From IMG/VR virus record IMGVR_UViG_3300042196_000102, positions 1-58,406 of that record: a DNA stretch of 58,406 nucleotides. One strand, 5' to 3'. The notes under the pieces were generated by a model. It had not been told where the DNA came from. It did no database searches and saw only the letters and a program-made list of their open reading frames with translations. This DNA comes from a virus. How positions within the stretch are numbered: the first letter of the stretch is position 1; the number at the start of each line of letters is the position of its first letter. Below are positions 1 through 58,406 of this stretch, piece by piece. The position numbers and the translations under genes are program-made.

Positions 1-127
1 GAACCCGACCCCGTTCAGGAAAAATGTCTGGTTTTCAGACTGCTCATCCTCGGTCTGCCTCCTGTACATGGCTTGGAGCATCCGCCAGATCAGGTACCGA
101 TTCTCAAACTGCCAACACTGCGCGGTT
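1..127. repeat. 127-bp terminal sequence identical to the window end (circular-assembly overlap)
   Basis: Bases 1-127 are identical to 58280-58406. 127 nt is a common maximum assembler k-mer, so the contig closes into a circle of 58,279 unique bp. Confidence 0.95.
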
Positions 128-225
128 GGGTTGCCCAGCACCCACCGGATACGCCGTTCGGTCCAGCCTTCCTCGGCGGGCGGGCCGGGGTGGGAGAAGG
201 TTTCCGGGTTCATGGAGACACCCAT
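1..225 (-). CDS. N-terminal part of a 138-aa hypothetical protein that spans the circular junction
   Basis: ATG at 225-223 (minus) follows a GGGAGGG SD. The frame runs through base 1 and, via the duplicated 127 bp, joins ORF 58088-58360 (48+90 aa). It starts MGVSMNPETF. Confidence 0.6.
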   Translation of the reverse strand, partial: MGVSMNPETFSHPGPPAEEGWTERRIRWVLGNPTAQCWQFENRYLIWRMLQAMYRRQTEDEQSENQTFFLNGVGF

Positions 226-256
226 GAGTCCCTCCCTTTTTTGAGCGTGGTTTTGG

Positions 257-500
257 GTGTGTCACCAGTCACTACCTTCGGTAGATATTCTATCTTCGCA
301 CGCGCGCGCGCGTAAAAGGTTGTGGGGGGGTAAGTGGTGACACTGGTGACACGCCCTAAAGTATTGTTTATAGGCAACTTGTGACTACCCATGGCACCAG
401 CAACGGAATTGTAGAGTGGTGACACATCCCCAAATTGGGGGCAAAACGGGGGGTTGCCGTGCAATGTGTCACCACTCTTCCAACTCATACTGGTGACACC
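257..500. repeat. Iteron-like cluster of six copies of GGTGACAC (putative replication origin or operator)
   Basis: GGTGACAC lies at 336-343, 345-352, 418-425 and 492-499, and its complement GTGTCACC at 259-266 and 466-473. The extended consensus is (G/C)TGGTGACAC. AT-rich patches (281-298, 356-380) and an alternating CG run (297-314) lie between copies. This is the largest non-coding region and it sits beside the primase-helicase gene. Confidence 0.6.
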
Positions 501-1711
501 TCGGGTTGTTCCGTGGGTTGAGTGTAGACCCATTTCCGTCCCGCCTTCCTGCCCCCTAGCCGAACTTGCCTCCTGACCCAACCATTAATCCGCAAGTGCC
601 GGACCACCCGGTTCTGGTCGGCCTGTGTACATTCACCTAACATCTTACTTAGCGGGCCGGCCAGCAACTCGGAAACCGACACGGACGTGTGCTTGAGGCA
701 GTACTGGTCAATCAACTCCCCCCAGCAGTCCTGCTCCAACCGTGTCTTCTGTTCCCCATCAGCCATACGGATCAACCAGTTATCCGGCCAGTGTGGTAAC
801 TCAGACTTATACTGGTGGACCGCCTCGGCCCAGAGTTGCTCACGGTCCTTGGCTAACCCCCAGAAGTCTGCCCGCTCACAGTGGACGGGCCAATACCGCC
901 GGTTACCCTCCTCGTCATATAGCCAAGTCGCCCGGTCTGTCGTGCCGGCAAATACGCACTGCCTTGGGTACTGCTGGACCCGGCGCCCATAGGGGGGCTT
1001 GTAGCAGTCCACGCGGCGGGTTAGGAACGCCTTGAGCCGGTCCCCCTTGTACTTGGTGTAATTGGAAATCTCGGGCAGCTCGATGATCCAATGGCCCGGC
1101 AGGTGCATGGCCGTGTCCTTGGTGCCAAACTCCTGGAGGTCGTCGGAGAACCAGTGGCCAGCCAGGATCTTGAGGGATTGACTCTTACCGAGGCCCTGTT
1201 TGCCTTCCAGGACCAACACGTAGTCCACCTTGCAGCCAGGCTTATACACCCGTGCGACTGCCGACCGCATCCACAGTTGCCCGACGGTGGAGGTGTACTC
1301 ATTGTGCTCAACCCCCAAGTAAACCGTGAGCCAGAGATCCAGCCGTGGTACGTGGTCCCATTCTAGGCGCTCCAGATAGAGTTTGACGGGGTGGAACGGG
1401 TTCCGGGAAGCCACCACCCCAACCGCTTCCGAGGCCACTCGGGAGGAAACCAGCACCATGTGCTCCTGGAGCCAGGCCGCCGTCTGGTGGTCGTCCTCGT
1501 CGGCCCACTGCCCACCCCCGGTCCTCCACGGCGGCGGCTTGTGGCAAGCGATGGCACCGGTGAAGCTGTTGAACGCCAGGACCCCTTGCCAGACTGGGTC
1601 GTCGGTCAACAAGTTTATGGCACCAGCCAAGTTGGGGCTGTATCGGTCGCGGGAGGATTTGTCTGTATCTGGGTGTTTGTCTCTAGGTCTATCATGGTAG
1701 GCAGTTTCCAC
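485..1711 (-). CDS. VirE-family / D5-like primase-helicase (P-loop NTPase)
   Basis: 408-aa ORF. Walker A is GKQGLGKS and the Walker-B-like strand is HWIIELPE. The layout is typical of virulence-associated protein E and phage/plasmid primase C-terminal helicases. Confidence 0.85.
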   Translation of the reverse strand: METAYHDRPRDKHPDTDKSSRDRYSPNLAGAINLLTDDPVWQGVLAFNSFTGAIACHKPPPWRTGGGQWADEDDHQTAAWLQEHMVLVSSRVASEAVGVVASRNPFHPVKLYLERLEWDHVPRLDLWLTVYLGVEHNEYTSTVGQLWMRSAVARVYKPGCKVDYVLVLEGKQGLGKSQSLKILAGHWFSDDLQEFGTKDTAMHLPGHWIIELPEISNYTKYKGDRLKAFLTRRVDCYKPPYGRRVQQYPRQCVFAGTTDRATWLYDEEGNRRYWPVHCERADFWGLAKDREQLWAEAVHQYKSELPHWPDNWLIRMADGEQKTRLEQDCWGELIDQYCLKHTSVSVSELLAGPLSKMLGECTQADQNRVVRHLRINGWVRRQVRLGGRKAGRKWVYTQPTEQPEVSPV

Positions 1712-1738
1712 ACTTCTCTCCCTTGTAAAAGTAAGGGC

Positions 1739-1767
1739 TTGACAGTTCTGGACCGGTGGGTTATGCT
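1739..1767 (+). promoter_or_regulatory. Sigma70-like promoter (-35 TTGACA, 17 nt, -10 TATGCT)
   Basis: TTGACA at 1739-1744, a 17-nt spacer, then TATGCT at 1762-1767. It lies in the divergent intergenic region between the VirE-like gene and the HTH gene. Confidence 0.45.
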
Positions 1768-1923
1768 GAGGGTGTTAGGCCCTTCCGCCTTTAGTCCTCA
1801 GCGTGGGGGGCGGCGTTCAACGCCCCCTTAGCCCAATTCCCTTTTGGCCGTCAGGCCACGCTAGAATCATACTCCCGAATCCGCAAAGGGTCAAGACCCA
1901 AACCGCCACCCCCGTCCAGGTTG

Positions 1924-1952
1924 TTGACCATCAGGCAATACCGTGCTATGAT
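1924..1952 (+). promoter_or_regulatory. Sigma70-like promoter giving a leaderless HTH-repressor mRNA
   Basis: TTGACC at 1924-1929, a 17-nt spacer, then TATGAT at 1947-1952. The ATG at 1959 lies only 6 nt after the -10 and has no SD. Confidence 0.5.
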
Positions 1953-1958
1953 GCCTGC

Positions 1959-2204
1959 ATGGGACGCTCTTCCTCTACCACCCTGGACCCTGGCAACCGT
2001 GTGGCCGAACGCCTGCAACGTACCACGTATGGCCGACTGGCACGTGCTACCGGCCTCACCACTTCCTTTGTGTCCCGGCTCCTGCGTGGTCAAAGGACCC
2101 CCACCATGAACACGGCCATGAAGTTGGCCACGGAGCTGGGGGTCACGTTGGAAGACCTATTCGACTACATCAAGGCCCAATCGGGGGCTGGTCAAGCTGC
2201 TTGA
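1959..2204 (+). CDS. XRE/Cro-CI-type helix-turn-helix transcriptional regulator
   Basis: 81 aa from the internal ATG at 1959 (the track ORF starts at 1803). The HTH-like stretch is YGRLARATGLTTSFVSRLLRGQRTPTMNTAMKLATELGVTLEDLF. It is divergent from the replication gene. Confidence 0.75.
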   Translation: MGRSSSTTLDPGNRVAERLQRTTYGRLARATGLTTSFVSRLLRGQRTPTMNTAMKLATELGVTLEDLFDYIKAQSGAGQAA

Positions 2205-2418
2205 GGGTGCCACCCTCCAACCAGAGGGACTCCCGCAGCGTCTCCCCCGTCTCATAAACCTCCACCCTTGCCCCTTCCCGGCCCTCCAGCGCCTTTTCCG
2301 CCCACTCCCAGATGGTTGGGAGACTTCCCCCGTAGACCTGTTGCGCCTTGGGCCTCTCAGGGCCACTGGCGGCGGGGCTACTGGTGGGGGGCAGGACAAG
2401 GATGGCACGGTACCTCAT
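2170..2418 (-). CDS. Hypothetical protein (82 aa)
   Basis: The ATG overlaps the upstream stop (ATGA at 2415-2418). The 3' end converges on the HTH gene and overlaps it by 35 nt. No domain recognised. Confidence 0.5.
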   Translation of the reverse strand: MRYRAILVLPPTSSPAASGPERPKAQQVYGGSLPTIWEWAEKALEGREGARVEVYETGETLRESLWLEGGTLKQLDQPPIGP

Positions 2419-2672
2419 AGTCCTCCTCGTCTCTCGAAAAGACAGAGCGGTAGCCGTGCAAATGGACGCTCCGGGTGAAGGATCTGCTCTGCCGAGACTA
2501 CAACAACGTTCACAAAAAGCCTGCGGCATCGCCCACATGTATAGCTAAACCCGCCTCGCACCGAGTTGCTATCGACGGTGTAGACCGTACCAATCTGAAT
2601 TGAATCGTCCAATACAGGGTAACCGCACGGACAAAATGAGAGATGCAGCAACGGCTTTTCTTCCAGTTTCAT
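2415..2672 (-). CDS. Hypothetical small Cys-rich protein (Zn-ribbon-like)
   Basis: 85 aa from ATG 2672 (the track uses GTG 2687). It has the cysteine pairs CPC and CGRC. Confidence 0.5.
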   Translation of the reverse strand: MKLEEKPLLHLSFCPCGYPVLDDSIQIGTVYTVDSNSVRGGFSYTCGRCRRLFVNVVVVSAEQILHPERPFARLPLCLFERRGGL

Positions 2673-2680
2673 TGCAGCTT

Positions 2681-2839
2681 CTAACACACGCCGTACTCCT
2701 CCCGCAAGGTTTCGAGTGCCCGCCGGAACTCGGCCTGGGTCAACTCCGCCACGTCCCCCACCTCAATATCCAGCTCGTGGTACAGCCAGTGCTCGATCCA
2801 ATGCTTGTCGATGCCGTCCGAGATCCCCGCCTCAACCAT
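2681..2839 (-). CDS. Hypothetical protein (52 aa, below the ORF-track cutoff)
   Basis: My own translation reads MVEAGISDGIDKHWIEHWLYHELDIEVGDVAELTQAEFRRALETLREEYGVC. Its ATG shares one base with the upstream TAA (TAATG), and it fills an otherwise empty gap. Confidence 0.4.
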   Translation of the reverse strand: MVEAGISDGIDKHWIEHWLYHELDIEVGDVAELTQAEFRRALETLREEYGVC

Positions 2840-3075
2840 TACACCTCCTCCTCCAGTTTGACTCTCTTCTCGGCATCATTGCGACTATACCAGACAATGC
2901 AGGGCCACCTACGCCGGCCTGAGGAGCGGGCTTTGTGGAAGTACTCAAACTTAACCAACTGCCACAGTCCGGCGGGCCACTCGTGGCATACGGCAACAAG
3001 CCCCTCACCACACTTTGGGCATCTGAGGTCCTTCCTAAGCAGTGGTTGCGGGATCTTTGGGAATGGTCCGCCCAT
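2839..3075 (-). CDS. Hypothetical protein (78 aa, CPKC Zn-ribbon-like)
   Basis: The ORF abuts its neighbours. It has a CPKC motif plus distal Cys/His. No family recognised. Confidence 0.5.
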   Translation of the reverse strand: MGGPFPKIPQPLLRKDLRCPKCGEGLVAVCHEWPAGLWQLVKFEYFHKARSSGRRRWPCIVWYSRNDAEKRVKLEEEV

Positions 3076-3482
3076 TAGTGTATCCCTCCTCCCACCTCCA
3101 CTAACCCAATCCCACCCGTGCCATGCACAGGGCAGTCCGACCGTGGCTTGGCCTTTCTGGTGACCTGGAGGCGGGGGCAGGTGCAGGGGGAGTCCCCAAT
3201 GTAGCCCCGCCGCAGGACCTCCAGGGCCACTTCAGCCACCACCCGCTCCTTGATTGTTGGCAGGGTAGGGATGGCCCGCTCGTCTCCCAGCAAGGCGAGG
3301 ACGGCCCGGTACAGGCAACGGAGGTCCTTTTCCCCGGTCCACCCCTTGCCGGCGATCTCGTCCCGCATGGTTTCCGCGTCAGCCCGTGTCCTGACCATGC
3401 CGGTACTATAGAGCTTGATGAGGACTTGCTGGGCCTGGAGGTCTGAGTGCTCGCCGTCAACTGGCAATGGGCTTCTCCTCAA
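3075..3482 (-). CDS. Hypothetical protein (135 aa)
   Basis: Long minus-strand ORF in the operon context. No recognisable motif. Confidence 0.55.
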   Translation of the reverse strand: MRRSPLPVDGEHSDLQAQQVLIKLYSTGMVRTRADAETMRDEIAGKGWTGEKDLRCLYRAVLALLGDERAIPTLPTIKERVVAEVALEVLRRGYIGDSPCTCPRLQVTRKAKPRSDCPVHGTGGIGLVEVGGGIH

Positions 3483-3753
3483 TATGGTTCAATGTTCTGT
3501 TCCGCGACTCCGCGACAGTTTCCGATCCATTGCCAAAGGTGCAACCTTCCACAGTACAGCCATATTTCCGGGTAAAGAAAAGCCGATGATTGTTGGAGCA
3601 ACAGCCTTGCTCAAAAGAAGTGTTTCTATCGTGGCAATGATACTTACCCTCTACATCATAGAAACTATGGACTCGTATGTCTGTCGTTTGCATGATACCG
3701 GCCATGTGTATCGTGCTCTTTTTGCCTTCACGCGCACACACCGGGCATTTCAT
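3457..3753 (-). CDS. Hypothetical Cys/His-rich protein on a low-GC islet
   Basis: 98 aa with CPVC, HCH, CC and C-x2-C motifs. It is visibly AT-richer than its flanks. ATGA overlap with the integrase stop. Confidence 0.55.
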   Translation of the reverse strand: MKCPVCAREGKKSTIHMAGIMQTTDIRVHSFYDVEGKYHCHDRNTSFEQGCCSNNHRLFFTRKYGCTVEGCTFGNGSETVAESRNRTLNHIEEKPIAS

Positions 3754-4436
3754 AAATCTACTCCCCTCATCGCCTTCTGGTAATCCCCCTCCACATCCGT
3801 CAGGGCAAGGTGCGTGTACACTTCAAGGCTCTTGCGGGAGGCGTGCCCAGTAATCAGTTGTATCTGGGCATCCTCCATCCCATTTCTCTTCAGCCATGTT
3901 ATCAGTTGGTGCCTGAACAGGTGAGGGTGTACCCCCTCAAACCCATTCTCTAGGGCGTACTTGGCCACGATCTGCCTCACCCGCCGGGTGGTGTAGGGCC
4001 TGCCCCACGCGCTCTCGAAAAGGTACTCCTTGGTCGGGTGGGCCTCCATGTATGCCTTCAGCAGCAGCCGGAACCCATCCTTGAAGAGCACGTATCGGTC
4101 CTTATCACCCTTGCCCTGCTCAATAAATATCCTATTGGCCCCTAAGTCCAAGTCTGACAACTTGATCTTGACAAATTCCCCAACCCTCACCCCCGTGTAG
4201 TACAGCAGTCGTAACATGATCTGATGCTTGAGGTCCCCGCCTTCGTCCATCTGATTGTAGAACCGCTTGAGGGCTTCGTCGGAGAGCAGCTTGGGGAGAT
4301 GGCGGGAGGGGCGTGGACGGCTCAGTCCCACCTCCTGCCGGACTTCCTTGCAGATATCCACGAAGGAGGGGTAGTCCAAGTGGTGCTGGCGGACCAACTT
4401 GGCGATGGCCCGGATGAGGAGGGAGCGGGAGGTCAC
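3750..4436 (-). CDS. Tyrosine recombinase / integrase (Xer-like, 228 aa)
   Basis: Catalytic motifs are present: YYTGVRVGE (Arg), HPHLFRH (H-x-x-R) and LITGHASRKSLEVYTHL (His and the nucleophilic Tyr). Confidence 0.9.
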   Translation of the reverse strand: MTSRSLLIRAIAKLVRQHHLDYPSFVDICKEVRQEVGLSRPRPSRHLPKLLSDEALKRFYNQMDEGGDLKHQIMLRLLYYTGVRVGEFVKIKLSDLDLGANRIFIEQGKGDKDRYVLFKDGFRLLLKAYMEAHPTKEYLFESAWGRPYTTRRVRQIVAKYALENGFEGVHPHLFRHQLITWLKRNGMEDAQIQLITGHASRKSLEVYTHLALTDVEGDYQKAMRGVDL

Positions 4437-4633
4437 TCCACCTCCACTTTGATACCATGGGTGATGCGGGACTCCTTGTCCTCATCTCCCCATTGCCGAC
4501 TCCAGGAACGGTGTGGACCTTTGTGCTCGGCCTTCCGTTGACAACAACGGTAGCGAATGGGTAGATCAGTATACCCACTTTTACGCGCCCTATACTCGGG
4601 AATCTGTGCCAAGCACAGGGAGTTGGACTTCAC
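4433..4633 (-). CDS. Hypothetical basic protein upstream of the integrase (66 aa)
   Basis: GTG 4633 overlaps the upstream TGA (GTGA), with a GAGGAGGG SD 7 nt upstream. ATGA overlap with the integrase start. The track ORF (to 4672) is probably over-extended. Confidence 0.45.
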   Translation of the reverse strand: MKSNSLCLAQIPEYRARKSGYTDLPIRYRCCQRKAEHKGPHRSWSRQWGDEDKESRITHGIKVEVE

Positions 4634-5202
4634 CTTCTTGCCCTCCTCTTCCGCTGCGCCGCAAGACACCAACTCCCCATGTACCCGCCCAGGCGCAGGT
4701 ACTTCCTGAACCGCTGGTGCAGTTTGGCGGCTTCCTCAGCGGTATCCTCGTTGAAGTGGGGCCAGATATCAAAGTAGATGGTGTCGAACTTTTGGCCCTT
4801 GATCGGCCTCCACTGGCAGATGTCGGCACAGAATATCTCGCAGGTGGAGAAGGCCGGGCCAACGAGGGTAATCACGTCCACTTCCTTCTCCACGACCGTC
4901 ACCGTGTTGCACCGTTTGAGTAGAGGGTCCAGGATCAGTCCCAACCCCAACCCTGCCACTAGGCAATCTCCCTTAGCCCTCCTCAGTACCTCCCAGTTGG
5001 TCTCCCTTTCAAACTCCGCATCCGTCATCACCAGATCGTTCCGCACAAACAGCCGGGCGTACTTGTCCCGGTACAGGGGTTGGCCATGGATGGCCCCGTC
5101 CAGTCTGTCCCGTCTGGAGGGGGTATCGTGGGTAACGCGGGCCGCCCCCACTTGGCCGGGAGGGATCTTTTTGAGAACATCCGTGAAGGCTGGGCGCTGC
5201 AT
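4630..5202 (-). CDS. Class I SAM-dependent methyltransferase-like protein
   Basis: 190 aa. Motif I-like CLVAGLGLGLI is followed by the acidic strand VTVVEKE. The substrate is not inferable. Confidence 0.6.
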   Translation of the reverse strand: MQRPAFTDVLKKIPPGQVGAARVTHDTPSRRDRLDGAIHGQPLYRDKYARLFVRNDLVMTDAEFERETNWEVLRRAKGDCLVAGLGLGLILDPLLKRCNTVTVVEKEVDVITLVGPAFSTCEIFCADICQWRPIKGQKFDTIYFDIWPHFNEDTAEEAAKLHQRFRKYLRLGGYMGSWCLAAQRKRRARR

Positions 5203-5208
5203 AAGGGT

Positions 5209-5243
5209 AGCCTAGCACACCCCTTGCCTGGTAGTCAAGACCC
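5209..5243 (-). promoter_or_regulatory. Conserved phage promoter motif, copy d
   Basis: The minus strand reads GGGTCTTGACTACCAGGCAAG, then 18 nt, then TAGGCT, then 6 nt, then ATG 5202. This would give a near-leaderless transcript. Confidence 0.5.
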
Positions 5244-5255
5244 TTGAGGGTGGGG

Positions 5256-5759
5256 TCAGTCTAGGGCCATCGCCAGCGCCACGGCCCCACCCAGGATCAA
5301 GGCCCCGGTGACCCAACCCGTCCCCAACCCCGCCGTCAGACTGCCCGGCTGTGGCAACGGGGTACCGGGGTAGGTGGCAGGTAGACCGGGTTGCCCCCCA
5401 AACATGGCCTTGGCCCCCAATACCGTGGCGGCGTAGGTGCGGGAAGAATCGGGAATGTTGCCCCGTGTGCAGGCGTCGGGGCCGGAGTTGTAGGCCATCA
5501 GCGCCAAGTCCTCCCGCCCGCAGATGGAGAGCATCTGGCGCAAGTACGTTACCCCGCCCCGGATGTTGCTGGCCAAGTCGGTTGGGTCCACGTTGAGGGA
5601 GGCGGCAGTCGAGGGCAGCAATTGGAATACCCCCACCTCCCCTGCCGTGCCCCGTGCCCCCTGGTTGAAGCTACTCTCGACTTGAGCGAGGGCGAGAGCA
5701 AGGGCGGGGTCTACGGCTTGCCGTTGGGCCTCCTGCGTAATCATCTCCTGGACTGTCAT
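5256..5759 (-). CDS. Lytic transglycosylase (SLT domain) with a C-terminal TM anchor
   Basis: AQVESSFNQ carries the catalytic Glu-Ser. GVFQLLP and LMAYNSGP motifs are present. The C-terminal hydrophobic helix is WVTGALILGGAVALAMAL. Confidence 0.85.
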   Translation of the reverse strand: MTVQEMITQEAQRQAVDPALALALAQVESSFNQGARGTAGEVGVFQLLPSTAASLNVDPTDLASNIRGGVTYLRQMLSICGREDLALMAYNSGPDACTRGNIPDSSRTYAATVLGAKAMFGGQPGLPATYPGTPLPQPGSLTAGLGTGWVTGALILGGAVALAMALD

Positions 5760-5944
5760 ACTGCCAGTGCCGCCAGTCTAGGTAGGAGCCACAACAGGAG
5801 CCACAACACCAGCCCCAACACGATCAACACGTTGACGATGTTCTTGATCCTGGGGTCAATCGACAGGGTACTCAGCAAGTACCAGCACAGCCCCACTATC
5901 GCCAGCACCACCAGGATCACCGCCATCAGGTTTACTACCGGCAT
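5756..5944 (-). CDS. Holin-like small membrane protein
   Basis: 62 aa with two strongly hydrophobic helices, sandwiched between two muralytic enzyme genes. Confidence 0.55.
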   Translation of the reverse strand: MPVVNLMAVILVVLAIVGLCWYLLSTLSIDPRIKNIVNVLIVLGLVLWLLLWLLPRLAALAV

Positions 5945-5956
5945 ATTCAGCCTCCC

Positions 5957-6271
5957 TCAGGCCCCTTGCTTCGGGTCCCACTCACAATGCAAATGATCGG
6001 CCTCCAGCACCACGTCCCACTCTGACCCCAAGGCCATTGCCAACGTATCCTTGAGTTTGTCGGCCTCCTCCTGCATGATCCCCGCCGCAGCGGTGCGGCA
6101 ATCGAAGGCGCACCCTTTGTAATGCAGGCTCCCGCTGGCGTGTGTGGAATCGCAGATTGAGGTAATAGTGAGCGTGTGCCCGTGGTCCTGGTACACGCGG
6201 TCGGCCACCAGCAAGCCCACTACGGCCTCGGGGCGGAGGCCCAGGAGCCGTACACCAAGCTTGAGGTTCAC
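5957..6271 (-). CDS. Peptidase M15 (VanY / L-Ala-D-Glu peptidase-like) endolysin
   Basis: Zn-ligand motifs are H-x6-D (SLHYKGCAFD) and H-x-H (DHLHCEW), in a protein of the typical ~100-aa size. Confidence 0.75.
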   Translation of the reverse strand: MNLKLGVRLLGLRPEAVVGLLVADRVYQDHGHTLTITSICDSTHASGSLHYKGCAFDCRTAAAGIMQEEADKLKDTLAMALGSEWDVVLEADHLHCEWDPKQGA

Positions 6272-6900
6272 TGGGCCACCTTCATCCTCGCCACGTTCCC
6301 CAAGTCCAAGGTGAACCTTTGCATCTGCACCCCGTCCGGTTGCTTGCTGGTAAACAGGAACACCGTCTGGGCCTGCCCCGGCCCAAGGCTAGCGGCCTCT
6401 CGCCAACTCAACTTAGTGAAGTTGCCCGCAATCTGGATCTCCTCCCCCCGGAACTGGTCCACAATCCAGGGCAGGATCTTGACCCCTTCTGCTGCGCCAG
6501 CGGCTACTTGGGGCGGGGCACTCACCAAGCCCGAGGTAGTGACCGTGGCCACGATCCCCCCTACCACCAACCCTACTCGGCCCACCCGGTTCCAGTGGGT
6601 AGTGGACTCGGCCCGGTCAATGATGGGCTGGAGGACTTCGGGTAGGTAGGGTACGGTCTGGATCATCCTGGCCCGGATCGCCCCCGGCTGGACCATTACC
6701 TGTTCAGCGGACCTGTTCTCCAGGGCCACCGCCCACACCGTGATCAGCTTGGTGGCCTGCTTCCCAAGCATCTGTTGGACGTACTTGACCTGCTCGGGGC
6801 TGGTGAGGGGTTGGGCCGTCACCTCTACCAGTTGGGCAAGGGTGGGCAAGGGTATAAGAAGGGCTAATAGCAGTGTGCGCATAAGAGTGGTGTGGGCCAA
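6268..6900 (-). CDS. Secreted / exported hypothetical protein
   Basis: 210 aa with an N-terminal signal-peptide-like segment, MRTLLLALLIPLPTLAQL. Confidence 0.65.
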   Translation of the reverse strand: MAHTTLMRTLLLALLIPLPTLAQLVEVTAQPLTSPEQVKYVQQMLGKQATKLITVWAVALENRSAEQVMVQPGAIRARMIQTVPYLPEVLQPIIDRAESTTHWNRVGRVGLVVGGIVATVTTSGLVSAPPQVAAGAAEGVKILPWIVDQFRGEEIQIAGNFTKLSWREAASLGPGQAQTVFLFTSKQPDGVQMQRFTLDLGNVARMKVAQ

Positions 6901-6985
6901 CCACGTCTATGGCAAGATGGTAGGCCCACCCTTTCTCCCTGGCCTCTAGCACGGTGGAGTGTCAATGAGACCCGGGGAAGCCTTG

Positions 6986-7588
6986 TTACTCCTTGTTGCC
7001 CGCCAGCGCCTGGGCCACCGCCGCTGCCACCACCGCCCCGATTGCCTTCAGAGAGGCATCGTCGATGGTCACGGCCCTCAACACAACCCCCTCCGCCGCC
7101 CCTTGCGACGGTTCCAGGTTCCACTCGTGGTCGATGGCGATGTCGCTGTGCCGTACCGCCTGCTTGCCCACCATGTTGGCCGTCTCCACCGCGTTCTGAA
7201 GTGCCTGGAGAGCCACCTTGCGGGTGTCGTTGTCGTGGGTCTGGGCATCCGAGAGCACCTTGTCCACATACGACCGGTTCCGTTTGATGGACTCCAAGGA
7301 CTCCTGCTGGTACTCGTCGTAGGTCCGCTTCACATTGGCGAACAGTACCCCCTGGTTGTCCACGCCGGCGGTCTGCAACCTTTCGGCAAACCCTGTCTCC
7401 TCCTGGAGCACCTGTGTGGCCTGGGAGCTGAGCTTCTGGGCCAAGTCGGATACGGCTTGGTTGACTTGTTGAGCAGTCTGTGAGGCGGACTGTACGCTTG
7501 CCGCCGCCTGCGCCACCTGCTCTACCAATTGCGCGATCTCACGGGCGGTCGTGTCAGACCGCTCTGTTTCACCTGCTTGTTTGTCCAT
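6986..7588 (-). CDS. Hypothetical coiled-coil protein (200 aa)
   Basis: The N half is Gln/Ala/Ser-rich and heptad-like. No family recognised. Confidence 0.65.
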   Translation of the reverse strand: MDKQAGETERSDTTAREIAQLVEQVAQAAASVQSASQTAQQVNQAVSDLAQKLSSQATQVLQEETGFAERLQTAGVDNQGVLFANVKRTYDEYQQESLESIKRNRSYVDKVLSDAQTHDNDTRKVALQALQNAVETANMVGKQAVRHSDIAIDHEWNLEPSQGAAEGVVLRAVTIDDASLKAIGAVVAAAVAQALAGNKE

Positions 7589-7616
7589 GCTACCTTTCCT
7601 TTTCCTTTTCTCAGAA

Positions 7617-7988
7617 TTAGACCCTATTTAGGCCCCCAATCTTCTTGCCTTTGGCCTTGGCCAAGTACTCTTCCACCTGTTTGGCGATGGAGGGCAGGCT
7701 GTAGCCGGGCCGACCCCTTACACCTGCCACTGAGTAGTGTACATCCATTGCCATGTCCCCCGCAATTGCCATGGCACCCTCCCTTGGCAGGAAGGTGCTG
7801 AACCAGCGGGCTGAGAGGGTCTTGTGGATGCCGAGGCCCCCATCGGCCCGGCGCCGGGGGTCTGGGTTGAGCACCACCACCCCCCACCCGCCGACCTCAG
7901 TCACGGGTAGGACTAGGGTTGTAATCTCTTCGGGGATCATTCCCTCCAAGTATGCCCGAACGTGCTCTGCAAACTCTTTTGCCGTCAT
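7617..7988 (-). CDS. Hypothetical protein (123 aa)
   Basis: ATG 7988 overlaps the upstream stop (ATGA). The track start at 8036 is probably over-extended. Confidence 0.55.
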   Translation of the reverse strand: MTAKEFAEHVRAYLEGMIPEEITTLVLPVTEVGGWGVVVLNPDPRRRADGGLGIHKTLSARWFSTFLPREGAMAIAGDMAMDVHYSVAGVRGRPGYSLPSIAKQVEEYLAKAKGKKIGGLNRV

Positions 7989-8365
7989 CCGTTTCTCCTT
8001 TTCAGTTGCCGGATACGGTCCCGGCACTTGGCACACTTACCACACTCGCAAGACCTCTTGTACTGGGGGAAGTACCTGTAGTCAAACTGTTTCTGTAATC
8101 GTTCAATATGGGGTGCCACCCCCGCAGACTCACAGGATAGGACCTCCCGGCAAAAAGTTGGCTCCGTGCGCCCCCGGAAGCCCGCTTTCAGTGTCCTGTA
8201 CCCATACCGGAAAGCCATCGCCGATAACTGGGCCTGCACGTTCCCACCTGTCAACGCACACAGGGCCAACTCCTGCCGCACATCCTCCTGGTTCTCCCGC
8301 AACAGTTGCCGATATCGTTGGTTGCAGATCCGTACTCCGTACCCGATGGCGTGCTCAATAGTCAT
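7985..8365 (-). CDS. Hypothetical protein with a C-terminal Cys cluster (CECGKCAKC)
   Basis: 126 aa from ATG 8365, which overlaps the upstream TGA (ATGA). Confidence 0.55.
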   Translation of the reverse strand: MTIEHAIGYGVRICNQRYRQLLRENQEDVRQELALCALTGGNVQAQLSAMAFRYGYRTLKAGFRGRTEPTFCREVLSCESAGVAPHIERLQKQFDYRYFPQYKRSCECGKCAKCRDRIRQLKRRNG

Positions 8366-9198
8366 AGCACCGAGCACCTTCCACTGTTGGGGCTGAGAAA
8401 CCGGATGGTCACGTCAAAGGTGGGGGTGATGGAGATGGAATCGGGGAGGATCACCTTGGAGGGGGTGGCAGAGGACCGGCAGGACACGATGAGGTCCGGG
8501 GAGCCTATTTGGTGGTCTGCGAAGGGGATGAGCACGGTATCGGTGGCCGTGAAGTCTTTCCCGTACCGCAGGCCCACCCGGTCCACCATCACCTGGTTGG
8601 CCGCCCCGCCCTTGGCCACTGCGATCCCGGACCCTGCATCCAGTAGGTCGCGCCGGTACGGGGCACGCCAGTCCTGGCAGGGTAGGGTCCATACCCCCGC
8701 CGTGGCATCGCACCGGTACAGCATGAAAGAGTCTGCTGCAAACTGCTCCTGGGTGGTGTCCCGCGTACAACCGGCATCGCAGGTCAGGGTGAGGGCCTTG
8801 CTGGACACTCCCATCTGCCCGTCCCGCTTGACGTACAGGAAGGCCGCCCCCGTCCCGGTGCTAAGGGTCACAGTGGCGGGTTGGGAGATGGCGAAGGCTT
8901 GATTGGTGAACCCCACCTTGCAGGGGGTGGTGGGGGTGCAGTCGGCCCCCAGAGTGAGGACCTTGGAGGTGGCAGTAAGGCTGAACGGTAGAGTGGAGGC
9001 GGGTGGGCGTGCCGAGTCCGACACCGCCCGGATACGGCCATTAGGGTCCACGGTGATCGTGAGGTCCTTGCCAGGTCCCCCGTAGACCCCGGAGACGGCC
9101 CCGGTGGGCCGCAGCACCATCTCCAGCGGGCCGTCCGGTTGCTGGCCTACCAACCAAGTGGTACTCAGCAGTACCAGCGCTACGATTGCCTTACGCAT
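8362..9198 (-). CDS. Secreted hypothetical protein (278 aa)
   Basis: ATG 9198 follows a GGAGGGCGAGG SD. The signal peptide is MRKAIVALVLLSTTWLVGQQ. The rest is beta-rich and Thr/Gly-rich. Confidence 0.7.
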   Translation of the reverse strand: MRKAIVALVLLSTTWLVGQQPDGPLEMVLRPTGAVSGVYGGPGKDLTITVDPNGRIRAVSDSARPPASTLPFSLTATSKVLTLGADCTPTTPCKVGFTNQAFAISQPATVTLSTGTGAAFLYVKRDGQMGVSSKALTLTCDAGCTRDTTQEQFAADSFMLYRCDATAGVWTLPCQDWRAPYRRDLLDAGSGIAVAKGGAANQVMVDRVGLRYGKDFTATDTVLIPFADHQIGSPDLIVSCRSSATPSKVILPDSISITPTFDVTIRFLSPNSGRCSVL

Positions 9199-9210
9199 AC
9201 CTCGCCCTCC

Positions 9211-9245
9211 ATCATGACCGATGCTTGCCCAATAGTCAACCCCCC
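9211..9245 (-). promoter_or_regulatory. Conserved phage promoter motif, copy e
   Basis: The minus strand reads GGGGGGTTGACTATTGGGCAAG, with a 17-nt spacer measured from TTGACT, then CATGAT, then the SD, then ATG 9198. Confidence 0.55.
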
Positions 9246-9257
9246 TGGCTCGGGGGC

Positions 9258-9467
9258 CTACTTGTGGGGCTGGTAGCTGGCCGTGGCGGGCGTCGCGTCG
9301 GGGTTGGAGTAGTGGGCCAGCACAGCCACCACCAACTGCAAGGCTCCCACCAGGGTTGCCGCTATCCACTGGGCCTCCCCGGTAAACACCTGCCCCGCTG
9401 CATTCAGGCCCTGGATGGCCGTGGCTAGCACCTGCACCACCCCGTTAGTTGCAATTCCGATTCTCAT
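9258..9467 (-). CDS. Small two-helix membrane protein (holin-like)
   Basis: 69 aa from ATG 9467, which follows an AAGGAGAAG SD. It has two hydrophobic segments. Confidence 0.5.
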   Translation of the reverse strand: MRIGIATNGVVQVLATAIQGLNAAGQVFTGEAQWIAATLVGALQLVVAVLAHYSNPDATPATASYQPHK

Positions 9468-9483
9468 TTTGGCTTCTCCTTTT

Positions 9484-9861
9484 CTAGAAATGTTGCTTCT
9501 TTCCTGTTCCCGGCTCACCGGTATGGTACCGCCGTATTCTGCCCACCCAATCAACAATCTTGTCTGCCGACAGGAGCAGGACCGGGATGAGCAGGGCAAA
9601 TAGTAACTGGTTGGTCTTTTCCCTCTGGACCGCCGCCTGCTCCAGGCGGTCCACCCGTAGTTGCAGGTTTAGCTCCTCCAGTCGGTCCAGCCTCTTGCTC
9701 AAGTCCCGGACTTGGTACTCAACATAAGGTGCTGTCTTGAGGTGCTCCCTAACCTCCGTCCGCTCCTGCTCGGTAAATTGGGCTAACTGGGCGGGTAGCA
9801 GGGTGAGCACGTACAACAAGGCCAGTACCATTGCTGTCAACCGCAGCCCCAAGGTTGTCAT
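9484..9861 (-). CDS. Membrane protein with TM, coiled coil and TM
   Basis: 125 aa from ATG 9861. N- and C-terminal hydrophobic helices flank an LDRLEELNLQLRVDRLEQ coiled coil. Confidence 0.5.
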   Translation of the reverse strand: MTTLGLRLTAMVLALLYVLTLLPAQLAQFTEQERTEVREHLKTAPYVEYQVRDLSKRLDRLEELNLQLRVDRLEQAAVQREKTNQLLFALLIPVLLLSADKIVDWVGRIRRYHTGEPGTGKKQHF

Positions 9862-9910
9862 TTCAACATTGCCATCCTTCCATATAAGAGCGACCGCCAT
9901 CCACACATCC

Positions 9911-11164
9911 CTATGGAATCGTGCCTGAGGACACCCAATGGATAAGGCCATACCAAGATGGCGAGTCCCCCGTGTACCCCCCAAACCCTACTTGGTCTGG
10001 GAACCCGGTGGTAGTGAAAAAGTCCCCCCTAGCCCATGTGTCAAACAACTCCCAGTGCTGGCGGTCAATCGACCAGAAGAACTTCAGGTTAGTTACCCCG
10101 TCGTCTGAAACACCAATCCAAAATGGGGACTTGGTGCCAAGGACTGCCAGAATATTCTGATTGGTTGTGCCACTGGTGGCGTGTGTGGTGCTGGCGGTCG
10201 TTGAGTTGGTCCAGCGCCGTGTTTCCAGCGTGTAGGTTGTGCTGTTCAGCCCAAAGTGAAAGGCAATCAGTTTGCCGCTGGCAGCCTCCCTAAAGAACAG
10301 CCCGCCCCGTACATCCCGGCTGCTGATAGTGCCCCCTGGAGGCTCCGAGGCCATGTTCCACAAGAACCCAGCCGAAATGAAGTAGGGGGTGGCGGGGACG
10401 GCCCGGTGACGGACAGACACGTGGCCTAAGCCACTACGGGGGCAGAACAAGTACTCGTAGCCATTGGTACTGTCGATAGTGGCTGACTCCTGATTGTCCC
10501 AGGACCAGCCAGCGGAGGGGGGTGGAGTGACTGGGTACGTGGAAAAGAAATAATTGAAGGTGTTGGCCGGATCGCAGACCACGCTGTACAAGCTGTTGGT
10601 GAAATTGAAAGTGGTCCCATCGCTACAGGTTCCAGGCAAGGCCCCAATCGTGGTCACGGTCGCCCCGCCGCCTCCTCCACCTCCTGCTTGGGGCTGCCCC
10701 AGTGTAAGGTCCACTACATATGTCCCCGCCCCTCCATTGGTGGTGGTCACTACCCCAATCACTTGCCCACTGGTCGGGTATGTCGCCCCCGCGTCCATGC
10801 AGTCCCCTGCCGTCGAGGTATCGTTGCTCACGTAATGCCCTGCCGTAGTCGCGCTATCGAAGACACAGGACGCCTTACCCTTGAAGGCAATCTGGGCGCT
10901 CCCTGTCGTCCCGGCCCCACTGACCACAATCCCCACGATACCGCTCGTGTCAGTGGTGGCGGTGATGATTACTGTGGAGGGCGCCCCGGTCAACTTGGCC
11001 AGCTTGTTCACCGTGGTCCCGGTCACCCCTTCGTTGGCGTACTCAACCGACAATGGACCGGTGTAGGTGCGGCCCATGTTCACGGTGGCCTGAGGGTAGA
11101 GGGCCGTCAGGGTGAGAATTGCTGCACCCACTACAATCACGATTGGCACTAGAAGTCTTTTCAT
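9911..11164 (-). CDS. Secreted adhesin/spike-like protein (417 aa)
   Basis: Signal peptide MKRLLVPIVIVVGAAILTLTA. It is Thr/Gly/Ser-rich, has a GGGGGGG linker, and ends in a beta-rich (lectin-like) C half. Confidence 0.7.
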   Translation of the reverse strand: MKRLLVPIVIVVGAAILTLTALYPQATVNMGRTYTGPLSVEYANEGVTGTTVNKLAKLTGAPSTVIITATTDTSGIVGIVVSGAGTTGSAQIAFKGKASCVFDSATTAGHYVSNDTSTAGDCMDAGATYPTSGQVIGVVTTTNGGAGTYVVDLTLGQPQAGGGGGGGATVTTIGALPGTCSDGTTFNFTNSLYSVVCDPANTFNYFFSTYPVTPPPSAGWSWDNQESATIDSTNGYEYLFCPRSGLGHVSVRHRAVPATPYFISAGFLWNMASEPPGGTISSRDVRGGLFFREAASGKLIAFHFGLNSTTYTLETRRWTNSTTASTTHATSGTTNQNILAVLGTKSPFWIGVSDDGVTNLKFFWSIDRQHWELFDTWARGDFFTTTGFPDQVGFGGYTGDSPSWYGLIHWVSSGTIP

Positions 11165-11167
11165 ATC

Positions 11168-12436
11168 TCAATCCTTTCGGCAGAAGATGACCCGTGTGAA
11201 GGCGCTCCGGTTGTCCGCACTGGCCCCGGAAAAGGTTGGCGCGCTCACAGTCCCGGCGGGCGTGCCGGTGTGACTATGCCCGGCCAAGGCAGCCCCGGCA
11301 AAGGTTGGCTGGGTGACTGTGCCGGTGGCCGTGACTGAGTGCTGGTGCGTCCCCATCGCATCCCCGGTAAACACTGGGGCAGAAACCGTCCCTGCTGGTG
11401 TCCCCCCAGAGACAGCCTCGGTGCTGCCACTCAGCCCCGGCGCACTGTTGGTCCCTGTCGGCGTAAAGTTTACTGTCCCATTGGTAGGCACCCCGGCGGG
11501 CCACGCGATTGTGCCAGCGGGGGTAATCGAGGCCACCCCGCCCGCCGGGTTCTGGGTGCTAGCCGTGATACCGGTGGTGTTGCTGGCGGTCGAGATGGCC
11601 GTGTTGCTGACCCCGGTGGTTGAGGCATCGCGGGTGAAGCTGTCCTGTCCCCCGTTCTGGGAGGTTGGTGCCGTCTCTATGTGGGTATGGCCAGGATCGG
11701 TGACAGAGACGGTGTGGGTGTGGTTGATGATGGAGGAGAACGGGGTCCCGGAAAAGTCTGGCACACCAGCCGGCCAGGAGATTGTCTGGGCAGGGACCGT
11801 CCCACTGGAACCAGTGAAGGTGGGAGCTGAGGCACCCAGTGTACCTACCCCGTGCAGGTGGGTTCCCAAAGCCGCCCCCGTAAAAGTGGGAGCACTGTTG
11901 GTACCGGTGGGGGTGCCTGCGCTGTCACCCGAGGTATTGGCTGAGGAGCCTGTGAAGATGGGTTGGCTAACCGTGCCGCTCGGGGTCCCGGCGCTGTCGG
12001 AGGACGTGGTGAGCGGGCTACCCATGAACGTGGGCGCACTCACGGTCCCTACTGGCGTCAGTGTATCACTCCCCCCTGTTGTCCCCACGTCCGCATGAGC
12101 CACCAACGTCCCCACCAGCCCTACCCCGTCCAGGTCCGCCGCTTCGGTAAACCCCACAGGACACCCCCCCACCTCAGTCGTCAGTAGGATGGACCCGGCT
12201 GGCACCGACCCCCCCGCGCCAGGGTAGGCGAGAGTCCAAGCCCCGGTACTGAAGCAAATATAGACCTCCTGAACGTCCAGCCGTACATACGTGGTGCCAA
12301 GCACACAGGGGGTAGGGGGGACCCCATTGCCTGTCAAATGGCCGCCCGCCCCATTCTTGCTCTCAGCCACCTGCGCGGCACTGAGTGGCCACAGTAAGCA
12401 GCCGCACAGGGCCAGCAACTTTGGCAGGTCTGTCAT
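11168..12436 (-). CDS. Fibre-like protein with SAPTFTG repeats and HxH motifs
   Basis: 422 aa from ATG 12436 (ATGA overlap). It has a signal-like N terminus, about 7 copies of G-T-x-S-A-P-x-F-x-G, and five H-x-H motifs (THLHG, HTHTV, GHTHIE, THQHS, GHSHT) like those of phage tail-fibre / tail-collar proteins. Confidence 0.65.
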   Translation of the reverse strand: MTDLPKLLALCGCLLWPLSAAQVAESKNGAGGHLTGNGVPPTPCVLGTTYVRLDVQEVYICFSTGAWTLAYPGAGGSVPAGSILLTTEVGGCPVGFTEAADLDGVGLVGTLVAHADVGTTGGSDTLTPVGTVSAPTFMGSPLTTSSDSAGTPSGTVSQPIFTGSSANTSGDSAGTPTGTNSAPTFTGAALGTHLHGVGTLGASAPTFTGSSGTVPAQTISWPAGVPDFSGTPFSSIINHTHTVSVTDPGHTHIETAPTSQNGGQDSFTRDASTTGVSNTAISTASNTTGITASTQNPAGGVASITPAGTIAWPAGVPTNGTVNFTPTGTNSAPGLSGSTEAVSGGTPAGTVSAPVFTGDAMGTHQHSVTATGTVTQPTFAGAALAGHSHTGTPAGTVSAPTFSGASADNRSAFTRVIFCRKD

Positions 12437-13332
12437 TGTACCCTCAAGCTGCACACCCATAGAGTCACAGACCCGCTTACCAAGTTGGTCACTGCCCCGT
12501 TACCGAAGTTAGGCCCACCAACAGCAATAAAGTGGCTGCTGACCGTCCCGCCCGCCGCCGCCATCGTGGTGCTCTTGAAGCTGCTGGCGTCGTAGAAAGT
12601 GGTATCGGCTACCGGGGTGGCCTCCCCAATTGAGGAAGCGGAGAGGTACTGGGTGAACGGCCCTGTCCCGTCCCCCACACTCACCGTCACGTCCGTCATG
12701 GCCCCGCCCCCGTCCGAGTAGATGGTGGAGTGCTTGGCCGTCACCCCTTGGACCTTGCCGTATTGGGGCAGGGTGAACAAGGACACATCGGCAGTCGTGG
12801 AGGCGGCGACGAAGGCCGCATTAGTGGACAGGATCGTGTAGGCCGCACACCCCGTCCCCGCCCCCCCGTTCACCACGCAGTACCCCGTGATGGAGCCAGC
12901 GAAGGTAAGGGCAACCTGGAAGGTGGCAGCATCAATGGTGAGGGAGGTGGGTTCAATGAAGGCCGGGGGTGTGGCGTTGTCGTAGCAGGAGACAAGGAGG
13001 GCCGCATGGTTGAAGCCATGCTCGGCTGCCGTGATGGTGAGGGAGGAGGCCCCGGCAAACGCCTTGGAGTAGTTTGGCCCTCCGGTGCCCACAATCGAGG
13101 TAGTCCCCCCGGAGATGGAGCAGTCTGTCCGGTTGGCCCCTGCGTTGTCCACACAAGCCACACCAGTCCCCGTAAAGTTCAGATTGGGCCGCTTGTTCAC
13201 TGCCACCGCCTCATCCAAGACGGTGTTGTAGGCGCTGGGGGCAACCCCACTGCCCATCAGGATGGAGAGAGTGAACAGCAGGAGTACCCCCACTACCACA
13301 ACCTTTGCTTTTCCTTTTCGCGTGTCTATCAT
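12433..13332 (-). CDS. Secreted/anchored Gly-Thr-Ala-rich protein (299 aa)
   Basis: N-terminal hydrophobic segment VVVVGVLLLFTLSILMG. The remainder is beta-rich and of low complexity. Confidence 0.65.
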   Translation of the reverse strand: MIDTRKGKAKVVVVGVLLLFTLSILMGSGVAPSAYNTVLDEAVAVNKRPNLNFTGTGVACVDNAGANRTDCSISGGTTSIVGTGGPNYSKAFAGASSLTITAAEHGFNHAALLVSCYDNATPPAFIEPTSLTIDAATFQVALTFAGSITGYCVVNGGAGTGCAAYTILSTNAAFVAASTTADVSLFTLPQYGKVQGVTAKHSTIYSDGGGAMTDVTVSVGDGTGPFTQYLSASSIGEATPVADTTFYDASSFKSTTMAAAGGTVSSHFIAVGGPNFGNGAVTNLVSGSVTLWVCSLRVQ

Positions 13333-13613
13333 TGTGTTCCCTCCCGTCTCGCCGCCTCCCGTCTCGCCATCACTCCCGTTGCCTCAGAACCTACCTCGAA
13401 TATACCCGCCAAAAGCTGCTGCGTGGACTCCTGCTGGACCCAAGCGGCTACCAACATGGCGGTGGTCCGGCAGTGGTTTTTGACGAGTGCCCGGTGCAGA
13501 TGCTGGCGTACCGTGTACTTGGAGATGAATAACTGTGCCGCCAACTCCTTCTGTGTCTCCCCTCTGGTTAGTCTCTCCACGATCTGCTCCTGTCGTTTAG
13601 TCAGCACGATCAC
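13329..13613 (-). CDS. LuxR/GerE-type HTH transcriptional regulator
   Basis: 94 aa with a GTG start. LTKRQEQIVERLTRGETQKELAAQLFISKYTVRQHLHRAL matches the GerE-domain HTH pattern. Confidence 0.75.
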   Translation of the reverse strand: MIVLTKRQEQIVERLTRGETQKELAAQLFISKYTVRQHLHRALVKNHCRTTAMLVAAWVQQESTQQLLAGIFEVGSEATGVMARREAARREGTQ

Positions 13614-13615
13614 CG

Positions 13616-14026
13616 CTAAGCGTCCCTATTCCATAGCCTGCCGAACATGCCACGGACCCGGCGGTACAGCCTCATGATCAACGGTGGGTTCTGGACACGT
13701 ACAAGCACGGTCGCAAGATTGTTGCTTGGATCAGTAAGAATGCTTATCTGCCCCGGCAACGGATTAAACTCGGCACTGACAGCCTCAACCAGAACGTTGC
13801 ACTCCATGTCCGGTGCTGTGTAATACCCGGCCCCTGTAATGTAGCCCGTCTTTTGGCAATCACTGACCAGCCCCCACGCCACGGGGCGATTGGTTGAGAA
13901 GTACACCGTCTCACCCGGCTGGAGCGTCACGGAGTTAGGCTGCACATCAAGCTTGACGGTCTGGGCCGTCGCAGCCGTCGCCAGTACTAGAGCCAGAATC
14001 ATTGGATGCGCCTTAATATTGGGCAT
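13616..14026 (-). CDS. Secreted small protein (136 aa)
   Basis: Signal peptide MILALVLATAATAQT, followed by a beta-rich body. Confidence 0.6.
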   Translation of the reverse strand: MPNIKAHPMILALVLATAATAQTVKLDVQPNSVTLQPGETVYFSTNRPVAWGLVSDCQKTGYITGAGYYTAPDMECNVLVEAVSAEFNPLPGQISILTDPSNNLATVLVRVQNPPLIMRLYRRVRGMFGRLWNRDA

Positions 14027-15062
14027 ACGTGATACTCCCCCCTCCAGTTACCCCAGCCCCAAGGTTGACACATAGGGCTTGGGAGGCCCCAATCAACAGG
14101 GGGCTGTCGAAGTCCAAGGCCACCGTCAGGATGTCCTGGTACACCCCAGTCACGTCCGCCGTCCCCACAGCACAATTGGCCCCCGTGCCCTGGGTCAGCT
14201 TGAGGTCCACGGTAGAAGCAAAGCTGATACTGAGGTGGCACACCCGTATCTGGGTGGCTCCTGATAGGGCAACAATCTCGGTGTCTCCGGCCCCTGTCAG
14301 AGAGACGACCGCGTGATTGTTGCACACGGCCTTGCGGTCCCAGCTCGCCCCATTCCAGTGGTAGGGGAATATGAGTAGAGGCTGAGCACCCCCCGCGATA
14401 AGGGACCCCGAGTTGGCCCGCGCATCCCCCGGCGTGGTTGAGGTGGATACCGGTTGGGCAGTCCCCCCGGTCGGGTCGATGCGTAGTGGGTTCCCAACAG
14501 TCCCTACCGCGTTGACCCCATCGCTCAGAAACACTGGCCAGCGGTTTGCCTGCACAGCCGGTGTGCCTTGGTTGGCGGTTACTGTCCCTAACGCTCCAAC
14601 GAGCACAGTTGCCACGGGGACTTGGCGGTACCCGTAGAAGGTGCCCCGCAGGCGCCGCCCGGCCCCGGCCACGGCTCCCGAGAGGGTGATCCGCAGCCAG
14701 GAGTCCGCCGTCGTAGCCGTGGCATACATGATGGTGTTGGCCCCGGTGATGGCTACATTGGGGTTCACGCCCTCCACAATCGTACCGGTGAAGGCCACAA
14801 ACGCCCCCGGTACCCCGTTGTTGTCGGGGGCCTGCTGGAAAGTGAGGGTGATGGCCGGGAAGCCCGTGGACTGGTAGGTAACGTAGAAAGTTTTACAGCC
14901 GATGAACCGGTTATCGAAGGGGCTGGTTGGCTGCGACCCGTTGTCGGTGAAGTCAAAAAAGATCAAACAATCCGGGGTTACATTAACAGGGGTTGTCAAT
15001 GGTTGACTTCTCAGTACACCTGTTAGCATCAGCATCACTGACATCACTACAAACTTTTTCAT
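14013..15062 (-). CDS. Secreted hypothetical protein (349 aa)
   Basis: ATG 15062 gives MKKFVVMSVMLMLTGVLRSQP, a signal peptide. The track start at 15110 is probably over-extended. Confidence 0.65.
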   Translation of the reverse strand: MKKFVVMSVMLMLTGVLRSQPLTTPVNVTPDCLIFFDFTDNGSQPTSPFDNRFIGCKTFYVTYQSTGFPAITLTFQQAPDNNGVPGAFVAFTGTIVEGVNPNVAITGANTIMYATATTADSWLRITLSGAVAGAGRRLRGTFYGYRQVPVATVLVGALGTVTANQGTPAVQANRWPVFLSDGVNAVGTVGNPLRIDPTGGTAQPVSTSTTPGDARANSGSLIAGGAQPLLIFPYHWNGASWDRKAVCNNHAVVSLTGAGDTEIVALSGATQIRVCHLSISFASTVDLKLTQGTGANCAVGTADVTGVYQDILTVALDFDSPLLIGASQALCVNLGAGVTGGGSITYAQY

Positions 15063-15073
15063 GTCTAATAACC

Positions 15074-16675
15074 TCACTTTCTGGGCCAGAAAAACCCCGT
15101 GCACGCGCACACAATCTGGGTATTGACGGGTAGTATTCCACCGCTCCCATTGGGCACATTCACGATGTACTCCACCTGCTGCAAGCTGTACACCGGGATG
15201 CCATCGTCCAGGGGGTGCGTCTCACTCAGACTCCCCAGACTCACCAGCACATTCCCCAAGTACTGCGCGTAGGTCCGGTTGATCTTCAGGCGCCACTCAA
15301 TGTCTCCGTTGCCTTCCAAGAACCCCGGCCCCGTATAGTGCTGGGTCAGGCCGTGGATCACCCCATCATAACCCATCGGGATGGTGAACCGGAGCACCAG
15401 CACATCCCCAGCAGCAGCAAGGGGGGTGGGGATGGCCCCGACCTTGCGGAACTCGATGGCCCCCTTTGGCAACCTGACCCACTTGAAATGATCATTGGGA
15501 TCACGGACACAGCACACCGAGCGGGCCGGGATCTGGCGGGCCGGGTCCACTTCTTTCCACAACGAGTGGTCCCAATAGTTGGGGACTAGCACAACCATCC
15601 GACGGCTACCACCTTGGACTTGAGCTGTCAGTGGGGTCGGTGGTGCTGGTACCTCGTTTTCGCTGTAGTATGAGGTGCAGAAGTTAAGGTAGTCATAGGC
15701 AAAGATGTACGCCAGCCCACCATCGGGGCGCACGGTTGGGGGCATTGCGTTATGAAAAGGCTCGTGTGTATCGGGTGGAGTGCAGTTGGTCTGGTCATGC
15801 CAGAGGAATGGTCCGTTGAAAGCCAAACCGTCGTAAGTGAAGTAATACACGCTCAGGTCTGCTGCAAAAAAGATGTATGCTTTACCTCCACCCTCCGTCG
15901 CCATGGGGAGACTACCCTGGATGCCCAGATCCACCATACTGATGGCCGGACTCGTGCTGGTGTATGAGTCCACGATAGCCACACCCACATTACCCGAGGC
16001 CAGTCTACCTGGGATCAGCAGTTTGGAACCAAGAAATGCGGGCCATGCGGACACGTTTGTGGCACCAAATGCCAATGCGACTGGCGTTGTGGCAACACCG
16101 GCGGTAGAGACTTGGATATAGTTGAACGTCTTGGGGCCGCTGTTACCATAAACTGCATGGAGGACCCCGTTCGGGTCTACTCGGCACACCCATACGTTAG
16201 GAGTAGCCACAATGAGCGCCCCAGCTGTCCACGTGTCTGCACCAGGATTGTAGGTCGCCACATTCAGGCTGGTTCCATACGCAACCCGTATAAGACTCCC
16301 CCAGTACCCAGCACCCCACACGGTCAGTGCGTTGGGGCCACCTGCTCCTGTGGTACCCCACAAGTTGGTGGCCATATTGAATGATCCCAAGCGTAATTTA
16401 GAATCACCTTGAGTCGTTACCCACCGGATTACATTGCCATCTTGGAGTTGCGCTGCCTGGAAGGTAGGAGCGTTGCCGATATCTTGTGGGGTCCACGTCA
16501 AGCCGCCATCTACACTCTTGCGAGCTTCCACAATGTCGGTAGCCAGATTGAACCAGATCACGTACCGATCGGTACCCCGGAACCACGGGCCGATTGGGGT
16601 GCCTGAGTATGACCGGAACTGGGTGGTACCAAAATTCACCGTGTCTAGTTGTGACAGAACTGGAAGGCAACTCAT
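15074..16675 (-). CDS. Beta-propeller (BNR/Asp-box) protein with a shared C-terminal domain, paralog 1
   Basis: 533 aa. It has a perfect Asp-box, SVDGGLTW. The C-terminal ~180 aa (PNYWDHSLW ... GYDGVIHG ... GPGFLEGNGDIEWRLKINR ... TGFFWPRK) aligns with 17029-18738 and 19596-20258. Confidence 0.75.
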   Translation of the reverse strand: MSCLPVLSQLDTVNFGTTQFRSYSGTPIGPWFRGTDRYVIWFNLATDIVEARKSVDGGLTWTPQDIGNAPTFQAAQLQDGNVIRWVTTQGDSKLRLGSFNMATNLWGTTGAGGPNALTVWGAGYWGSLIRVAYGTSLNVATYNPGADTWTAGALIVATPNVWVCRVDPNGVLHAVYGNSGPKTFNYIQVSTAGVATTPVALAFGATNVSAWPAFLGSKLLIPGRLASGNVGVAIVDSYTSTSPAISMVDLGIQGSLPMATEGGGKAYIFFAADLSVYYFTYDGLAFNGPFLWHDQTNCTPPDTHEPFHNAMPPTVRPDGGLAYIFAYDYLNFCTSYYSENEVPAPPTPLTAQVQGGSRRMVVLVPNYWDHSLWKEVDPARQIPARSVCCVRDPNDHFKWVRLPKGAIEFRKVGAIPTPLAAAGDVLVLRFTIPMGYDGVIHGLTQHYTGPGFLEGNGDIEWRLKINRTYAQYLGNVLVSLGSLSETHPLDDGIPVYSLQQVEYIVNVPNGSGGILPVNTQIVCACTGFFWPRK

Positions 16676-17022
16676 TTATGCACCGACACTTTCAGATTGA
16701 ATGACTCATCCAAGACCATCAGCCTGTACTGCCTGACCAAAGGGGTGGCCACTAGTTTCATCCACATCTCCTCCGAGGCGTGGTGTGGAATGGCGTCCAT
16801 ACCCAGTTTCAGGAACTCTGGGCCAACTTGCTCGTCCATTGCCTCTACAGACTCAGCAGAAATTCCCAAGTCTAGGCAATACACCTTATCCCGCTCAATC
16901 AGGTAGTGTAGAGCAGTGATCCGGCGCACTGTCCGTTCCCTCAACCGGGGCAGTTGTGTCCGCATATGCTCTACGTAACGGGGGTCATCTAGTGGCAATG
17001 CAAATATCTCGGCTCTGGTCAT
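16672..17022 (-). CDS. Hypothetical protein (116 aa) preceding propeller paralog 1
   Basis: ATGA overlap with the downstream gene. It is somewhat AT-richer than its surroundings. It could be an assembly chaperone, but this rests on position only. Confidence 0.55.
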   Translation of the reverse strand: MTRAEIFALPLDDPRYVEHMRTQLPRLRERTVRRITALHYLIERDKVYCLDLGISAESVEAMDEQVGPEFLKLGMDAIPHHASEEMWMKLVATPLVRQYRLMVLDESFNLKVSVHK

Positions 17023-17028
17023 TTCCCT

Positions 17029-18738
17029 TTACCTCCTCACCACCAGCCACCCGGCGATCCCGGCCACGATCCGGGAGTCCACTGGCAAGATCCCCCCGCT
17101 CAGGTTGGGGGCGCTCACGATGTACTCAACCCGCTGCCTAGACGTGATGGGGATACCATCCTCCAAGGGCATAGGCTCTCCCACGCTCCCAAGGCTCACC
17201 AGCACGTCCCCAAGGTACTGGGCATAGACCCGGTTCACCTTGAGGCGCCACTCCAGATCCCCATTCCCCTCCAGGAACCCCGGTCCTGTGTAGTGGTGGA
17301 AGAGGCCCCGGATGATCCCGTCATAGCCCACGGGGACCTCGTAGGCGAAGATGAGCACGTCCCCGGCGGCGGCCAAGGGGGTAGGTATACCTGCGGTACG
17401 GTAGAAAGGGATGGCCCCCTCCGGCATCTCCACGTACTTGAAGTAGTCCGACCGGGCGGTCACGCCACAACAAGCCGACAGGGGCGGTATCTTGCGGTGT
17501 ACGGGGGGGTCCTTCCACAAGCAGTGGTCCCAATAGTTAGGTACCAGCACCACCATGCGGCGTGTACCCGTGACTTCGCGGGCTACCTGTGCCCCCACCG
17601 GATCGGCCCACCTTGCAAATACCGCCGTGCAGAATACGTCCGACTCCAGGGATCCCGTGATACCCAGCGTGCCATCGGAGAGGGGGATGGCGAAGATGTT
17701 GTGCCAGGAGGACTCCTGCGTCCAGGCTGAGGTATTGTAGATGACCTGCTCAGCCCCATACCCAGCCCCGGTGTTGACCTGCCGGATGAGCAGGTTGGTA
17801 CCGAGGGGGGACAAGGCTTGGTAGGTCAGCCACCACACCTCCTCGTTAGTCCCCCGGATCACCACAAAGTAGTGAGTGAAGAGGCAGGAGCCGGGGGTGT
17901 AGGTGGAAGACAGGGCGGCCCCTTGCGCCCACGCGGGGGTGGCGGCATCGCCTGCACGGTACACGTAGAGGACCCCCGCTCCTGCTGCCCCGATCACGAC
18001 CGGCAAAAGCAACAGGGTCGTATTGGGATTCCACGCCCCCACCCCAACATTGCAGAATGGCAGGGCCACCCCGGTGGTCGCAAGGAAGGTGGAATTGGCC
18101 CCCAGTACCCCATTCAGATAAGACCGGTGGTACACAGCCGGGTCCCCGCCCGTCACGGCGTACCAGAAAATGTGAAGCCGGTTGTTGCCACTCTCAATTG
18201 AGGTCAGGATTTGGGGGTCCGTCCCGGCCACGGCCACGTCCACCTGGATGGCCACGCTCCAGGAGGTCGTGAAAGAGTACGTGGCGGCCCACAGGGTTGG
18301 GGCCACTAGGGTTGCATCCCGGAAACAGAAGTCAATATCCCCGTCTGTGCGGAGGTGGCCGTACACGGTGAAGTTGTTAGTCCCGTTGGCCGCTGGACCA
18401 CCCGCCACGATTGCCCCTGCCGTCTCCGTCACCAGATTGAAGGAGGTCAGGTTGATCTCCCCGGCCCCCCCGCCCCCAGTCGCCTGGTGGTAGAGGAAGT
18501 AGAGTATGTCGCCCTTGCGGACCACCGTGCAGGTGGCGCGGGCGATGTTTACTCCAAGGTTCTGCCACGCCGCCCCTACCAACCCATCCGTGCTCTTGAA
18601 GATATGGGACTGGCCGGAACCGGTTGACAGGACCGCAAACAAACTGCCCCCATACTCGTACACCGTCCACGCTTGGCGCCGCTCAAAGTCCCAGTTTTGG
18701 AACCCAGGGTCGATCTGGTAGGGGCCGGTGAAGGGCAC
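17029..18738 (-). CDS. Beta-propeller-like protein with a shared C-terminal domain, paralog 2
   Basis: 569 aa. It has a degenerate Asp-box, KSTDGLVGAAW. The C terminus reads PNYWDHCLW ... VGYDGIIRG ... GPGFLEGNGDLEWRLKVNR ... IAGWLVVRR. Confidence 0.75.
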   Translation of the reverse strand: MPFTGPYQIDPGFQNWDFERRQAWTVYEYGGSLFAVLSTGSGQSHIFKSTDGLVGAAWQNLGVNIARATCTVVRKGDILYFLYHQATGGGGAGEINLTSFNLVTETAGAIVAGGPAANGTNNFTVYGHLRTDGDIDFCFRDATLVAPTLWAATYSFTTSWSVAIQVDVAVAGTDPQILTSIESGNNRLHIFWYAVTGGDPAVYHRSYLNGVLGANSTFLATTGVALPFCNVGVGAWNPNTTLLLLPVVIGAAGAGVLYVYRAGDAATPAWAQGAALSSTYTPGSCLFTHYFVVIRGTNEEVWWLTYQALSPLGTNLLIRQVNTGAGYGAEQVIYNTSAWTQESSWHNIFAIPLSDGTLGITGSLESDVFCTAVFARWADPVGAQVAREVTGTRRMVVLVPNYWDHCLWKDPPVHRKIPPLSACCGVTARSDYFKYVEMPEGAIPFYRTAGIPTPLAAAGDVLIFAYEVPVGYDGIIRGLFHHYTGPGFLEGNGDLEWRLKVNRVYAQYLGDVLVSLGSVGEPMPLEDGIPITSRQRVEYIVSAPNLSGGILPVDSRIVAGIAGWLVVRR

Positions 18739-19023
18739 TCAGCACACCTCCCCGATGGACTCCCCAGCAGCGTGGGCAATGGGTGTGGTACCTTGGTAGC
18801 CCCGTTTGGCCCGCAAGTAGCGGCAGGACCCCCAGTAAGGCCGGATGACCTCTTTGCCGATCCGCAGCAGGAACTCCTTGCCTTGGGGGGGCTGGCCTGT
18901 ACGGGCGGGGAGGCGCTGGTGGTCCGGGATCAGGTGCGGGTCGAAGTAGTCCTCAAGCCGCAGCAACTCGTCGGTGGGGAAGACGGGTAAGGCGAGGGTG
19001 GTCTTGTATGGCAACTCACTCAT
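18739..19023 (-). CDS. Hypothetical protein (94 aa) preceding propeller paralog 2
   Basis: It abuts the downstream gene with no gap. No motif recognised. Confidence 0.55.
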   Translation of the reverse strand: MSELPYKTTLALPVFPTDELLRLEDYFDPHLIPDHQRLPARTGQPPQGKEFLLRIGKEVIRPYWGSCRYLRAKRGYQGTTPIAHAAGESIGEVC

Positions 19024-19029
19024 CCGTCC

Positions 19030-19611
19030 TCATTCTTTACATTGTCTTTTCATGATTGCATGAAACTTTATACGTCTGGCTACCTTGTCGTACAGAGACA
19101 GTAGAGCGCTGTTTGTCTTTTTCTGCTGCGGATTAGTGAATGCGCGTAATATGTAAATACATCTCTCCAGCTCCATCAGTGTAGGCCAAGTGTGTGGCTC
19201 CACGATCCAATCGTCTGCACCAGCTATTAAATCATGAAACTCATGGTCTTCATAGAGCGCCAACAACCGCACATGTAACTGGTATGCACCACCAACAAAA
19301 ATAAAGCTAAAGCATTTGCCGCAACAACTGGAACAGCCGCCATATTGACCTAGACTCAACATTATGGCTGGTCTGCCGCATCGACAGGTAAGAAGCTGCT
19401 TGCCTTGTTCTTCTGTGCAGCCAGTTAGCCTACGCAGGGCTAGTATCTCGTTGTGTCTCTCATGCTCGGCAAAATGGGCACTATACTCGTCCCATCGCGC
19501 CCTCTCCTCGTCCGTCCAAGATAGCACCGTTGGTGGAGCGTGATATTCTGCAAGTTTCTCGTGTTCCGGCATCACAAACACGTCTCTTGGTAGATTCATG
19601 GTCTTGGCCAA
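19030..19611 (-). CDS. Hypothetical Cys-rich protein on a low-GC islet (moron-like)
   Basis: 193 aa. It is markedly AT-richer than its flanks and has the cysteine cluster CRCG...GGCSSCCGKC. Confidence 0.6.
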   Translation of the reverse strand: MAKTMNLPRDVFVMPEHEKLAEYHAPPTVLSWTDEERARWDEYSAHFAEHERHNEILALRRLTGCTEEQGKQLLTCRCGRPAIMLSLGQYGGCSSCCGKCFSFIFVGGAYQLHVRLLALYEDHEFHDLIAGADDWIVEPHTWPTLMELERCIYILRAFTNPQQKKTNSALLSLYDKVARRIKFHAIMKRQCKE

Positions 19612-20258
19612 AACCAGCCGCTAATCGCGCATAGGATACGGCCATTGGGGTCAAGGTGTGCTGCCGCCAGTGGCCCCAAGTTCACCAAGTACTGAATCGT
19701 CTGGTGCGAGAAAATCTGTACCCCCCCGCTCCGCATCTGGCAAGGGGAGGTCAAGTCCCCCAAGCTGGTCAGGATGTTGCCGAAGTCGTAGGCAAACCGC
19801 CGGGACAGCCTGACCCGCCAAGCCAAGTCCCCGCTCCCCTCCACAAACCCCACCCCCAAGAACCGGTTCACCAGTGCCTTGATGATTCCGTCGTACCCGA
19901 CCGGCACCTGGAAGTTTATCACCACATTGTCCACCCCCACGTTGCCGGGTAGGGCGATGGTGTTGATGTATTGGAACCGGCGCCCTTGTGGGGGCATGAC
20001 GTTCCAGGGTGGCACCTCATACCTTGGCCCCTCCACCCGCCTGCACGTCTCCGCCAGCCCCCCACAGCACTGGATGGCCCACCACAGCTCGGCCTCCTGG
20101 TACAAGCACCGGTCCCACATGTTGGGAGGGTGGTGGGAGATGCACGGGTCCTTGGCGTAGTCGATCAGGGATTGGGGCGAGAGGGCCACCTGCCGGGAGG
20201 CCGGGAGCTGGAGGACCGGGTTGAAGAGGGGATTCGGGAGTGGGATGGGGTTGGTCAC
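19596..20258 (-). CDS. Stand-alone copy of the shared C-terminal domain, paralog 3
   Basis: 220 aa from GTG 20258, directly after the upstream TAA. It reads PNMWDRCLY ... VGYDGIIKA ... GVGFVEGSGDLAWRVRLSRR ... ISGWFWPRP. The track start at 20600 lies inside the upstream gene. Confidence 0.65.
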   Translation of the reverse strand: MTNPIPLPNPLFNPVLQLPASRQVALSPQSLIDYAKDPCISHHPPNMWDRCLYQEAELWWAIQCCGGLAETCRRVEGPRYEVPPWNVMPPQGRRFQYINTIALPGNVGVDNVVINFQVPVGYDGIIKALVNRFLGVGFVEGSGDLAWRVRLSRRFAYDFGNILTSLGDLTSPCQMRSGGVQIFSHQTIQYLVNLGPLAAAHLDPNGRILCAISGWFWPRP

Positions 20259-20260
20259 GT

Positions 20261-20818
20261 TTACCTTTGCTCTGGTATGTACCTCTCGCACGGCTCCGCC
20301 GTGAAGATAATCACCTGGCACCTCAAGGCCAGTGCCGAGTCGTTGGCCAACTCCACCGCCAGCAGCCCCGGCTCCAGAACCAAACGGGGCTGTGTAAGGA
20401 GGTGTGGGTGCATGGCATTCCTCTGATCCGTAGCCACATTCTGCAATGTCTGGGCCGCCGTCCCCCTTACAAAGTCCGAGAAGTAAGTCAGGCCGTTGCA
20501 GGAGTCGGTGATCTGCACAAACAGGTTGGTGGCCTGGATGACCGCCCACCCTTGGGCTTCCCCCTCCGCCAGCGAGTACTGGTTGGCCAGCAGGCCCCAC
20601 ACGTAGGAGTTGGGGGTCACACGCACCTGGTACTCCACCGTCCCGTAGGCCGGGATGGGCTGGTTGAAGTCGTCTGGCAGGCAGTAGAACTTGGGGCGGA
20701 AGGTGTTGGCCCGCCGGAGCACGTCCATTCCGGCCAAGGCAAGGGGCATGTACCAGTAGGGCCTAGGCCGGATGGCCGGGTTGTAGATGAAAGCGTCGAT
20801 GGGCGGTTGGAGTCTCAT
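20261..20818 (-). CDS. Jelly-roll-like family member (185 aa)
   Basis: ATG 20818 lies just after the upstream stop. The C-terminal strands PRLVLEPGLLAVELAND...RCQVIIFTAEP resemble those of the neighbouring paralogs. Confidence 0.55.
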   Translation of the reverse strand: MRLQPPIDAFIYNPAIRPRPYWYMPLALAGMDVLRRANTFRPKFYCLPDDFNQPIPAYGTVEYQVRVTPNSYVWGLLANQYSLAEGEAQGWAVIQATNLFVQITDSCNGLTYFSDFVRGTAAQTLQNVATDQRNAMHPHLLTQPRLVLEPGLLAVELANDSALALRCQVIIFTAEPCERYIPEQR

Positions 20819-20820
20819 TC

Positions 20821-21129
20821 CTAGCCCCTCCTTACCAACAGAAGCAGCCCAATAACAACCATGGCTGCAATAACCCACGTGGGGAACGTGGGGACCGGCC
20901 AAGTCGGGCCGGTAGTTACAGTTATACACTGGAATGCATCCGGGTTGGCTGCACAAAAAGCCGCTTGTCTCTCATAGAAACCAGTGGCTTCCCCGCAGCT
21001 CCGGCGGCAGTAGTTTACTTGGGTATATGGTACAGGCATTGCCTCGCAGACGGCTTGGCAGGATTTGAAGCCCTCATCGGTTTTAGGGTAACTGGTGAAG
21101 TCCACCACCTGTCCAATACCTATCTGCAC
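20821..21129 (-). CDS. Cys-rich tail-anchored membrane protein (102 aa)
   Basis: Six Cys lie in the N-terminal ~70 aa. The C-terminal TM helix WVIAAMVVIGLLLLV is followed by RRG. Confidence 0.6.
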   Translation of the reverse strand: MQIGIGQVVDFTSYPKTDEGFKSCQAVCEAMPVPYTQVNYCRRSCGEATGFYERQAAFCAANPDAFQCITVTTGPTWPVPTFPTWVIAAMVVIGLLLLVRRG

Positions 21130-22001
21130 GGCACCCTCCTCACCCCCTGAAACACGATCTGGTACACGGAGTTGAGCATGTTCACCGTCAGCAAACTGGT
21201 GACCTCAAACTGGATCACGCTCCCTCTCCGGTACAGCACACCCGGAACCGGAAAAGTACCATTGTAAGGGTGTGTGGTTGCGTCCGCCGCGTCATTCAGG
21301 ATCACGTCCAGCACCGGAGCACTCATCAGTGGCCGGGGGTAGGTGTCGTACAACATGAGCTTGATCTCGTTGGCAGGAACGCCAAAGTTGTTCACCCCGG
21401 CCCGCTGCAACCTCATCAGTGTAACCCGTTGCAGCTCGAAGTCCATCTCGTCCACCGGCACAATGAACTTCCGAGGTAAGGTGTCCGTGCCAGCCCAGTT
21501 GACCGTGAACTGCGTGGCAGCTTGGTCCCCGTAGCTGAAACCCTTCTCCCAATACTTGTACGAGGAAGGGCCAGGGTAGGCCGTGGCACCGGGGGCAGAC
21601 CCACTGAGGGGCCACCTTCTCACCCCCTGGAAGGCCATCTGCGCAAAGAAGATGGTGACGGCCAAGTTGACCCGGTTCGCACGGGCCACAGTGAACAGGT
21701 CCAAGCCCAATATTCCCTCGGGCTGGATCACTCTCTCGGGGATGATGGGGTACGTGTTGGGCAGGACCACGCCGGCGGAGGCCCCAGTGAAGGGGGCGTA
21801 GTCGTCTTTAATCTGCACCCGGGCACACAGGTTGTTGCGCCCGTAGATTTGACGGAGCACGAAGGCGGCACCGTCGCGGGGGACCACGGCGGGGACGTTG
21901 GAGTAGTTGTTGCCATCCGTCAGGGCGTCCCCGTCGTACACGTACACGTATGGCTGATCGTAGAAGCCTTCCGGGGTCCGGTACTTCTGATCAAGTTTCA
22001 C
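21120..22001 (-). CDS. Tandem-duplicated jelly-roll-like protein (candidate double-jelly-roll capsid protein)
   Basis: 293 aa from GTG 22001, after a GGAAAGAGGCAAGG SD. The two halves each contain D-x-x-F-x-L-(R/Q) and each end in FQGVRRWP or FQGVRRVP. Each half aligns by eye with the 144-aa protein at 23719-24153. Confidence 0.5.
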   Translation of the reverse strand: MKLDQKYRTPEGFYDQPYVYVYDGDALTDGNNYSNVPAVVPRDGAAFVLRQIYGRNNLCARVQIKDDYAPFTGASAGVVLPNTYPIIPERVIQPEGILGLDLFTVARANRVNLAVTIFFAQMAFQGVRRWPLSGSAPGATAYPGPSSYKYWEKGFSYGDQAATQFTVNWAGTDTLPRKFIVPVDEMDFELQRVTLMRLQRAGVNNFGVPANEIKLMLYDTYPRPLMSAPVLDVILNDAADATTHPYNGTFPVPGVLYRRGSVIQFEVTSLLTVNMLNSVYQIVFQGVRRVPCR

Positions 22002-22017
22002 CCTTGCCTCTTTCCTA

Positions 22018-23358
22018 TTACTTGCCCGCCCACGCCCCCGCCGCCTCGCACACGTACAGGCTAGTCCCGGCCCCACCACCATGATTGAGGTAAATGGCCC
22101 CTAGGTTGGTGGCTGTACACAACCCCCCTGCTGGCACCCCAGTCCCTGTCAGGATCTCGGCCTCGCTGGAAAGCCGGATGTCGGCATTGTTGAATGAGTT
22201 CAACTCAGTGGCCCCGGAGCAGACGCCCATGGCGCAGGTGTAGTAAAGATCCAAGCCGTAGTTGAAACCGTGGCCGGCTCCAGTAGTCCGGTCGATCACC
22301 CGAAATCCGGCCCCAATCGGGTTGACCCGCACATTGTCCGTGGTCACGTAGGCGATCACGGCGGCATCGGCGGCGGTGTTGTTGTCGAAGATGGCCCCCA
22401 TGACAGCGCTTGGGTGGTTGGTGACGTTCTGCACTCCCACCCCGTCATTGAGCACACCCAGCACCCCCGTAGCAAATACTCCACCCGCTGCGGCGGTGGC
22501 AGGGGCCACAACATCCAGTTCCCCAACCACGCCATACATCTGCACGGCAGTTCCGGTAAGGTGGCTGGCTACGAAGTTGCCTCCAAACAGTTCCGTGACG
22601 CTGACCGAACCGGCCCCGGTTGTGGCAATACTTTGCGTGCCCACCAGGAACGTACCGGCGCCACCTGTTGAGGTAACCCGGAAGTCCGCCCCCTTGAGAC
22701 TAGTCAGGGTCCCGTAACTCCCTGTCCCTCGCGCCCCGATCACCTGTTGCGATCCCGTCAGCGTGGTCATTACCACCGGGGCTGCGGCGCTGCCGATGTT
22801 GACCGGCCCCGAGTTGCCGAACACGGAGGATCCGGTACCCCCCACGATATTAAGGAAGGGGAAAGCCGCATTGAGGTTGTCCACACTCAGGCTGATCTCG
22901 GCAGCCGCGCTGAAGGGGACGCCAGCCGGTGGCCAGTTGGTAGTGGCCCCGCCCTGATCACTGAAGGTTGTCCCGGCTTGGTTGGCCGCGACCACGCAAC
23001 TGGTGCATGTACCAGCTTGCGGGAATTGAGGTTGGGCTTGCCGTATCACGTAGTAGCCAGTTGCCGCCGACGCAGGTTGCCACGACAGCACCACGAACTG
23101 AGTCCCGCTCAAGTTAGCAATCCCGACCGTGTTGACCACATGCACAGGTCCAGCGGGCAGGCTCAACCCCGAGGGGTAGCGGGCTGCAATCCAGTAGTAC
23201 AAAGTGATGCTGCCTGGATTGCCGGACACCGAACCAGTAGCTCCTTTGACTAGCGCGGGGGCACCTGCGGTAAAAGTCACACTGGAGGCCCGTACCTGCT
23301 GGGCATGTAGGGCAACCGGAAATGTTGCCAGAATCAGTAATACCAAAAGCCGTTTCAT
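22018..23358 (-). CDS. Secreted FN3 plus Gly-rich beta-helix-like protein (spike candidate)
   Basis: 446 aa with signal peptide MKRLLVLLILATFPVALHAQQ. The FN3-like motif is VVLSWQPASAATGYYVIRQ. A long Gly/Thr/Val-rich repetitive region follows. Confidence 0.65.
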   Translation of the reverse strand: MKRLLVLLILATFPVALHAQQVRASSVTFTAGAPALVKGATGSVSGNPGSITLYYWIAARYPSGLSLPAGPVHVVNTVGIANLSGTQFVVLSWQPASAATGYYVIRQAQPQFPQAGTCTSCVVAANQAGTTFSDQGGATTNWPPAGVPFSAAAEISLSVDNLNAAFPFLNIVGGTGSSVFGNSGPVNIGSAAAPVVMTTLTGSQQVIGARGTGSYGTLTSLKGADFRVTSTGGAGTFLVGTQSIATTGAGSVSVTELFGGNFVASHLTGTAVQMYGVVGELDVVAPATAAAGGVFATGVLGVLNDGVGVQNVTNHPSAVMGAIFDNNTAADAAVIAYVTTDNVRVNPIGAGFRVIDRTTGAGHGFNYGLDLYYTCAMGVCSGATELNSFNNADIRLSSEAEILTGTGVPAGGLCTATNLGAIYLNHGGGAGTSLYVCEAAGAWAGK

Positions 23359-23714
23359 TTGCGTTCCTTCTCCTTCTCAGGGGGCTTGGCCGGTTCCTTC
23401 ACCGGCACCCCATTCGATTCCCCCTTGACAGGGGGGCACACAAACTGGAGGGCGTTGTTCAGTTGGCACCCTCCCTGATCGTACTTCACTTTCAACTCCT
23501 CCACCAGCTTGCCCAGTGCGTCCTGGGAGGCACGGAGGTTCAGTTGGGCCTGCAACAATTCCACGTTGTACTGCTGGATGGAGAGCTGGGCTTCCCGGAC
23601 CCGCAGGCGGTCCTCTGGCGCTAGGTCGATGGAAGTTTGCCCATGGAGACGGATTGCCGCCAAGACCAGTCCCAGGACAAGCCCAATCAACGCCAGTGTG
23701 CCCAATGCCCGCAT
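23355..23714 (-). CDS. Signal-anchored coiled-coil protein (119 aa)
   Basis: ATG 23714 gives MRALGTLALIGLVLGLVLAAI, followed by a coiled coil (QLSIQQYNVELLQAQLNLRASQ). The track start at 23879 overlaps the upstream gene. Confidence 0.55.
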   Translation of the reverse strand: MRALGTLALIGLVLGLVLAAIRLHGQTSIDLAPEDRLRVREAQLSIQQYNVELLQAQLNLRASQDALGKLVEELKVKYDQGGCQLNNALQFVCPPVKGESNGVPVKEPAKPPEKEKERK

Positions 23715-23718
23715 GGTC

Positions 23719-24153
23719 CTACCTTTGCGGCCTCGGTAAGTGATACCGCTTGGCCCCCCGGAACAGAATCTGGATCGTGTTCCCGGCATTCGACAAATCC
23801 TGGATCTCAATCCCCAACCTCGATCCAGCGGGCAGCAACAACTCTGGGAAGATGGGGTACGGGTAGGGCACGGCCCCACTCAGGAAGTTGCCAGACAGAA
23901 TGAACCCGCTTGACAAGTAGTACCCTTGCGAGTCCGAAAACCTGATACTGAACGCCCCGGTGTTCTGGGACAGAATGACGGCGCGGAGGGCAAAGTCACT
24001 GTCCACGTGGATTGGGACGGCCTGGTCCCTCAACTGTTGCAGGGCGGTGAGGGTGATGTCGTAGACGTAGGTGAAGTCCACATCAATGTATCCCTCGGGG
24101 AACTGCTCCGCCGCATTTACCCCTGCCAAGACCGGGGTGGCGAATGGATTCAT
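23719..24153 (-). CDS. Single jelly-roll-like protein (candidate penton/vertex protein)
   Basis: 144 aa. DSDFALRAV, YPIFPELLLPAGSRLGIEI and ILFRGAKRY match the motifs of each half of 21120-22001. Confidence 0.5.
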   Translation of the reverse strand: MNPFATPVLAGVNAAEQFPEGYIDVDFTYVYDITLTALQQLRDQAVPIHVDSDFALRAVILSQNTGAFSIRFSDSQGYYLSSGFILSGNFLSGAVPYPYPIFPELLLPAGSRLGIEIQDLSNAGNTIQILFRGAKRYHLPRPQR

Positions 24154-24321
24154 GACTCAATCCTCCTTTACCCTTACCTCTTACGATTGCGAAAAAGGCC
24201 CCCGCCCCGCCCTGGAAAAGCAAGGCGGGAGCACCATAAGTGGAGGCTGCACACTACTCCGAAGAAGCTCTTGCCAAACCCTGACCCGTCAGCCTCCCGC
24301 CAAGCCAGGGCCGCCCGCAGG

Positions 24322-24981
24322 CTATTGGATGCCCCGAGCGTGGAGACCGTCGAGCAGGCACATCAGTGCCAGTCCGGTCCCCAAGGTTTGCCCACCAGCC
24401 GCCACCAGCGTGTAGGCATTCCCCGTCAACTGTGCGTAGAACTCCATCTGGTTCTCAATCACGATGGGGATGGCCAGCCGGTGCATGTGATCCCGGCCCG
24501 GCACCCCGTTGGTGTACAGGGCGATGGCGGGGATGGCCGCGATGGTGAAGGCGTTCAGCCCGCCGCCGGCGTTGTAGTGCCAGAGAGGGCCGGTGTTGTA
24601 GGCTTTCTGCCCCAGGAACAACTGGAAGGCAAAGCCCCAGAGGATGGCCAGGATATCGGCCAACACGATGTTTTCCTCCCAAGCCAGCCGGATGGCGAAG
24701 GCCGAGAAAGCCTCGGGAGCCGGGAGCCGGCGCGACTGGGTGAGGTTGGTCTGAGCGAGGGTCTTGCCACTTGCAGGCCCCACGTTGGTGAAGAAGGCGG
24801 TCGAGAGGGCAGTCACCTGGGCGCCCGCCGCCAGCGTCACAGTGTCATACAGAGGCTCGTGTTGGATGTCCATTTGCCCCTGGATGTACACTTGGCTCTG
24901 GAAGGCGTCCAGGATCATCACCTGCTGCGGCGTAAGCTGACTGGCCAGCGCCGCTCTCTGTGCTGCGTAATTCTGGGTCAT
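24322..24981 (-). CDS. Hypothetical structural protein (219 aa, probable jelly-roll-like family member)
   Basis: EAFSAFAIRLAW, IPIVIENQMEFYAQL and LLDGLHARGIQ echo the family motifs. It is followed by the 168-bp non-coding gap 24154-24321, which has GC-rich hairpin potential and a T5 run. Confidence 0.45.
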   Translation of the reverse strand: MTQNYAAQRAALASQLTPQQVMILDAFQSQVYIQGQMDIQHEPLYDTVTLAAGAQVTALSTAFFTNVGPASGKTLAQTNLTQSRRLPAPEAFSAFAIRLAWEENIVLADILAILWGFAFQLFLGQKAYNTGPLWHYNAGGGLNAFTIAAIPAIALYTNGVPGRDHMHRLAIPIVIENQMEFYAQLTGNAYTLVAAGGQTLGTGLALMCLLDGLHARGIQ

Positions 24982-25018
24982 GGTCTGTCAATTCTCCTTT
25001 CGAGAGTTTCGGGTGCCC

Positions 25019-26035
25019 CTAGAAGGCGGCACCGAAGGCGCGGCCAATGCCGCTGGCGTTCACTCGGGGCGCAGGGGGCATGGGCATACCCGCCATGATG
25101 GGGTTCTGTGGAACCGGGAATGAGGCATCCGCAAAGGCCCCCAACCCGCTGATCCCCAAAGCCCCCGCCACAGAAGGCAGGAATGCGTTGAGGGCGGTCG
25201 AGCCGGTCTGCATCAGGCCACCGAACAGCACTGCGTCTCCGAAATCCTTGTTGACCTTGCCCGCCACCCAGCCAGCGATGAACGCGGATACGCCGGTGGT
25301 GACCGTGCGCATCAGGTTCGAGCTGACCAGTTGGGACGGGAGCAAGGTGGGGATGAACTTGGCTGCGGCAACTCCGACCAAGCCCCCACCGATTGCGGAC
25401 AGGGTTTTGGTTGCGGAGACACCGACACCAAATGAGAGTTGCGGGTTGCGCCGGCGACGACGCCCGTACTGGACGTTGCGACGACGGGAAGTCCTGCGCC
25501 GATTGCGGCGACGTGGAGCCGTGACCACCACCCGAGTGGCGTTTCTCCGGCTCCGACGACGATGGCGCGGATTTGCTACTGCACGCTTTCTGCGTCTGTG
25601 TCGAGCCACGATTTTCTTTCTCCTTTTTGTTGGGTTCACGGCTCCCAGGGTTACGATCAGAGCCGGGTTGGTGCGCTTCCTTCTCTTCGGATTCTTCCGG
25701 GAGCGACGTTTGCGCGTTGCTTCGCCTGCACGCTTTTTGTTGTAGTCGTAAGATGCACGGATGGGATGGAAAATCCCCTCCTCATCGTAGAATCCTGCGG
25801 CCACATTCCTGCGGCGCCGGCTGCGGTGCCCCTTGGCAGCTATCTTGCGTTTGCGGCTGCCATACCGGGCGCTGTTTCGGCGTTTCAGCGCGGCTTTCTG
25901 CGCCTTGGTGCCAAAATGCTTGATCTGCTTGGCGGTCATGTTCCGGCGGCGGTGAGCGTTCCGTTTCCGGGCACGCTTCCTGGCCCGCTTCCGGGGGTTT
26001 GAGACCAGCCTGCGGGTTCGTATTACTGTTGCCAA
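25019..26035 (-). CDS. Arg/Lys-rich DNA-condensing-type protein with a Gly/Ala-rich hydrophobic C-terminal domain
   Basis: 338 aa from TTG 26035, 4 nt after an AAAGGAGGGG SD. The N-terminal ~200 aa is dominated by runs such as RKRARKRARKR, RSRRRRN and RRRRRNP. The C-terminal ~130 aa is Gly/Ala/Leu-rich and membrane-like. Confidence 0.7.
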   Translation of the reverse strand: MATVIRTRRLVSNPRKRARKRARKRNAHRRRNMTAKQIKHFGTKAQKAALKRRNSARYGSRKRKIAAKGHRSRRRRNVAAGFYDEEGIFHPIRASYDYNKKRAGEATRKRRSRKNPKRRKRTNPALIVTLGAVNPTKRRKKIVARHRRRKRAVANPRHRRRSRRNATRVVVTAPRRRNRRRTSRRRNVQYGRRRRRNPQLSFGVGVSATKTLSAIGGGLVGVAAAKFIPTLLPSQLVSSNLMRTVTTGVSAFIAGWVAGKVNKDFGDAVLFGGLMQTGSTALNAFLPSVAGALGISGLGAFADASFPVPQNPIMAGMPMPPAPRVNASGIGRAFGAAF

Positions 26036-26249
26036 TTTGCCCCTCCTTTCAGGGGATTCTCCCCCGGCCTTTTTGGGGTCCAGGGTCAGCCAAGAAAGCG
26101 AAAGGGCCGCCGGAAGACCCTTTGAACCCACGCCCGTGAGTTTACTTGGGTCTTTCCAGCGGCCCTTTGGCCAAAGCCGCTTTCCTGGTTGTGCTGCTAA
26201 TCCCCTTATCCTACCCCGTCGAGTAGGGCGGGGGAACCTTCAAAACTCG

Positions 26250-26513
26250 TTACACCTCTGCCTCCCCCGTCTTCCCTTTGGCCTTCCCCTTCCGCGTGGA
26301 GACAAGCTCCTCCACGATCTGCTCTTGGCGCTCGGTGAGGGGCTGGTCCGCTACGGGAGGGGCAAGGTCCGGGTGGGCCTCGTACAATTCCCCCAGGGTT
26401 GGGTACACCGGAGACCAGCAGTGGCACTGGACCGCCGACTCGTTGAGCCGGAAGCCGACTCGGTAGCCGCCGGCGGGGCCGGGGAGAGGTTGGATGGACT
26501 TTATCATAGCCAT
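26250..26513 (-). CDS. Hypothetical protein (87 aa)
   Basis: It contains LTERQEQIVEELV, near-identical to the LuxR-type regulator's N terminus, but lacks the HTH. Confidence 0.5.
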   Translation of the reverse strand: MAMIKSIQPLPGPAGGYRVGFRLNESAVQCHCWSPVYPTLGELYEAHPDLAPPVADQPLTERQEQIVEELVSTRKGKAKGKTGEAEV

Positions 26514-26584
26514 GAGTGCGTTGCCTCCTGTAGTATAATTGCTGATGGGGATAGGCTGGAGTCGCCCTCCAAGCTGAATGCCCG

Positions 26585-27322
26585 ATGGCTCCGAACATTG
26601 GCTTCCCCCCTAGTAAATTCGGGTGTCACACGGAGGTGATGATGTACACGAAAACCTGCCTCTGGTGTTCTACGGCTTTCACAACAGTCAGAAAGAAGAG
26701 GATCTACTGCTCCAAACGATGCAGCTTGGTCCACAGAAACACGAAACCAAGGGATGTGGTCTATGTAACAAAACCTTGTGCCTACTGTGGCAAGTTGTTT
26801 GAGAGCCGGAGATGCCTGCATAAAATTACCTGCTCGTTGAGTTGTCGCACATCCTACAATAACACGGTTCCGGTGGAAACTAGATTGCTGTCGAGAATAC
26901 AAATTGACCAGTCCACCGGCTGCTGGAACTGGCAGGGCCACTTGAGTGTACTTGGGTACGGCAAGATTTCGCGTGATGGTAGACTCCAGACCGTGCATAG
27001 AGTTTCCTACGAGATAAAGTACGGAAAGATCCCATCCGGCCTTGAACCAAACCACAAGTGCAGGAACAGGGCATGTGTCAACCCCGATCACATTGAAGCT
27101 GTCACGCATCAACTCAACATCTGGTATGCTAGGGGAATCACAAGCACGCACTGGGGTTGCGGCCATGAAAAGACGAGTCCAAACTCCAGGACGACTAGCA
27201 GTGGCTCTATCGTATGTGGGATTTGCGCCAGAACAAAAGAGAGAGAGAGATACCGCAAGGACCCCGAGAAGTACAAGGCCCGAGTGGCGGCAGTATACTA
27301 CAGAAAAAAGGCTAGTCGATAA
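26585..27322 (+). CDS. HNH homing endonuclease (HNH_3-like) with N-terminal Zn fingers
   Basis: 245 aa on the opposite strand, at lower GC. The pattern is CWNWQGHLSVLGYGKISRDGRLQTVHRVSYE...HKCRNRACVNPDHIEAVTHQLN, plus CLWC...CSKRC and CAYC...CSLSC. Confidence 0.85.
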   Translation: MAPNIGFPPSKFGCHTEVMMYTKTCLWCSTAFTTVRKKRIYCSKRCSLVHRNTKPRDVVYVTKPCAYCGKLFESRRCLHKITCSLSCRTSYNNTVPVETRLLSRIQIDQSTGCWNWQGHLSVLGYGKISRDGRLQTVHRVSYEIKYGKIPSGLEPNHKCRNRACVNPDHIEAVTHQLNIWYARGITSTHWGCGHEKTSPNSRTTSSGSIVCGICARTKERERYRKDPEKYKARVAAVYYRKKASR

Positions 27323-28808
27323 GGCCTGGTGATTCTGCACGATATACCCCTCCTGTGATGCTGAGCAGCTTGCTTCTCGGGCTATAAAGTAACAACGGTT
27401 GATAACCAGATTCTTCCCCAAGCTTGTGCACGTAGTCACTCAACTCAAAGTTGTCAAACTTCTTTCGGGCTTGGTACACAAGCGATGTTAACACGCCCAA
27501 CACCATTGAGTCCTTGATGAACTTGGGACTATCCATCTTAAGATCCCGCAGACTTACCTCCTGATCGCCTCCCTCCACATAGAGTTGCCGCCCGTCCTCG
27601 GAGGCGGCCAAGTACGGGGCGTCCTTGTTGAACCGGATCGTGGCGTCCAGGCCGGAGAGGGTGGCCACCTTCAGCTCCACGAGGGTCCCGAGGGTGGCTA
27701 GGTACTCGTGCTCATGGACCTCGGTTTCCACGGTGGTGACGTGCTCGGCTGGGGCGCCGGTGAAGCCTTCGACAAGGGTGGCAGCAGAGGACTCGGGGTT
27801 GCGCTTCACACTCGCCGCGCCTCTACGAAATGCCTTTTCCCAGTCCGAAAGCCCATAACCACTGGGTGTGGGTCGAGTCCGACCCCAGCCAGCAGTAAGG
27901 TCTGCAGTCTCTCTGTCGTACCATTCAGCATACGCAACATTGATTGGACCAACACCACCACTTAGACGCCAACGCTTGCCAGCCTCGAAGGGTATGTCAA
28001 TGTTGCTGTCGTCGGGGTTGGTCCTCTTCCGCGCTTCCCTTTCCCGCGTCTCGGCGGGATTCCACCTCACCACCTTCGCGGGTGGCACATCCTCCAAGTA
28101 CTGATCCCCGCTGGTGCCGGGCCGGATGTCCACCATGGTCATCCTAACCGTGCCCACCGGAGTTACTTGGGACCCCATGCTGCTCACACTCACCCGGTAT
28201 CCCAACTTACGGAGGGTGGAGGCACGGGCCTTGATGTCCGGGTCTCCTGTTTCGTAGGACTCCTGAATCCAGTCCCGGCCACGGGTTTGGAGGGCAGCGG
28301 GATTCTCTACAGGATTGCCAGTTGGTTTGTAGAGAATATCCCGGTGACCGTAACCAGCAGGACCCAGACTGCGGATTCTGAGTTGTGGATGCCCCTTCTC
28401 AGCCAACTCAAAAAGCCTATTCCAGTCGGAAGCCCATAGGATCACGTTGTCGGGTGTAACATGGATCTCAATACCATCCACTTCGCGGACGTACTGTGGA
28501 CGTGGATTCCTTCTCCCCGGCACCACCGTAGCGTACTCCTTGTACCGTGGGGACTTCTGCCTGAACCTCCAGTAAGTCGCCCCCTTGTCCACCTTCCCAC
28601 TCACAAACCCGTGGTCCCGGAGCCACTTCTGGGCCTCCCCGATACCCCACTTCACCTTGTCAAAGATCACTGACTGGACTTCGGACACCCGCCTGCCCGC
28701 CTTGCGTGCGATCCCCAGCACAAACTTGATGCCCTCGTCCGGGTTGGCAAGCTGGGACACCCAGACCTCAGTGTCAACATGGTGGCATAGGCTTGACCTA
28801 CGCGGCAT
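27312..28808 (-). CDS. Large hypothetical virion-block protein (498 aa)
   Basis: ATG 28808 gives MPRRSSLCHHV. It looks modular, with segments separated by basic-x-N-P linkers (RRNPRP, RWNPAE, RTNPDD, KRNPES). No ATPase or portal motifs seen. Confidence 0.7.
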   Translation of the reverse strand: MPRRSSLCHHVDTEVWVSQLANPDEGIKFVLGIARKAGRRVSEVQSVIFDKVKWGIGEAQKWLRDHGFVSGKVDKGATYWRFRQKSPRYKEYATVVPGRRNPRPQYVREVDGIEIHVTPDNVILWASDWNRLFELAEKGHPQLRIRSLGPAGYGHRDILYKPTGNPVENPAALQTRGRDWIQESYETGDPDIKARASTLRKLGYRVSVSSMGSQVTPVGTVRMTMVDIRPGTSGDQYLEDVPPAKVVRWNPAETREREARKRTNPDDSNIDIPFEAGKRWRLSGGVGPINVAYAEWYDRETADLTAGWGRTRPTPSGYGLSDWEKAFRRGAASVKRNPESSAATLVEGFTGAPAEHVTTVETEVHEHEYLATLGTLVELKVATLSGLDATIRFNKDAPYLAASEDGRQLYVEGGDQEVSLRDLKMDSPKFIKDSMVLGVLTSLVYQARKKFDNFELSDYVHKLGEESGYQPLLLYSPRSKLLSITGGVYRAESPGLID

Positions 28809-29442
28809 TGTGAAGCCTCCCGGCAACCAGTGACTTGTCAAACAGCCTCTTACTTGCGTTAGTGTAGAAGTCGTACCTACCCGTCCCACTACGGTCCTCG
28901 GCATATTTGAATGTGGCCGCGTATCCGCTCTCCCGTAACATACGTTCAACATACTCTGCTACTACCTGGTCCATGTCGGTGGTGGCAGGCAACCTGAACT
29001 TGTGACTATAGTTCACACCCCTAAACTCCGGGTTCGCCTTCCCCTTCCCCCACTCCCCAATGAACCTCTTGGCCTCCACCGGCGTGTCAAACCGGCTCTC
29101 CGGGTCAATCGAGGGCACCATCCACCCCCCAGCAGAGGGTAGGATGTCGTGCCCTTTGTGGCGGGTGGGCCGACCACGCGGGACCCCGGCGGCAGAGGAG
29201 GAGGCGGGGGGCCGGGTGACTCCGTGGCCACCCAGCATACCGAACAGGGACTCGGAGCGGGCACGAGCGAGGCCAAACGGGTTACCCTTGCCTCTCCTTT
29301 TGCGCCTTCGCCCCAACACCCCCGCAGCCAGCGCCAACTCCTCCTCCAGCAATCCAGGGCCGGGGGTGAGCAGCAGGGCGGCAAGGTCGGACTGGTTGGC
29401 CTTGAATTGCACCCTGACACGTCTTGTGGCTGTCCTGCTCAT
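28798..29442 (-). CDS. Hypothetical basic protein (214 aa)
   Basis: ATG 29442 overlaps the upstream TGA (ATGA). It contains RRRKRRGKGNPFG and KGKANPEF. Confidence 0.6.
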   Translation of the reverse strand: MSRTATRRVRVQFKANQSDLAALLLTPGPGLLEEELALAAGVLGRRRKRRGKGNPFGLARARSESLFGMLGGHGVTRPPASSSAAGVPRGRPTRHKGHDILPSAGGWMVPSIDPESRFDTPVEAKRFIGEWGKGKANPEFRGVNYSHKFRLPATTDMDQVVAEYVERMLRESGYAATFKYAEDRSGTGRYDFYTNASKRLFDKSLVAGRLHNAA

Positions 29443-29711
29443 TTCCGCATCCCAAACACCACCAAGGCCCCCACCCCCAACCCAGCCACGATCAGCCAGG
29501 TCGCCGGGGCTTGGCAGTACCCGCCCGCCTTCAAGTCCTCGTACCACTCGCACGGACTCCCCCCAACAATCGCTGGAGCCGACTCCCGTATCACAATCGT
29601 CCGGGGTTCGGTCCACATCGGGGGCCACATTGGGGGTGGGGGTGGCGGTGGCGGAGGGGGAGGAGGGGGCGGGTCCTCCCCAATCCCACGCAACCTTGAT
29701 CCGATCATCAT
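29439..29711 (-). CDS. Tail-anchored membrane protein with a Pro14 run (CxWYED family)
   Basis: 90 aa. It has 14 consecutive Pro, then SPCEWYEDLKAGGYC, then the TM helix WLIVAGLGVGALVVFG followed by MRK. Confidence 0.65.
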   Translation of the reverse strand: MMIGSRLRGIGEDPPPPPPPPPPPPPPMWPPMWTEPRTIVIRESAPAIVGGSPCEWYEDLKAGGYCQAPATWLIVAGLGVGALVVFGMRK

Positions 29712-29712
29712 G

Positions 29713-30000
29713 TCAGTCGTCCCACCTGACCGTCACCCCGGTCATCGGCCTCAACCTCAACCATGTGTCCAACTGGTCCTCTCTCTTCGCACACCCGCCA
29801 CACTGCTTGATCCCCAGCCAATCGGTCAGGCTATGGACGAGTTGGCCCGCCCCCACCTCCCGCCCGAGGAGAGGAACGGGAATGGACACTCGCGCCGGGG
29901 TCGTCTGGGTCCCTGGCACGGGAGGGTAGGGGCCGGTGCCAACTCCTGCTGGAGCTGCGGGTTGTTGCGGGTGTGAGAGGCCGTGGAAATCAATACGCAT
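29713..30000 (-). CDS. Hypothetical protein (95 aa)
   Basis: The ORF fits between its neighbours. It has a CGGC motif. No TM helix seen. Confidence 0.5.
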   Translation of the reverse strand: MRIDFHGLSHPQQPAAPAGVGTGPYPPVPGTQTTPARVSIPVPLLGREVGAGQLVHSLTDWLGIKQCGGCAKREDQLDTWLRLRPMTGVTVRWDD

Positions 30001-30024
30001 AAAGTCCTACACTTTGCCTTGGTG

Positions 30025-30411
30025 TTACCTCTTGTACCTCCCGCCGCTGTACAAGATCCAGACCCCGGCCACGACAGCGCCAGCCACGAGGATGGAGGAC
30101 ACATTGCCAACCTTCAGGCCCTCCCACCAGTCTGTAACCGACTGGCCGATGTCGAGTGCCCCCATCCCAACCTGACAGCGGGGGCCACAGCCGCACCCGC
30201 ACCCCCCACCCAGCCCGTTGCAGCCATCAAGGGCATTCAGGAGCGGGTTCTCCGGGATGGGGAAGAAAGCTGGCATCAGTTCCCCCAATTTGGGCTTGTA
30301 CTTCACAAGGGCCACCTCCCCTCCCTCTTCGATGGGGTTTTGGGGGACGGTCCAGGTTCCGGGCATCATTTCGGCCAGCCCGAGGGCTGGGTGATACGGT
30401 AAGTGCGGCAT
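30025..30411 (-). CDS. Tail-anchored membrane protein (128 aa) with a GGGCGCGCG Cys/Gly cluster
   Basis: The C-terminal TM helix ILVAGAVVAGVWILY is followed by SGGRYKR. Confidence 0.6.
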   Translation of the reverse strand: MPHLPYHPALGLAEMMPGTWTVPQNPIEEGGEVALVKYKPKLGELMPAFFPIPENPLLNALDGCNGLGGGCGCGCGPRCQVGMGALDIGQSVTDWWEGLKVGNVSSILVAGAVVAGVWILYSGGRYKR

Positions 30412-30420
30412 AAGTCCTCC

Positions 30421-30669
30421 TTACTTTCTCCTTCCCACCACTGCAAACAGTACAATCCCGCCCGCGATGGCCAGCAGGAAGTTGACCCCCGGAAAAGTAC
30501 AGGTCCGGTCGTTCTGCTCATCCTCGTACCACGCACACGGGCGGGGGCCGGCCACGGTGGTCCTGAACACCGGTGGCTCCGCGACGGGCGGCGGGGGCAG
30601 TACCGGAGTAGGCAGCAGGATGTCCCGCAAGTACGAAGGCGGCTCCGGGATTTGGCCAATGTGCATCAA
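30421..30669 (-). CDS. Tail-anchored membrane protein (CxWYED family)
   Basis: 82 aa. It has a Pro-rich N half, RPCAWYEDEQNDRTC, then the TM helix FLLAIAGGIVLFAVVG followed by RRK. It is a paralog of 29439-29711. Confidence 0.65.
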   Translation of the reverse strand: MMHIGQIPEPPSYLRDILLPTPVLPPPPVAEPPVFRTTVAGPRPCAWYEDEQNDRTCTFPGVNFLLAIAGGIVLFAVVGRRK

Positions 30670-31070
30670 CGCCTGCCTCCCATGACCGATGGCAGTACAA
30701 ACACGATTGCAGCAATACCCCCGACAAAGAGCATGAACGAGGGCCGCGAGGGGTCAAACTTGCACTGGAGCGTGTTCAGGTCCAAGGACGTAAACCCGCC
30801 GCACTGGGGGGTGTTGGTGGGGACACCCGCAGGGGCTATTCCCGGTCCTGGCAACAAGGGGTTCTTCTGGGCCTCTGTGGGGGGGTTGCACGTTGGGTCC
30901 CCGGTCGCACAGGCGTAGATGTTACCGGCAATCGTCTTGGGGTTCCACTTGCAGCCCGACTCGGTGAGGCTGTCCAGCCAGTAGGGGAGCCACGAGGGGC
31001 GGTTTGGGTCGTAGCAGTAGTAGCCGGGGTACTCACCCATACCCATACCGACTCGGGCGGGCATCATCAC
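30666..31070 (-). CDS. Cys-rich tail-anchored membrane protein (134 aa)
   Basis: Several Cys lie in the ectodomain. The C-terminal TM helix FMLFVGGIAAIVFVLPSV is followed by MGGRR. Confidence 0.6.
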   Translation of the reverse strand: MMMPARVGMGMGEYPGYYCYDPNRPSWLPYWLDSLTESGCKWNPKTIAGNIYACATGDPTCNPPTEAQKNPLLPGPGIAPAGVPTNTPQCGGFTSLDLNTLQCKFDPSRPSFMLFVGGIAAIVFVLPSVMGGRR

Positions 31071-31354
31071 CTGCCACCTCCAGCCCGTGCTTGGCCCGCC
31101 GCTTGCCCCTGTCCCTGTTGCGCCTGCTGCACTTGTTTCTCCCTTGCCGCCGCCAGCGCCGTCCTCATTGCATTTTGCAACTGTTGGGGGCTGAGCCGCA
31201 AAGGGCCAAGGTACCGCCGGATAGAGGAGTGGATCTGCCGCTTGAAGTGCTGGTACACGAGGGCCTCGGGGATACCGGCTTTGGTGTCCACAAGGCGGTC
31301 CAAGACCCGGATGGCCAATAGATCCACGCGTCCGGTTGGGTCGGTCTTAGCCAT
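31067..31354 (-). CDS. Hypothetical protein (95 aa), Gln/Ala-rich C terminus
   Basis: ATGA-type overlap with the next gene. No TM helix. Confidence 0.5.
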   Translation of the reverse strand: MAKTDPTGRVDLLAIRVLDRLVDTKAGIPEALVYQHFKRQIHSSIRRYLGPLRLSPQQLQNAMRTALAAAREKQVQQAQQGQGQAAGQARAGGGR

Positions 31355-31360
31355 TCTGGT

Positions 31361-31537
31361 TCAGTCCGCCCCCTCCCGCCTCTCCCGTGATTCCCGTTCC
31401 TCAATCAGCGTGGCCACCAACTCCTCCAGCCAATTGCCGACCGTCTCAGCATCTACCCCGGCACGGAAACCTAGTTGGTTTTTGATCCGCTGGTGCAGAC
31501 GCTTCAAGACATCGATTTCCACTTGAAGACTGGGCAT
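31361..31537 (-). CDS. Hypothetical small protein (58 aa, below the track cutoff)
   Basis: My own translation reads MPSLQVEIDVLKRLHQRIKNQLGFRAGVDAETVGNWLEELVATLIEERESRERREGAD. Its ATG shares one base with the upstream TGA. Confidence 0.4.
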   Translation of the reverse strand: MPSLQVEIDVLKRLHQRIKNQLGFRAGVDAETVGNWLEELVATLIEERESRERREGAD

Positions 31538-31683
31538 CAGTTCAGTCCCTTGGCAAACAGGATGGCCACCCCGATGGCCACCACCAGCAGCAAAAGGTAC
31601 TCGTTGGGTAGTCCGGGTACAATCCCGGCTTGCTGCGGGACTGTCTGTGTACTCGGTGTCTGACCCAACGTTACCATCGCCAT
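31537..31683 (-). CDS. Small tail-anchored membrane protein (48 aa, below the track cutoff)
   Basis: My own translation reads MAMVTLGQTPSTQTVPQQAGIVPGLPNEYLLLLVVAIGVAILFAKGLN. Confidence 0.4.
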   Translation of the reverse strand: MAMVTLGQTPSTQTVPQQAGIVPGLPNEYLLLLVVAIGVAILFAKGLN

Positions 31684-31693
31684 TCCCGATCCC

Positions 31694-31819
31694 TTACTTC
31701 AGGGCCACCCACAACCCCGCTGCGGCTAGGGCGATCCAAAACCAAGTAGCTGAGGGGCAGCCCCCTTGGTCTACGTACTGGTAGCACCCAAGAGGGAGTT
31801 GCCAACTGTTGCATTGCAT
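31694..31819 (-). CDS. Small tail-anchored membrane protein (41 aa, CxWYED-related)
   Basis: My own translation reads MQCNSWQLPLGCYQYVDQGGCPSATWFWIALAAAGLWVALK. An AAGGAGAAA SD lies 6 nt before the ATG. Confidence 0.45.
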   Translation of the reverse strand: MQCNSWQLPLGCYQYVDQGGCPSATWFWIALAAAGLWVALK

Positions 31820-31854
31820 ACCCGTTTCTCCTTTTCCCTTTCAGCCTTCACCCT

Positions 31855-32319
31855 TCAATTGGCCCACGCATTCACCACGGGCCAACTTGCCAATCCCCGG
31901 ACGCCACCACTCAACGCCCACTGGCGCATGGCCAAGTAATCCTGGAGCGGGAAGGTCTTGCCCGCATCCCTCGTGCGCATCTCCTGGGTGTACCAGCCCT
32001 GCGCCTCTCCGCTCACCTGCGCGAAGAAGTAATTCCACTGGTCAACCGTCATCTTACCATCCCAACTTGGCCCCATCGCTGCCTTGACGACGTTCACCAA
32101 CTCATCCACGCTCGGGGGCTTGGGTGGCGTAGTGGGGGCTGGCTTGGCCAGCGCAGGTTGGGTGGTGACAACCGGTGGCTCGATGGCAGGCTGCGTCCCT
32201 GGGGGTAGGGCAGGCTGGGCCACCCCGCCCCCGAGGTAGCCTTGCTCCTGCGCCCACTTGTACACCAAGTAAGCTGCCACGGCAATAAGCACGTACTTCA
32301 GGATGTCCTCGCCCTTCAT
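31855..32319 (-). CDS. N-terminally anchored membrane protein (154 aa)
   Basis: ATG 32319 overlaps the upstream TGA (ATGA). The TM helix is ILKYVLIAVAAYLVY, followed by a Pro-rich linker. Confidence 0.55.
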   Translation of the reverse strand: MKGEDILKYVLIAVAAYLVYKWAQEQGYLGGGVAQPALPPGTQPAIEPPVVTTQPALAKPAPTTPPKPPSVDELVNVVKAAMGPSWDGKMTVDQWNYFFAQVSGEAQGWYTQEMRTRDAGKTFPLQDYLAMRQWALSGGVRGLASWPVVNAWAN

Positions 32320-32846
32320 GCTGCTGCCCTCCTTGGCTTCCGTCTCCCTCTTGCCGTCCGGCGCCCAGCACCACCAAGCAGGATTGCCCCGGCCAACAGT
32401 GCCCCGCCTGCCAGCAAGGGGTGGTCGGCTACCCACCGGTTGATGGAGCACACAAACCCAAGCCCTTGCCCGGTGTCCGGTGCCATCACCCCATACGGCT
32501 GCGGGTACACGGCAGTCTTCATCTTGACCGTGGGCAGGGCCGGGACGAGGTAGAGGGCTGACTGGTCGGCAGGAGTAAGGGACTCGGCCCACAGGCACAA
32601 GTCGGTGTCGATAACCCCCAGCCCCCCTAGGCCAGCCATGTGCTGGGCCTTGGCCCTTTCCGCTGCCTTCTCGGGCAGCTCGACCAAGTGCTCCTCCCCC
32701 TCCCCTCCCTCTTGCTCCCGCTTCCTGAGTCCAAAGAACCTCATAGCGACCGCTGTGGCGCTGGCCTGCTCCGGTAGCCCGGGTAGTTGGGCCTTGGACT
32801 CAGGGATCGGGAGTATGTCTTCACCAGTGTTGACCCATCTGGGCAT
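32316..32846 (-). CDS. Tail-anchored membrane protein (176 aa)
   Basis: ATG 32846 follows an AAGGAGG SD. The C-terminal helix LLAGGALLAGAILLGGAG is followed by a basic tail. Confidence 0.55.
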   Translation of the reverse strand: MPRWVNTGEDILPIPESKAQLPGLPEQASATAVAMRFFGLRKREQEGGEGEEHLVELPEKAAERAKAQHMAGLGGLGVIDTDLCLWAESLTPADQSALYLVPALPTVKMKTAVYPQPYGVMAPDTGQGLGFVCSINRWVADHPLLAGGALLAGAILLGGAGRRTARGRRKPRRAAA

Positions 32847-32850
32847 AGGC

Positions 32851-33489
32851 TTACTTGCCTCCTTTGAACAGTAAATAGGCCCCCACCCCGGCACCTGCCA
32901 GCCAAGCCCACGTGGGGATCGTGGAGAACAGGGAGGGTTCCGTGCCAGCACCAGCACCGTTGGTCACGACCCCGGCCTCCTGCGCCACCTGTTGCTGGAT
33001 TACCGCTGCCGTGGTGGGAGGGGTGGCCATAGGCACTACCGAGTCCCCCGCCGCCGGAAGCCTGGTTATGGTTTCGGTGGCCAGGGGCAGGTTGGTCCCG
33101 GCCTGGATCTCGGGAGGGGCCGAGAATAGAGCCTGGTTATAAGCGGAGATCCGCTGCTTGAGGGCGGACAACTGACTCTCGGATAACCGGGGGAACTGTT
33201 GCTCTACCAGCACCCGTGTCTCGTTGGTGGACAGAAAGGACCAGATGAGGTGTAGACGGTCGTAGCGGTAGGCGTAAGGGGCGTACTTCCAGGATTTGGG
33301 GCGCTCGTAAGACACCCCCCCACCGCCCGCCCCCGCCACGGCTGGGGAGGAGGCGGAGTAAGAAGCCATCTGGCCGGTGAGAATATCGGGGACGGTGTAA
33401 GTGCCCTGCCCCAAGCCTTCCATGGTCAGAGGGGCGAACCAACCGGGGGAGGTGAACTGCTGGTAGGAGATCCAAGCCGGTAGTCTCAC
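32851..33489 (-). CDS. Tail-anchored membrane protein (212 aa)
   Basis: The GTG start overlaps the upstream TGA (GTGA). The C-terminal helix WAWLAGAGVGAYLLF is followed by KGGK. Confidence 0.6.
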   Translation of the reverse strand: MRLPAWISYQQFTSPGWFAPLTMEGLGQGTYTVPDILTGQMASYSASSPAVAGAGGGGVSYERPKSWKYAPYAYRYDRLHLIWSFLSTNETRVLVEQQFPRLSESQLSALKQRISAYNQALFSAPPEIQAGTNLPLATETITRLPAAGDSVVPMATPPTTAAVIQQQVAQEAGVVTNGAGAGTEPSLFSTIPTWAWLAGAGVGAYLLFKGGK

Positions 33490-33803
33490 TCGTCTACCTC
33501 TTCCTCATCATCTTGTGAATCATCAAAGTCATCCCAACCGCAGCGGCAATCATACTCCCCACAAACATCACATTTGGTCGTCGTGCTGCTGTCCACCATC
33601 ACCACTTGCCCCTCCGTCTGCACTCCACACAGCGGGTGCGGTACTTTGGTGTCTTGCTTGTTGGCAACTGCTTTCGATGGCCACATTCCAGTACTAGACC
33701 AGTCGCCGTGCCATGCGTGATGCCACAACCGTGTTGACTGATGATGAATCGCCCCTGAATCTTCCGAAAGGGGGAGGGGGGTATGTACAACCTCACTTGC
33801 CAC
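33486..33803 (-). CDS. Small Cys-rich/acidic protein(s); reading frame uncertain
   Basis: One reading is a single 105-aa ORF. The other is a 65-aa Zn-ribbon ORF (33599-33796) followed by a 37-aa acidic Cys-rich ORF coupled by TGATG at 33599. My third-position GC count (60% versus 62%) does not discriminate between them. Confidence 0.35.
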   Translation of the reverse strand: MASEVVHTPLPLSEDSGAIHHQSTRLWHHAWHGDWSSTGMWPSKAVANKQDTKVPHPLCGVQTEGQVVMVDSSTTTKCDVCGEYDCRCGWDDFDDSQDDEEEVDE

Positions 33804-34635
33804 CTCCGATCAGGAATGCCCCGGCAACTAGGGCAATGGCCAGCAGGAGGGTCCCACTTCCAGCCCCACCAAACACACCTCCTGTCAGGGAGTCAATCAA
33901 CTTCCCTGTGGCTGCGTCTACCAGTGGGTCCGGCTTCACATTGGGGTCTTGGACTATGGGGGTCCGATAACGAGCAAACCAGTCCCACACTCCGCCCGCC
34001 TGCCGTTCGCTGATACACCTTTCGCCTGGGTCCCCCATCTCCGGGATGCCACAGTTGTCCACCACGTACTGCCAACCCGCATCGAAGTTGTTGAGGGCCT
34101 GGACTTGGGAGGAGACGGTGTGGGGGCCAGCCATATAGCCTGCGAGATTCTGCTGGAGGAGAGGTTCTACCTTGTCCACAATCTGCGTGGTGGCCACCTT
34201 CTGCCTAGGACCCTTGCGGCCAAACAGAGCCATCAACCCGAGGGTGACTCCAGCAACCACGGCCCCGATGATGGGGATGGCGGCGGCAGTGAGGCCAAGG
34301 AAAGTGCCCGTGCCTGCTGCGGCCCCGGCTCCGGCGGTCGAGGTGGCGATACCAGTGGTGAGGACCCCCCCGATGATTTGGGGAGTGGAGAGGGCGATGG
34401 AGGAACCGGTCTGCCCTAGGCCAACCAGGGAGACGGCCTCCTCAGCCTCAAACCCGCTCAGCCCATACTCCCGCATCAAGGACCACTCTTTGAGGGTGTA
34501 GTAGCGCTTGGGGGAGTAGTGACGGGGGAGGGGGGAGGGTTGGCCGATGGAGAGAGCGGACGGGGGGGCAGGGACGGAGGGGTGGGTGGGAGGGGACCAG
34601 GGGGAGGTGTAGACGTAAGAAGCCGGATGCATCAC
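33793..34635 (-). CDS. Multi-pass / tail-anchored membrane protein (280 aa)
   Basis: It has a central Gly/Ala-rich hydrophobic block. The C-terminal helix LLLAIALVAGAFLI is followed by GGGK. Confidence 0.65.
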   Translation of the reverse strand: MMHPASYVYTSPWSPPTHPSVPAPPSALSIGQPSPLPRHYSPKRYYTLKEWSLMREYGLSGFEAEEAVSLVGLGQTGSSIALSTPQIIGGVLTTGIATSTAGAGAAAGTGTFLGLTAAAIPIIGAVVAGVTLGLMALFGRKGPRQKVATTQIVDKVEPLLQQNLAGYMAGPHTVSSQVQALNNFDAGWQYVVDNCGIPEMGDPGERCISERQAGGVWDWFARYRTPIVQDPNVKPDPLVDAATGKLIDSLTGGVFGGAGSGTLLLAIALVAGAFLIGGGK

Positions 34636-35048
34636 ACTCTCCCTATTCCAAACCTATATCGACCTGCCAATAAAAGCAACTGTCTTGCCCTCACTATATC
34701 GTTGGTCACAATGTTCCAACCTCGGTAGTCCTTTACAGCGTTGGCAACGACTCCATGCTTTCTCAGGAATCCTCTGTCCACAATCGCTGCTTGCTTGTCC
34801 TTATACACGTGGGAATAGATGGAACCAGCCTGCGGGTTGCCTCTACGTAGAGGTATCTTGATCTGCACCCGTCCATCGGGCAGGCGGCGGACCATCGCCC
34901 GTATCCCTCCCTGCGGATTGCTGCGGCGGCGTTTTCCTCTTCCACCCCCGTTGCCGCCTTCCCTCTTCCACCCGAGGTCCCGGAGTTTCTGTAGCAGGAT
35001 ATCACGCTCAGACCGCAGGCGACGACGGAGGCTGAACCGTTGGGCCAT
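34632..35048 (-). CDS. Basic hypothetical protein (138 aa)
   Basis: ATG 35048 follows GGGGGAGGACAAGG. It contains RRRSNPQG, RRLPDGRVQIKIP and RRGNPQAG. Confidence 0.55.
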   Translation of the reverse strand: MAQRFSLRRRLRSERDILLQKLRDLGWKREGGNGGGRGKRRRSNPQGGIRAMVRRLPDGRVQIKIPLRRGNPQAGSIYSHVYKDKQAAIVDRGFLRKHGVVANAVKDYRGWNIVTNDIVRARQLLLLAGRYRFGIGRV

Positions 35049-35049
35049 C

Positions 35050-35370
35050 CTACCTTGTCCTCCCCCTTCCCCTTCCCTGTATCTTGATCTGCACCTTGCC
35101 CCCCCGGAGCCTCTTGACCGTGGCCGGGGTCCACCGGGTCGGGATGTCGCGGGCAGTTGCGTGGGGATTGTCAATCCGTCCGACGTGCTCTTTGATCGGC
35201 TCGTTGTCCTTCCATAGACTGACACTTTCACCACCTGCCCGACCGTGGCCTAACTGGGAAGCCCGGACATAATTCCCATAGGCTCTCAGAGCTGATTTGT
35301 AATTTGAGCCTTCGTAGACCTTACCAACGTTGCCTACAACGACCTCGTAGAATGGTTTGTACGTTGGCAT
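35050..35370 (-). CDS. Hypothetical protein (106 aa)
   Basis: It ends KRLRGGKVQIKIQGRGRGRTR, paralogous to a segment of the next gene. Confidence 0.55.
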   Translation of the reverse strand: MPTYKPFYEVVVGNVGKVYEGSNYKSALRAYGNYVRASQLGHGRAGGESVSLWKDNEPIKEHVGRIDNPHATARDIPTRWTPATVKRLRGGKVQIKIQGRGRGRTR

Positions 35371-35371
35371 C

Positions 35372-35833
35372 CTACTTCTTCCCCCTTGCCAGCATCATCA
35401 CTAGAAAGAACGCCCCGCCCGCCAGCAGGATCATCCCCACCCCCGGACTGGCTACTCCGCTCACTGCCGCCGTCCCAGCCCCCGCCGTCAGGATGGAGGG
35501 CTGGGTCCCCCCAGGTTGCCGATACGTGATCGTCCCGCCGGTTGGGGAGGTCTGCACATACGTCCCCTTGGGGTACGTTACTTGGAGCAGGAGTTGTTCG
35601 CCGGTCTTGATGAGGCCCTCCCACCACGAGGGGGTAGTGGCGGTGACCGGCATCCCTGGAATCGGGGCCATCCAAGAGGGGTCCAAGGTGGGGGGCATAG
35701 GCAATTGGCCAACCCCACGCAACCGGACGGGGCGCTTCCACTGGCCCATCCCCGGCACGGCTGGCCCCTCGCCTGCTGCCACCGGATACGCCAATCCTGG
35801 ACTTAACTGGATATTGCAAGCTGGAACCTGCAC
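35372..35833 (-). CDS. Tail-anchored membrane protein (153 aa)
   Basis: GTG start. The C-terminal helix MILLAGGAFFLVMML is followed by ARGKK. Confidence 0.6.
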   Translation of the reverse strand: MQVPACNIQLSPGLAYPVAAGEGPAVPGMGQWKRPVRLRGVGQLPMPPTLDPSWMAPIPGMPVTATTPSWWEGLIKTGEQLLLQVTYPKGTYVQTSPTGGTITYRQPGGTQPSILTAGAGTAAVSGVASPGVGMILLAGGAFFLVMMLARGKK

Positions 35834-35834
35834 G

Positions 35835-36554
35835 TTACACCCACCCCCTTCCTTTTTGCCGTCCCCAGATCAGCCATACCACCAGTACCGCTCCCAGTAA
35901 CATGGGCCAGATCGGGGCGAAGATCGTCCACTCCTCAAGCCGGCCCAACCCAGTGGCCTCCCAGCCCGGATACATCCCATGGCTTACATCCATCGGAATC
36001 CGGCCCCGCCCCTCGGGGTACGCGGCAAGGTAGACGTGGGAGAACCTGTCCGGGTACTGGTGGTCCGCCGCGATGGTCACGAAGGTGGACTTGATCCCGG
36101 CGGCTTTGAGGAGTGCGGCGGTATACATGGCGAAGTCATCACAGTCCCCCACCTTGCTGCACTCGCCTTGCGCACACAGCACGCTCATGTCCTTGGGTCG
36201 GATCAACACTTCCACGATGGGCAACCCGTACTGTGGGGCGAGGGGTATCGCGATCTGGGAATCCTGCTGGAACTTGAGCCGCTGCTTGACAAACCAGAAA
36301 ATCCCGTGGATGGGGTCCTGGCCGGGGGCGACGGCCTGCCCAAGATCACCCTGGATCTCGGGGGAGGCCCAATCCTCCCGCACGTAGCGCCCCATCAACG
36401 CGATTGTGTCCTGGACCTGCGTATCCGGGTCGTCGGAGGTGATCTGGCCAACGTGCCGCAAGGCTTCCATCGGGTCCTTGGGGCCTACTTTCGACGGTTC
36501 ATAGTCCTCTGTCGTCCTGGGGTACAGTACGTCGTGTACCAGTATGCACCACAA
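35835..36554 (-). CDS. Transglutaminase-like cysteine peptidase with a C-terminal TM anchor
   Basis: The Cys-His-Asp core reads GDCDDFAMYTAALLKAAGIK ... FSHVYLAAY ... IPMDVSHG. The C-terminal helix is WPMLLGAVLVVWLIW. The start is uncertain: TTG 36554 or ATG 36470. Confidence 0.7.
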   Translation of the reverse strand: MWCILVHDVLYPRTTEDYEPSKVGPKDPMEALRHVGQITSDDPDTQVQDTIALMGRYVREDWASPEIQGDLGQAVAPGQDPIHGIFWFVKQRLKFQQDSQIAIPLAPQYGLPIVEVLIRPKDMSVLCAQGECSKVGDCDDFAMYTAALLKAAGIKSTFVTIAADHQYPDRFSHVYLAAYPEGRGRIPMDVSHGMYPGWEATGLGRLEEWTIFAPIWPMLLGAVLVVWLIWGRQKGRGWV

Positions 36555-36591
36555 TCAGGGGGTTGACAAGAGGGTGGGCATTGGGCAATAA
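36541..36591. promoter_or_regulatory. Back-to-back divergent promoters sharing a palindromic -35 (TTGACAA / TTGTCAA)
   Basis: Minus strand: TTGTCA (36569-36564), 17 nt, CATACT (36546-36541). Plus strand: GGGGGTTGACA (-35 at 36563-36568), 17 nt, CAATAA (36586-36591, a weak -10). Confidence 0.4.
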
Positions 36592-36668
36592 CTACTAATT
36601 AGTGGGCAGGAGGCCAACTTGGGAACTGCGGAACCGGCTCGACACTCCCTAGACGGGCCTGACAAGGT

Positions 36669-38597
36669 TTGTATCGCAGATCGACGCAAGCGCCTCCACG
36701 CCCACCACCAGGAAAGAAAGGATGCTACGAAGTGCCAACAACCATAAATGTGAAGCCGTTACCCTTGCAGGACGGTGCCGGTGCAGACTTGGGGGACATT
36801 GCAGCGGACCTAGGGGGTACGCAGACTACCGGGCCGATGGAGCCGCCGGCCAAAAGCCCCGGCCCGCGCAGGAGAAAACGTCAAGCCGGCCCACAGCAGC
36901 CCACCCCCGCCCCCGACCCCTCAGGGCCGACTGCACCCACCGAGACTACAACAACGTTGGGCGAGGTCTGGAGGCGCACCTCGATCCAGCGGGCAGCAAC
37001 AACTCTTGCATCGACCTGGGCAAGCGACCCGCCCGTCCCGTACTTGCCCCCGCCGGTCAAGTTCTCCCTCAACCCGGAGGACTTCTTCCGCTACTGGCAC
37101 GCAACCGACACCCAGTTCCCGCACCGCCTCCTCTGCTACTTGTACCGGGTGTGGCCCAAGATCGACCGTACCAAGGAGGGATTGGTCGCAGACGCCAGCA
37201 AGTACATCGACAAGATTGATGGGGCGCTCCCGCCCGAGATTGGGGACTGGCGCCAAGAAATCTTCCACCGCTACGGGAGCGGCGCCTACAAGTTCGTGCT
37301 GACGGACGGCCTCAAGAGCAAGGCGGTGTGCCAGACGGTTGTGCCAAGCAAGGAGTTGGACGACCTTGAGGAATACCCGCCCCACCTCAACTATGACGAG
37401 TTGATTATGGACCACCCCGACAACCAATCTTACGTCCGGTGGCTCAACGTGAAAGGGCTACTACAACAGGAGAGTGACATGCAGCAAGGTGAAGCGATGA
37501 AGGAAATGACTGGCCTGGTGAGAGATATGGTGCTCGACAAGGCCAAACAGCAGCCGCAACAACCCGTCCCCGAGAGCCCCAATGCCACGGCCACGGCGGA
37601 GGCGATCAAGGCGACGGCCAAGGCAGTGGCGGAGGCGGCGACAATGGGCAATGAGATCATGAAGAACGCCTTCAACCAAGTGGCCCAGGCGACAGCCGAG
37701 CAGTCCAACCCCAAGACGATGCTGGAGATCATCACAGCTGTCAGTGGCTTGGTGAATCGCCCACAGGCGGACGGAGAGGGGGGCATGTTGGTGAAGCTGC
37801 TCTTGGAACGGGAGGCCACCACACGGGAGGAGATGGTCAAGCTGAACAGCAACTTGTTCCTGGTGCAGACGGACCAGATCAGGAAGTTGCAGGAGGACTT
37901 GCAGGCGATCCGGGCCAACCCACAAGGGCTGACCGTGGCGGCGGGGGCGGGGACGGCAACACCCAACGGCAACCCCCTCCTGGACGCAATCCGGGCGTAC
38001 AAGGAGTTGAAGGCTGAGATTGCAGAGGAAGTGGGCGACGAGGGGGATAGTGTGCGGTCTCCAAAAGTACCGGTCTGGTTGGGGCTGGCCGAGACGACCA
38101 TGAAGAATCTGCCGGTTGTTGCGGCCTACATCGTGCAGGCTATCATAGCAGCCAAGGCACAGCCGGGCCAGATGCAGGCAGCACAGATGCCGGTGGCGGC
38201 AGCACTACCGGCGGGCGCAGGCGCAGGCGAGGCAACCATGGCAGGCGGAGAAGACGTGAGACAGCAAGCAGAAACCAAGAACTGGATGGCGTTCCTCAAG
38301 GATATTGAGGGGCCAATAATCCGGTACATGAGTGAAGGGAGGAGCGGGGACGAGTTTGCCTCCGCGATCGTCGAGTACCGTGGCTTGCTGGACTACCGCG
38401 CAGTCAAGAGTTGTGGGGCCGACACGATCAAGACCGTCCTCAACGCCTACCCCCCGATTGCTCAGGTCGTCCAGAGAGTGCCGCAGCAGTTCGATCAATT
38501 CCTAGATGAGTTCATGCGGGCCGAGGAGATTTGGGCGGCACAGGAGGCCGAGGACCGAGGGGAGGGGGAAGCACCAACGGGACGGCCCGTGGCGTAG
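36669..38597 (+). CDS. Large hypothetical protein (up to 642 aa), the only long plus-strand gene
   Basis: Uninterrupted 1.9-kb ORF. The N terminus is Pro-rich and basic, and the middle is Ala/Gln-rich and coiled-coil-like. The start codon is uncertain (TTG 36669, or an internal GTG/ATG). No family recognised. Confidence 0.7.
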   Translation: MYRRSTQAPPRPPPGKKGCYEVPTTINVKPLPLQDGAGADLGDIAADLGGTQTTGPMEPPAKSPGPRRRKRQAGPQQPTPAPDPSGPTAPTETTTTLGEVWRRTSIQRAATTLASTWASDPPVPYLPPPVKFSLNPEDFFRYWHATDTQFPHRLLCYLYRVWPKIDRTKEGLVADASKYIDKIDGALPPEIGDWRQEIFHRYGSGAYKFVLTDGLKSKAVCQTVVPSKELDDLEEYPPHLNYDELIMDHPDNQSYVRWLNVKGLLQQESDMQQGEAMKEMTGLVRDMVLDKAKQQPQQPVPESPNATATAEAIKATAKAVAEAATMGNEIMKNAFNQVAQATAEQSNPKTMLEIITAVSGLVNRPQADGEGGMLVKLLLEREATTREEMVKLNSNLFLVQTDQIRKLQEDLQAIRANPQGLTVAAGAGTATPNGNPLLDAIRAYKELKAEIAEEVGDEGDSVRSPKVPVWLGLAETTMKNLPVVAAYIVQAIIAAKAQPGQMQAAQMPVAAALPAGAGAGEATMAGGEDVRQQAETKNWMAFLKDIEGPIIRYMSEGRSGDEFASAIVEYRGLLDYRAVKSCGADTIKTVLNAYPPIAQVVQRVPQQFDQFLDEFMRAEEIWAAQEAEDRGEGEAPTGRPVA

Positions 38598-38620
38598 CGC
38601 AGTTCACTGACGGATGGATG

Positions 38621-38679
38621 GGGCCAAAACCGAAAGGGCCAATTCGCTGATTGCCCTAGAAGCTTTAGCGAATTGGCCC
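38621..38679 (-). terminator. Hairpin terminator between convergent genes
   Basis: A perfect 13-bp inverted repeat, GGGCCAATTCGCT (38636-38648) and AGCGAATTGGCCC (38667-38679), with an 18-nt loop. On the minus strand it is followed by TTTCGGTTTTGG. A second 8-bp inverted repeat lies at 38702-38732. Confidence 0.55.
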
Positions 38680-38791
38680 GTGGTGAACGCACCGCATCAC
38701 CGGGCGCAACCAGCTTGCGATGGCTTGCGCCCATGAGGAGGACCACCTATAGCACAGAATACGGTTGGGTTGATCGCCACCAGCACAATAC

Positions 38792-39067
38792 CTAGGACTC
38801 GGGAACCTCTTCTGGTACCTCGTCCTCTTCGTCTTCCTCTTCCTCTACTTCTAGTTCCACGTCCTCCGCCTCGCTAGGCACCTCGGTCAACTGCCACACC
38901 TTGACCCCCAGCCCCTCGTACTCATCCTCCTGGTCGGGGATCAAGGCCATGTACATCTTGCCGAGGTACTGCAACAGGGCCGGTTCCCCATACTCTACCA
39001 CCCCGCTGGAGGTGTCGTCCGGGGCGATGATCTCGTAGCCCTCATCGCTCAATTCCACGTGCCACAT
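38792..39067 (-). CDS. Hyper-acidic small protein (candidate DNA mimic / anti-defence)
   Basis: 91 aa with 31 Asp/Glu against 2 Lys (my count). The C-terminal tail is EDVELEVEEEEDEEDEVPEEVPES. It has a GGGAGGG SD and its own promoter, immediately downstream of the CRISPR array. Confidence 0.6.
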   Translation of the reverse strand: MWHVELSDEGYEIIAPDDTSSGVVEYGEPALLQYLGKMYMALIPDQEDEYEGLGVKVWQLTEVPSEAEDVELEVEEEEDEEDEVPEEVPES

Positions 39068-39092
39068 CGTTCAAAATCCCTCCCTGAGAGTG

Positions 39093-39125
39093 AGTATGGG
39101 GCACGGCTGACTGAGAGTCAAGACC
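39093..39125 (-). promoter_or_regulatory. Conserved promoter motif, copy f
   Basis: The minus strand reads GGTCTTGACT, then 17 nt, then CATACT (39098-39093). It lies between the degenerate terminal CRISPR repeat and the acidic-protein gene. Confidence 0.5.
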
Positions 39126-39151
39126 TCGGTCCCAAAGTGATAATTCCCGAC

Positions 39152-39530
39152 CTCGCAGCAGACACCTTCTCCTTGTGTCCACTACGGGTGTCAAGGCCGG
39201 GATCATCCCGTCGTGCCGGGTCGCCCGACTACGGGCGGGGTCGGCAGCGCGGAAGGGTTGGCAATCTCCCTCCACAACCCGCAGCAGACACTCTTTCCTG
39301 TGTCCACTACGGGATGACGTTTTGGTCTGGGCGGCGCTCACCATCATTCCCGCAGCAGACACTCTTTCCTGTGTCCACTACGGGAGCCGGTCACCGTGGA
39401 CTCGGTCGGCCAAACGCCCCCCGCAGCAGACACTCTTTCCTGTGTCCACTACGGGGGCAGTGGGACTCCCAAGCGGGACAAGGCTGACGAGGCACCCGCA
39501 GCAGACACTCTTTCCTGTGTCCACTACGGG
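39152..39530 (-). CRISPR. Mini-CRISPR array: 4 identical 36-bp repeats plus 1 degenerate terminal repeat
   Basis: CCCGCAGCAGACACTCTTTCCTGTGTCCACTACGGG lies at 39278-39313, 39349-39384, 39420-39455 and 39495-39530. The unique spacers are 35, 35 and 39 bp. A degenerate copy with a 1-nt insertion lies at 39152-39188, separated by 89 bp. The strand is inferred from the repeat hairpin (G-U versus C-A pairs) and from the degenerate copy lying at the distal end. Confidence 0.9.
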
Positions 39531-39657
39531 GGCGGTTGGGCTAACCCCAAATATCCCCGTCGCTTAAGCCGCTTTCCGCGAGCGGTTGGGGCGGCAAGCG
39601 TCCCCGCCGGTGATCGCGCTTGGCCTGGCGGTGGCCAAAACATTGAATCCATTACAA
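39531..39657 (-). other. Putative CRISPR leader / possible scaffold-RNA region
   Basis: This is the 127-bp interval between the effector-like ORF's stop and the first repeat. It holds only short hairpins (CCGCT-N7-AGCGG at 39569-39585, the palindrome GCTTAAGC). I found no convincing promoter in it. Confidence 0.3.
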
Positions 39658-40842
39658 TTACTCCTTTGCGAGTGGTTCTTGGGGTTCCTTCTGCGTCTGG
39701 CCGCTCGCGTGTTCCAGCCGCACCCCGTACTCATCCAACTTGGTCCTGATCGCCTCCCGCAACTGGAACCACGGGAAGCTGGCTGCCCCGTCTGGTCGCG
39801 GTGGCAAGAATCCAGTGACCGAATCGTCATACACCACTATCTTGTAGCGGTGGGCGAAATTGGCGAGGGATGCCGCGATCTGCTGAATGGCCGTGTTGAG
39901 GCGCCTCCGGTACTTTTCCACCAGATTAGCGCGCCGGCCTGCAAATGTGGGTACGGGACGCTGCTCAGCCTTCTGGTCCTCGGCCAGCCTTTGCCTCTTC
40001 CGGTCGTACTCTTGAATCCAGCGGCGCAGGTGGTCACCGTTGTAGATCCAAGGCCGGTCCCGCTCCGGGTCCACCGCAACCAGCAACTTGTCGGCACAGG
40101 TCCGCACGTGTAGCTCCCCAGACTGCTCCCCCGTGCGGTCCTGTCGGGGCAACCAGGCAACCATCTTGCACAGGATCTGCCCGTCGTTGTGGCGCAGGAT
40201 TGCCGCTTCCCCCCGGATTGCCGATCCGTCTACCATCTGACGGATGGCTGCCACCTGTCGCCGGTAACGAAGCCCTCCACGTAGGCGTAACTCCCAGCGC
40301 TTGCCCCCAATGCGCCCGGAGAACACGGGGCGGTTGCCACTATCGAAGCCGATGGACCAGGATTGGTTGTGGATCGGGAAAGGCTGTGGGTAGCGGCAAG
40401 TGGGTAGGGAGGCCCCAGCCGTCCACACAACCTCATAGCGCCGCTTGCGGTACTTGCGCTGGATTGCTTGTTCCAGAGACGCTACCGATTGCGGGGTCAG
40501 GTTGGGGAACTGGCGGCGGGCCTCAGGGTAGAGGTACTGGTGGGGCATGGAGGGCATTTTCTCTTGCCCGTCACGCCGCACGTCTCCGGTATAGAGTTGG
40601 GTCATCATCCAGTTGGAGCATTGAGTGGTCTGGACCCACATCTGCTTGAGGGCGGTACGCAACTCCTCCCAAGCGCCGCTCAGTGGTTCCGCGACCGGCA
40701 TGGTGGTGGCACGGAGGAGGTAGCGGGAGGCCCAACAGTCCGGGCAGTATACTGCGACGGGATCGGTTTGAGGGCGACGGTGCCAGCCGTGGGGCAGGCG
40801 CTTGTCGAGTTTGTGCTTACGGTCACAACCGGTGCAGCCCAT
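39658..40842 (-). CDS. Compact TnpB/Cas12-like protein lacking the RuvC-III / C-terminal Zn-finger region (candidate nuclease-dead RNA-guided effector)
   Basis: 394 aa. ATG 40842 follows GAGGAGG with a 7-nt gap. The N terminus has C3-x2-C6 ... C33-x2-C36. LLVAVD258 and KIVVYD339D are spaced about 80 aa apart, like the RuvC-I and RuvC-II strands. WFQLREAIRTKLDEYGV follows, and the ORF ends 55 aa after D339 with no CxxC pairs or third catalytic Asp motif. The homology is judged by eye only. Confidence 0.5.
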   Translation of the reverse strand: MGCTGCDRKHKLDKRLPHGWHRRPQTDPVAVYCPDCWASRYLLRATTMPVAEPLSGAWEELRTALKQMWVQTTQCSNWMMTQLYTGDVRRDGQEKMPSMPHQYLYPEARRQFPNLTPQSVASLEQAIQRKYRKRRYEVVWTAGASLPTCRYPQPFPIHNQSWSIGFDSGNRPVFSGRIGGKRWELRLRGGLRYRRQVAAIRQMVDGSAIRGEAAILRHNDGQILCKMVAWLPRQDRTGEQSGELHVRTCADKLLVAVDPERDRPWIYNGDHLRRWIQEYDRKRQRLAEDQKAEQRPVPTFAGRRANLVEKYRRRLNTAIQQIAASLANFAHRYKIVVYDDSVTGFLPPRPDGAASFPWFQLREAIRTKLDEYGVRLEHASGQTQKEPQEPLAKE

Positions 40843-40890
40843 TCAAGTCCTCCTCAGTTTGTACTTTGACCATTTCCCATAAGGGCCAAA

Positions 40891-40949
40891 GGGGGAAATG
40901 GGGAGGGGGTAAGGGGGTGGGGGAGAGGGGGTGGGGAAGGGGAAAGGGG
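40891..40949 (+). repeat. Nine consecutive G4-5 tracts (G-quadruplex-prone; C-rich on the coding strand)
   Basis: G runs of at least 4 lie at 40891, 40900, 40905, 40913, 40919, 40927, 40933, 40939 and 40946, within the 141-bp intergenic region upstream of the effector-like gene. Confidence 0.8.
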
Positions 40950-40983
40950 ACTTGGTTTCCACCCTGCAAATGGAAAAGGGAAG

Positions 40984-41280
40984 TCACCTCTTGCCCCCAA
41001 TCTGCCCCGGCATCCTTAGTCCCAACTCGTCTACCCGCAGACTCCGTAAGCGTCTCTCCATCCACCCCCGTTCATCCGCCGTAAATCCAGGCTCCGGCTC
41101 TAGGACCTCATCCACCGTGGCCTCATCTACCACCTGTGGAAACTCGTGGAGTGTCACTGCCGTGATGGTCCCTCTGGGCAGGTCTACCCGGCCATGGATT
41201 GACCGGGCAACCGTAGCCTCAACCCACTCCCGCTCCCCCTCGTACTGGATAATGCGAAGTACTCTCACACGATCACTCAT
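40984..41280 (-). CDS. Hypothetical protein (98 aa)
   Basis: ATG 41280 (MSDRVRVLRI...) overlaps the upstream gene's end by 8 nt. Confidence 0.5.
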   Translation of the reverse strand: MSDRVRVLRIIQYEGEREWVEATVARSIHGRVDLPRGTITAVTLHEFPQVVDEATVDEVLEPEPGFTADERGWMERRLRSLRVDELGLRMPGQIGGKR

Positions 41281-41578
41281 TGCCTTCACCCTTTTGTTGT
41301 TGCTCCTCCCGGTGCATTGGGCTACCTGTAAATGGGTCGGCGCGCAGGATACCCCCAACTTCCACCCCCAACGCAAAGAACGTCACGATCAGTGTCCCGG
41401 TCTGCACAGCCGGCTTCCGCTTCACCAGCGCTATCAGCAGTTGGTCAAGGAAAGCCTTCCACTCCGGGCACTGGGTCAGGGCCTCCTCAACCTGTGTCAT
41501 CTCGGCTTCCCGCTGCTCGTCCGACCGTGGGCGGCAGAAATGGAGGATGCCTTGGGCAACCTGTTCTTTGGTCAACAT
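41273..41578 (-). CDS. Hypothetical protein (101 aa)
   Basis: The ORF is coupled to its neighbours. It has one hydrophobic segment, LIVTFFALGVEVGGIL. Confidence 0.5.
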   Translation of the reverse strand: MLTKEQVAQGILHFCRPRSDEQREAEMTQVEEALTQCPEWKAFLDQLLIALVKRKPAVQTGTLIVTFFALGVEVGGILRADPFTGSPMHREEQQQKGEGNE

Positions 41579-42096
41579 CAGCGCCGTCCTCCCTTACCCC
41601 GTACCGGCCCAGTGGCTGGGATCTTGAGCTTACCCGCCCCCTTCCCCCCGCTGAACAGTTCACGGTACCGCCGCTCCAGTTCCCGCCATACCCCGTCGCT
41701 GCCTTCCCTGCGCAGGATCTCAAACACTTCATACGCCTGCAACCCAGACCCAACGTAGTAGCAGGGCTTGCCGTCCAGCCACTCACAACTGTCCTCAATC
41801 AACGATTGCCCCTTGTACCGAGGAATTGGACTGTGGTAGCCAACATCGGCGGGCATAGGGGTACTCACATATCCTCGTGCCTCTAACTCCTTGGTGACGT
41901 GAGGTAGCTGCCAGTCAGTAAGCACAACAAACTGGATGGCTCCGGCAGGCCCCTTGAGCACAAATACCAACTCTACCCCGTGAATCCCATAATTCTTCTG
42001 GGGGTCATTGTCCCGCTTGTCATAAGCAGGGCGAAACAGCACGATCCGCGCCAACAACCGTCCCCCTTCTTTAGCTTGCTTAGTCTGTGTCGGCAT
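41578..42096 (-). CDS. Hypothetical protein (172 aa)
   Basis: ATG 42096 follows a strong GGAGGGAAGGAGAG SD. No motif recognised. Confidence 0.6.
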   Translation of the reverse strand: MPTQTKQAKEGGRLLARIVLFRPAYDKRDNDPQKNYGIHGVELVFVLKGPAGAIQFVVLTDWQLPHVTKELEARGYVSTPMPADVGYHSPIPRYKGQSLIEDSCEWLDGKPCYYVGSGLQAYEVFEILRREGSDGVWRELERRYRELFSGGKGAGKLKIPATGPVRGKGGRR

Positions 42097-42292
42097 TCCG
42101 TCTCTCCTTCCCTCCCTCTGGCGGTACCACACCCTCCACGGCCTCCGTGACCCTCCGCAGGCAGGCCGCGCATATCCCTACGCTGTGGCGCCAACCGGCC
42201 ACCGTGAGCACCCCCACGCGGGCCGGGGCGCGGCAATTCAGGCAGTAGGAGTCCTCGGTGCGCTGGAGGGTCAATATGGTATCGCCATTCAC
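42080..42292 (-). CDS. Small Zn-ribbon-like protein (70 aa)
   Basis: GTG 42292 overlaps the upstream TGA (GTGA). It has CLNC ... CAAC. Confidence 0.45.
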   Translation of the reverse strand: MNGDTILTLQRTEDSYCLNCRAPARVGVLTVAGWRHSVGICAACLRRVTEAVEGVVPPEGGKERRNADTD

Positions 42293-42501
42293 AGGCCCTC
42301 CTCCTCCTCCTCCCTTGCCATGAACGCTCCGCATGGGCATCCCACCTCCATGCACGCTCCGCCCCACACATCGTGCATCCCCAAGCTGTGCCCACAGACG
42401 CACAGGGTACCGTGGCCTGCATTTTGGTCCTCCAGCACCGGGTCGAAAGTGGCCCGGACCAGACGGAGGAAGGGGGCAGGGTCGCGGGGGTAGGCAATCA
42501 T
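42289..42501 (-). CDS. Small Cys/His-rich protein (70 aa)
   Basis: It has CVCGH ... CMEVGCPCG and an acidic tail. Confidence 0.5.
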   Translation of the reverse strand: MIAYPRDPAPFLRLVRATFDPVLEDQNAGHGTLCVCGHSLGMHDVWGGACMEVGCPCGAFMAREEEEEGL

Positions 42502-42719
42502 ATTGGTCCCCCCTGATGCCCCTCCCGGTCCCCCAGAACCAATTGCCTCACCAATCTCTCAAACCGGACGGCGCACGGGTGGCACAGCCAGGCGCCCCCG
42601 ACTGAGTGGGCCACGTGGACCTTGGCCGCGTTGAGGCAGGCGAAGGCTTCGCAGTAGTAGGGGCGCAACAAGAGTGGGGGCAAGCGGAGGTGGAAGTGGG
42701 AGGTTAGGAGTTGGAGCAT
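42498..42719 (-). CDS. Small Cys-rich protein (73 aa)
   Basis: It runs from ATG 42719 and has C-x3-C ... CHPC. Confidence 0.45.
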   Translation of the reverse strand: MLQLLTSHFHLRLPPLLLRPYYCEAFACLNAAKVHVAHSVGGAWLCHPCAVRFERLVRQLVLGDREGHQGGPI

Positions 42720-43006
42720 GGCCTCTCCTCCCCATCCTCGGCAATCCGCAAGGCTGTCCGGGCCTCCACACACAGCAAGCATGAGCACGTACACCCACCC
42801 GCATGCCCGTCTTTCTCAAACTGCCGCACGATCTCCAGGAGACGCGGTGCCATCCGGTGTAGAGAGCAGAAGTGGATGAATCGCTCCCTGTACACCACCT
42901 GACAATCGCGGTTGATGTCACGTGTACCCATCATCCCGCAACCACACGGTAAAGGGTTGGGGGGTATGGGCTTCGGGGTCTTGATCTTGGGCTTAGTCTG
43001 CACCAT
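42704..43006 (-). CDS. Cys-rich hypothetical protein (100 aa)
   Basis: It has CGCG, C..., CTCSCLLC clusters. Confidence 0.5.
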   Translation of the reverse strand: MVQTKPKIKTPKPIPPNPLPCGCGMMGTRDINRDCQVVYRERFIHFCSLHRMAPRLLEIVRQFEKDGHAGGCTCSCLLCVEARTALRIAEDGEERPCSNS

Positions 43007-43009
43007 GGG

Positions 43010-43213
43010 TCAGCCCCTCCACCCGCCAACCACCACGATGACCGCCAGCGCCACCACCGCAATGGCCACGAGCATAGCCAGCCCCACGCCCCGGATCGCC
43101 TGGAGCACGAGGGCCAGACACCCGGCCACCACGCACAGGATGAGGATGGCCGAGAACAGGGCGTAAGGGTCCAGCGTGGACAGACGGTCCAATTGGCTGA
43201 TTAGGGTGTCCAT
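43010..43213 (-). CDS. Small membrane protein (67 aa)
   Basis: ATG 43213 follows an AAAGGAGG SD and shares one base with the upstream TGA. It has two long hydrophobic helices. Confidence 0.55.
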   Translation of the reverse strand: MDTLISQLDRLSTLDPYALFSAILILCVVAGCLALVLQAIRGVGLAMLVAIAVVALAVIVVVGGWRG

Positions 43214-43527
43214 CACGCCTCCTTTCCCGGCACAACCACGCAGTACTGCCCGTTGTCCAGGATCGTGTCCCACTCACCCTCACCGATCCACGAGTGGTGA
43301 ATGGCCCACAGGTTTGCGGCAGCAAGAGTGGGGAAGGTGCCCACGATAAGCCAGTCCGCAATCTCGCGGAGGCGTGCCCGGTGGCGACGCGACTGCACCT
43401 TTCCTCGGCCCCGACCCTCCCCGCCGGTCCCTCGCCCTTTACCACTCCCTCCCCCTGCTTGGGGAGACGTGTGCGTGGGGGCCGGGGGGTTGGGTCGGCC
43501 TTTCCCCTTGAATCTGGTACGTTCCAT
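43213..43527 (-). CDS. Basic Gly/Arg-rich hypothetical protein (104 aa)
   Basis: ATG 43527 follows GGAGAGGAGAAA. The track start at 43608 lies inside the promoter motif. Confidence 0.5.
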   Translation of the reverse strand: MERTRFKGKGRPNPPAPTHTSPQAGGGSGKGRGTGGEGRGRGKVQSRRHRARLREIADWLIVGTFPTLAAANLWAIHHSWIGEGEWDTILDNGQYCVVVPGKEA

Positions 43528-43578
43528 TTTCTCCTCTCCCCGGCTTCGGCGCCGCCGGGGTGCGCTCACTACACCCTC

Positions 43579-43614
43579 ATCATGCCCTACCCCCACCTGA
43601 TAGTCCATACCCCC
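43579..43614 (-). promoter_or_regulatory. Conserved phage promoter motif, copy c
   Basis: The minus strand reads GGGGGTATGGACTATCAGGTGGG, with a 17-nt spacer measured from TGGACT, then CATGAT (43584-43579). Confidence 0.5.
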
Positions 43615-43694
43615 ATTTGCGGTGATCGGGGTGGTCTTTTGAGGGTATCGGCCACTGGTACGTACTAGTACGTACTACTCCCGGCACCGGACGG

Positions 43695-44057
43695 TCATTT
43701 GCCCCTCACGCTGATCGTCTCGTACTCCGTGACCGTGGTAGCGGCAACAATCTGGTCCGCCCCAACTCCCTGCTCCAGCAACCTCTCCTTGCTGATGGAG
43801 GCCCTCGACCCCGAGTAACGGATGAGCTTTTTGCCCTCCCACTCGACCGTCTTCCACCCCGCGTCCCGGAAGTCCCCCAGCAGCAGGCCCACCAGGTACT
43901 TCTTCTCAGCCTCGGCCTGCTTCAGAAGGTCGTCCAGGATCACCAACTGGGACATCCGTTCTGGGACTGTCATGTGGGCCATGTCATCAGCAATGAAGGC
44001 GTACAGGTGGCGGTCTGGTTTCCGGCCACCGTCCTCTACAACTTCCTTCCTACTCAT
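43695..44057 (-). CDS. Hypothetical protein (120 aa), possibly Gp157-like
   Basis: ATG 44057 overlaps the upstream TGA (ATGA). It has a coiled-coil N half and a beta-rich C half. The family assignment is weak. Confidence 0.4.
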   Translation of the reverse strand: MSRKEVVEDGGRKPDRHLYAFIADDMAHMTVPERMSQLVILDDLLKQAEAEKKYLVGLLLGDFRDAGWKTVEWEGKKLIRYSGSRASISKERLLEQGVGADQIVAATTVTEYETISVRGK

Positions 44058-44269
44058 CTTTCCCCCTCTTGACCGGCACACTGGCGGCACTTTACCAGCC
44101 GCCCCTCTAATCCAGTGCGCCATGGCAACTTGGATGCCTTGCGGACCACCACGTGGCCGCACTCCAGAGTCAACCAGTAAGTCCCGCCGCTGTTGCCAAG
44201 TTTGGTTCTATCGGCAAGATGAAACACATGGTCCGTCACCCTCCCCATCCTACCCAATGCTTTGCTCAT
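44054..44269 (-). CDS. Small hypothetical protein (71 aa)
   Basis: It has ECGH ... CRQC, a Zn-ribbon-like pattern. Confidence 0.5.
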   Translation of the reverse strand: MSKALGRMGRVTDHVFHLADRTKLGNSGGTYWLTLECGHVVVRKASKLPWRTGLEGRLVKCRQCAGQEGER

Positions 44270-44576
44270 CTTTCCTCCTCTTGATTGGCCGAGCTAGTTT
44301 TCCTGTGTCCAGACGCCAAGCCATCCTTGCCAGCACATCTCCATGGCACGGCTGGGGACTGCACCAGCATCCGAGCACCTTGCCCCCCAGATATGCCACA
44401 TGCTCCCTAATCCAAACAGCGTTGGGGTCATTGCTGGTTGTGACCCACTGCTCAAACAACTCAATGATTCGCTCGCGGCTACCGTCCACCCCAATTCTGA
44501 ACGGATTGCCCCAAGGCCCCGGCCTGCCGATGTACACGTCGTAGGCTTCCCTTTTGCAATGGACCACCCGCGTCAT
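44250..44576 (-). CDS. DUF4326-family protein
   Basis: 108 aa from ATG 44576 (ATGA overlap with the polymerase stop). The pattern is VHCKREAYDVYIGRPGPWGNPF ... LGCWCSPQPCHGDVL. Confidence 0.7.
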   Translation of the reverse strand: MTRVVHCKREAYDVYIGRPGPWGNPFRIGVDGSRERIIELFEQWVTTSNDPNAVWIREHVAYLGGKVLGCWCSPQPCHGDVLARMAWRLDTGKLARPIKRRKDEQSIG

Positions 44577-45874
44577 TTCTCCAGCGCCCCCCAACTCTGC
44601 GCCGCCCCCCCACTCGACTCGACCGGCACACTGAGGGGCACCGCCGTCTCCATGATCGCCCCCGCCATCCCCAGGAAGTCATCCACAATCGGGTCACTGC
44701 ACTCAAACAGCACCTCGTCGTGGATCTGGAGCAGGGGCAGGCAGGTTTCGGAAGGGTACCGCCCAAAGTACTCCACCAGCCCCCTCAACTCGTACATGAC
44801 CACCTTGATAAGCCCCGCCGCCCCTGCGCTGATGGGGTGGTTGGCCGCTTCCCTCAGCCCACGGTTGGCCACGCCCCGGTGTACACTCTTCGCCTCGGGC
44901 ACAAACCGGTGGCGCCCGAACTCGTCCCAGTTCAGCATGTACCGGCGGGCACGGGAGAAGTACTGCTCAATGAGGTCCTGCACTCCCGAGTAAAGGGCGA
45001 ACCAGCCATTGATGTAAGCCTGGCACTCCTCCTCCGTCTTCACGATCCCTTCAGCCAGCAGGCGCAACTGGAGGCCCTTGGCGGTGATGAGATACAGGAC
45101 AGCGAACCCAAGATGCTTGGCCGCGTACCTTTCGTCGGGGGTCACCTGGTCCTCGGGCTTGCTCCCCAACCCCGCAGCAGTGGCTTGGTGGATGTCCCGC
45201 CCGTCGAAGAACACCTGCACTAGTTTGGGATCTTGGGAGAGGTGGGCGACCTCGCGCATTTCGATTTGGGATAGATCCCTGCCCACAATCTTGTGTCCGG
45301 GGGATGCAATGAACCCAGCCCGGATCTCCCGACCCAATTCTGTACGGATGGGTATGTTTTGCAGGTTGGGGTCCTCACTAGCCAGCCTGCCGTTGCGGGC
45401 CGTGGTGGACTTCAACCGGGTCCTCAGCCTCCCATCCCGCCCCACCATCATGGGCAGCTTGACCACAAACACGTTCTCCAGTGTGTTCAACTCCCGGTAC
45501 TCCAGGATGTCCCCCACCACAGAGTGTTGCCCCCTCAGCCCCTCCAGGATGTCCTGGTCTGTGGACTCCCGGCTCCCGGTTGGGGTAAGGCGCATGAGGC
45601 CATGCCCGAGGCCCAACTCATCAAACAGGAGGGCGGCCACCTGGTCCCCCGACACCGGGTTGAGGTCCCGTCCCACCTGTGCCCGTATTCTCCCTTGGCA
45701 CTCCCCCTTGAGTTGCCGGATGTGGACCCCCAACTGGGCGAAGTGGGCCTGGTCCACCAAGATGCCGTTGTGGTTCATGGACTCGATGAGGGGCAGGCAG
45801 GCGTGGTCCAGGCGGAGGACATTGGCGGGGGAGGGGGCGGATAGGGGGAAGCGGCAACCGTTGGAGAGGCGCAT
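44573..45874 (-). CDS. Family A DNA polymerase, polymerase domain only (split PolA, C-terminal part)
   Basis: 433 aa. The motifs are DLSQIEMREVAH (motif A), RYAAKHLGFAVLY (motif B) and LQIHDEVLFE (motif C). RLASEDPNLQNIP is also present. Confidence 0.9.
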   Translation of the reverse strand: MRLSNGCRFPLSAPSPANVLRLDHACLPLIESMNHNGILVDQAHFAQLGVHIRQLKGECQGRIRAQVGRDLNPVSGDQVAALLFDELGLGHGLMRLTPTGSRESTDQDILEGLRGQHSVVGDILEYRELNTLENVFVVKLPMMVGRDGRLRTRLKSTTARNGRLASEDPNLQNIPIRTELGREIRAGFIASPGHKIVGRDLSQIEMREVAHLSQDPKLVQVFFDGRDIHQATAAGLGSKPEDQVTPDERYAAKHLGFAVLYLITAKGLQLRLLAEGIVKTEEECQAYINGWFALYSGVQDLIEQYFSRARRYMLNWDEFGRHRFVPEAKSVHRGVANRGLREAANHPISAGAAGLIKVVMYELRGLVEYFGRYPSETCLPLLQIHDEVLFECSDPIVDDFLGMAGAIMETAVPLSVPVESSGGAAQSWGALEK

Positions 45875-46234
45875 TCAGCAATCCACCACTGGCCCTGCGA
45901 TGGGCCACTCGGCAATTGGGTCGGCAACCTCTGGGGTGCTGTAGTAAACCAGAAAAATCCCGTATCTCACCTCAGCCTCGGCAACGTTGTACAACCGGTT
46001 GGTCTCTTCCAAAGAGTCTGGGATAAGTTCTACATTTGCTTCCACTCCCAGTAATCTGCTACGGAAGACGCTGATAGTGGCCGACAGGAGTTGGTACCCG
46101 TGGCGGGAGCTACCAGTCCTGTATCGTGGCCGCTTCTGCTTGGTGTGCACCTCTACCCAGTAGCCGTGGGGGAGTTGGAAGACCCGGACCTGAGTGACCT
46201 GCTTCTGGCCAGGTGGTGTGACCTCAATACGCAC
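45875..46234 (-). CDS. Hypothetical protein (119 aa) between the polymerase halves
   Basis: It abuts the polymerase-domain gene. No motif recognised. Confidence 0.55.
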   Translation of the reverse strand: MRIEVTPPGQKQVTQVRVFQLPHGYWVEVHTKQKRPRYRTGSSRHGYQLLSATISVFRSRLLGVEANVELIPDSLEETNRLYNVAEAEVRYGIFLVYYSTPEVADPIAEWPIAGPVVDC

Positions 46235-46260
46235 GGCTCCCCTTTATCCCTGCCTGTTCT

Positions 46261-47067
46261 TCAGCCTTTAACACTTTCAAGGAATCGGCTTTGATAACCC
46301 TGGATCGTGGCCAACGCGTGCTTGCCAGCAGTCTCAAAAGCCTGGAACATATCCAGCACTTGGGCGGTCGGAATGTCGCCCTCCTCATGTGCCTCCAACA
46401 CCCTCCGCATTGCGTTCACATTCACCATGGAGAGTGACTTGAACCTGCTTCTTAGACTGGCTTTTGCATCAGCTACAAGGCGACTGCGCACCAAGCGCCC
46501 CTTTTTCTCGCCCAATTCCTTCCGCAGTCGGTCTTCCTCTACGTTGAAATGCTTGACGGCCTCAGGGACCTTCATTTCGCCATTGAGCACGGCTTGCTTG
46601 GCTTCCCTCACTCGCTTGGCACCCTCGTTGCTCCGTACATCCGTCAAAAACCTCAGTATGATGGACTTGGGCAACGGCACAAGCTCCACAATCTGAGCCT
46701 GCTTGATGCCTTGGGAGAGCATCAACGCGATAGTGCGCCTGATATCGGAGCGGGTGATCGGTTGGGGACCCCCCATATTGGCTTTGAGAGCCGCCCCAAA
46801 CTGATGGGCGCGATCCTTGTATACCCTTACCTCACAGTCAACCTCAGTTCGATTGAGTAAGGACAGGGCTTCCAGGCGGTGCCTGCCGTCGATTACAGAA
46901 TAGTCACCATCCGGCTTTGCCGTAACTTCCAGTGGCGGCAGTTTCACCCCAGATTCATACAGTTCGGCTAATTGCAGAACTCTTTCCGGGTCTGTTGCCA
47001 CCCGGATGAAGAAGTCCACCTTCAGTAGTGCAATTGATATCGTCTTAACCATCGTAAGCTCCTTCAT
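46261..47067 (-). CDS. ParB N-terminal-domain-like (ParB/Srx) protein
   Basis: It has the VIDGRHRLEAL motif. The second ATG (47052) follows an AAGGAG SD and may be the true start. Confidence 0.7.
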   Translation of the reverse strand: MKELTMVKTISIALLKVDFFIRVATDPERVLQLAELYESGVKLPPLEVTAKPDGDYSVIDGRHRLEALSLLNRTEVDCEVRVYKDRAHQFGAALKANMGGPQPITRSDIRRTIALMLSQGIKQAQIVELVPLPKSIILRFLTDVRSNEGAKRVREAKQAVLNGEMKVPEAVKHFNVEEDRLRKELGEKKGRLVRSRLVADAKASLRSRFKSLSMVNVNAMRRVLEAHEEGDIPTAQVLDMFQAFETAGKHALATIQGYQSRFLESVKG

Positions 47068-47077
47068 GGCTCCCCCT

Positions 47078-47114
47078 ATACTACCCTACCCTTGCCTGAT
47101 AGTCAATACCCCCC
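47078..47114 (-). promoter_or_regulatory. Conserved phage promoter motif, copy b
   Basis: The minus strand reads GGGGGGTATTGACTATCAGGCAAG, with a 17-nt spacer, then TAGTAT (47083-47078). Confidence 0.6.
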
Positions 47115-47170
47115 ACTTTCAGATTCTTGGCGGCGTGCCTCCAACCCGCTCCCTGACAGAATCAGCCACC

Positions 47171-48592
47171 TCATAAGTACTCCCTTCTAAACCCTCTCAC
47201 CTTCCCCTCCAACACCCTCTTTAGCCTCAAGGTCCCTATGGCATCCTGCCCCGCGTAGTCCACGGCCTCCTGCTCCGGCACGTGGGCCAGAGAGGGCTGG
47301 GGCAACTCCTCCCTCATCAACTCAAACAGGAGGGCCTGGTCCTGGGCGTGCCACCCGTCCCACCGCTTCCAGGGGTCCACCTCGCCCCCTTCCCTTGCCG
47401 CCCTCTTGTCCCGATCCCTCAGCACCCCCTGCACTTTCCTCCAGGTCTTCACCTGCCCCTTAGGTGCATCGACCCACACCCTCTCCTCCTGTTGGCCCTT
47501 CCGTGGTCCCCCACGCAGGGTGTGCTGGTAGGTGTACTGGCCCCTACACTCCTCGCTTGCCCGCTCCAGCCACCCGTAGGCCACTTGGCGGGAGTGTGGG
47601 TACGTGACCTCTTCGTAAGACCGCATCCTCATCCCCAGCAGGCGGTAGGAGAGGGCCTTCAGACCTTGCGGAAGGTAGCCCAGGACGTAGGCGGCTTGCA
47701 TAGTGTCAAAGAACTTAGTGATGGGGGGGCAGCCCATGGCGGTGAGGACCGGGTTGTCGTGAAGGTAAGGGTGGAGGATGACCAGCGGCTCCTGTGCCCT
47801 CTCGTACCCGCCGCTATCGTAGTATAGCCACCCTGTATACCATTGAACAAACAAATCCAGAGCGGGTGTACTCGGCCTTACCACATACCCACTGTCCGGC
47901 TGCCAAGCAAAGGACAAACAGAAAGGGTCCTCTTTAGTGCCTTCCGTATCCACCGCAATCTCGGGGGGGTCCTCTAGGATCAACCCGGCGTCGAGCACAT
48001 CCTGGGCTGTGTGGAGTAGTCGGCACGTCCGGTTAGGGTATTGGTCCGTTGGGGCCACCAGTTCCCCCCTCAAGTAGCGCCCGAGGTCCTGGAAATCCTG
48101 CCTCAGCCTCAGTATCCATTGCCCTTCGTGTAACCCCGCCGCCGGGTGATACACCGGGAAGACTGTACCCTCCCACTCCCCCCCGAGCAGGGAGTTGGTT
48201 TGGGGCAACCCGTGCTCCGTGTCGAGGTCGATAGGGGTGTCAAACAGGGAGCAGGCCACGGCACCCATCGGCACAACCACCTCCGGGCGGCAGTACCGCA
48301 GCTCCTTGGGGAGGTGGAACTGGGAGCACTGGAGGGCCTCCTGGGGGCTGGGGTTGAAGAAGCCAGAGCGGGGGGAGCGGCAGGCGTTGGTGGTGTACAC
48401 CTCGGAGCGGAGAAGGCCGGCCAGGGGGAGGTAGTGGCGGTCGTACTCCTTACCTGCCCGGCCCGCGAAGTTGCGCCCTTCCCGCTCTTCGTCCCGCGCA
48501 GGGCCTTCCCCGATGAACATAGTGGGGCAGGGAGTGGGGCCGTCCGGGGGGATGTCGCGGCCAAGGCAGACGGGGCAATGGGAAAGGGGCAT
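47171..48592 (-). CDS. UDG-family-4-like domain fused to a 3'-5' exonuclease domain (split PolA, N-terminal part)
   Basis: 473 aa. The UDG-like motifs are MFIGEGPARDEEREGRNFAGRAG and HPAAGL. The Exo motifs are IAVDTEG (D-x-E) and VDYAGQDA (Y-x3-D). Confidence 0.8.
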   Translation of the reverse strand: MPLSHCPVCLGRDIPPDGPTPCPTMFIGEGPARDEEREGRNFAGRAGKEYDRHYLPLAGLLRSEVYTTNACRSPRSGFFNPSPQEALQCSQFHLPKELRYCRPEVVVPMGAVACSLFDTPIDLDTEHGLPQTNSLLGGEWEGTVFPVYHPAAGLHEGQWILRLRQDFQDLGRYLRGELVAPTDQYPNRTCRLLHTAQDVLDAGLILEDPPEIAVDTEGTKEDPFCLSFAWQPDSGYVVRPSTPALDLFVQWYTGWLYYDSGGYERAQEPLVILHPYLHDNPVLTAMGCPPITKFFDTMQAAYVLGYLPQGLKALSYRLLGMRMRSYEEVTYPHSRQVAYGWLERASEECRGQYTYQHTLRGGPRKGQQEERVWVDAPKGQVKTWRKVQGVLRDRDKRAAREGGEVDPWKRWDGWHAQDQALLFELMREELPQPSLAHVPEQEAVDYAGQDAIGTLRLKRVLEGKVRGFRREYL

Positions 48593-48595
48593 CGT

Positions 48596-48820
48596 TCACC
48601 GGCCAGTCACTTCATGGGCCACCCGCCCCATCACTCCAGTCCCAGGATACAGGTCCACAACCTCATCACCGGGTTGCACGTTCAGCATCGCGGAAAGTGC
48701 CCATCCATCAGGAAAGTCTGACACAAGCATCTGGATGAGGGCCACGTGGTCTACTTCCTCAGAGTTGTAATGGCGTTTGGCTTGTCCGACGTAAGGGGGA
48801 TCAGCATAGGCAAAGATCAC
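48596..48820 (-). CDS. 74-aa miniature or relic DNA methyltransferase-like ORF
   Basis: YADPPYVG (motif IV) lies at residues 5-12 and VVDLYPGTG (motif-I-like) only about 45 aa later. The usual ~150-200-aa intervening region is absent. Confidence 0.4.
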   Translation of the reverse strand: MIFAYADPPYVGQAKRHYNSEEVDHVALIQMLVSDFPDGWALSAMLNVQPGDEVVDLYPGTGVMGRVAHEVTGR

Positions 48821-49038
48821 TCAATCCCCCTACCATCCCGTAGTCCCCCGTAAGTGGGTTGCCATACGCCACTCCCATCCTGGTACCATGCCCAATTTTT
48901 GAGTTGTTCCCCGGTCTCCAAGTCATAGGCCCGATCACAACGGGTGCAGAACTTGTGTGGTCCTTCGCCAGTCCGCCAACTGGTCTTGTAGACAAGCGGC
49001 TTGCGTCCGCAGCAACGGCCTTTGTCGTCCAGTCTCAC
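48817..49038 (-). CDS. Small Zn-ribbon protein (73 aa)
   Basis: GTG 49038 overlaps the upstream TGA (GTGA). It has CCGRK ... CTRC. Confidence 0.45.
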   Translation of the reverse strand: MRLDDKGRCCGRKPLVYKTSWRTGEGPHKFCTRCDRAYDLETGEQLKNWAWYQDGSGVWQPTYGGLRDGRGIE

Positions 49039-49256
49039 TCTATCCTCCCGTGCCGCACCTCGCCCTCCTCCACCTTCCTGACCACCACCCCACCCTCCCC
49101 GTAGAACCGCCGGAGCCAACTCACTAATTCCCATAGCCCGACCCCGACCCATACCCTCCAGTGGGCGGGGGCTTGGGTGATGATGGCCGAGGGTCCAGGG
49201 CCGGCCACCTGCACCTCCCCGGTCACGTAAGGGGCGCTGATCCAGTACTTAGTCAT
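49035..49256 (-). CDS. Hypothetical protein (73 aa)
   Basis: ATGA overlap with the upstream gene. Confidence 0.45.
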   Translation of the reverse strand: MTKYWISAPYVTGEVQVAGPGPSAIITQAPAHWRVWVGVGLWELVSWLRRFYGEGGVVVRKVEEGEVRHGRIE

Positions 49257-49462
49257 GGCTCATCATCCGGCCTACGCAGAGGCCAGGTGTTAAGTCCGTA
49301 AGCAAGCAAGTCCTGGGCAACAATTGACAGCTCCTTTGATGCCTTTGCCGCCCGATCTGACAGCGCTCTGCCCTCTTTAGTCCCCCATGATTCCAGGGCT
49401 ACCTCATCAACCAATACCGAGGCTTCAAGCAACTTTATTACACGTTTTTGTAACTCCCACAT
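49253..49462 (-). CDS. Hypothetical protein (69 aa)
   Basis: Small helical ORF that fills the gap between its neighbours. Confidence 0.45.
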   Translation of the reverse strand: MWELQKRVIKLLEASVLVDEVALESWGTKEGRALSDRAAKASKELSIVAQDLLAYGLNTWPLRRPDDEP

Positions 49463-49463
49463 C

Positions 49464-50234
49464 TCAACTCCTTTCTGGTTCCGTCAACTGCCTGACAATG
49501 GACTGGGCTATGGAAGGCCCAATCCCTACCACCTCCTGCAACTCCCTCTCCGTGGCGATACACAGGTCCAACACCGTCCTGAACCGTTGGGCCAGTGGCC
49601 CACTGCGCTCCCAGCCCACGTGCTCAAGCTGGACGGCCACCCTCCTGACCACCGAGGGCTTCACCAGCATGACCGTGGGGGGCGGCGGGGTGTAGATGGC
49701 AAAGCAGGACTTGTGCTCCTCCCATTCCTTATCGTTGAACCACCGGTACAGGTTCACCAGTTGGGTGGCCGTGGAGGGGGCGTCGGGGGACCACTTCACC
49801 TTGACTGGGGTGTGGAGGGCCTGCGTGGTCAAGAAGTTGTCCATCTCGGAATAGGGGAACCCGCTCTGCCCCACCCTTACGTCATACCATCCCAACCACC
49901 CCCGGTTCTCGTCCCCGTCCCGAGGCTTGAACCAGCCCTGCTCCATCACCGCTGTTTGGGGGTTGGGGCGCACCAAGCCCTCCACAATGAGGAAAGCGAA
50001 GTCGTGCTCCCCTACCAGCTTGCGCAACTGTTCGCCGGCATACCTTCCACTGCGGGCGGAGTGCATGAGGTCACGCAGGACCTTTCTCTCACACCCTACT
50101 TTGCATCGGCCTTTTGGCCCCCAACCCTCAAAGGCAAAATCGGTGGGCAGCTCGGTGATCTGCACCGGGACCCCCCGCGACTGGATGAGGGGAGCGATCT
50201 CTACCGATCCGGCGCGACGATCCACCAGAATCAC
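49464..50234 (-). CDS. ERCC4-type (XPF/Mus81-like) nuclease with a C-terminal helix-hairpin-helix
   Basis: The core is GCERKVLRDL (ERK motif) and the HhH is VVGIGPSIAQSIV. The start is probably GTG 50234 (GTGA overlap) or GTG 50225, not the track start at 50345. Confidence 0.75.
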   Translation of the reverse strand: MILVDRRAGSVEIAPLIQSRGVPVQITELPTDFAFEGWGPKGRCKVGCERKVLRDLMHSARSGRYAGEQLRKLVGEHDFAFLIVEGLVRPNPQTAVMEQGWFKPRDGDENRGWLGWYDVRVGQSGFPYSEMDNFLTTQALHTPVKVKWSPDAPSTATQLVNLYRWFNDKEWEEHKSCFAIYTPPPPTVMLVKPSVVRRVAVQLEHVGWERSGPLAQRFRTVLDLCIATERELQEVVGIGPSIAQSIVRQLTEPERS

Positions 50235-51517
50235 TCCTTTGCCTCCGCCCCTGCCAAGACAGCAGCACAGCGGGCCTCGTGAATCCGGGTGTAGTCGGGG
50301 TTGGACTCGATGGCCGTTACCTCCTCCCACCCGGCCAACTGGCACCCGATGGCCTCGGAGCCGGAGCCGGAGAAAGGGACTAGGATGCGGCGAGGGGAAG
50401 AGGGGCGGGGAGGTGGGAGGAGGAGGGAGGCAAGGTAACGGCAGAGGTCCAAGGGTTTGACCGTGGGGTGGTCGTTGCCCTCTCCGCGCTCCTTGCGGCT
50501 GGCCTTGGCACAGTAGAAGAAGCGGGAGGCGCCGCCGGAGTCGCCAAAGCGCATCCCGTTACCATCATGCTGCCCGACACCGAATAAACCGCCATCGCTA
50601 TCCTGAACACTTCTCCCACCCGAACGCTTGGAACCGGCAGAATGAATCACCCTATCTGTTTGCGCATCCAGCATCGCCGCCGCCTCCTCATCGAGCAGCA
50701 GGTTGGCGGGCCAGCGGCCTAACACTTCTGACTTCTCTTGGGCCTCCGCGCTACGTTGCCGCATAGCCTCGCGTGCCGCACTATCCCGCATCCAAGGCCG
50801 TTGCCAACCTTCATGATGATTCTCTGCCTTTTTCCCGCAAGTGGAACCACCACCTTGCAGCGATTCACCAGTCGGAACAATCCTCCCCGCGTCAATCGCC
50901 AGTCCCGCCGCCCCCCACTTCAGCGCGTTCTCTGCAAACGTCCCCTCGCACGGCTTCATGGCGACCAGGATGGGCTCCCAGGCGGGCTTGAAGGCGGTGC
51001 CGTGACCAAACCAAGCCTGTGCTTCGGGAACGAGATCGCGGCGAACATTTTCCGTCTGCTCTCGCATGAACTGCCCCGGCCCCGCACCAAATCCGCGACC
51101 GGACGGGTTCTCTTCCGAGCATCCACCCTTGTATTTTCCATGTCCGGACGACGTAGGGTCCGGCCCACCCTGAGGGAACCCGCGCACGGCCTTGTCAATC
51201 GCCTTACTCACATCCAGCGACTTCGGGAACCCCGTCCCGTAGAGCCACATCATCGTATCCCGCAACTCAAACCCGGCATCCTCAATCGCCACGGCCAGCC
51301 GGTGCCACGTCCGCGTGCCCCCAAAGGCCATCAGGAACGCCCCAGGCTTGAGCACCCGCCACACCTCCCGCCACACGCCTACACCCGGCACCCCGTGATC
51401 CCATTCCTTGCCCATGAACCCCAACCCATACGGCGGATCGCAGAAACAGGCGTCGAAGGTACAGTCCTCAAAGGCAGGTAGGGCCTCCTGCACCAACATG
51501 GGGATGATATCTACCAT
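50231..51517 (-). CDS. DNA methyltransferase (N6-adenine/N4-cytosine, beta class)
   Basis: 428 aa. Motif IV is FCDPPYGLG near the N terminus and motif I is ILVPFSGSGSE near the C terminus. Confidence 0.85.
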   Translation of the reverse strand: MVDIIPMLVQEALPAFEDCTFDACFCDPPYGLGFMGKEWDHGVPGVGVWREVWRVLKPGAFLMAFGGTRTWHRLAVAIEDAGFELRDTMMWLYGTGFPKSLDVSKAIDKAVRGFPQGGPDPTSSGHGKYKGGCSEENPSGRGFGAGPGQFMREQTENVRRDLVPEAQAWFGHGTAFKPAWEPILVAMKPCEGTFAENALKWGAAGLAIDAGRIVPTGESLQGGGSTCGKKAENHHEGWQRPWMRDSAAREAMRQRSAEAQEKSEVLGRWPANLLLDEEAAAMLDAQTDRVIHSAGSKRSGGRSVQDSDGGLFGVGQHDGNGMRFGDSGGASRFFYCAKASRKERGEGNDHPTVKPLDLCRYLASLLLPPPRPSSPRRILVPFSGSGSEAIGCQLAGWEEVTAIESNPDYTRIHEARCAAVLAGAEAKE

Positions 51518-52065
51518 GGCACGTCGTCGGCGTGGTACTCCCTGACCAGCATGAGCAGCAATCCCAAGTAGTTGTACCCTCTCCCATCCGATACCCCCCA
51601 GAACGTGTCCCCCCTCTCGTTCACCTCCACCAACTCCCTCTCCCCTGTCTCCTCCAACCTCCTTGCCAAGTACGGGTCCTCAAACTTCACCCCGAGCAAG
51701 GCGTGCATCAACTGGACTTTGTTCTCTTCCCACCCCTTAGCCAACTCCACCGTGCGCCCCAGCTTCTTAGCCTCTCCAGGTTTCTCGCAGGCCCAGATCC
51801 TGGTGGCCTCCTCCCCCCTCACGCACTTGGAGGCTTGGAAGGCATGCTCCAGGGTCCGCCACTGGCGCCCGCACCACTCGAAGTTACGGAGGGGGTAGAA
51901 GTTGGAGAGGAAGGCCCAGGAGTCACGGAAGGGGCCAATGATACCGGGGTGGAGAGGGTAGAGCGGAGGGAGGTTGGAGGCAATAATTGGGGGTCGATCC
52001 GGGGGTTGGTCTTGAGGTATATCATCCCCCTGTTGACGGGCCTCGTTGAAGATTCCGTAGCCCAT
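51511..52065 (-). CDS. NADAR (YbiA/DUF1768) family protein
   Basis: 184 aa from ATG 52065. The hallmark is FLSNFYPLRNFEWCGRQWRTLEHAFQASK. Confidence 0.8.
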   Translation of the reverse strand: MGYGIFNEARQQGDDIPQDQPPDRPPIIASNLPPLYPLHPGIIGPFRDSWAFLSNFYPLRNFEWCGRQWRTLEHAFQASKCVRGEEATRIWACEKPGEAKKLGRTVELAKGWEENKVQLMHALLGVKFEDPYLARRLEETGERELVEVNERGDTFWGVSDGRGYNYLGLLLMLVREYHADDVPW

Positions 52066-52073
52066 TAGTTTGC

Positions 52074-52313
52074 TCAGAAGGCCGGCGGGAATGCCCGATC
52101 CACACGGGAAGCTGCAAGGGCACGGCGACACTCTTCTACCGGTCGCTCCAGATCGGCAACCAAATGTTGGAATACCTCCACCCCCACCCCTGGGACCTCG
52201 TAGTAGTCGTCCAAACCCGCATCTTCCGGCTCGATGTGCTTGGATAAGGCAAGAACGTCATAACTCAACCGGATACGCTTCTCCACTTCGATCAACTCAT
52301 ACTCGGTAATCAC
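52074..52313 (-). CDS. Hypothetical protein (79 aa)
   Basis: GTG 52313 overlaps the HNH gene's TGA (GTGA). Confidence 0.45.
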   Translation of the reverse strand: MITEYELIEVEKRIRLSYDVLALSKHIEPEDAGLDDYYEVPGVGVEVFQHLVADLERPVEECRRALAASRVDRAFPPAF

Positions 52314-52726
52314 TTTGGTGCCTCCTCCAGTTGGTTGACCCAATCCGGCAGCTCCAAGTCCGCCACCCACCCCCAGCCCTCCACCTTCCCCCGGACCCGC
52401 CGCAGATTGGTCGCGTGCGCACTGGAGATGGCATCGTGTATCCGCTTGTCGAGCAGCAGCAGGTTAGCGGGGCAATTGTGGGTGCGCCGGTGGTCCACGT
52501 GCTCCACGGTAAAGGGGGTGCCTTCCGAGGTGCCATCCTGGATCGTGGGCAGGTTGCCCTTGAGAGGGTAAGGCCACAGCCGCCCCGACCTTTCAACGGA
52601 CTCCAGGCACATCCGGTACATGATGCGACGGTGCTCCAGCCACCCGTAGTATGCCCCTCGGCGGGTAACTTGCAAGTACCCCTTGGCGTGGAGGCGGAGA
52701 CCGGAGCCGGTGCCCTTACGCGGCAT
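52310..52726 (-). CDS. HNH endonuclease
   Basis: 138 aa with VEHVDHRRTHNCPANLLLLDKRIH (His-Asn-His motif). Confidence 0.8.
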   Translation of the reverse strand: MPRKGTGSGLRLHAKGYLQVTRRGAYYGWLEHRRIMYRMCLESVERSGRLWPYPLKGNLPTIQDGTSEGTPFTVEHVDHRRTHNCPANLLLLDKRIHDAISSAHATNLRRVRGKVEGWGWVADLELPDWVNQLEEAPK

Positions 52727-52937
52727 CCCAGCCCCCTCCCCCTAGTCTCTCCAATTCCTCCATCAGGATGGCCCGCACTTTGTGGACCCGGCACAGGCCA
52801 ACCAGCGAGTATGGGCATATCCTTCCCTGGGAATCTGCAATGATGGTGAGGCAACTCCGCCCCGCCTCGCACGGCTCTAGGCTAACCTTGCTGGTGATGC
52901 GACCAATAAGACGGGCTACGGGGTTACTGTTTGCCAC
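52716..52937 (-). CDS. Hypothetical protein (73 aa)
   Basis: GTG 52937 follows an AAAGGGGGG SD. Confidence 0.4.
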   Translation of the reverse strand: MANSNPVARLIGRITSKVSLEPCEAGRSCLTIIADSQGRICPYSLVGLCRVHKVRAILMEELERLGGGGWDAA

Positions 52938-53193
52938 GTCGCCCCCCTTTCTTCTCCTGTGCTTTCCGTCTCGTGATCGCACCCCGGCCCACCCCGTGCT
53001 CCCACACCCCTTCTATGCTCTGCAACACCTCCCGGACGGAGGCGGCGGCCATATACAGGTGGTGCTGAGTCTGTAGCAGTCGGTTGACGAGCCAATCCAC
53101 CCTGGCCTCACGCCCGAGGACCCAATTTATCTTGTCCTCAATTCCCACCCTCTCATTCAATGCTTTTGCCGCCGACCCTTGTTTGACACTCAT
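52924..53193 (-). CDS. Hypothetical protein (89 aa)
   Basis: ATG 53193 overlaps the upstream TGA (ATGA). Confidence 0.45.
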   Translation of the reverse strand: MSVKQGSAAKALNERVGIEDKINWVLGREARVDWLVNRLLQTQHHLYMAAASVREVLQSIEGVWEHGVGRGAITRRKAQEKKGGRRGKQ

Positions 53194-53990
53194 AGCCAGT
53201 ACTCCACCGGCAGTTCCGGGTAGACCATCGAGGCCAAGCTGGGAAAGTTGCATCCAAGCCGGTCAGGTGGAATCCCATCCCCCTCCAGTTCCAAGCCTGT
53301 TACGTCCGGTGTCTGCCTGCTCACCCCCACCACCCGCGCCCCAAACCTTCCAGGCTCCTCCCCGGTGGGGTCCACAAAGTAGTGCTCCAGCTTCATGTCC
53401 ACCAGGTACGGGGCGTCCCCAAACCCGGCAAACTCGTACCGCCCCGTCCAGGAGTCGTCCCCCTTCTTGTTCTGCTTGTACTCCTTCTTCTGCTTGTGAA
53501 TCCAGATACAGTTGAGGTCTTCCCGCTGATAAGCCCGCTTGATGAGGTTGCGCATGATCTTGTTGACCTCAACGTAATGGTGAGGCTTGACCTGGGAGAT
53601 TTTCCCGAACTTGGCCAGCCGGAGGGTTTCATATACCTCCGTCCCTGTATCTACAACCAGAGTGCGTATCTTGGGGTTGTCCATCCCCGCGATGATGGCC
53701 CCACTCAATTTCTCCCACTCCCTTTGCGCTTCGTCCTGGTTGTCGATGTCCGACACGTCAACCATACTCAGGATGATCTGCTTGGAGGACAGGAACTTGC
53801 CGGCCACTTCCTCCGTGCCGGTGTCGGTGGCCACAGCAGCGATGGGTCCGGGGGCGGTGAAGGCGAAATGTGTCTTGCCGGCTTTTTCCCGTGCGCAGGT
53901 GCAGAGGACGAGACGCTTCTGGGCCTTTACACGCACATGGAAGAAGCCCGCTTTCGTAAGGCTGGGGTCGAGCACAATGGGTTGGGTCAT
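53190..53990 (-). CDS. Sak4-like / AAA_24 RecA-fold ATPase (recombination)
   Basis: 266 aa. Walker A is AREKAGKT and Walker B is TLVVDTGTE. The size and context are typical of phage Sak4-type proteins. Confidence 0.7.
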   Translation of the reverse strand: MTQPIVLDPSLTKAGFFHVRVKAQKRLVLCTCAREKAGKTHFAFTAPGPIAAVATDTGTEEVAGKFLSSKQIILSMVDVSDIDNQDEAQREWEKLSGAIIAGMDNPKIRTLVVDTGTEVYETLRLAKFGKISQVKPHHYVEVNKIMRNLIKRAYQREDLNCIWIHKQKKEYKQNKKGDDSWTGRYEFAGFGDAPYLVDMKLEHYFVDPTGEEPGRFGARVVGVSRQTPDVTGLELEGDGIPPDRLGCNFPSLASMVYPELPVEYWL

Positions 53991-54373
53991 TTGGTTGCCC
54001 CCTTCGCCCTTTCTTCAGCTACCAGCCGGTTCAAGTGGTAGATAACTGTGTCCACCGGGGAGGCGGCAGTCGAAGGTGCCGGCCAGGGGCAACCCCGCAG
54101 CCACACCGTCAGCTTGTTCAGTTCGGCCCGTGCCGCAAGGTAGTCCTGATAGACGTTCTCCTGATAGGCGCGTTGGCCCGGCAGCGGGTCGTGGGCCTCC
54201 AGCATGAGGGCGGGGCGGCCATTGGCAAGGCAATAGTCCCGCTCGGAGGCGCAATTGTCGCGGTCCTCGTGGAAGTGGACACGCCCCTGGGCGACGTAGG
54301 CGAGGCCCTTGTCGATGAGCCAGCCGGGGACGCGAGGGAGTTTAGGGAGCACCAGAAGGAGGAAGCGGGTCAT
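53987..54373 (-). CDS. Hypothetical protein (128 aa)
   Basis: ATGA overlaps on both sides. No motif recognised. Confidence 0.55.
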   Translation of the reverse strand: MTRFLLLVLPKLPRVPGWLIDKGLAYVAQGRVHFHEDRDNCASERDYCLANGRPALMLEAHDPLPGQRAYQENVYQDYLAARAELNKLTVWLRGCPWPAPSTAASPVDTVIYHLNRLVAEERAKGATK

Positions 54374-54474
54374 TGGGCTGCCTTCTCGGTCTGTATCTCG
54401 GAGGCTAGGGACTCCACCACAAAAGGGTCTCCCTTGTTCTCACAGGCTGTAATCTGCACAAACTTACTCTCCAT
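54370..54474 (-). CDS. Possible 34-aa coupled ORF (below the track cutoff)
   Basis: My own translation reads MESKFVQITACENKGDPFVVESLASEIQTEKAAQ. Its stop overlaps the next ATG (ATGA). It fills the 54374-54463 gap. Confidence 0.3.
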   Translation of the reverse strand: MESKFVQITACENKGDPFVVESLASEIQTEKAAQ

Positions 54475-55114
54475 ACAAGTATCTCCTCTCCTTCATCAAT
54501 AATTCCCAGTTGCACTCCAACTCCCTCTCCTCAAACTCTCTCTGGTACACCATCGGCAGAGGGCCACTACCCCGGTAATCCCCGTTCAGGTACAGCACGT
54601 GCAGGTAGCCGACCGTGGACTGCATGAGAGTGAGGTACCCTTTGAGTTGCGCCCACCACAGCCACCTGTCCGAGATGTCTTTGGGGGATGGCTCCACCTT
54701 GTAACCCAGTGCCCCCTCAATTGCCTCAGGTGCCCATATCCCACCGGGAATCCGTACCCACGTCGCCTTGACCTCGTGGACCGCATTCTCCACCGGGTCA
54801 AACAGGTCTATGGTCCCGATCACCCCATCCGTCTCCACCTCCCCCGGATGGTACACCCACTGGGGATTGCGCTTGGCCAGGAAGTCCTCCCACGCGCACC
54901 CGACCAGCATCCGGTACACGGCCCGCCACGAGAAACCGTCATTGGTGGAGTCCCCTGCCATTGCCGCCTCCACCTCCTCCCGGTCCTCATCCTCTTTGAG
55001 CAACCCGGTGCGAAGGGCCACGGAGCGGACCAGCTCCGACAGATGGGGGCCGGGGGACCGGGGGGCGTCCTGGGGCGTGCGGAGGGTGAGGGGTTCCAGG
55101 CTGGTGGTTAGCAT
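54464..55114 (-). CDS. PD-(D/E)XK nuclease (Cas4/RecB-like exonuclease fold)
   Basis: 216 aa with GTIDLFD ... VHEVKAT (D ... E-x-K). Confidence 0.7.
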   Translation of the reverse strand: MLTTSLEPLTLRTPQDAPRSPGPHLSELVRSVALRTGLLKEDEDREEVEAAMAGDSTNDGFSWRAVYRMLVGCAWEDFLAKRNPQWVYHPGEVETDGVIGTIDLFDPVENAVHEVKATWVRIPGGIWAPEAIEGALGYKVEPSPKDISDRWLWWAQLKGYLTLMQSTVGYLHVLYLNGDYRGSGPLPMVYQREFEERELECNWELLMKERRYLYGE

Positions 55115-55362
55115 TTGGACTCCTTGACGATCCTATGCACCCCGTCCCCCTTCCCACACCCCGGACACCCCTTCCACTCGCTGCCGCACCCGTCACACTT
55201 GACCCACCCCTTGCGCCAGTCGTGCTCATCCATCAACACATCCACAAACAGGACCAGCCCGCCCACCAGGAAGAGGTACACCCAGACGGCAGTGGGGGCG
55301 GTGGGCCATACAGCCGGGGGCCGATCAGGACGGCGAGAAACAGCAGGCAGATGGCAAAGCAT
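55108..55362 (-). CDS. Membrane-anchored small Zn-ribbon protein (84 aa)
   Basis: ATG 55362 follows an AAGGAGAGG SD. The TM helix is VWVYLFLVGGLVLFV, and it has CDGC ... CPGC. Confidence 0.55.
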   Translation of the reverse strand: MLCHLPAVSRRPDRPPAVWPTAPTAVWVYLFLVGGLVLFVDVLMDEHDWRKGWVKCDGCGSEWKGCPGCGKGDGVHRIVKESKC

Positions 55363-55394
55363 TTAGCTAGTCCTCTCCTTAAGGTCCTCCCCCT

Positions 55395-55440
55395 AAAAAA
55401 GGTGGGGCGGGCGGGTGGTCAGTCCGTTTGGCCCCGCCCC
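55395..55440 (-). terminator. Rho-independent terminator
   Basis: The minus strand reads GGGGCGGGG, a loop, CCCGCCCC, ACC, then TTTTTT. The arms are at 55432-55440 and 55404-55411 and the T run is the complement of 55395-55400. It follows the 277-aa gene. Confidence 0.7.
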
Positions 55441-55509
55441 GGTCCACAGCACCAAGCCCCCGGAGCGTATAGGGGGCGGTGCTCATCGGAGGAGCCTTTT
55501 GGGGCCAGG

Positions 55510-56343
55510 TCAGGCCAGCTGCACCTGCTCCCCGGTCACGGTAAACCCTTGGGCCTCCAGCCACGCCTTATCGCCCACCAGTTGCACAATCCCATTCCGG
55601 GTTGCCACCGGTGCCTTCATGTGGCGCCTGAGGGCCTCGGTCTTCAACTGTGCAATTGGGATCGGGCCGACACCGTTGCCCAGCTTGTCCATGGCCACTT
55701 CCAGGGCGGCGGCTTCCGTAGCGTCGCTGGCCGGGGCATCGGCAGAGGCAACGGGGGCCGGGGCCTGCGCGGAGGGTGACGGGGCTGCTGTTGCCGCCTT
55801 GGTTGCCGCCCTCCCCTTGGTTGCAGCCTTCTCCCAAGGCAGCTTGATGAGCTTGTTGGGCACCAGGATCCCGGGGTCCCTCATGCCGGGTTTCTTGGGT
55901 TCCCGTGGGGCTAGGCCGGTCCTTTCTGGGCCGGGCACACGCACCAAGTGGACCTGGAGGCCCTTGAGGGTGGTCATCACCCCATCCTCCAATTTCTCCT
56001 TGGGGTAGCCGCAGGAGACAAGGTTGGACAGGAACACGGACCAGTTACTGTTGTCCCTGAGGCTGGTGGCACTACCCACCGCGCACAGTTGGTTGCCGTC
56101 CCCCTCACACGGCTCCTTGCCGTTGTTTGAGGGCTTGAAGTCCGCATTGGCCCCCGTCGCCCAGTGCTGGCTGAACTCCTCCCCGGTGTCCAGGTTCTTG
56201 AGGGTTAAGCAGGTGAAGACCCGATCATGGAACGTGTAGTGCTCCGGCGGGTCCAAAGTCGTCACAGCCTCCAGCACCTCCACGTCCACGTCCTGCACGA
56301 GGCCGCCTTTGACGAAGGTCTCTGGATTCATTGAAACGCCCAT
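55510..56343 (-). CDS. Hypothetical protein (277 aa), possibly an ssDNA-binding-type replication protein
   Basis: It starts MGVSMNPETF, identical to the junction-spanning ORF. It has an Ala/Lys/Thr-rich linker. The functional guess rests on position only. Confidence 0.6.
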   Translation of the reverse strand: MGVSMNPETFVKGGLVQDVDVEVLEAVTTLDPPEHYTFHDRVFTCLTLKNLDTGEEFSQHWATGANADFKPSNNGKEPCEGDGNQLCAVGSATSLRDNSNWSVFLSNLVSCGYPKEKLEDGVMTTLKGLQVHLVRVPGPERTGLAPREPKKPGMRDPGILVPNKLIKLPWEKAATKGRAATKAATAAPSPSAQAPAPVASADAPASDATEAAALEVAMDKLGNGVGPIPIAQLKTEALRRHMKAPVATRNGIVQLVGDKAWLEAQGFTVTGEQVQLA

Positions 56344-56385
56344 ACAAATTCATTCTCCTTTTTAAATGTTGAGGCCACTTTGAAG

Positions 56386-56421
56386 AGGGTATCACAGGTC
56401 TTGCCCAATAGTCAATACCCC
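56386..56421 (-). promoter_or_regulatory. Conserved phage promoter motif, copy a
   Basis: The minus strand reads GGGGTATTGACTATTGGGCAAG, with an 18-nt spacer measured from TTGACT, then TACCCT (56391-56386). Confidence 0.5.
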
Positions 56422-56520
56422 TGTACGAAAGGTCCGGCTGGCGGGGCCTCGACGCTTGTTTGGCCAGCCAGGAACCTGTAAGCTTGCTTGCCAATGTACT
56501 CAGAGTAGGCAGGGATACTC

Positions 56521-58113
56521 TCATTGCCCGTCCCCCAACGACGCTGGCGGCTCCGGCACCACCTGGCTCCTCCTGTACCGCCGCTTCCACCACTCCGGCA
56601 GCTCGTGTCCGTACTGCGCGAGGAACCGTCTTACCGTGTCATCCACCACCAAGTTCTCGGCTTTGTCCGTCTCCGAGCGGCAAGCCCGCCCGCACACCTG
56701 CACCAAGGATTGCCCCGTCAGGTACAGGATGTACTCCTTGTCGTCCCTCTTCCGGGCCTGCATCAAGGCCGAGCGGTCATCCGGGTAGGGGATCTTGGCA
56801 ATCACCTGATACTCACAGCTTGGACCAGGGAAATCGTACCCCGTGCTCAGACTGGGCGATACGAGCACAGCCCCGCTTGCAGGCGCCTCCCGCTTGAACC
56901 TCTCGACCACCTGCTGTGTGTCGTCTGAGTCGTGAGCCAGCATCCGATCCGCATACCGGCTGTGCCCGAGCACAAAGTCCCGCCGGGCATAGGACACCGT
57001 ATGCACAATCCCCTTCCGGTCCCCCCTTCCCCCGATCACCTGGTCAATCCGGCTCATCCACAGCGCCATCACGCCGGCGTCCGCGTGGCGGTCCATCACT
57101 ACGGTGGGAATGTGAATGATAGGGGAGTTGGCCGGCGGGAAGCTGGAGGGGTACTCCCAGAACGTCATCTGGGTATTGGGGATCCCCAGTAAGCCAGCCG
57201 TCTTGGGCCTCAGCGTGGCGCTGTAGAGCACGACACGGGGGATGCCAAGGAAAAGTACCTTCTCGGCATACTGGGAGGGCCACAACGGGTCCAGCCTGAA
57301 CCCATGCCGGGTTGCCTCCACAATCCACGGCCCCAGCATACCGGCTAGGGACTGCAACTTGCGGTGGAGGGCCTTCCATTGCCGTAACTGGCTCAGCCTA
57401 GCCGAAGAGGCGTCCCCGTTCCGTATTGCGTCCCCCAGTGCCCGCACCCGGGCGTCGGCTTCGGGCAGGTGGTGGGTGGCCCACTCCTGCCAAGCCGTCT
57501 GACTCTCCTCCGGGGTAGGGTACTCCCCACCGAGAATTTGGTACACCTCCCGGCTTGTGACCTCGCAGGCCACCGCGTTGCAGATAGCATCCCCGCAGTC
57601 GTGGGCCTCGTCGCAGGCCAGCAACCCGAACTGGCCCAGCCCCTCCCCGTAGGCGTGGATGGCACACCAATAGGAGTAATTGGTCACGAGGAGGGAGGCT
57701 TGCTTGGCCTTCTCGTAGGCCATCCAGTAAGGGCAGGCCTTGGTGCGGTTCATGGAGCAGCGGGCGTCCTGACCGTCCTCACAAGTCATCGAAGGGGACA
57801 TGTGGCAGGAGTAGTTGTTGCGCCCCCGTATGTCCACGGCCCCGCATCCGGCAAAGTCCCCTAGCACTTGCGCCTGGAGGCCCTTGGTTGAGGTAAGAAT
57901 GGCCGCCCGTTCCCCGCTGATGAGAGCGTGGGCCACCGACACACCCGTCTTGCCCACCCCGGTTGGCATCCCGTGGCCCAGGAACCGGGTGGGGGGGTCG
58001 AGGCAACGGAGGACGGCCTGGACTTGTGAGGGGCGCCAGTCCTGGAACTTGGGAGGGAAGCCCAAGTCGGTAGGGGAAAGGGGCAATTCAGTACTCATTT
58101 CGTTCCCCTTCAT
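56521..58113 (-). CDS. DinG/XPD (Rad3)-family SF2 DNA helicase with an Fe-S-type Cys cluster
   Basis: Motif I is MPTGVGKT and motif II is DEAH (LLACDEAHD). Four Cys lie between them (C-HMSPSMT-C ... C ... C). The alternative start ATG 58098 follows an AAGGGG SD. Confidence 0.85.
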   Translation of the reverse strand: MKGNEMSTELPLSPTDLGFPPKFQDWRPSQVQAVLRCLDPPTRFLGHGMPTGVGKTGVSVAHALISGERAAILTSTKGLQAQVLGDFAGCGAVDIRGRNNYSCHMSPSMTCEDGQDARCSMNRTKACPYWMAYEKAKQASLLVTNYSYWCAIHAYGEGLGQFGLLACDEAHDCGDAICNAVACEVTSREVYQILGGEYPTPEESQTAWQEWATHHLPEADARVRALGDAIRNGDASSARLSQLRQWKALHRKLQSLAGMLGPWIVEATRHGFRLDPLWPSQYAEKVLFLGIPRVVLYSATLRPKTAGLLGIPNTQMTFWEYPSSFPPANSPIIHIPTVVMDRHADAGVMALWMSRIDQVIGGRGDRKGIVHTVSYARRDFVLGHSRYADRMLAHDSDDTQQVVERFKREAPASGAVLVSPSLSTGYDFPGPSCEYQVIAKIPYPDDRSALMQARKRDDKEYILYLTGQSLVQVCGRACRSETDKAENLVVDDTVRRFLAQYGHELPEWWKRRYRRSQVVPEPPASLGDGQ

Positions 58114-58406
58114 CTTCTGTCCAATACGGTTGCCTCTCCTCGCTGGCGGCGATGGCCATCAATTGCCCGATGTACTTCTGGAGTCTCTTCCCTACCAACG
58201 CCGCCTGCTTGACGGTCAGGTTCCGGTAGGGCTTGCTGTGTTCGGCAATTTCGGACAGGATTGGGGCATCCACCCCGTTGAACCCGACCCCGTTCAGGAA
58301 AAATGTCTGGTTTTCAGACTGCTCATCCTCGGTCTGCCTCCTGTACATGGCTTGGAGCATCCGCCAGATCAGGTACCGATTCTCAAACTGCCAACACTGC
58401 GCGGTT
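58088..58406 (-). CDS. C-terminal part of the junction-spanning 138-aa hypothetical protein
   Basis: The frame stays open to the window end and continues, through the 127-bp duplicate, to ATG 225. The track reports only the 90 aa from an internal Met (58360). Confidence 0.6.
   Translation of the reverse strand, partial: TAQCWQFENRYLIWRMLQAMYRRQTEDEQSENQTFFLNGVGFNGVDAPILSEIAEHSKPYRNLTVKQAALVGKRLQKYIGQLMAIAASEERQPYWTEDEGERNEY
58280..58406. repeat. Second copy of the 127-bp terminal overlap
   Basis: Identical to bases 1-127. Confidence 0.95.

Follow-up and report, generated by a model that had tools for sequence, protein, structure and literature searches.

We analysed a 58,406-nt stretch of viral DNA (hereafter the window), which is the whole of IMG/VR record IMGVR_UViG_3300042196_000102 (positions 1-58,406), and conclude that it is likely to be the complete genome of a non-tailed, probably temperate bacterial virus with a jelly-roll shell, a probable lipid layer and no packaging ATPase. 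The initial annotation of this DNA had offered a non-caudoviral virion, whether membrane-containing, icosahedral or pleomorphic, as one alternative; two proteins predicted to fold as jelly rolls (21120-22001 and 24322-24981) and a paralog (23719-24153) support that alternative, short of proving it. These proteins, taken with a run of tail-anchored membrane proteins, favour its membrane-containing icosahedral branch.

Positions 1-127 of the window are identical to positions 58280-58406 (exact prefix match), a 127-bp direct repeat at both ends, which is what a complete genome that is circular or terminally redundant should show. The completeness that had been proposed agrees with the contigs of its relatives, which are of comparable length (44-63 kb). 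The longest open reading frame (ORF), 36669-38597, encodes 642 aa, as previously read. HMMER scans against PHROGs and Pfam covered nearly all ORFs of at least about 50 aa, alternative frames and plus-strand ORFs included, and yielded zero matches to terminase, portal, HK97-type capsid, scaffold, protease, tape measure, tube, sheath, baseplate or FtsK/HerA families; among the large ORFs between 8.3 and 40.8 kb, none matched any profile in the two collections. The matches that were obtained fall on replication and recombination genes, methyltransferases, an integrase, an SLT transglycosylase, HTH regulators, an HNH_3 endonuclease and, weakly, a transglutaminase core. Caudoviral genes are absent at the profile level: the search that the initial annotation had called for rescued none, and its observation of a genome with no terminase, packaging ATPase, portal, HK97 capsid or tail module holds. 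When all six frames were scanned under strict criteria for Walker A, the motif appeared in two real genes only, encoding a VirE-like helicase (485-1711) and a Sak4-like ATPase (53190-53990, minus strand, abbreviated (-) below) whose family is AAA_24/phrog_124, not FtsK/HerA. A third ATPase (56521-58113 (-)) was recognized by its match to a DNA-helicase profile (phrog_2488, 4.5e-59). These three are the P-loop proteins that had been picked out by eye, and the window's only P-loop ATPases are confirmed to be replication and recombination proteins.

AF2 models cover two proteins, 21120-22001 and 24322-24981. Both were among four ORFs previously singled out for structure modelling, and both proved to contain jelly rolls; the other two, 27312-28808 and 36669-38597, gave no profile match. 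The model of the two-barrel (double jelly-roll) protein 21120-22001 (-) is all-beta, with two 8-stranded halves that form beta-sandwiches (pLDDT 87.8, pTM 0.85). Its top Foldseek matches are the P3 proteins of PR772 and PRD1 (E 1e-4, prob 0.99), further matches include iridovirus and PBCV major capsid proteins (MCPs), PNGase F and PHM, and tectivirus MCPs match in BFVD; the TM-score to PRD1 P3 is just 0.27. Both PNGase F and PHM are known cellular double jelly-roll folds (PMC8812541), so that matches to them are expected. The family comprises 50 close homologs and 375 clusters at 50% identity in metagenomes, and its alignment contains no invariant His, Cys or Met of the kind that would suggest a PHM-type enzyme. 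Profiles of the N and C halves align with one another (hhalign prob 95%, E 3.4e-8), a relatedness in sequence that indicates an internal duplication.

The 144-aa protein encoded by 23719-24153 (-) has the size of a single jelly roll and is, by sequence comparison, a paralog of these halves. BLASTP relates it to the N half of 21120-22001 at E 2e-6 and to the C half at 0.022, and hhalign aligns it with the two-barrel family profile over 117 columns (prob 97%, E 7.8e-11). It is found in 23/23 related loci and is a candidate penton or minor capsid protein. A two-barrel major capsid protein accompanied by a one-barrel minor one is the usual pairing, which the alike halves of 21120-22001 and their single-unit paralog reproduce. 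The second capsid-shell candidate, 24322-24981 (-), is a 219-aa protein with N-terminal helices and one predicted jelly roll (AF2 pLDDT 83). No gene of the lineage is better conserved: identity is 40-61% across all 23 related loci, and there are 323 homologs. Its best full-length Foldseek match is SPV1 6oj0_A (prob 1.00, TM 0.40/0.47), and SH1 6qt9_h, HHIV-2 6h82 and C1q/TNF folds also match; the nearest capsid chains are thus those of SPV1, SH1 and HHIV-2. Neither modelled protein matches any GenBank phage, and no sequence link was found between the window proteins and any PHROG capsid family. Since structural-match E-values for the modelled proteins are modest (1e-4 to 3e-3), and cellular jelly rolls (PNGase F, PHM, C1q/TNF) score in the Foldseek range of viral capsid matches, we regard the predicted folds as well supported, while a capsid role is suggested by genomic context.

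The capsid-gene core is kept in 23 related loci, whose contigs reach 63 kb; full-length ones mostly measure 44-63 kb, and most of the loci lie on contigs of this size that IMG/VR classes as viral. Its order, 27312-28760, 25019-25939, 24322-24981, 23719-24153, 21120-22001, 20261-20929 and a common C-terminal domain, is conserved across 19-23 of the 23 loci. Adjoining the jelly-roll genes in 23/23 loci, 25019-25939 (-) encodes an Arg/Lys-rich protein (pI 12, 24% R+K) with a hydrophobic C-terminal third, whose composition and hydropathy make it a candidate DNA-condensing, membrane-associated core protein. The conserved protein 27312-28760 (-) has 482 aa (460-1143 aa in relatives), occurs in 20/23 loci and carries at its C terminus a conserved domain (about 170 aa) beginning with an invariant Asn-Pro; no Pfam domain was found among its 44 homologs, and no link to PDB or Pfam. 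Directly after the two-barrel gene, 20261-20929 (-) encodes a conserved 222-aa protein (21/23 loci) for which profile searches gave no link. Alignment of three window copies defines paralogs with a common C-terminal domain of about 175 aa, which is present in 20/23 loci, often in 2-3 copies. The shortest, 19596-20258 (-), is a candidate vertex protein. The others are candidate vertex spikes: 17029-18738 (-) carries an N-terminal region of about 390 aa and has no PHROG, Pfam or PDB matches, and 15074-16639 (-) bears one Asp-box motif (SVDGGLTW) in its N-terminal region. One relative is located close to one end of a 358-kb contig of Bryobacteraceae and one homolog is named from an Acidobacteriia MAG; the host possibly belongs to the Acidobacteriota.

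Hydropathy and N-termini bear out the 30-kb block of secreted, membrane and beta-rich proteins described in the initial annotation. By hydropathy, a run of small proteins at 29439-36554 (-), at least 10 of them with one C-terminal TM helix, are candidate virion-membrane proteins. The run is conserved in part among relatives and ends in a membrane-anchored, transglutaminase-like protein (35835-36554 (-); Transglut_core, a weak E of 3.3e-4). Beta-rich proteins with Sec-type signal peptides or N-terminal anchors, candidates for host recognition, make up a block at 6268-15110 (-) that has no PHROG or Pfam matches and is interrupted by non-secreted ORFs (6986-8377 and 9484-9906) and a LuxR/sigma-r4 HTH gene (13329-13613). 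Within it, the fibre-like protein 11168-12460 holds five HxH motifs and five GTxSxPxFxG repeats. A secreted beta-rich protein of 446 aa (22018-23358 (-)), encoded between the 23719-24153 paralog and the two-barrel gene, varies among relatives. Large beta-rich late proteins with a Sec-type signal peptide or N-terminal anchor number eight, and the class of exported genes seen in 6268-15110 is also present in a distant relative (L015). The jelly-roll proteins show neither signal peptides nor TM helices by hydropathy and N-termini. A lysis or entry cassette of three genes (5256-6271 (-)) encodes an SLT lytic transglycosylase with a C-terminal TM helix (5256-5759 (-)), a holin-like protein of 62 aa with two TM segments by hydropathy (5756-5944 (-)) and a possible M15-type peptidase (5957-6271 (-)). 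Of the lysis enzymes proposed earlier, the transglycosylase is upheld by PHROG transglycosylase/endolysin families (down to 4e-17), whereas the peptidase has no profile match and is read from motifs by eye.

If the virion is assembled in the cytoplasm and its membrane is internal, the eight exported proteins do not fit as its spikes. Together with their recurrence in a distant relative, the numerous membrane proteins, the lack of an encoded packaging motor and the C1q/TNF-like trimeric jelly rolls that score near the capsid matches of 24322-24981, they would speak for an enveloped or pleomorphic virion, in which exported beta-rich spikes stand on an outer envelope acquired at the cytoplasmic membrane and the jelly rolls either build a nucleocapsid or matrix inside it or serve as spike or lectin domains. 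We consider such a virion unlikely. A two-barrel protein paired with a one-barrel paralog and PRD1-type top matches are hallmarks of icosahedral shells; the jelly-roll proteins bear no mark of export or membrane insertion, and we know of no bacterial virus in which a jelly-roll nucleocapsid is wrapped in an outer envelope.

The tyrosine integrase noted earlier (3750-4436 (-), 228 aa) matches Phage_integrase at 5.2e-34 and phrog_1 at 5.8e-31 within the scanned set, and its HxxRH...GH...Y motif is visible. Replication genes, rightly described as phage-type, match PHROGs and Pfam and form a replication, recombination and modification module of tailed-phage type (39658-58113 (-)), which lies apart from the VirE-like helicase and has thousands of tailed-phage homologs at 32-40% identity by tblastn. 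Besides the Sak4-like ATPase and the DNA helicase, it comprises a split PolA (44573-45874 + 47171-48520 (-)), a ParB-like protein (46261-47067 (-)), an ERCC4-HhH nuclease (49464-50234 (-)), a methyltransferase (50231-51517 (-)) and NADAR (51511-52065 (-)). The integrase and ParB-like protein, the many secreted or membrane-bound proteins, the absence of a hallmark packaging gene and the close scores of cellular double and single jelly rolls could also describe a non-viral integrative element or plasmid, with carbohydrate-binding or surface proteins for jelly rolls and cell-envelope functions for the 30-kb block. This is improbable, given the lysis-type cassette, a tight syntenic core adjoining the hyper-basic DNA-binding candidate on 44-63 kb contigs, the terminal repeat on which the window closes, a two-barrel family devoid of the residues suggesting a PHM-type enzyme, relatives kept in IMG/VR as viral contigs, and profile scans of the window ORFs that matched no conjugation, relaxase or plasmid-replication family.

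Among caudoviral proteins none is better conserved than the large terminase, which always has a Walker-A ATPase. A tailed-phage identity (Caudoviricetes) for the window, with genes for terminase, portal, HK97-fold capsid and tail diverged past profile detection, is highly improbable, for although its replication module is of tailed-phage type, the HxH motifs and repeats of 11168-12460 resemble those in tail fibres and the large ORFs 27312-28760, 36732-38597 and 17029-18738 have no assigned fold (AF2 covered two other proteins), the Walker-A scan leaves no unassigned P-loop ORF for a large terminase, every ORF lacks PHROG and Pfam matches to terminase, portal, capsid and tail, jelly rolls and not HK97 folds are predicted for the two late proteins with the highest conservation, the late block has no gene of tape-measure size, and the fibre candidates bear export signals, unlike tail fibres.

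For a tailless virus with a jelly-roll shell, the closest known systems include the Tectiviridae (PRD1, PR772) and other bacterial double jelly-roll phages (Bamfordvirae, Tectiliviricetes). These supply the best matches of 21120-22001 (P3 and tectivirus MCPs) and share a two-barrel protein accompanied by a small one-barrel protein, many small membrane proteins, a membrane-anchored lytic transglycosylase (P7 in PRD1) and the absence of tail genes. The window, however, measures 58 kb against about 10-20 kb, four to six times larger than the small membrane-containing phages. It encodes a tailed-phage-type PolA and helicase module in place of a protein-primed PolB, lacks an FtsK/HerA packaging ATPase, retains two barrels that are alike in sequence, adds an SPV1-like single jelly-roll protein and exported beta-rich proteins, and has no sequence link to PHROG capsid families. 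[quoted passage not shown] The likeness of 24322-24981 to SPV1 is at the level of fold (TM 0.40-0.47, 13% identity), and SPV1 differs in its archaeal host, 20-kb genome and lack of a two-barrel protein and replication genes. SPV1 carries mini-CRISPR arrays; the window has a putative CRISPR-like array at 39145-39542. The Helvetiavirae (P23-77, SH1 and HHIV-2, with two single jelly-roll capsid proteins) contribute the SH1 and HHIV-2 matches of 24322-24981 and also have more than one jelly-roll capsid gene in a conserved block; their virions have an internal membrane, as that of the window probably does. They differ in an FtsK-type ATPase beside the capsid genes and genomes of 17-31 kb, and one jelly-roll gene of the window is a fused double. 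In the Odin and FLiP groups, too, a double jelly-roll capsid gene occurs with no detectable packaging ATPase (PMC5894146), but their genomes are 7-11 kb and that of FLiP is ssDNA. The absence of a motor there has been put down to small genome size, an explanation that cannot apply to the 58 kb of the window.

To our knowledge, every known dsDNA jelly-roll virus larger than about 20 kb encodes an FtsK/HerA packaging ATPase, and we know of no precedent for a 58-kb jelly-roll virus genome that does not. The distant relatives L005 and L006 do encode a HerA-family ATPase, so the motor-less state may be specific to the lineage, or the packaging function may be otherwise supplied. In the tailless jelly-roll virus that we propose, the shell would consist of vertical-type jelly-roll proteins, with bulk capsomers from the two-barrel protein 21120-22001, lattice and fivefold positions completed by 23719-24153 and/or 24322-24981, and vertex or spike components provided by the C-domain paralogs 19596-20258, 17029-18738 and 15074-16639. 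The tail-anchored small membrane proteins at 29.4-36.5 kb point to a lipid layer in the virion, entry and/or lysis would be served by the membrane-anchored lytic transglycosylase 5256-5759, and replication by the module of tailed-phage kind. Given the lack of an encoded packaging ATPase, the 58-kb DNA would most likely be condensed by the Arg-rich, membrane-associated protein 25019-25939; as has been suggested for SPV1 and for the FLiP and Odin groups, membrane and shell would then close around the condensed DNA, rather than DNA being pumped into a preformed shell. Jelly-roll viruses with no packaging ATPase are known in the Odin and FLiP groups (PMC5894146) and in SPV1, which has a basic nucleoprotein core (PMC8459092; PMC8812541). 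On the best reading, the window would belong to icosahedral phages that have no tail, probably contain a membrane and form a new lineage.

We consider it likely that this genome belongs to a tailless virus with a jelly-roll capsid. The 58,406-bp sequence has a GC content of 60% and its first 127 bases recur exactly at the 3' end; an exact terminal repeat is the usual mark of a circular or terminally redundant complete genome. A gene call based on codon usage yields 88 genes, nearly all on the minus strand, with plus-strand exceptions in an HNH endonuclease gene (26585-27322) and a gene of 621-642 aa (36.7-38.6 kb). Neither tRNA genes nor Rfam families were found in the window. When practically every ORF, including those in alternative frames and on the plus strand, was compared with PHROGs and Pfam using HMMER, the sole matches were to a VirE-like primase-helicase (485-1711), a DNA helicase (56521-58113), a split family-A DNA polymerase (44573-45874 and 47171-48520), a Sak4-like AAA_24 ATPase (53190-53990), a ParB-like protein, an ERCC4-HhH nuclease, methyltransferases, NADAR, DUF4326, a tyrosine integrase (3750-4436), HTH regulators, a LuxR/sigma-r4 protein, an HNH_3 endonuclease, an SLT lytic transglycosylase (5256-5759) and a weak transglutaminase core (35835-36554). 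For the polymerase and the helicase, tblastn returns thousands of homologs in tailed phages (32-40% identity), so that the genome joins a replication module of tailed-phage type to a jelly-roll structural module. The presence of genes for an integrase and Cro/C1-type regulators suggests a temperate life. Near the contig junction, with the helicase gene upstream, positions 251-485 hold a cluster of five overlapping inverted repeats on GTGTCACCAGT / ACTGGTGACAC, which may be an operator, origin or attachment region.

The structural module is conserved. Searching with all window proteins (tblastn) against 23 distinct related loci from IMG/VR, metagenome-assembled genomes (MAGs) and one NCBI contig defined a syntenic core, which comprises, in order, the C-terminal domain of 27312-28760, an arginine-rich protein (25019-25939), 24322-24981, 23719-24153, a two-barrel gene (21120-22001), 20261-20929 and one to three genes with a shared C-terminal domain of ~175 aa. 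The two-barrel gene escaped tblastn in four loci, where a divergent 274-aa homolog occupies its place. The shared C-terminal domain occurs three times in the window, once alone (19596-20258) and twice fused to large N-terminal regions (17029-18738 and 15074-16639), an arrangement that recalls the penton/spike pairs of tailless phages; profile searches with this domain were blank, and its family profile gave only noise against the PDB. Pfam, PHROGs and the PDB offer no link for the protein encoded by 27312-28760 or for its 44 homologs (460-1143 aa), and profile searches of the kind that the initial annotation had proposed for the region 27312-28808 assigned it to no family (Pfam scan of 38 homologs; family profile against the PDB, noise). 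The motif [RK][RK]x?NP, which may be a processing site, appears three times in 27312-28760 and three times in 25019-25939, and Asn-Pro is invariant where the conserved C-terminal domain of the former begins. Between these two genes sits the HNH_3 endonuclease (26585-27322, plus strand), with N-terminal Zn-ribbon repeats; the closest relatives retain it, and it resembles an inserted homing-type gene more than an HNH of packaging.

One member of this core is the two-barrel protein, 21120-22001 (293 aa in the JGI gene call). Its close homologs number 50, on contigs that reach 61 kb, and an exhaustive profile search of metagenomes extends the family to 375 clusters at 50% identity. An AlphaFold2 model built on the exhaustive-search alignment (pLDDT 87.8, pTM 0.85) is all-beta, with two halves of ~8 strands each. 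The initial annotation had singled out this ORF for modelling and structural comparison, and the outcome is two predicted barrels: in Foldseek searches of the PDB, the P3 capsid proteins of PR772 and PRD1 rank first (E 1e-4, probability 0.99), followed by iridovirus and PBCV-1 capsid proteins, PNGase F and peptidylglycine monooxygenase, with low TM-scores of ~0.27. Among the best matches to predicted viral structures are the tectivirus capsid proteins of Gluconobacter phage GC1 and Bacillus phage Wip1 and an asfarvirus-like capsid protein. This list is coherent, because PNGase F and PHM are cellular proteins with the double jelly-roll fold (PMC8812541). We regard the double jelly-roll fold of the model as supported, at these low TM-scores. 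No tblastn match to the protein was found among GenBank phages (50,697 records), and 63 diverse family members matched no PHROG capsid family.

The two halves of this protein are related in sequence. Their C-terminal strands align by BLASTP, and, for 13 diverse members, hhalign matches the N-half profile to the C-half profile along the full length (probability 95%, E 3.4e-8). The small neighbouring protein 23719-24153 (144 aa) matches the N half by BLASTP at E 2e-6 and the C half at 0.022, and aligns with the family profile over 117 columns (hhalign probability 97%, E 7.8e-11); the motif F-x-G-[VA]-[RK]-R terminates all three units. Together, the paralogy and the half-to-half alignment indicate that the genome holds a fused jelly-roll pair and a free single unit of one family. 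A two-barrel major and a one-barrel minor capsid protein are the usual pairing in the double jelly-roll virus kingdom, and we know of no described double jelly-roll capsid protein in which the relationship between halves and paralog can still be read in sequence. The distant relative L005 has two copies of the two-barrel gene, at 10001-10732 and 12161-12739.

A second candidate capsid protein, 24322-24981 (219 aa), is the best-conserved gene in every relative examined (40-61% identity) and has 323 homologs. Modelling and Foldseek comparison, again as originally advised, gave short N-terminal helices and one jelly roll (AlphaFold2, pLDDT 83), the best full-length matches being capsid chains of Sulfolobus polyhedral virus 1 (SPV1; 6oj0_A, probability 1.00, TM 0.40/0.47), SH1 and HHIV-2, all at E-values above 1e-3 and with C1q/TNF-type jelly rolls scoring near them. 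No sequence relation between this protein, the two-barrel family, the shared C-terminal domain and 20261-20929 was detected by hhalign. A tblastn search of the 50,697 GenBank phage records found no match to 24322-24981.

Other late genes bear on the nature of the particle. At least 10 small proteins at 29.4-36.5 kb end in a single transmembrane helix by hydropathy, and the transglycosylase and transglutaminase-like protein are likewise anchored by a C-terminal transmembrane helix; a run of tail-anchored small proteins is characteristic of phages whose virions include a membrane. The arginine-rich protein 25019-25939 (pI 12, 24% Arg+Lys) has a hydrophobic C-terminal third, and this hydrophobic tail and the tail-anchored proteins are indirect evidence for a probable internal lipid membrane in the virion. 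Eight large beta-rich late proteins, seven at 6.3-15.1 kb and the eighth at 22018-23358, carry Sec-type signal peptides or N-terminal anchors. One of the eight, 11168-12460, is reminiscent of phage fibres in its five HxH motifs and its five repeats of GTxSxPxFxG, and the exported beta-rich class also lies behind the capsid genes of the distant relative L015 (14459-19488). Sec-type signals on phage receptor-binding proteins are unusual and hard to reconcile with cytoplasmic assembly, and the PRD1 model of assembly does not accommodate exported spikes. These exported proteins are the main support for an enveloped or pleomorphic particle, an alternative that we regard as unlikely.

The absence of tailed-phage genes, first noticed by eye, now stands at the level of profiles, because the systematic scans were blank. 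In practically all ORFs HMMER found zero matches (PHROGs and Pfam) to terminase, portal, HK97 capsid, scaffold, protease, tail or FtsK/HerA families; tube, tape measure and baseplate profiles matched no window ORF, and the large ORFs at 8.3-40.8 kb were all blank. The largest ORF does have 642 aa, as had been stated; it is encoded on the other strand and not within the late block. Of the hallmarks of Caudoviricetes, an HK97-fold capsid has no profile match in any ORF, the two best-conserved late proteins being predicted jelly rolls in their AlphaFold2 models; a large terminase (ATPase plus nuclease) likewise has none, and a six-frame scan of the window confined the Walker-A motif to replication/recombination-type proteins, namely the VirE-like helicase and the Sak4-like protein; portal and tail module, too, drew no profile match. 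The idea that the Sak4-like ATPase is a packaging enzyme in disguise was rejected, because its matches, AAA_24/phrog_124, are families of recombination proteins. The 9-33 kb region had no megablast match among GenBank phages, PDB sequence searches with 21120-22082, 36732-38597, 39658-40842 and 17029-18738 returned only noise, and 36732-38597 has no relatives in IMG/VR. A non-viral element is an improbable reading. Of the two explanations first offered for the missing genes, a non-caudoviral virion gains from the two predicted jelly-roll folds and the lack of any caudoviral profile match, and a cryptic tailed phage with genes too divergent to recognise is very improbable.

The tailless virus that we prefer would have to enclose its DNA by other means, for the FtsK/HerA-superfamily (A32-like) packaging ATPase of Bamfordvirae is absent from the window. 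To our knowledge, the jelly-roll viruses without such an ATPase are the Odin and FLiP groups and SPV1. The former have genomes of 7-11 kb (PMC5894146); SPV1, with 20 kb, wraps its DNA in a basic protein beneath the membrane (PMC8459092; PMC8812541). Given this analogy, and given that a hyper-basic protein is universal in the core, we infer a route of condensation and enclosure, in which the 58-kb DNA would be condensed by the arginine-rich, membrane-associated protein and enclosed during assembly without a motor. A search for P-loop ORFs in 27 related loci found a HerA-family ATPase in two only, L005 (IMGVR_UViG_3300043811_000165, ~14.7-15.9 kb) and L006 (IMGVR_UViG_3300050821_013320, ~12.6-14.2 kb), on the strand opposite to the capsid genes and a few kb past them. 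No homolog of this HerA/FtsK-superfamily protein (Walker A GKTGSGKS; DUF87 1e-11, HerA_C, weak FtsK_SpoIIIE) is encoded in the window. In the PDB it best matches HerA proteins from cells and defence systems, which leaves a packaging role unproven; it could be the packaging ATPase missing from the window or an unrelated or defence gene.

A further feature is a CRISPR-like mini-array at 39145-39542 (minus strand), in which a 36-nt repeat, CCCGTAGTGGACACAGGAAAGAGTGTCTGCTGCGGG, occurs four times without change and once or twice more, degenerate, at the distal end; the spacers (39, 35 and 35 nt) are all unique. The repeat folds as a perfect 14-bp hairpin (dG -23.8, z -5.95). The array lies directly downstream of 39658-40842 (minus strand), encoding a 394-aa Zn-ribbon protein with no Pfam, PHROG or PDB match, whose C-terminal half appears by eye to be TnpB/Cas12 RuvC-I/II-like and ends before RuvC-III; upstream of this ORF, at 40882-40950, is a G-rich 14-nt tandem array of ~3-5 copies, AGGGGGAAAGGGGG. 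No copy of the 36-nt repeat was found elsewhere and no protospacer was found, so the CRISPR reading is unconfirmed; a rival reading is that of iterons or partition sites ~7 helical turns apart.

Evidence on the host comes from L015 (JAXLQN010000013.1, positions 1344-22033), a structural module near the start of a 358-kb Bryobacteraceae MAG contig, which suggests an integrated provirus and an Acidobacteriota host; that stretch contains no tRNA, and the junctions lie outside it. One homolog of 27312-28760 is labelled Acidobacteriia. We take the placement of other relatives in MAGs of unrelated phyla to be a binning error.

In its probable workings the virus most resembles the tailless membrane phages of tectivirus/corticovirus type, although it lacks the ATPase that characterizes their kingdom, Bamfordvirae. 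The Bamfordvirae MCP has two barrels that stand vertically in the shell and forms pseudo-hexameric trimers; the window offers a predicted two-barrel protein with PRD1-type MCPs as top matches, at a TM-score of only 0.27, and two penton candidates in the one-unit paralog 23719-24153 and the modelled single jelly roll 24322-24981. With Portogloboviridae it shares an SPV1-type jelly roll, a basic protein and the lack of a motor: a conserved pI 12 candidate for the nucleocapsid protein, 25019-25939, adjoins the capsid genes, with no sequence relation to SPV1 VP1. That family, however, has only single jelly-roll shell proteins, without the conserved two-barrel protein and the probable bacterial host of the present virus. 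The Helvetiavirae block of an ATPase with small and large single jelly-roll MCPs is not found, there being no ATPase, and 24322-24981 resembles the SH1 and HHIV-2 chains at fold level only. Because it is tectivirus-like yet ATPase-less, and Portogloboviridae-like yet two-barrelled, we place the lineage among the tailless viruses with jelly-roll capsids, probably as a family or a higher rank. No description of it was found in the literature, coverage of which was incomplete, and prior publication is possible.

Pipelines keyed to terminase, portal and HK97 markers will misclassify this diverse lineage, the genomes of which (~45-63 kb) are not in cultured-phage databases. The tailless jelly-roll phages of bacteria known to us have genomes of only ~10-20 kb and, apart from Odin/FLiP, always an FtsK/HerA ATPase. 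If our reading is true, the size range of bacterial jelly-roll viruses grows several-fold, and enclosing a large dsDNA genome apparently does not require a dedicated motor. We further entertain, as a tentative and rather doubtful proposal, that the lineage combines a separate, virus-internal origin of the double jelly-roll MCP with motor-less enclosure of a 58-kb dsDNA genome, and stands at class level at least, outside Bamfordvirae and Helvetiavirae. A single jelly-roll gene, persisting as 23719-24153, would have undergone duplication and fusion to yield 21120-22001, an event recent enough for halves and paralog still to resemble each other in sequence. The origin of the double jelly-roll MCP is debated between duplication and fusion in viruses and capture of a cellular protein (PMC8812541). 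If our main reading is true, the sequence relationship of the halves and the free one-barrel paralog makes that origin testable by ordinary phylogenetics; under the more tentative proposal, the lineage would be a living example of the duplication and fusion route, as opposed to capture of a cellular DUF2961-like protein.

Follow-up and report, generated by a model that had tools for sequence, protein, structure and literature searches.

The window, a stretch of 58,406 nucleotides analysed at its full length, carries a 127-bp terminal repeat and is thus a complete genome. A block of minus-strand genes in the order p370-p219-p144-p293-p185-p207 recurs unchanged in each of the 19 related loci whose length allows gene order to be read (contigs of 15-68 kb, plus one of 358 kb); complete or near-complete contigs of the group are about 44-68 kb. 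The first protein, p370 (25019..26131), has an arginine-rich N-terminal part with RRRNP-type repeats and a Gly/Ala-rich hydrophobic C-terminal part; its position immediately upstream of p219 is constant, and its C-terminal part is conserved in all loci. Upstream of p370 is p546 (27312..28952, minus strand), a modular protein with a conserved C-terminal domain and relatives of 414-1493 aa, for which neither Pfam nor PHROG gave a match. The next three genes encode p219 (24322..24981; 219 aa), with N-terminal helices and one predicted jelly roll, p144 (23719-24153; 144 aa), a predicted single barrel, and p293 (21120-22001; 293 aa from a GTG), a predicted tandem two-barrel protein. The ORF of p293 is open as far as an ATG at 22082, and its relatives have 282-295 aa.

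Two minus-strand features of the block are particular to the window. An insertion between p144 and p293 (22018..23717) holds p174, which is probably 120 aa with a start at 23717 and has a TM helix, and p446, a fibre-like protein with a signal peptide; in related locus L001, homologs of both are found 8 kb downstream of the block, with p144 and p293 next to each other. Between p293 and p185 lies p102 (20821..21129), which is Cys-rich with a C-terminal TM helix. The conserved block protein p185 (20261..20818) is syntenic and 36-60% identical in relatives. The last gene, p207 (19596..20258), encodes a stand-alone domain of about 180 aa, with HMM matches in all loci, that also ends p569 (domain at 17029..17568, minus strand; N-terminal part with a sialidase-like Asp-box motif) and p533 (domain at 15074..15619, minus strand). 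Fibre-like genes form a long row after the block, some with Sec-type signal peptides.

The initial annotation held that the 293-aa protein consists of two homologous halves and that the 144-aa protein aligns with either, and both claims stand. Single-sequence comparison related p144 to the N-terminal half of p293 (BLASTP E=1e-7, 27% identity over 135 aa; Smith-Waterman z = 12 against shuffles), with z values of 3.7 for the N-terminal against the C-terminal half and 3.6 for p144 against the C-terminal half. Profile-profile comparison with hhalign, using families built from at most 62 sequences, matched p144 to the N-terminal half (probability 98.6%, E 8e-16, 116 columns) and to the C-terminal half (97.1%, E 7e-11, 122 columns), and the two halves to each other (96.1%, E 3e-9, 118 columns); controls with unrelated proteins gave E values of 0.01-0.9. 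A server profile comparison of p144 with p293 gave 97.4% and E 1.3e-11, and the three motifs tabulated for the halves and p144 fall in the same alignment columns. The paralogy of p144 and p293, as judged from their sequences, is robust.

A family as wide as had been proposed lacks statistical support. For p219, p185 and the C-terminal regions of p207, p533 and p569, said to carry "weaker versions" of the motifs, hhalign gave E values of 0.07-0.8. Profile comparison detected no sequence kinship of p219 with p144 or p293, so that p219 belongs with them by its predicted jelly roll and not by sequence, and hhalign found no link of p185 to p144, p293 or p219. The three C-terminal paralogs are true paralogs of one another by tblastn and BLASTP (p207 and the last ~180 aa of both p533 and p569), and it is their connection to the p144/p293 motifs that fell away, p207 and p144 being unrelated in profile comparison. 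A p144-p207 match (z 4.3) involved a proline-rich stretch at a non-equivalent position, was absent from seven other genomes, and was put down to chance.

Modelling with AlphaFold and comparison by Foldseek, the check proposed for p293, gave two all-beta domains (pLDDT 86.1, pTM 0.84) and capsid proteins of double-jelly-roll (DJR) type in 38 of the top 50 PDB matches, with TM scores of only 0.2-0.3. The N barrel spans about 21603-21980 and the C barrel about 21129-21566 (minus strand). The PDB matches include PRD1 and PR772 P3, grouper iridovirus and PBCV-1 (probability up to 0.97), and the best two BFVD matches are the capsid proteins of an ascovirus and of tectivirus GC1; tail and fibre proteins also appear in the BFVD list, with E values from 1e-3 to 1e-2. 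The top DJR matches have E values of 1e-4 to 2.5e-5 and low TM scores: every superposition on a DJR capsid protein gave TM 0.22-0.29 and rmsd 17-20 A, and no match exceeded TM 0.30. Either the barrels of p293 are placed differently from those in proteins of PRD1 type or the alignments have slipped in register, and the side-by-side packing that defines the DJR fold family is without support from the model. Of the proposed DJR major capsid protein with its penton, the two predicted barrels, the DJR best matches and the adjacent single-barrel paralog thus held up and the superposition did not. The alternative of TNF/C1q-like domains found no support for p293 or p144, with no such fold among the top 50 PDB matches of p293. 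The predicted p144 is essentially a bare barrel without a stalk.

The 219-aa protein, initially given only minor weight, is better conserved and more widely spread than any other protein of the block. It has 323 clusters at 90% identity and 854 representatives at the 50% level, and identity between the window and relatives, distant genomes included, is 41-60%. No match was found for it in Pfam or PHROG. Its AlphaFold2 model (pLDDT 80.7, pTM 0.71) has weak Foldseek matches to C1q/TNF-like folds and to SPV1/SH1 capsid chains, the latter (E 0.045-0.08, TM about 0.3) no better than the former. Between p219 and p144 lies a minus-strand terminator-like hairpin (24198..24232) of 16 pairs, 10 of them G-C, followed by CTTTTT; it is the best terminator-like site in 13000-30000, and in relatives the corresponding spacer is structured and 175-270 nt long, several having a hairpin and T-run. 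By its conservation, its 854 clusters and this hairpin, p219 is a candidate major capsid protein at least as good as p293. The latter is the least conserved and fastest evolving of the three jelly-roll proteins, with a mean pairwise identity of about 33% versus about 50% for p144 (33-76% across relatives); its rate is equal in both barrels, and a word-indexed search gave 49 clusters, with diverged copies in every related locus. Such a rate, above those of p144 and p219, is not what a major capsid protein typically shows.

The 84 ORFs of the whole genome match 25 Pfam families, with no family for capsid, portal, terminase, tail or packaging ATPase among them, and the same holds for the 25 PHROG families listed of the 79 matched by the whole ORF set. 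PHROG scans of 20 structural-region and large ORFs gave best E values no lower than 0.02. Across all six frames there are only three P-loops, those of VapE, AAA_24 and a helicase. The initial annotation was therefore correct that an A32-like ATPase is missing, and the conventional capsid gene that it had set against its own reading was not found when HK97 capsid protein, portal and terminase were sought throughout the complete genome. Many membrane proteins are encoded, including at least nine C-tail-anchored proteins, some of them conserved in relatives; the ORFs left unassigned mostly encode membrane, signal-peptide or low-complexity proteins. A lysis cassette, an integrase and a related copy on a Bryobacteraceae contig point to a temperate bacterial virus.

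The earlier observation is thus partly confirmed and its interpretation partly supported. Since the usual tailed-phage capsid and packaging genes are absent, p293, p144 and p219 are probably the shell proteins of a widespread, undescribed tailless kind of virus; we give about even odds to the fuller statement that they are the conserved core of a virion-shell module in an uncultivated group of non-tailed temperate bacterial viruses. What is observed is the paralogy, the strictly kept gene order and the lack of genes for HK97, portal, terminase and A32, and the barrel folds of all three proteins are predictions from models; from these we infer their presence in the virion and the geometry, stoichiometry and membrane of the shell. 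On this reading, tandem duplication and fusion of a p144-type barrel gave p293, so that p293 contributes two barrels per chain and p144 one. The barrels would tile an icosahedral shell enclosing a membrane and, within it, DNA that the arginine-rich, membrane-anchored p370 condenses into a core. The p293 chains might form pseudo-hexameric capsomers with p144 at the vertices, as in PRD1, or p144 and p293 might co-assemble as small and large subunits, as in P23-77; in both options p219 would be a third shell component, probably the most abundant. Points against the shell reading include the poor superposition of p293, its rapid evolution, the tail and fibre proteins in its BFVD list and the lack of a match to P23-77 VP16 and VP17. 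The absence of any known packaging ATPase is also uncommon in the two known kingdoms of jelly-roll viruses, and the Sec-type signal peptides on some of the fibre-like genes fit no simple virion model.

An unlikely arrangement, though one with several points in its favour, has p219 alone as a single-jelly-roll major capsid protein, and a vertex complex in which p144 would be the penton base and p293, penton-like with its two barrels, would carry or anchor the spikes encoded downstream. PRD1 P31 and P5 offer an analogy, as the N-terminal part of P5 resembles P31. The conservation and spread of p219 agree with this arrangement, as do the rapid evolution of p293, the fibre-like p185, p207, p569 and p533 directly downstream, and the ~210-aa paralogs gp45 and gp46 that hold the p219 position in phage SSIP-1; the hairpin, the strongest in 17 kb and with similar structures in relatives, agrees with strong expression of one gene and weaker expression of those after it. 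However, the capsid matches of p219 are weak and do not rise above C1q/TNF, the best matches of p293 are hexon-type capsid proteins rather than penton or spike, and equal rates in its two barrels give no obvious exposed domain.

We consider it improbable that the genome is that of a tailed phage with HK97, portal and terminase genes too divergent for HMMs, the trio then being decoration, baseplate or receptor-binding proteins (including TNF/C1q-like ones). In its favour, phage cement, tail and fibre proteins often contain jelly-roll domains, tail and minor-tail proteins are among the BFVD matches of p293, p219 finds its best PDB matches in C1q/TNF/BC2L-C folds, a long fibre-like array follows the block, relatives encode beta-helix and GH172 enzymes, and several large ORFs are without assignment. 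Against this, Pfam and PHROG scans of all ORFs of at least 390 aa showed no match to terminase, portal, capsid, tail tube or tape measure, a fourth P-loop was not found in any frame, the leftover ORFs are mostly of the kinds named above, p144 is little more than a barrel and lacks a stalk, and the top 50 matches of p293 include no C1q/TNF fold. The least probable reading makes p293 a canonical DJR capsid protein (Bamfordvirae) forming trimeric pseudo-hexamers, with p144 as penton. Foldseek probabilities of 0.9-0.99 to the PRD1, PR772, GC1, iridovirus, ascovirus and PBCV-1 capsid proteins, a length close to that of the smallest DJR proteins known, and the adjoining single-barrel paralog all fit, but the poor superposition, the missing A32/FtsK-type ATPase and the lower conservation of p293 relative to p144 and p219 do not. 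The two barrels of p293 are also still alike in sequence, which to our knowledge those of known DJR proteins are not.

The shell reading can be compared with four known systems. PRD1 (Tectiviridae), with its DJR major capsid protein P3, penton P31 and spike P5, provides the best structural matches of p293 and shares a one-barrel partner protein and membrane proteins within the same module; it differs in the superposition (TM 0.22-0.26, rmsd about 18 A) and in its A32-type ATPase, and the genome here is about four times larger. We know of no sequence similarity between the halves of P3. In Sulfolobus polyhedral virus 1 (Portogloboviridae), a jelly-roll shell and a membrane occur together with a basic protein that condenses the DNA, and a packaging ATPase is not recognisable, a combination that p370 and the missing ATPase suggest here. 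Its capsid chain 6oj0_Z weakly matches p219 (E 0.045); the virus is archaeal, with a genome of 20 kb, and the resemblance is functional only.

The VP16 and VP17 genes of P23-77 (Matshushitaviridae, Helvetiavirae) are adjacent, small then large, and encode 173 and 291 aa, compared with 144 and 293 aa here; VP16 consists of a single vertical barrel and VP17 of two barrel domains (PMC4958249). An internal membrane is present in the virion, as proposed for this group, and a small and large capsid protein arrangement of this kind fits the sizes equally well. Profile comparison with VP16/VP17 gave E 0.012 or worse, and they are absent from the top 50 structural matches of p293. P23-77 has a 17-kb genome with a packaging ATPase just upstream, whereas here the upstream gene encodes a third predicted jelly roll and the barrels are related to one another in sequence as paralogs.

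The layout of the group also resembles that of the phage SSIP-1, which contains a membrane and comes from another host phylum and habitat. SSIP-1 has two ~210-aa paralogs where there is one here, the reverse order of small and large proteins, and a virion protein with a P-loop, gp40, to which nothing in the block here corresponds; profile comparison of p144 and p293 with gp47 and gp48 gave nothing. The gp43-gp44-gp45/46-gp47-gp48 block is collinear in sizes with the block here, the counterparts being the ~210-aa gp45/46 for p219, the ~256-aa gp47 (halves weakly alike, E 0.002, z 3.7) for p293 and the ~132-aa gp48 for p144. The p219 profile ranks gp46 first among 57 SSIP-1 proteins, and its match to gp45/46 is borderline (hhalign E 9.5e-4, probability 22%, 143 collinear columns). 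Both systems have a large genome for a tailless phage and lack similarity to other GenBank phages. Both also encode a giant protein followed by one with a hydrophobic Gly-rich part, the ENP/QNP motifs of SSIP-1 recall the RNP motifs of this genome, and the transglutaminase-like protein with a C-terminal TM helix encoded here resembles the SSIP-1 virion protein gp34 (BLASTP 1e-4), which shares that architecture.

The protein p293 (21120-22001; numbers in protein names are lengths in amino acids) and its neighbour p144 (23719-24153) were initially annotated as relatives, with p144 homologous to each half of p293, and this central claim is right, well beyond chance. As single sequences, p144 and the N half of p293 match with a BLASTP E=1e-7, and Smith-Waterman comparison with shuffled sequences gives z values of 12 for p144 and the N half, 3.6 for p144 and the C half, and 3.7 for the two halves. 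When families were assembled from database homologs and the sequences of 20 related loci, hhalign aligned p144 with the N half (probability 98.6%, E 8e-16, 116 columns), p144 with the C half (97.1%, E 7e-11, 122 columns), and the N half with the C half (96.1%, E 3e-9, 118 columns), each alignment covering the whole domain; controls with unrelated proteins gave E 0.01-0.9. A second profile comparison, using a server tool, matched p144 to p293 at 97.4% and E 1.3e-11. The motifs by which the family was first recognized (D-x-x-F-x-L-R, the P-x-h-h-x-P-G strand, and the F-x-G-V-R-R end) fall in the same alignment columns. By these profile comparisons, p293 is an internal duplication with halves still alignable at E 3e-9. 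Profile comparison does not support widening the family to p219, p185, or the C termini of the three paralogs p207, p533, and p569 (E values of 0.07-0.8). An apparent p144-p207 similarity (z 4.3) is a chance match of proline-rich sequence, present in the window genome only, and was discarded.

The window begins and ends with an exact direct repeat of 127 bp (1-127 and 58280-58406), and is therefore a complete genome of ~58.3 kb, either circular or terminally redundant, with nearly every gene on the minus strand. In transcription order the region, all on the minus strand, begins with p370 (25019-26131), p219 (24322-24981), and p144, followed by an inserted pair, p174 and p446 (22018-23717), that separates p144 from p293; after p293, the insertion p102 (20821-21129) separates it from p185 (20261-20818), which is followed by p207 (19596-20258) and then by the propeller-like p569 and p533, each ending in a ~180-aa paralog of p207. 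The order p370C-p219-p144-p293-p185-p207 is kept in all 19 related loci that are long enough to include it (L001, L003-L008, L012-L018, L020-L022, L025, and L028; contigs of 15-68 kb and one of 358 kb), and six loci cut by contig ends (L002, L019, L023, L024, L026, L027) have the same order as far as their contigs extend. Only in the window genome do p174, p446, and p102 interrupt this otherwise invariant block; p174/p446 homologs lie 8 kb downstream in L001. The 358-kb contig (L028, JAXLQN010000013.1, a Bryobacteraceae MAG) has the whole block at ~9000-15200, near one end, which suggests an integrated Acidobacteriota provirus, a chimeric contig being the alternative. In one relative (L024) the p219 gene is followed ~9 kb downstream by a second, diverged p219-like ORF (13329-14030, HMM E 2e-17). 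Between p546 and p370, on the opposite strand of the window (26585-27322, +), an HNH endonuclease ORF lies in a patch of low GC (0.556 vs ~0.61) and looks like a homing-endonuclease insertion into the structural module.

The spacer between p219 and p144 (24154-24321) is 168-270 nt long and highly structured in all relatives (L001 9345-9543, L003 9277-9542, L007 10604-10872, and others). It carries terminator-like hairpins, the conserved palindrome TTTAGAGTCTAAA, and then the hairpin GCCGCTTGCATGACCGGGGCGG; the best terminator-like hairpin within 17 kb is directly after p219. The spacer may be an attenuator or a regulatory RNA.

The AlphaFold2 model of p293 (48-sequence alignment, pLDDT 86, pTM 0.84) has two all-beta domains of ~8-9 strands each. 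Most of its Foldseek matches in the PDB are double jelly-roll (DJR) capsid proteins, including P3 of PRD1/PR772 and those of grouper iridovirus and PBCV-1, at E values near 1e-4 and probabilities of up to 0.97; the two-barrel proteins PHM and botulinum HA70 are also matched. In BFVD the best matches are an ascovirus capsid protein (2.5e-5) and a tectivirus GC1 capsid protein (3.5e-4). Over the whole chain every match superposes poorly (TM 0.2-0.3, rmsd 17-20 A) despite the pTM of 0.84, so the topology class is supported but a DJR-type packing of the barrels is not. The check suggested at the outset, modelling p293 and searching with Foldseek, thus returned two barrels and predominantly DJR matches, but superposition at TM 0.22-0.29. 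The other initial suggestion, of TNF/C1q-like receptor-binding domains, finds no counterpart in p293, which has no C1q or TNF chain among its best 50 PDB matches, or in p144, which is predicted to be a bare barrel. The p219 model (59-sequence alignment, pLDDT 81) has N-terminal helices and one jelly roll, with weak matches to C1q/TNF/BC2L-C folds (E 6e-3 to 0.1, TM 0.22-0.28) and to the capsid chains of SPV1 and SH1 (E 0.045-0.08); it has no collagen-like or coiled-coil stalk.

Pfam and PHROG scans of ten proteins of the region gave no match, none of 40 remote p219 relatives could be placed in a PHROG family, and p219/p144/p293-type proteins are, as far as these profiles reach, covered by no PHROG or Pfam family. 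The search of 50,697 GenBank phages by tblastn with p293 and p219 gave chance matches only (E of 2 or more), PDB sequence searches with a 642-aa ORF and the p293 and p219 profiles gave nothing useful, and the p293 profile had no match among genome representatives. A search of the literature found no description of this virus group.

The hallmark genes of other bacterial viruses were looked for throughout the window. Scanned together, its 84 ORFs match 25 Pfam families, none of which is a capsid, portal, terminase, tail, or packaging ATPase family, and none of these is present among the 25 PHROG families listed of 79 matched by the whole ORF set. Twenty structural-region and large ORFs scanned singly, including all eight otherwise unassigned ORFs of at least 390 aa, have no PHROG match better than E 0.02. 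Pfam and PHROG searches of all ORFs, which are sequence methods, found no HK97-fold capsid protein, portal, or large terminase, and hence no conventional capsid gene elsewhere that would count against a jelly-roll capsid. The initial remark that an A32-like ATPase is missing is borne out for FtsK/HerA-type packaging ATPases by Pfam on the 84 ORFs, by the listed PHROGs, and by a P-loop scan of all six reading frames, which found three P-loops only, all in replication or recombination proteins. The AAA_24 protein (53190-53990) is unlikely to be a packaging ATPase, given its place among the recombination and replication genes. The replication module is ordinary for a phage (split family-A polymerase, UDG-exonuclease, DinG-like helicase, VapE, AAA_24, ERCC4, and methylase), and the window also encodes a lysis cassette and a tyrosine integrase (3750-4436).

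The morphogenetic region is rich in membrane-associated proteins. At least nine small C-tail-anchored proteins end in one TM helix and a short basic tail, including those at 20821-21129, 29439-29711, 30025-31070, 32851-33489, 33793-34635, 35372-35833, and 35835-36554; some are conserved in relatives, and one of the set is a transglutaminase-like protein with a C-terminal TM helix. The protein p370 has an extremely arginine-rich N part and a hydrophobic, conserved C part, and may condense the DNA. The motif (R/K)(R/K)-N-P recurs at module boundaries in p370, in p546 (27312-28952), and at 28798-29628 and 34632-35234, and is found just before the jelly roll of the remote p219 relatives P0226, P0284, and P0293, of which P0226 is on a contig too short to show its neighbours; gp41 and gp44 of SSIP-1 (L009), a membrane-containing tailless phage, have ENP/QNP in its place. 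The motif might mark processing sites; reovirus mu1 undergoes Asn-Pro autocleavage.

Fibre-like proteins are encoded in a row in the same region. Of those in the late region, at least eight (6268-6900, 8362-9369, 9911-11164, 11168-12460, 12433-13332, 13616-14026, 14013-15110, and 22018-23358) start with a Sec-type signal peptide or signal anchor, mostly followed by Gln. Virion proteins that assemble in the cytoplasm would not be expected to carry such signals, and no model considered here explains their presence. The distal fibre region of relatives encodes a GH172/DUF2961 protein and a beta-helix protein (L004 18253-19680; L001 17176-18597), which are probably depolymerase-type receptor-binding enzymes. 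GH172/DUF2961 is a cellular double-jelly-roll family according to the title and topic of PMC8812541.

We prefer an interpretation, with about an even chance of being correct, in which p219, p144, and p293 belong to the shell of a tailless virus that probably contains a membrane, and in which p293 arose when a p144-type barrel was duplicated and fused. The predicted folds, the paralogy, the synteny, and the lack of hallmark genes are direct results of the analysis; from there we infer that all three proteins would be present in the virion, that it would have a membrane, and that p370 would condense its DNA. The geometry of such a shell could take several forms. The first proposal was a canonical arrangement with p293 as the DJR major capsid protein and p144 as the penton: p293 has two consecutive barrels in one chain by model, duplication, and Foldseek matches, and a one-barrel paralog, p144, is a candidate for the vertex and is encoded close by. 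This assignment is possible but not favoured, because the superposition is poor, the A32 ATPase is missing, and p293 is less conserved than both of the others. Conservation is highest for p219 (41-60% identity between the window and relatives), followed by p144 (~50% mean pairwise) and p293 (~33% in both halves). The protein p219 is also far more widespread than p293: at 90% identity the same word-indexed search finds 323 clusters for p219 and 49 for p293, whose contigs reach 54-61 kb, and an exhaustive search finds 854 p219 representatives at 50% identity. An arrangement with p219 as the major shell protein and p144 and p293 at the vertices is a less likely variant. It is more doubtful still that the genome belongs to a divergent tailed phage in which p219, p144, and p293 would have accessory or receptor-binding roles. 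The BFVD matches of p293 do include tail and fibre proteins (1e-3 to 1e-2), and fibre-like genes follow the block, but the scans for portal, terminase, and tail families were negative. Should the proteins prove to be tail or fibre parts, they would be unremarkable paralogs in a highly divergent phage.

Beyond the assignment of shell proteins, we tentatively propose that the window belongs to a lineage, widespread and so far undescribed, of large temperate bacterial viruses that have no tail but contain a membrane (complete or near-complete contigs of about 44-68 kb) and are distantly akin to SSIP-1. Their shell would be built of three jelly-roll proteins, a p144-type single barrel would have been duplicated and fused into the two-barrel p293 with the record still detectable in sequence, and the genome would be condensed by the arginine-rich, membrane-anchored p370-type protein and not pumped by any known packaging ATPase. 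There is a substantial chance that this is a new and widespread lineage that preserves the step from single- to double-barrel capsid proteins. To our knowledge, the origin of DJR proteins from single-barrel proteins is a long-standing question that has so far been argued from structures alone; since the single barrel and both fused halves can be aligned (E 1e-9 to 1e-15), these proteins, if they do form the shell, would open the duplication to direct study. Tailless bacterial jelly-roll viruses would in that case reach 58 kb and beyond, including in soil phyla such as Acidobacteriota; marker-based detection would miss them, as they lack a terminase, an HK97 capsid protein, and an A32 ATPase. 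The combination of an arginine-rich membrane-anchored protein with no packaging ATPase would also suggest an assembly route undocumented for bacterial icosahedral viruses.

Two known systems invite comparison. In P23-77 the small capsid protein has one barrel and the large has two barrel domains (PMC4958249). A pair of genes for a one-barrel small and a two-domain large protein, as in Helvetiavirae, is found here judging from models and profiles: VP16 and VP17 are adjacent and 173 and 291 aa long, and p144 and p293, at 144 and 293 aa, have the same order and similar sizes. VP16/VP17 have no hhalign similarity to p144/p293 (E 0.012-0.68), the capsid proteins of P23-77 and SH1 (VP16/VP17, VP7/VP4) are absent from the best 50 Foldseek matches of p293, and SH1 chains are touched weakly by p219 only (E 0.08), not by p293. 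In Helvetiavirae a packaging ATPase gene is just upstream of the capsid pair, whereas here that place is taken by p219, a jelly roll without a P-loop.

SSIP-1 (PMC6356626, PMC6260650, PMC5332951) is a tailless orphan phage of 43.8 kb; its virion has an internal membrane and a T=49 shell with capsid proteins of two types. Its structural block encodes gp43 (2319 aa), gp44, gp45 and gp46 (210 and 211 aa), gp47 (256 aa), and gp48 (132 aa), which correspond by size and order to p546, p370, p219, p293, and p144, the order of the p144 and p293 counterparts being reversed. Comparison by hhalign of p144 and p293 with gp47 and gp48 was not significant. The p219 profile ranks gp46 1/57 among SSIP-1 proteins, and its hhalign E with gp45/gp46 improved from 0.03 to 0.0032 to 9.5e-4 with deeper profiles (143 collinear columns, probability 22%); the SSIP-1 profile is shallow, with one relative only found for gp46, and this similarity suggests homology but is not proof. 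The halves of gp47 (L009 36043-36813) resemble each other (BLASTP E 0.002, z 3.7) as those of p293 do, an internal duplication that may be previously unreported. The transglutaminase-like protein matches the SSIP-1 virion protein gp34 (BLASTP 1e-4). The two genomes thus have a collinear block and common virion accessory proteins, and, if the kinship is true, the viruses described here would be the first relatives of SSIP-1.

Follow-up and report, generated by a model that had tools for sequence, protein, structure and literature searches.

The minus-strand open reading frame (ORF) at 25019-26035 of the 58,406-nt virus genome analysed here (the window) is a real, conserved gene, and it encodes an arginine-rich protein whose composition and two-part architecture are likewise established. 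An extremely basic N-terminal part of about 200 residues is followed by a C-terminal domain rich in small residues. The virus record is a complete genome with direct terminal repeats, and the Arg-rich protein may well be a virion-internal DNA-condensing and tethering protein of an uncultivated, tailless bacterial virus with a jelly-roll capsid. We infer the DNA binding, virion location, anchoring partner and assembly pathway of the protein from its composition, from synteny and from analogy. The features on which the analysis is based are collected in Table 1.

Table 1. Features of the Arg-rich gene, its protein and its neighbours (positions in the window)
Feature	Position	Strand	Remarks
CDS of the Arg-rich protein, 338 aa	25019..26035	-	stop codon 25019-25021; more than 340 homologs, best E=1.4e-126; 100% self-match to the genome record
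Shine-Dalgarno sequence AAGGAGG	26042..26048	-	6-nt spacer to the TTG start (26035-26033); read directly from the sequence
Terminator-like hairpin	26101..26123	-	upstream of the TTG start, within the unsupported longer GTG ORF
Conserved N-terminal module, residues 1-60	25856..26035	-	MAxVxRxRRLxNP, basic helix, then MTxKQIKxFGTKxQKAALK helix-turn-helix; from alignments and AlphaFold2 (AF2)
Lineage-specific insert, residues 61-100, including the FYDEEGIFHPIRASYDY hairpin	25736..25855	-	column gap fraction 0.77-0.82
Arg-rich, Asn-Pro-punctuated arm, residues 101-198, predicted disordered	25442..25735	-	pLDDT 48-56
NP-ALIVTLGAV-NP, residues 123-135, hydrophobic and strand-like	25631..25669	-	most conserved stretch of the arm, flanked by two near-invariant NP
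Three predicted C-domain helices, residues 208-231, 240-261 and 263-292	25160..25414	-	AF2 pLDDT 73-84; small-residue-rich, moderately hydrophobic
C-terminal tail, residues 293-338	25022..25159	-	conserved F-x-V-P-Q-N-P; P309 invariant, N311 and P312 nearly so
219-aa single-jelly-roll capsid-like protein (model), downstream neighbour	24322..24981	-	37-nt gap from the Arg-rich stop to its ATG
Upstream NP-enriched gene	27312..28952	-	likely true start ATG at 28808; variable N-part, conserved 160-aa C-domain right after NP
HNH endonuclease gene between the two NP-rich genes	26585..27322	+	Pfam HNH_3 2.3e-12, phrog_826 1.8e-28; no part of the system

Minus-strand translation of the interval yields 338 residues with no internal stop. 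An earlier note on this DNA had proposed a TTG start supported by a Shine-Dalgarno sequence, and this assignment was confirmed by the position of the AAGGAGG element and by the aligned homologs, which begin at M-A-x-V-x-R-x-R-R-L-x-N-P and thereby match the TTG start. Some automatic gene calls take Met33 as the start, and the conserved N-terminus is lost that way. A longer ORF, opening with a GTG at 26131, was rejected, as the 32 codons it would add show no conservation and include the terminator-like hairpin (26123-26101).

All runs of arginine that had been quoted from the first ~200 residues are found in the translation. Residues 1-200 contain 29.5% Arg and 10.5% Lys with only 2.5% Asp plus Glu, corresponding to a net charge of +75, and residues 1-198 carry the same net charge with an Arg plus Lys content of 40%. 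Residues 201-338 are composed of 15.9% Ala, 15.2% Gly, 9.4% Val, 8.7% Ser and 8.7% Leu, with a net charge of +4. The full-length protein has a mass of 37.6 kDa and a pI of 12, and it is the sole product of the genome with a net charge above +25, the second-highest ORF reaching +23.

A word-seeded HMMER search recovered the homologs counted in Table 1, all of them unnamed and the best sharing 70% identity; many are located on contigs of 54-85 kb. Family members are approximately 250-370 aa long. A profile of the C-domain only (A3) matched 1,078 clusters at 50% identity (E<=1e-3) among 1.84 billion representatives. Among the 150 profile matches listed, the C-domain is located at the C-terminal end of the protein, and fused forms of greater length were looked for without success, which is weak evidence. 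Across 111 aligned homologs, the N-domain has an Arg plus Lys fraction of 0.41 +/- 0.03 and 0.3% Asp plus Glu at a length that varies between 96 and 212 aa, whereas the C-domain has a median length of 144 aa. Family members have net charges between +45 and +93 (median +68). Thus, the basic composition is held while the length of the arm drifts, as would be expected if a nucleic-acid binder that works through charge were linked to a folded domain.

The Arg-rich protein is without a Pfam, PHROG, PDB-sequence or fold relative. Pfam gave no family at E<=0.1 and PHROGs no match, and a tblastn search against 50,697 phage records was equally negative. The family profile run against all PDB sequences returned noise (E>1), with no chain of 6oj0 matched. 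With the AF2 model as query, no significant match was obtained by Foldseek against PDB and BFVD or by a wide VIA search; the noise-level fold matches were topped by holins and helical 3-TM proteins. The ESM Atlas yielded unnamed viral clusters only, with no match to the first 100 residues. Homology to ribosomal, RNA-binding or tail proteins, set beforehand as counting against a core protein, was absent in Pfam, PHROGs, PDB, phage tblastn, Foldseek PDB and BFVD. A scan of species-representative genomes for prophage copies or hosts found only two MAG contigs, and because these come from unrelated phyla, no host can be inferred.

An AF2 model was built from the 111-sequence alignment (mean pLDDT 64.5), with low confidence for about half of the protein. 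In the N-terminal part, helices were predicted for residues 15-29, 35-41 and 44-76, with pLDDT values of 91-95 over residues 31-60, and N13, P14, F41 and G42 of this module are invariant or nearly so in the 111 sequences. The following insert differs between lineages: its FHPIR motif is present in 6 of the 111 homologs, and its hairpin (residues 81-91) is modelled with strands at residues 81-83 and 89-91 at a pLDDT of about 79. The composition and disorder analysis proposed in the earlier note confirmed the extreme basicity of the N-domain and predicted residues ~100-200, the arm, to be disordered, with pLDDT of about 50. Within the arm, NP dipeptides start at residues 115, 123, 134, 155 and 197. 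Mean column conservation reaches 0.70 over residues 121-140, and the distant members L010, L011 and L016 keep the NP-flanked strand as NPGEIISLTLGNP. In the C-domain, G221, K226, A251, G272, G273, S279 and P309 are invariant or nearly so in the 111 sequences, and the final residue is Phe, Tyr or Trp in 85 of the 111.

The C-terminal part had been described as both Gly/Ala-rich and membrane-like. The first description holds, but the second is weakened. Hydrophobicity was assessed as a crude sum of the Hessa biological scale over windows of 19 residues. The best window of the C-domain scored +4.2 kcal/mol and the family medians of the three helices lie between +4.7 and +5.1 kcal/mol, whereas clear transmembrane anchors of the same genome (e.g. 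23355-23879, 29439-29711, 33793-34635 and 35372-35833) scored from -2.5 to +1.5 kcal/mol. The DNA polymerase and helicase of the genome, which are soluble enzymes, scored from +5.5 to +8.5 kcal/mol. The C-domain helices also carry the invariant Lys together with conserved Gln and Asn. Classical membrane insertion of the C-domain is not supported, since its windows are far less hydrophobic than the transmembrane anchors of the genome. Peripheral or oligomeric membrane association and a protein-docking or capsid-binding bundle are equally possible.

The marginally hydrophobic, amphitropic-looking helices lead to the question whether the protein could act in entry. The C-terminal helices, once released, would then be membrane-active, as in adenovirus VI, nodavirus gamma and reovirus mu1N, and the polyarginine arm would escort the DNA through the host envelope. 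A tailless virus needs another delivery device, and the holins and 3-TM proteins at the top of the non-significant fold matches agree with such a role. However, the protein has no similarity to known penetration proteins, pilot proteins are usually of low copy number and less basic, and nothing specific favours this function beyond composition. An entry or pilot protein is therefore considered quite improbable.

The genomic context points to a structural role. Synteny is fixed across 14 IMG/VR loci, with the NP-rich gene, an optional HNH endonuclease and the Arg-rich gene followed by genes for proteins of 219, 144 and 320 aa and by further genes past these. The endonuclease insertion is found in L004 and L007 and the other loci are without it. 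The earlier note had placed the Arg-rich gene next to jelly-roll-like genes, in agreement with the model of its downstream neighbour. This 219-aa protein, modelled from a 40-sequence alignment with a pLDDT of 80.8 and a pTM of 0.70, forms a beta sandwich, and the top five matches to it in VIA are without exception capsid proteins from icosahedral viruses that contain an internal membrane: SPV1 (8.2), HHIV-2 (7.8), HCIV-1 (7.7), SH1 (7.4) and P23-77 VP17 (7.2). The neighbour is thus modelled as a single jelly roll of the viral capsid type. For the C-domain of the upstream NP-rich protein, no relative was found in PDB sequences or PHROGs.

A function outside the particle was also considered, in which the protein would be a factor for takeover of the host nucleoid, an RNA-binding factor or a regulator that by chance lies in the late operon. 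Arg-rich motifs are known in RNA-binding and antitermination proteins. On the other hand, the gene lies between structural genes without exception in the 14 loci, its Shine-Dalgarno sequence is strong and the gap to the capsid-like gene is short (37 nt). Furthermore, the protein resembles no ribosomal or RNA-binding family and has a conserved hydrophobic C-domain. A non-structural role appears highly improbable.

The same location inside the capsid gene block would suit a cement protein of the capsid underside or a scaffold that recruits the membrane. The arm would in this case bind anionic lipids or acidic capsid patches, conserved hydrophobic mini-strands (NPALIVTLGAVNP, TRVVVTAP) would dock onto the jelly rolls, and DNA neutralisation would be secondary. 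Conservation of the arm peaks in the short NP-flanked hydrophobic strand, which suggests contact with another protein; the C-domain is not transmembrane-like, and in SPV1 the shell is connected to the membrane by sub-capsomer proteins (PMC8459092). However, with acidic residues all but missing across the family, the net charge of +45 to +93 is far higher than docking to lipids or proteins would require and is what nucleic-acid condensers typically show, and the length of the arm drifts freely, unlike that of molecular rulers. Such a cement or scaffold function is regarded as rather unlikely.

A six-frame Pfam search of the genome detected no Terminase_6N, FtsK_SpoIIIE, DUF87/HerA, Phage_portal or Phage_capsid domain, with positive controls. 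Walker A motifs occur only in VapE-like and AAA_24 replication-type proteins. At the sensitivity of Pfam the genome has no recognisable packaging ATPase, as judged with many large ORFs (e.g. 642 aa, 36669-38597) lacking an assignment. The remaining genome encodes a family A DNA polymerase, a UDG-exonuclease fusion, a DinG-type helicase, ERCC4, a methylase, NADAR, an integrase and an SLT lytic transglycosylase. The Pfam and PHROG domain scans covered the Arg-rich protein and about 50 other ORFs.

For the favoured role as a DNA-condensing and tethering protein, the following mechanism is proposed. The N-terminal ~200 residues would form an ordered helical module and, after it, flexible Arg runs split by Asn-Pro hinges. 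The Arg arm would bind and neutralise the 58-kb dsDNA with no sequence specificity; at +79 per protein, the 116,812 phosphates would be half neutralised by about 740 copies and fully by about 1,480. The C-terminal 140 residues, with three helices and an aromatic-ended tail, may hold the arms, with the DNA bound to them, against the inside of the particle, where the target could be an internal membrane or the underside of the jelly-roll shell. The conserved arm strand may act together with the C-domain in fixing the nucleoprotein. Shell and membrane would assemble around the condensed nucleoprotein in an SPV1-like manner, instead of DNA being pumped into a preformed capsid; this pathway is plausible because no packaging motor is recognisable. 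As a caveat to the core role, Arg-rich regions can bind RNA or anionic lipids too.

A further property of the family is its punctuation by NP dipeptides, which are its most conserved positions. Members contain 7.8 NP on average, as compared with 1.07 after shuffling, a seven-fold enrichment; 51% of all Asn precede Pro, 38% of all Pro come after Asn, and the context of the dipeptide is RRRxx-NP-RRR. Asn is also the commonest residue ending Arg/Lys runs. N123, N134, P135 and P198 are invariant in the 111 sequences, and N13, P14, P124, N197, N311 and P312 are at least 90% conserved. In the present genome the only NP-enriched ORFs are the Arg-rich gene (7 versus 1.1 expected) and the upstream gene at 27312-28952 (7 versus 0.9), homologs of which have up to 10 NP versus about 1 expected. 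NP enrichment was surveyed in 912 six-frame ORFs of at least 80 aa from 13 related loci, with at least 4 NP and a Poisson p<1e-3 as the cut-off. Positives were confined to the Arg-rich homologs, the homologs of the upstream gene and one gene further upstream in L006 and L007. In the upstream family, NP is always found immediately before the conserved 160-aa C-terminal domain, and in the Arg-rich protein the N197-P198 pair marks the junction between arm and C-domain.

Two readings of this punctuation were weighed. NP followed by Asp/Glu or by a basic helix is the standard pattern of a helix N-cap or hinge. The AF2 helix of residues 15-29 starts right after N13-P14, and the dipeptides are favoured to be N-cap or hinge punctuation rather than processing sites. 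A shared processing or recognition site is also possible, and sequence alone cannot decide between this and a hinge. Asn-Pro bonds are known to undergo self-cleavage at N42|P43 of reovirus mu1 and in the NPTH motif of FlhB/YscU. The conserved Asn-Pro that the Arg-rich family has in common with these Asn peptide lyases is necessary for such chemistry but far from sufficient.

If the NP were sites cut by a viral protease or by Asn self-cleavage, the protein would be a maturation precursor from which the arm is released as mu- or protamine-like peptides and the C-domain is freed. This possibility overlaps the core and tether model, to which it adds one maturation step. It would account for the excess of NP over shuffled sequences, for the frequency of Asn before Pro, for the invariant or near-invariant NP columns, for the NP exactly at the arm/C-domain junction and ahead of the upstream C-domain, and for the restriction of the enrichment to the Arg-rich family and one or two upstream genes among the 13 loci, and it has the self-cleavage precedents of reovirus mu1 and FlhB/YscU. 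The tail-anchored protein at 35835-36554, which has a weak match to Transglut_core (papain fold; E=3.3e-4) that does not reach the gathering score, could be such a protease. Against these points, X-Pro bonds are not cut by most proteases, and an Asn lyase depends on a folded active site, hardly to be expected 5-9 times along a disordered arm; most NP sites of the protein do lie within sequence predicted by AF2 to be disordered. The helix that begins after N13-P14 matches the textbook N-cap or hinge instead, and no clear protease was identified, as the sub-threshold Transglut_core match apart, no protease domain was detected in the about 50 ORFs scanned against Pfam. A natural gene split at the NP junction was not found either. 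Database entries starting at the RRNP junction were examined as candidates for such splits and rejected, since the same internal Met is present inside full-length relatives, and they look like truncations by gene callers or contig ends. Taken together, a maturation precursor is a minor possibility. The broader proposal of a virus-specific maturation code is similarly doubtful. According to it, the Arg-rich protein and one or two upstream precursors would be cut, or cut themselves, at N|P, with release of protamine-like peptides and a membrane-active three-helix domain. If it were true, NP maturation would give tailless bacterial viruses an adenovirus-like core maturation by different chemistry, and NP cleavage together with the lack of a packaging motor would imply condensation-driven encapsidation in phages. 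Whatever its function, the invariant NP punctuation is an unexplained sequence code common to neighbouring structural genes.

To our knowledge, all well-studied dsDNA phages, both the tailed ones and the tailless PRD1/PM2 type, are thought to hold essentially naked DNA that is pumped in by an ATPase. Genomes condensed by proteins are found in eukaryotic viruses (adenovirus, baculovirus, ascovirus) and in a few archaeal viruses such as SPV1. A genome-condensing core protein in bacterial viruses would thus probably constitute a new architecture, a role not yet described for any phage. The earlier note had known of no bacterial-virus equivalent, and no protein of this kind was found in the databases or the literature searched. 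The family of 1,078 clusters sits in complete genomes of ~55-60 kb that have single-jelly-roll genes and no recognisable motor. Should the Arg-rich protein prove to be a core protein, nucleoprotein condensation would be the means of encapsidation in a widespread group of bacterial viruses from soil and freshwater, and this would link bacterial viruses to the portoglobovirus-like state that has been proposed as ancestral (PMC8812541). Owing to its small size the protein can be expressed, which makes the core idea directly testable.

The likeness to adenovirus core proteins that had been proposed at the outset is one of composition. Adenovirus pVII and pX/mu are strongly Arg-rich dsDNA condensers, encoded by late structural genes and located in a particle with a jelly-roll capsid. 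The Arg-rich protein shares their composition but has neither a sequence relationship (Pfam, PDB) nor a fold relationship (Foldseek) to them, and it has a hydrophobic C-terminal domain, which the adenovirus proteins are without. In adenovirus, adenain (clan CE) cuts at (M/I/L)XGG|X and an ATPase packages the DNA, whereas here the punctuation is by Asn-Pro, and the about 50 ORFs scanned against Pfam yielded no adenain-like protease. The second likeness proposed, to the DNA-binding proteins of microviruses, holds in composition but not in homology, for which PHROGs and the phage tblastn search gave no indication. The J protein of Microviridae and the corresponding gokushovirus peptide are basic and packaged with the genome, but they are single-domain peptides of 20-40 aa from ssDNA phages.

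[quoted passage not shown] SPV1 (Portogloboviridae) is an archaeal virus of 20 kb, and its VP1 is likened to the Arg-rich protein by description only; portogloboviruses also carry mini-CRISPR arrays (PMC8459092). In ascovirus P64, baculovirus P6.9 and other protamine-like proteins, a basic repeat domain condenses the genomic DNA. All are proteins of eukaryotic viruses and show no sequence relationship to the Arg-rich protein, and none of them has the NP punctuation or a three-helix hydrophobic domain. P64, a cationic protein of the virion that is unusually large, condenses DNA and, like the protein described here, has two domains (PMC6163548). Their order differs, as the basic domain of P64 is C-terminal and joined to a Cys-containing N-domain, whereas the basic part of the Arg-rich protein is N-terminal.

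The protein encoded upstream of the 338-aa Arg-rich protein is, besides the Arg-rich protein itself, the only one in the genome that is enriched in Asn-Pro (NP) dipeptides, with seven occurrences versus 0.9 expected. Its N-terminal part is variable in both length and sequence. The C-terminal domain of 160 residues, which begins directly after an NP, is conserved and follows the pattern FHG...QLY.EGGDQ...Y.T.K...Y.H..GEE...P.L.YD...L.I.GG.Y. Searches against Pfam, PHROG and PDB sequences found no relatives of this protein.

Features of the virus genome considered here (positions on the window)
Feature	Position	Strand	Remark
Tyrosine integrase gene	3750-4436	-	
SLT lytic transglycosylase gene	5256-5759	-	
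TM/coiled-coil-like protein	23355-23879	-	between jelly-roll genes
Optional insert of the Arg-rich protein, residues 61-100	25736-25855	-	acidic beta-hairpin motif
HNH endonuclease gene	26585-27322	+	between the two NP-rich structural genes, opposite strand
NP-enriched gene upstream of the Arg-rich protein	27312-28952	-	likely start at 28808
Tail-anchored 239-aa protein	35835-36554	-	weak Transglut_core match
Largest ORF, 642 aa	36669-38597	+	strand opposite to nearly all other genes
UDG domain fused to 3'-5' exonuclease domain	47171-48592	-	
NADAR-domain protein	51511-52131	-	

The Arg-rich half of the 338-aa protein contains a single acidic patch, the optional insert, whose motif GFYDEEGxFHPIRASxDY is present in 6 of the 111 aligned family members. 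Public gene calls (ESM Atlas entry, P0060) begin this family at the internal Met33 and thereby lose the conserved N-terminal MAxVxRxRRLxNP-basic helix within 25937-26035 (minus strand); the probable reason is that the gene truly begins with a TTG codon in this genome.

The inserted HNH endonuclease gene is accompanied by a stretch of lower GC content (26001-28000). Among the related loci compared with the window, only L004 and L007 carry this gene, which therefore probably encodes a homing endonuclease and is mobile. The adjoining 87-aa ORF (26250-26513) is conserved in none of these loci.

A family A polymerase gene (44573-45874) is separate from the gene for the UDG/exonuclease fusion. The largest ORF lies in a stretch with an AT skew of +0.18 and gave no Pfam or PHROG match and no Walker A motif; as it is left without an assignment, it qualifies the claim that the genome is devoid of packaging machinery.

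Despite the integrase and the transglycosylase, a scan of genome contigs covering 185,579 species, with one genome per species, recovered the family of the Arg-rich protein in only two MAG contigs, from Lysinibacter and Methylophilaceae bins of unrelated phyla. These are probably mis-binned viral contigs, and the host can therefore not be deduced from them.

The Transglut_core match (transglutaminase-like, papain-fold) of the tail-anchored protein is weak (E=3.3e-4; 21.3 bits, where the cut-off is 23); the protein is a candidate protease or cell-wall amidase. The protein encoded between the jelly-roll genes carries the most hydrophobic TM helix of the genome at its N terminus (dG19 -2.5), has in addition a coiled-coil-like segment as well as a Lys/Glu/Pro tail, and is a candidate for a linker from membrane to shell.
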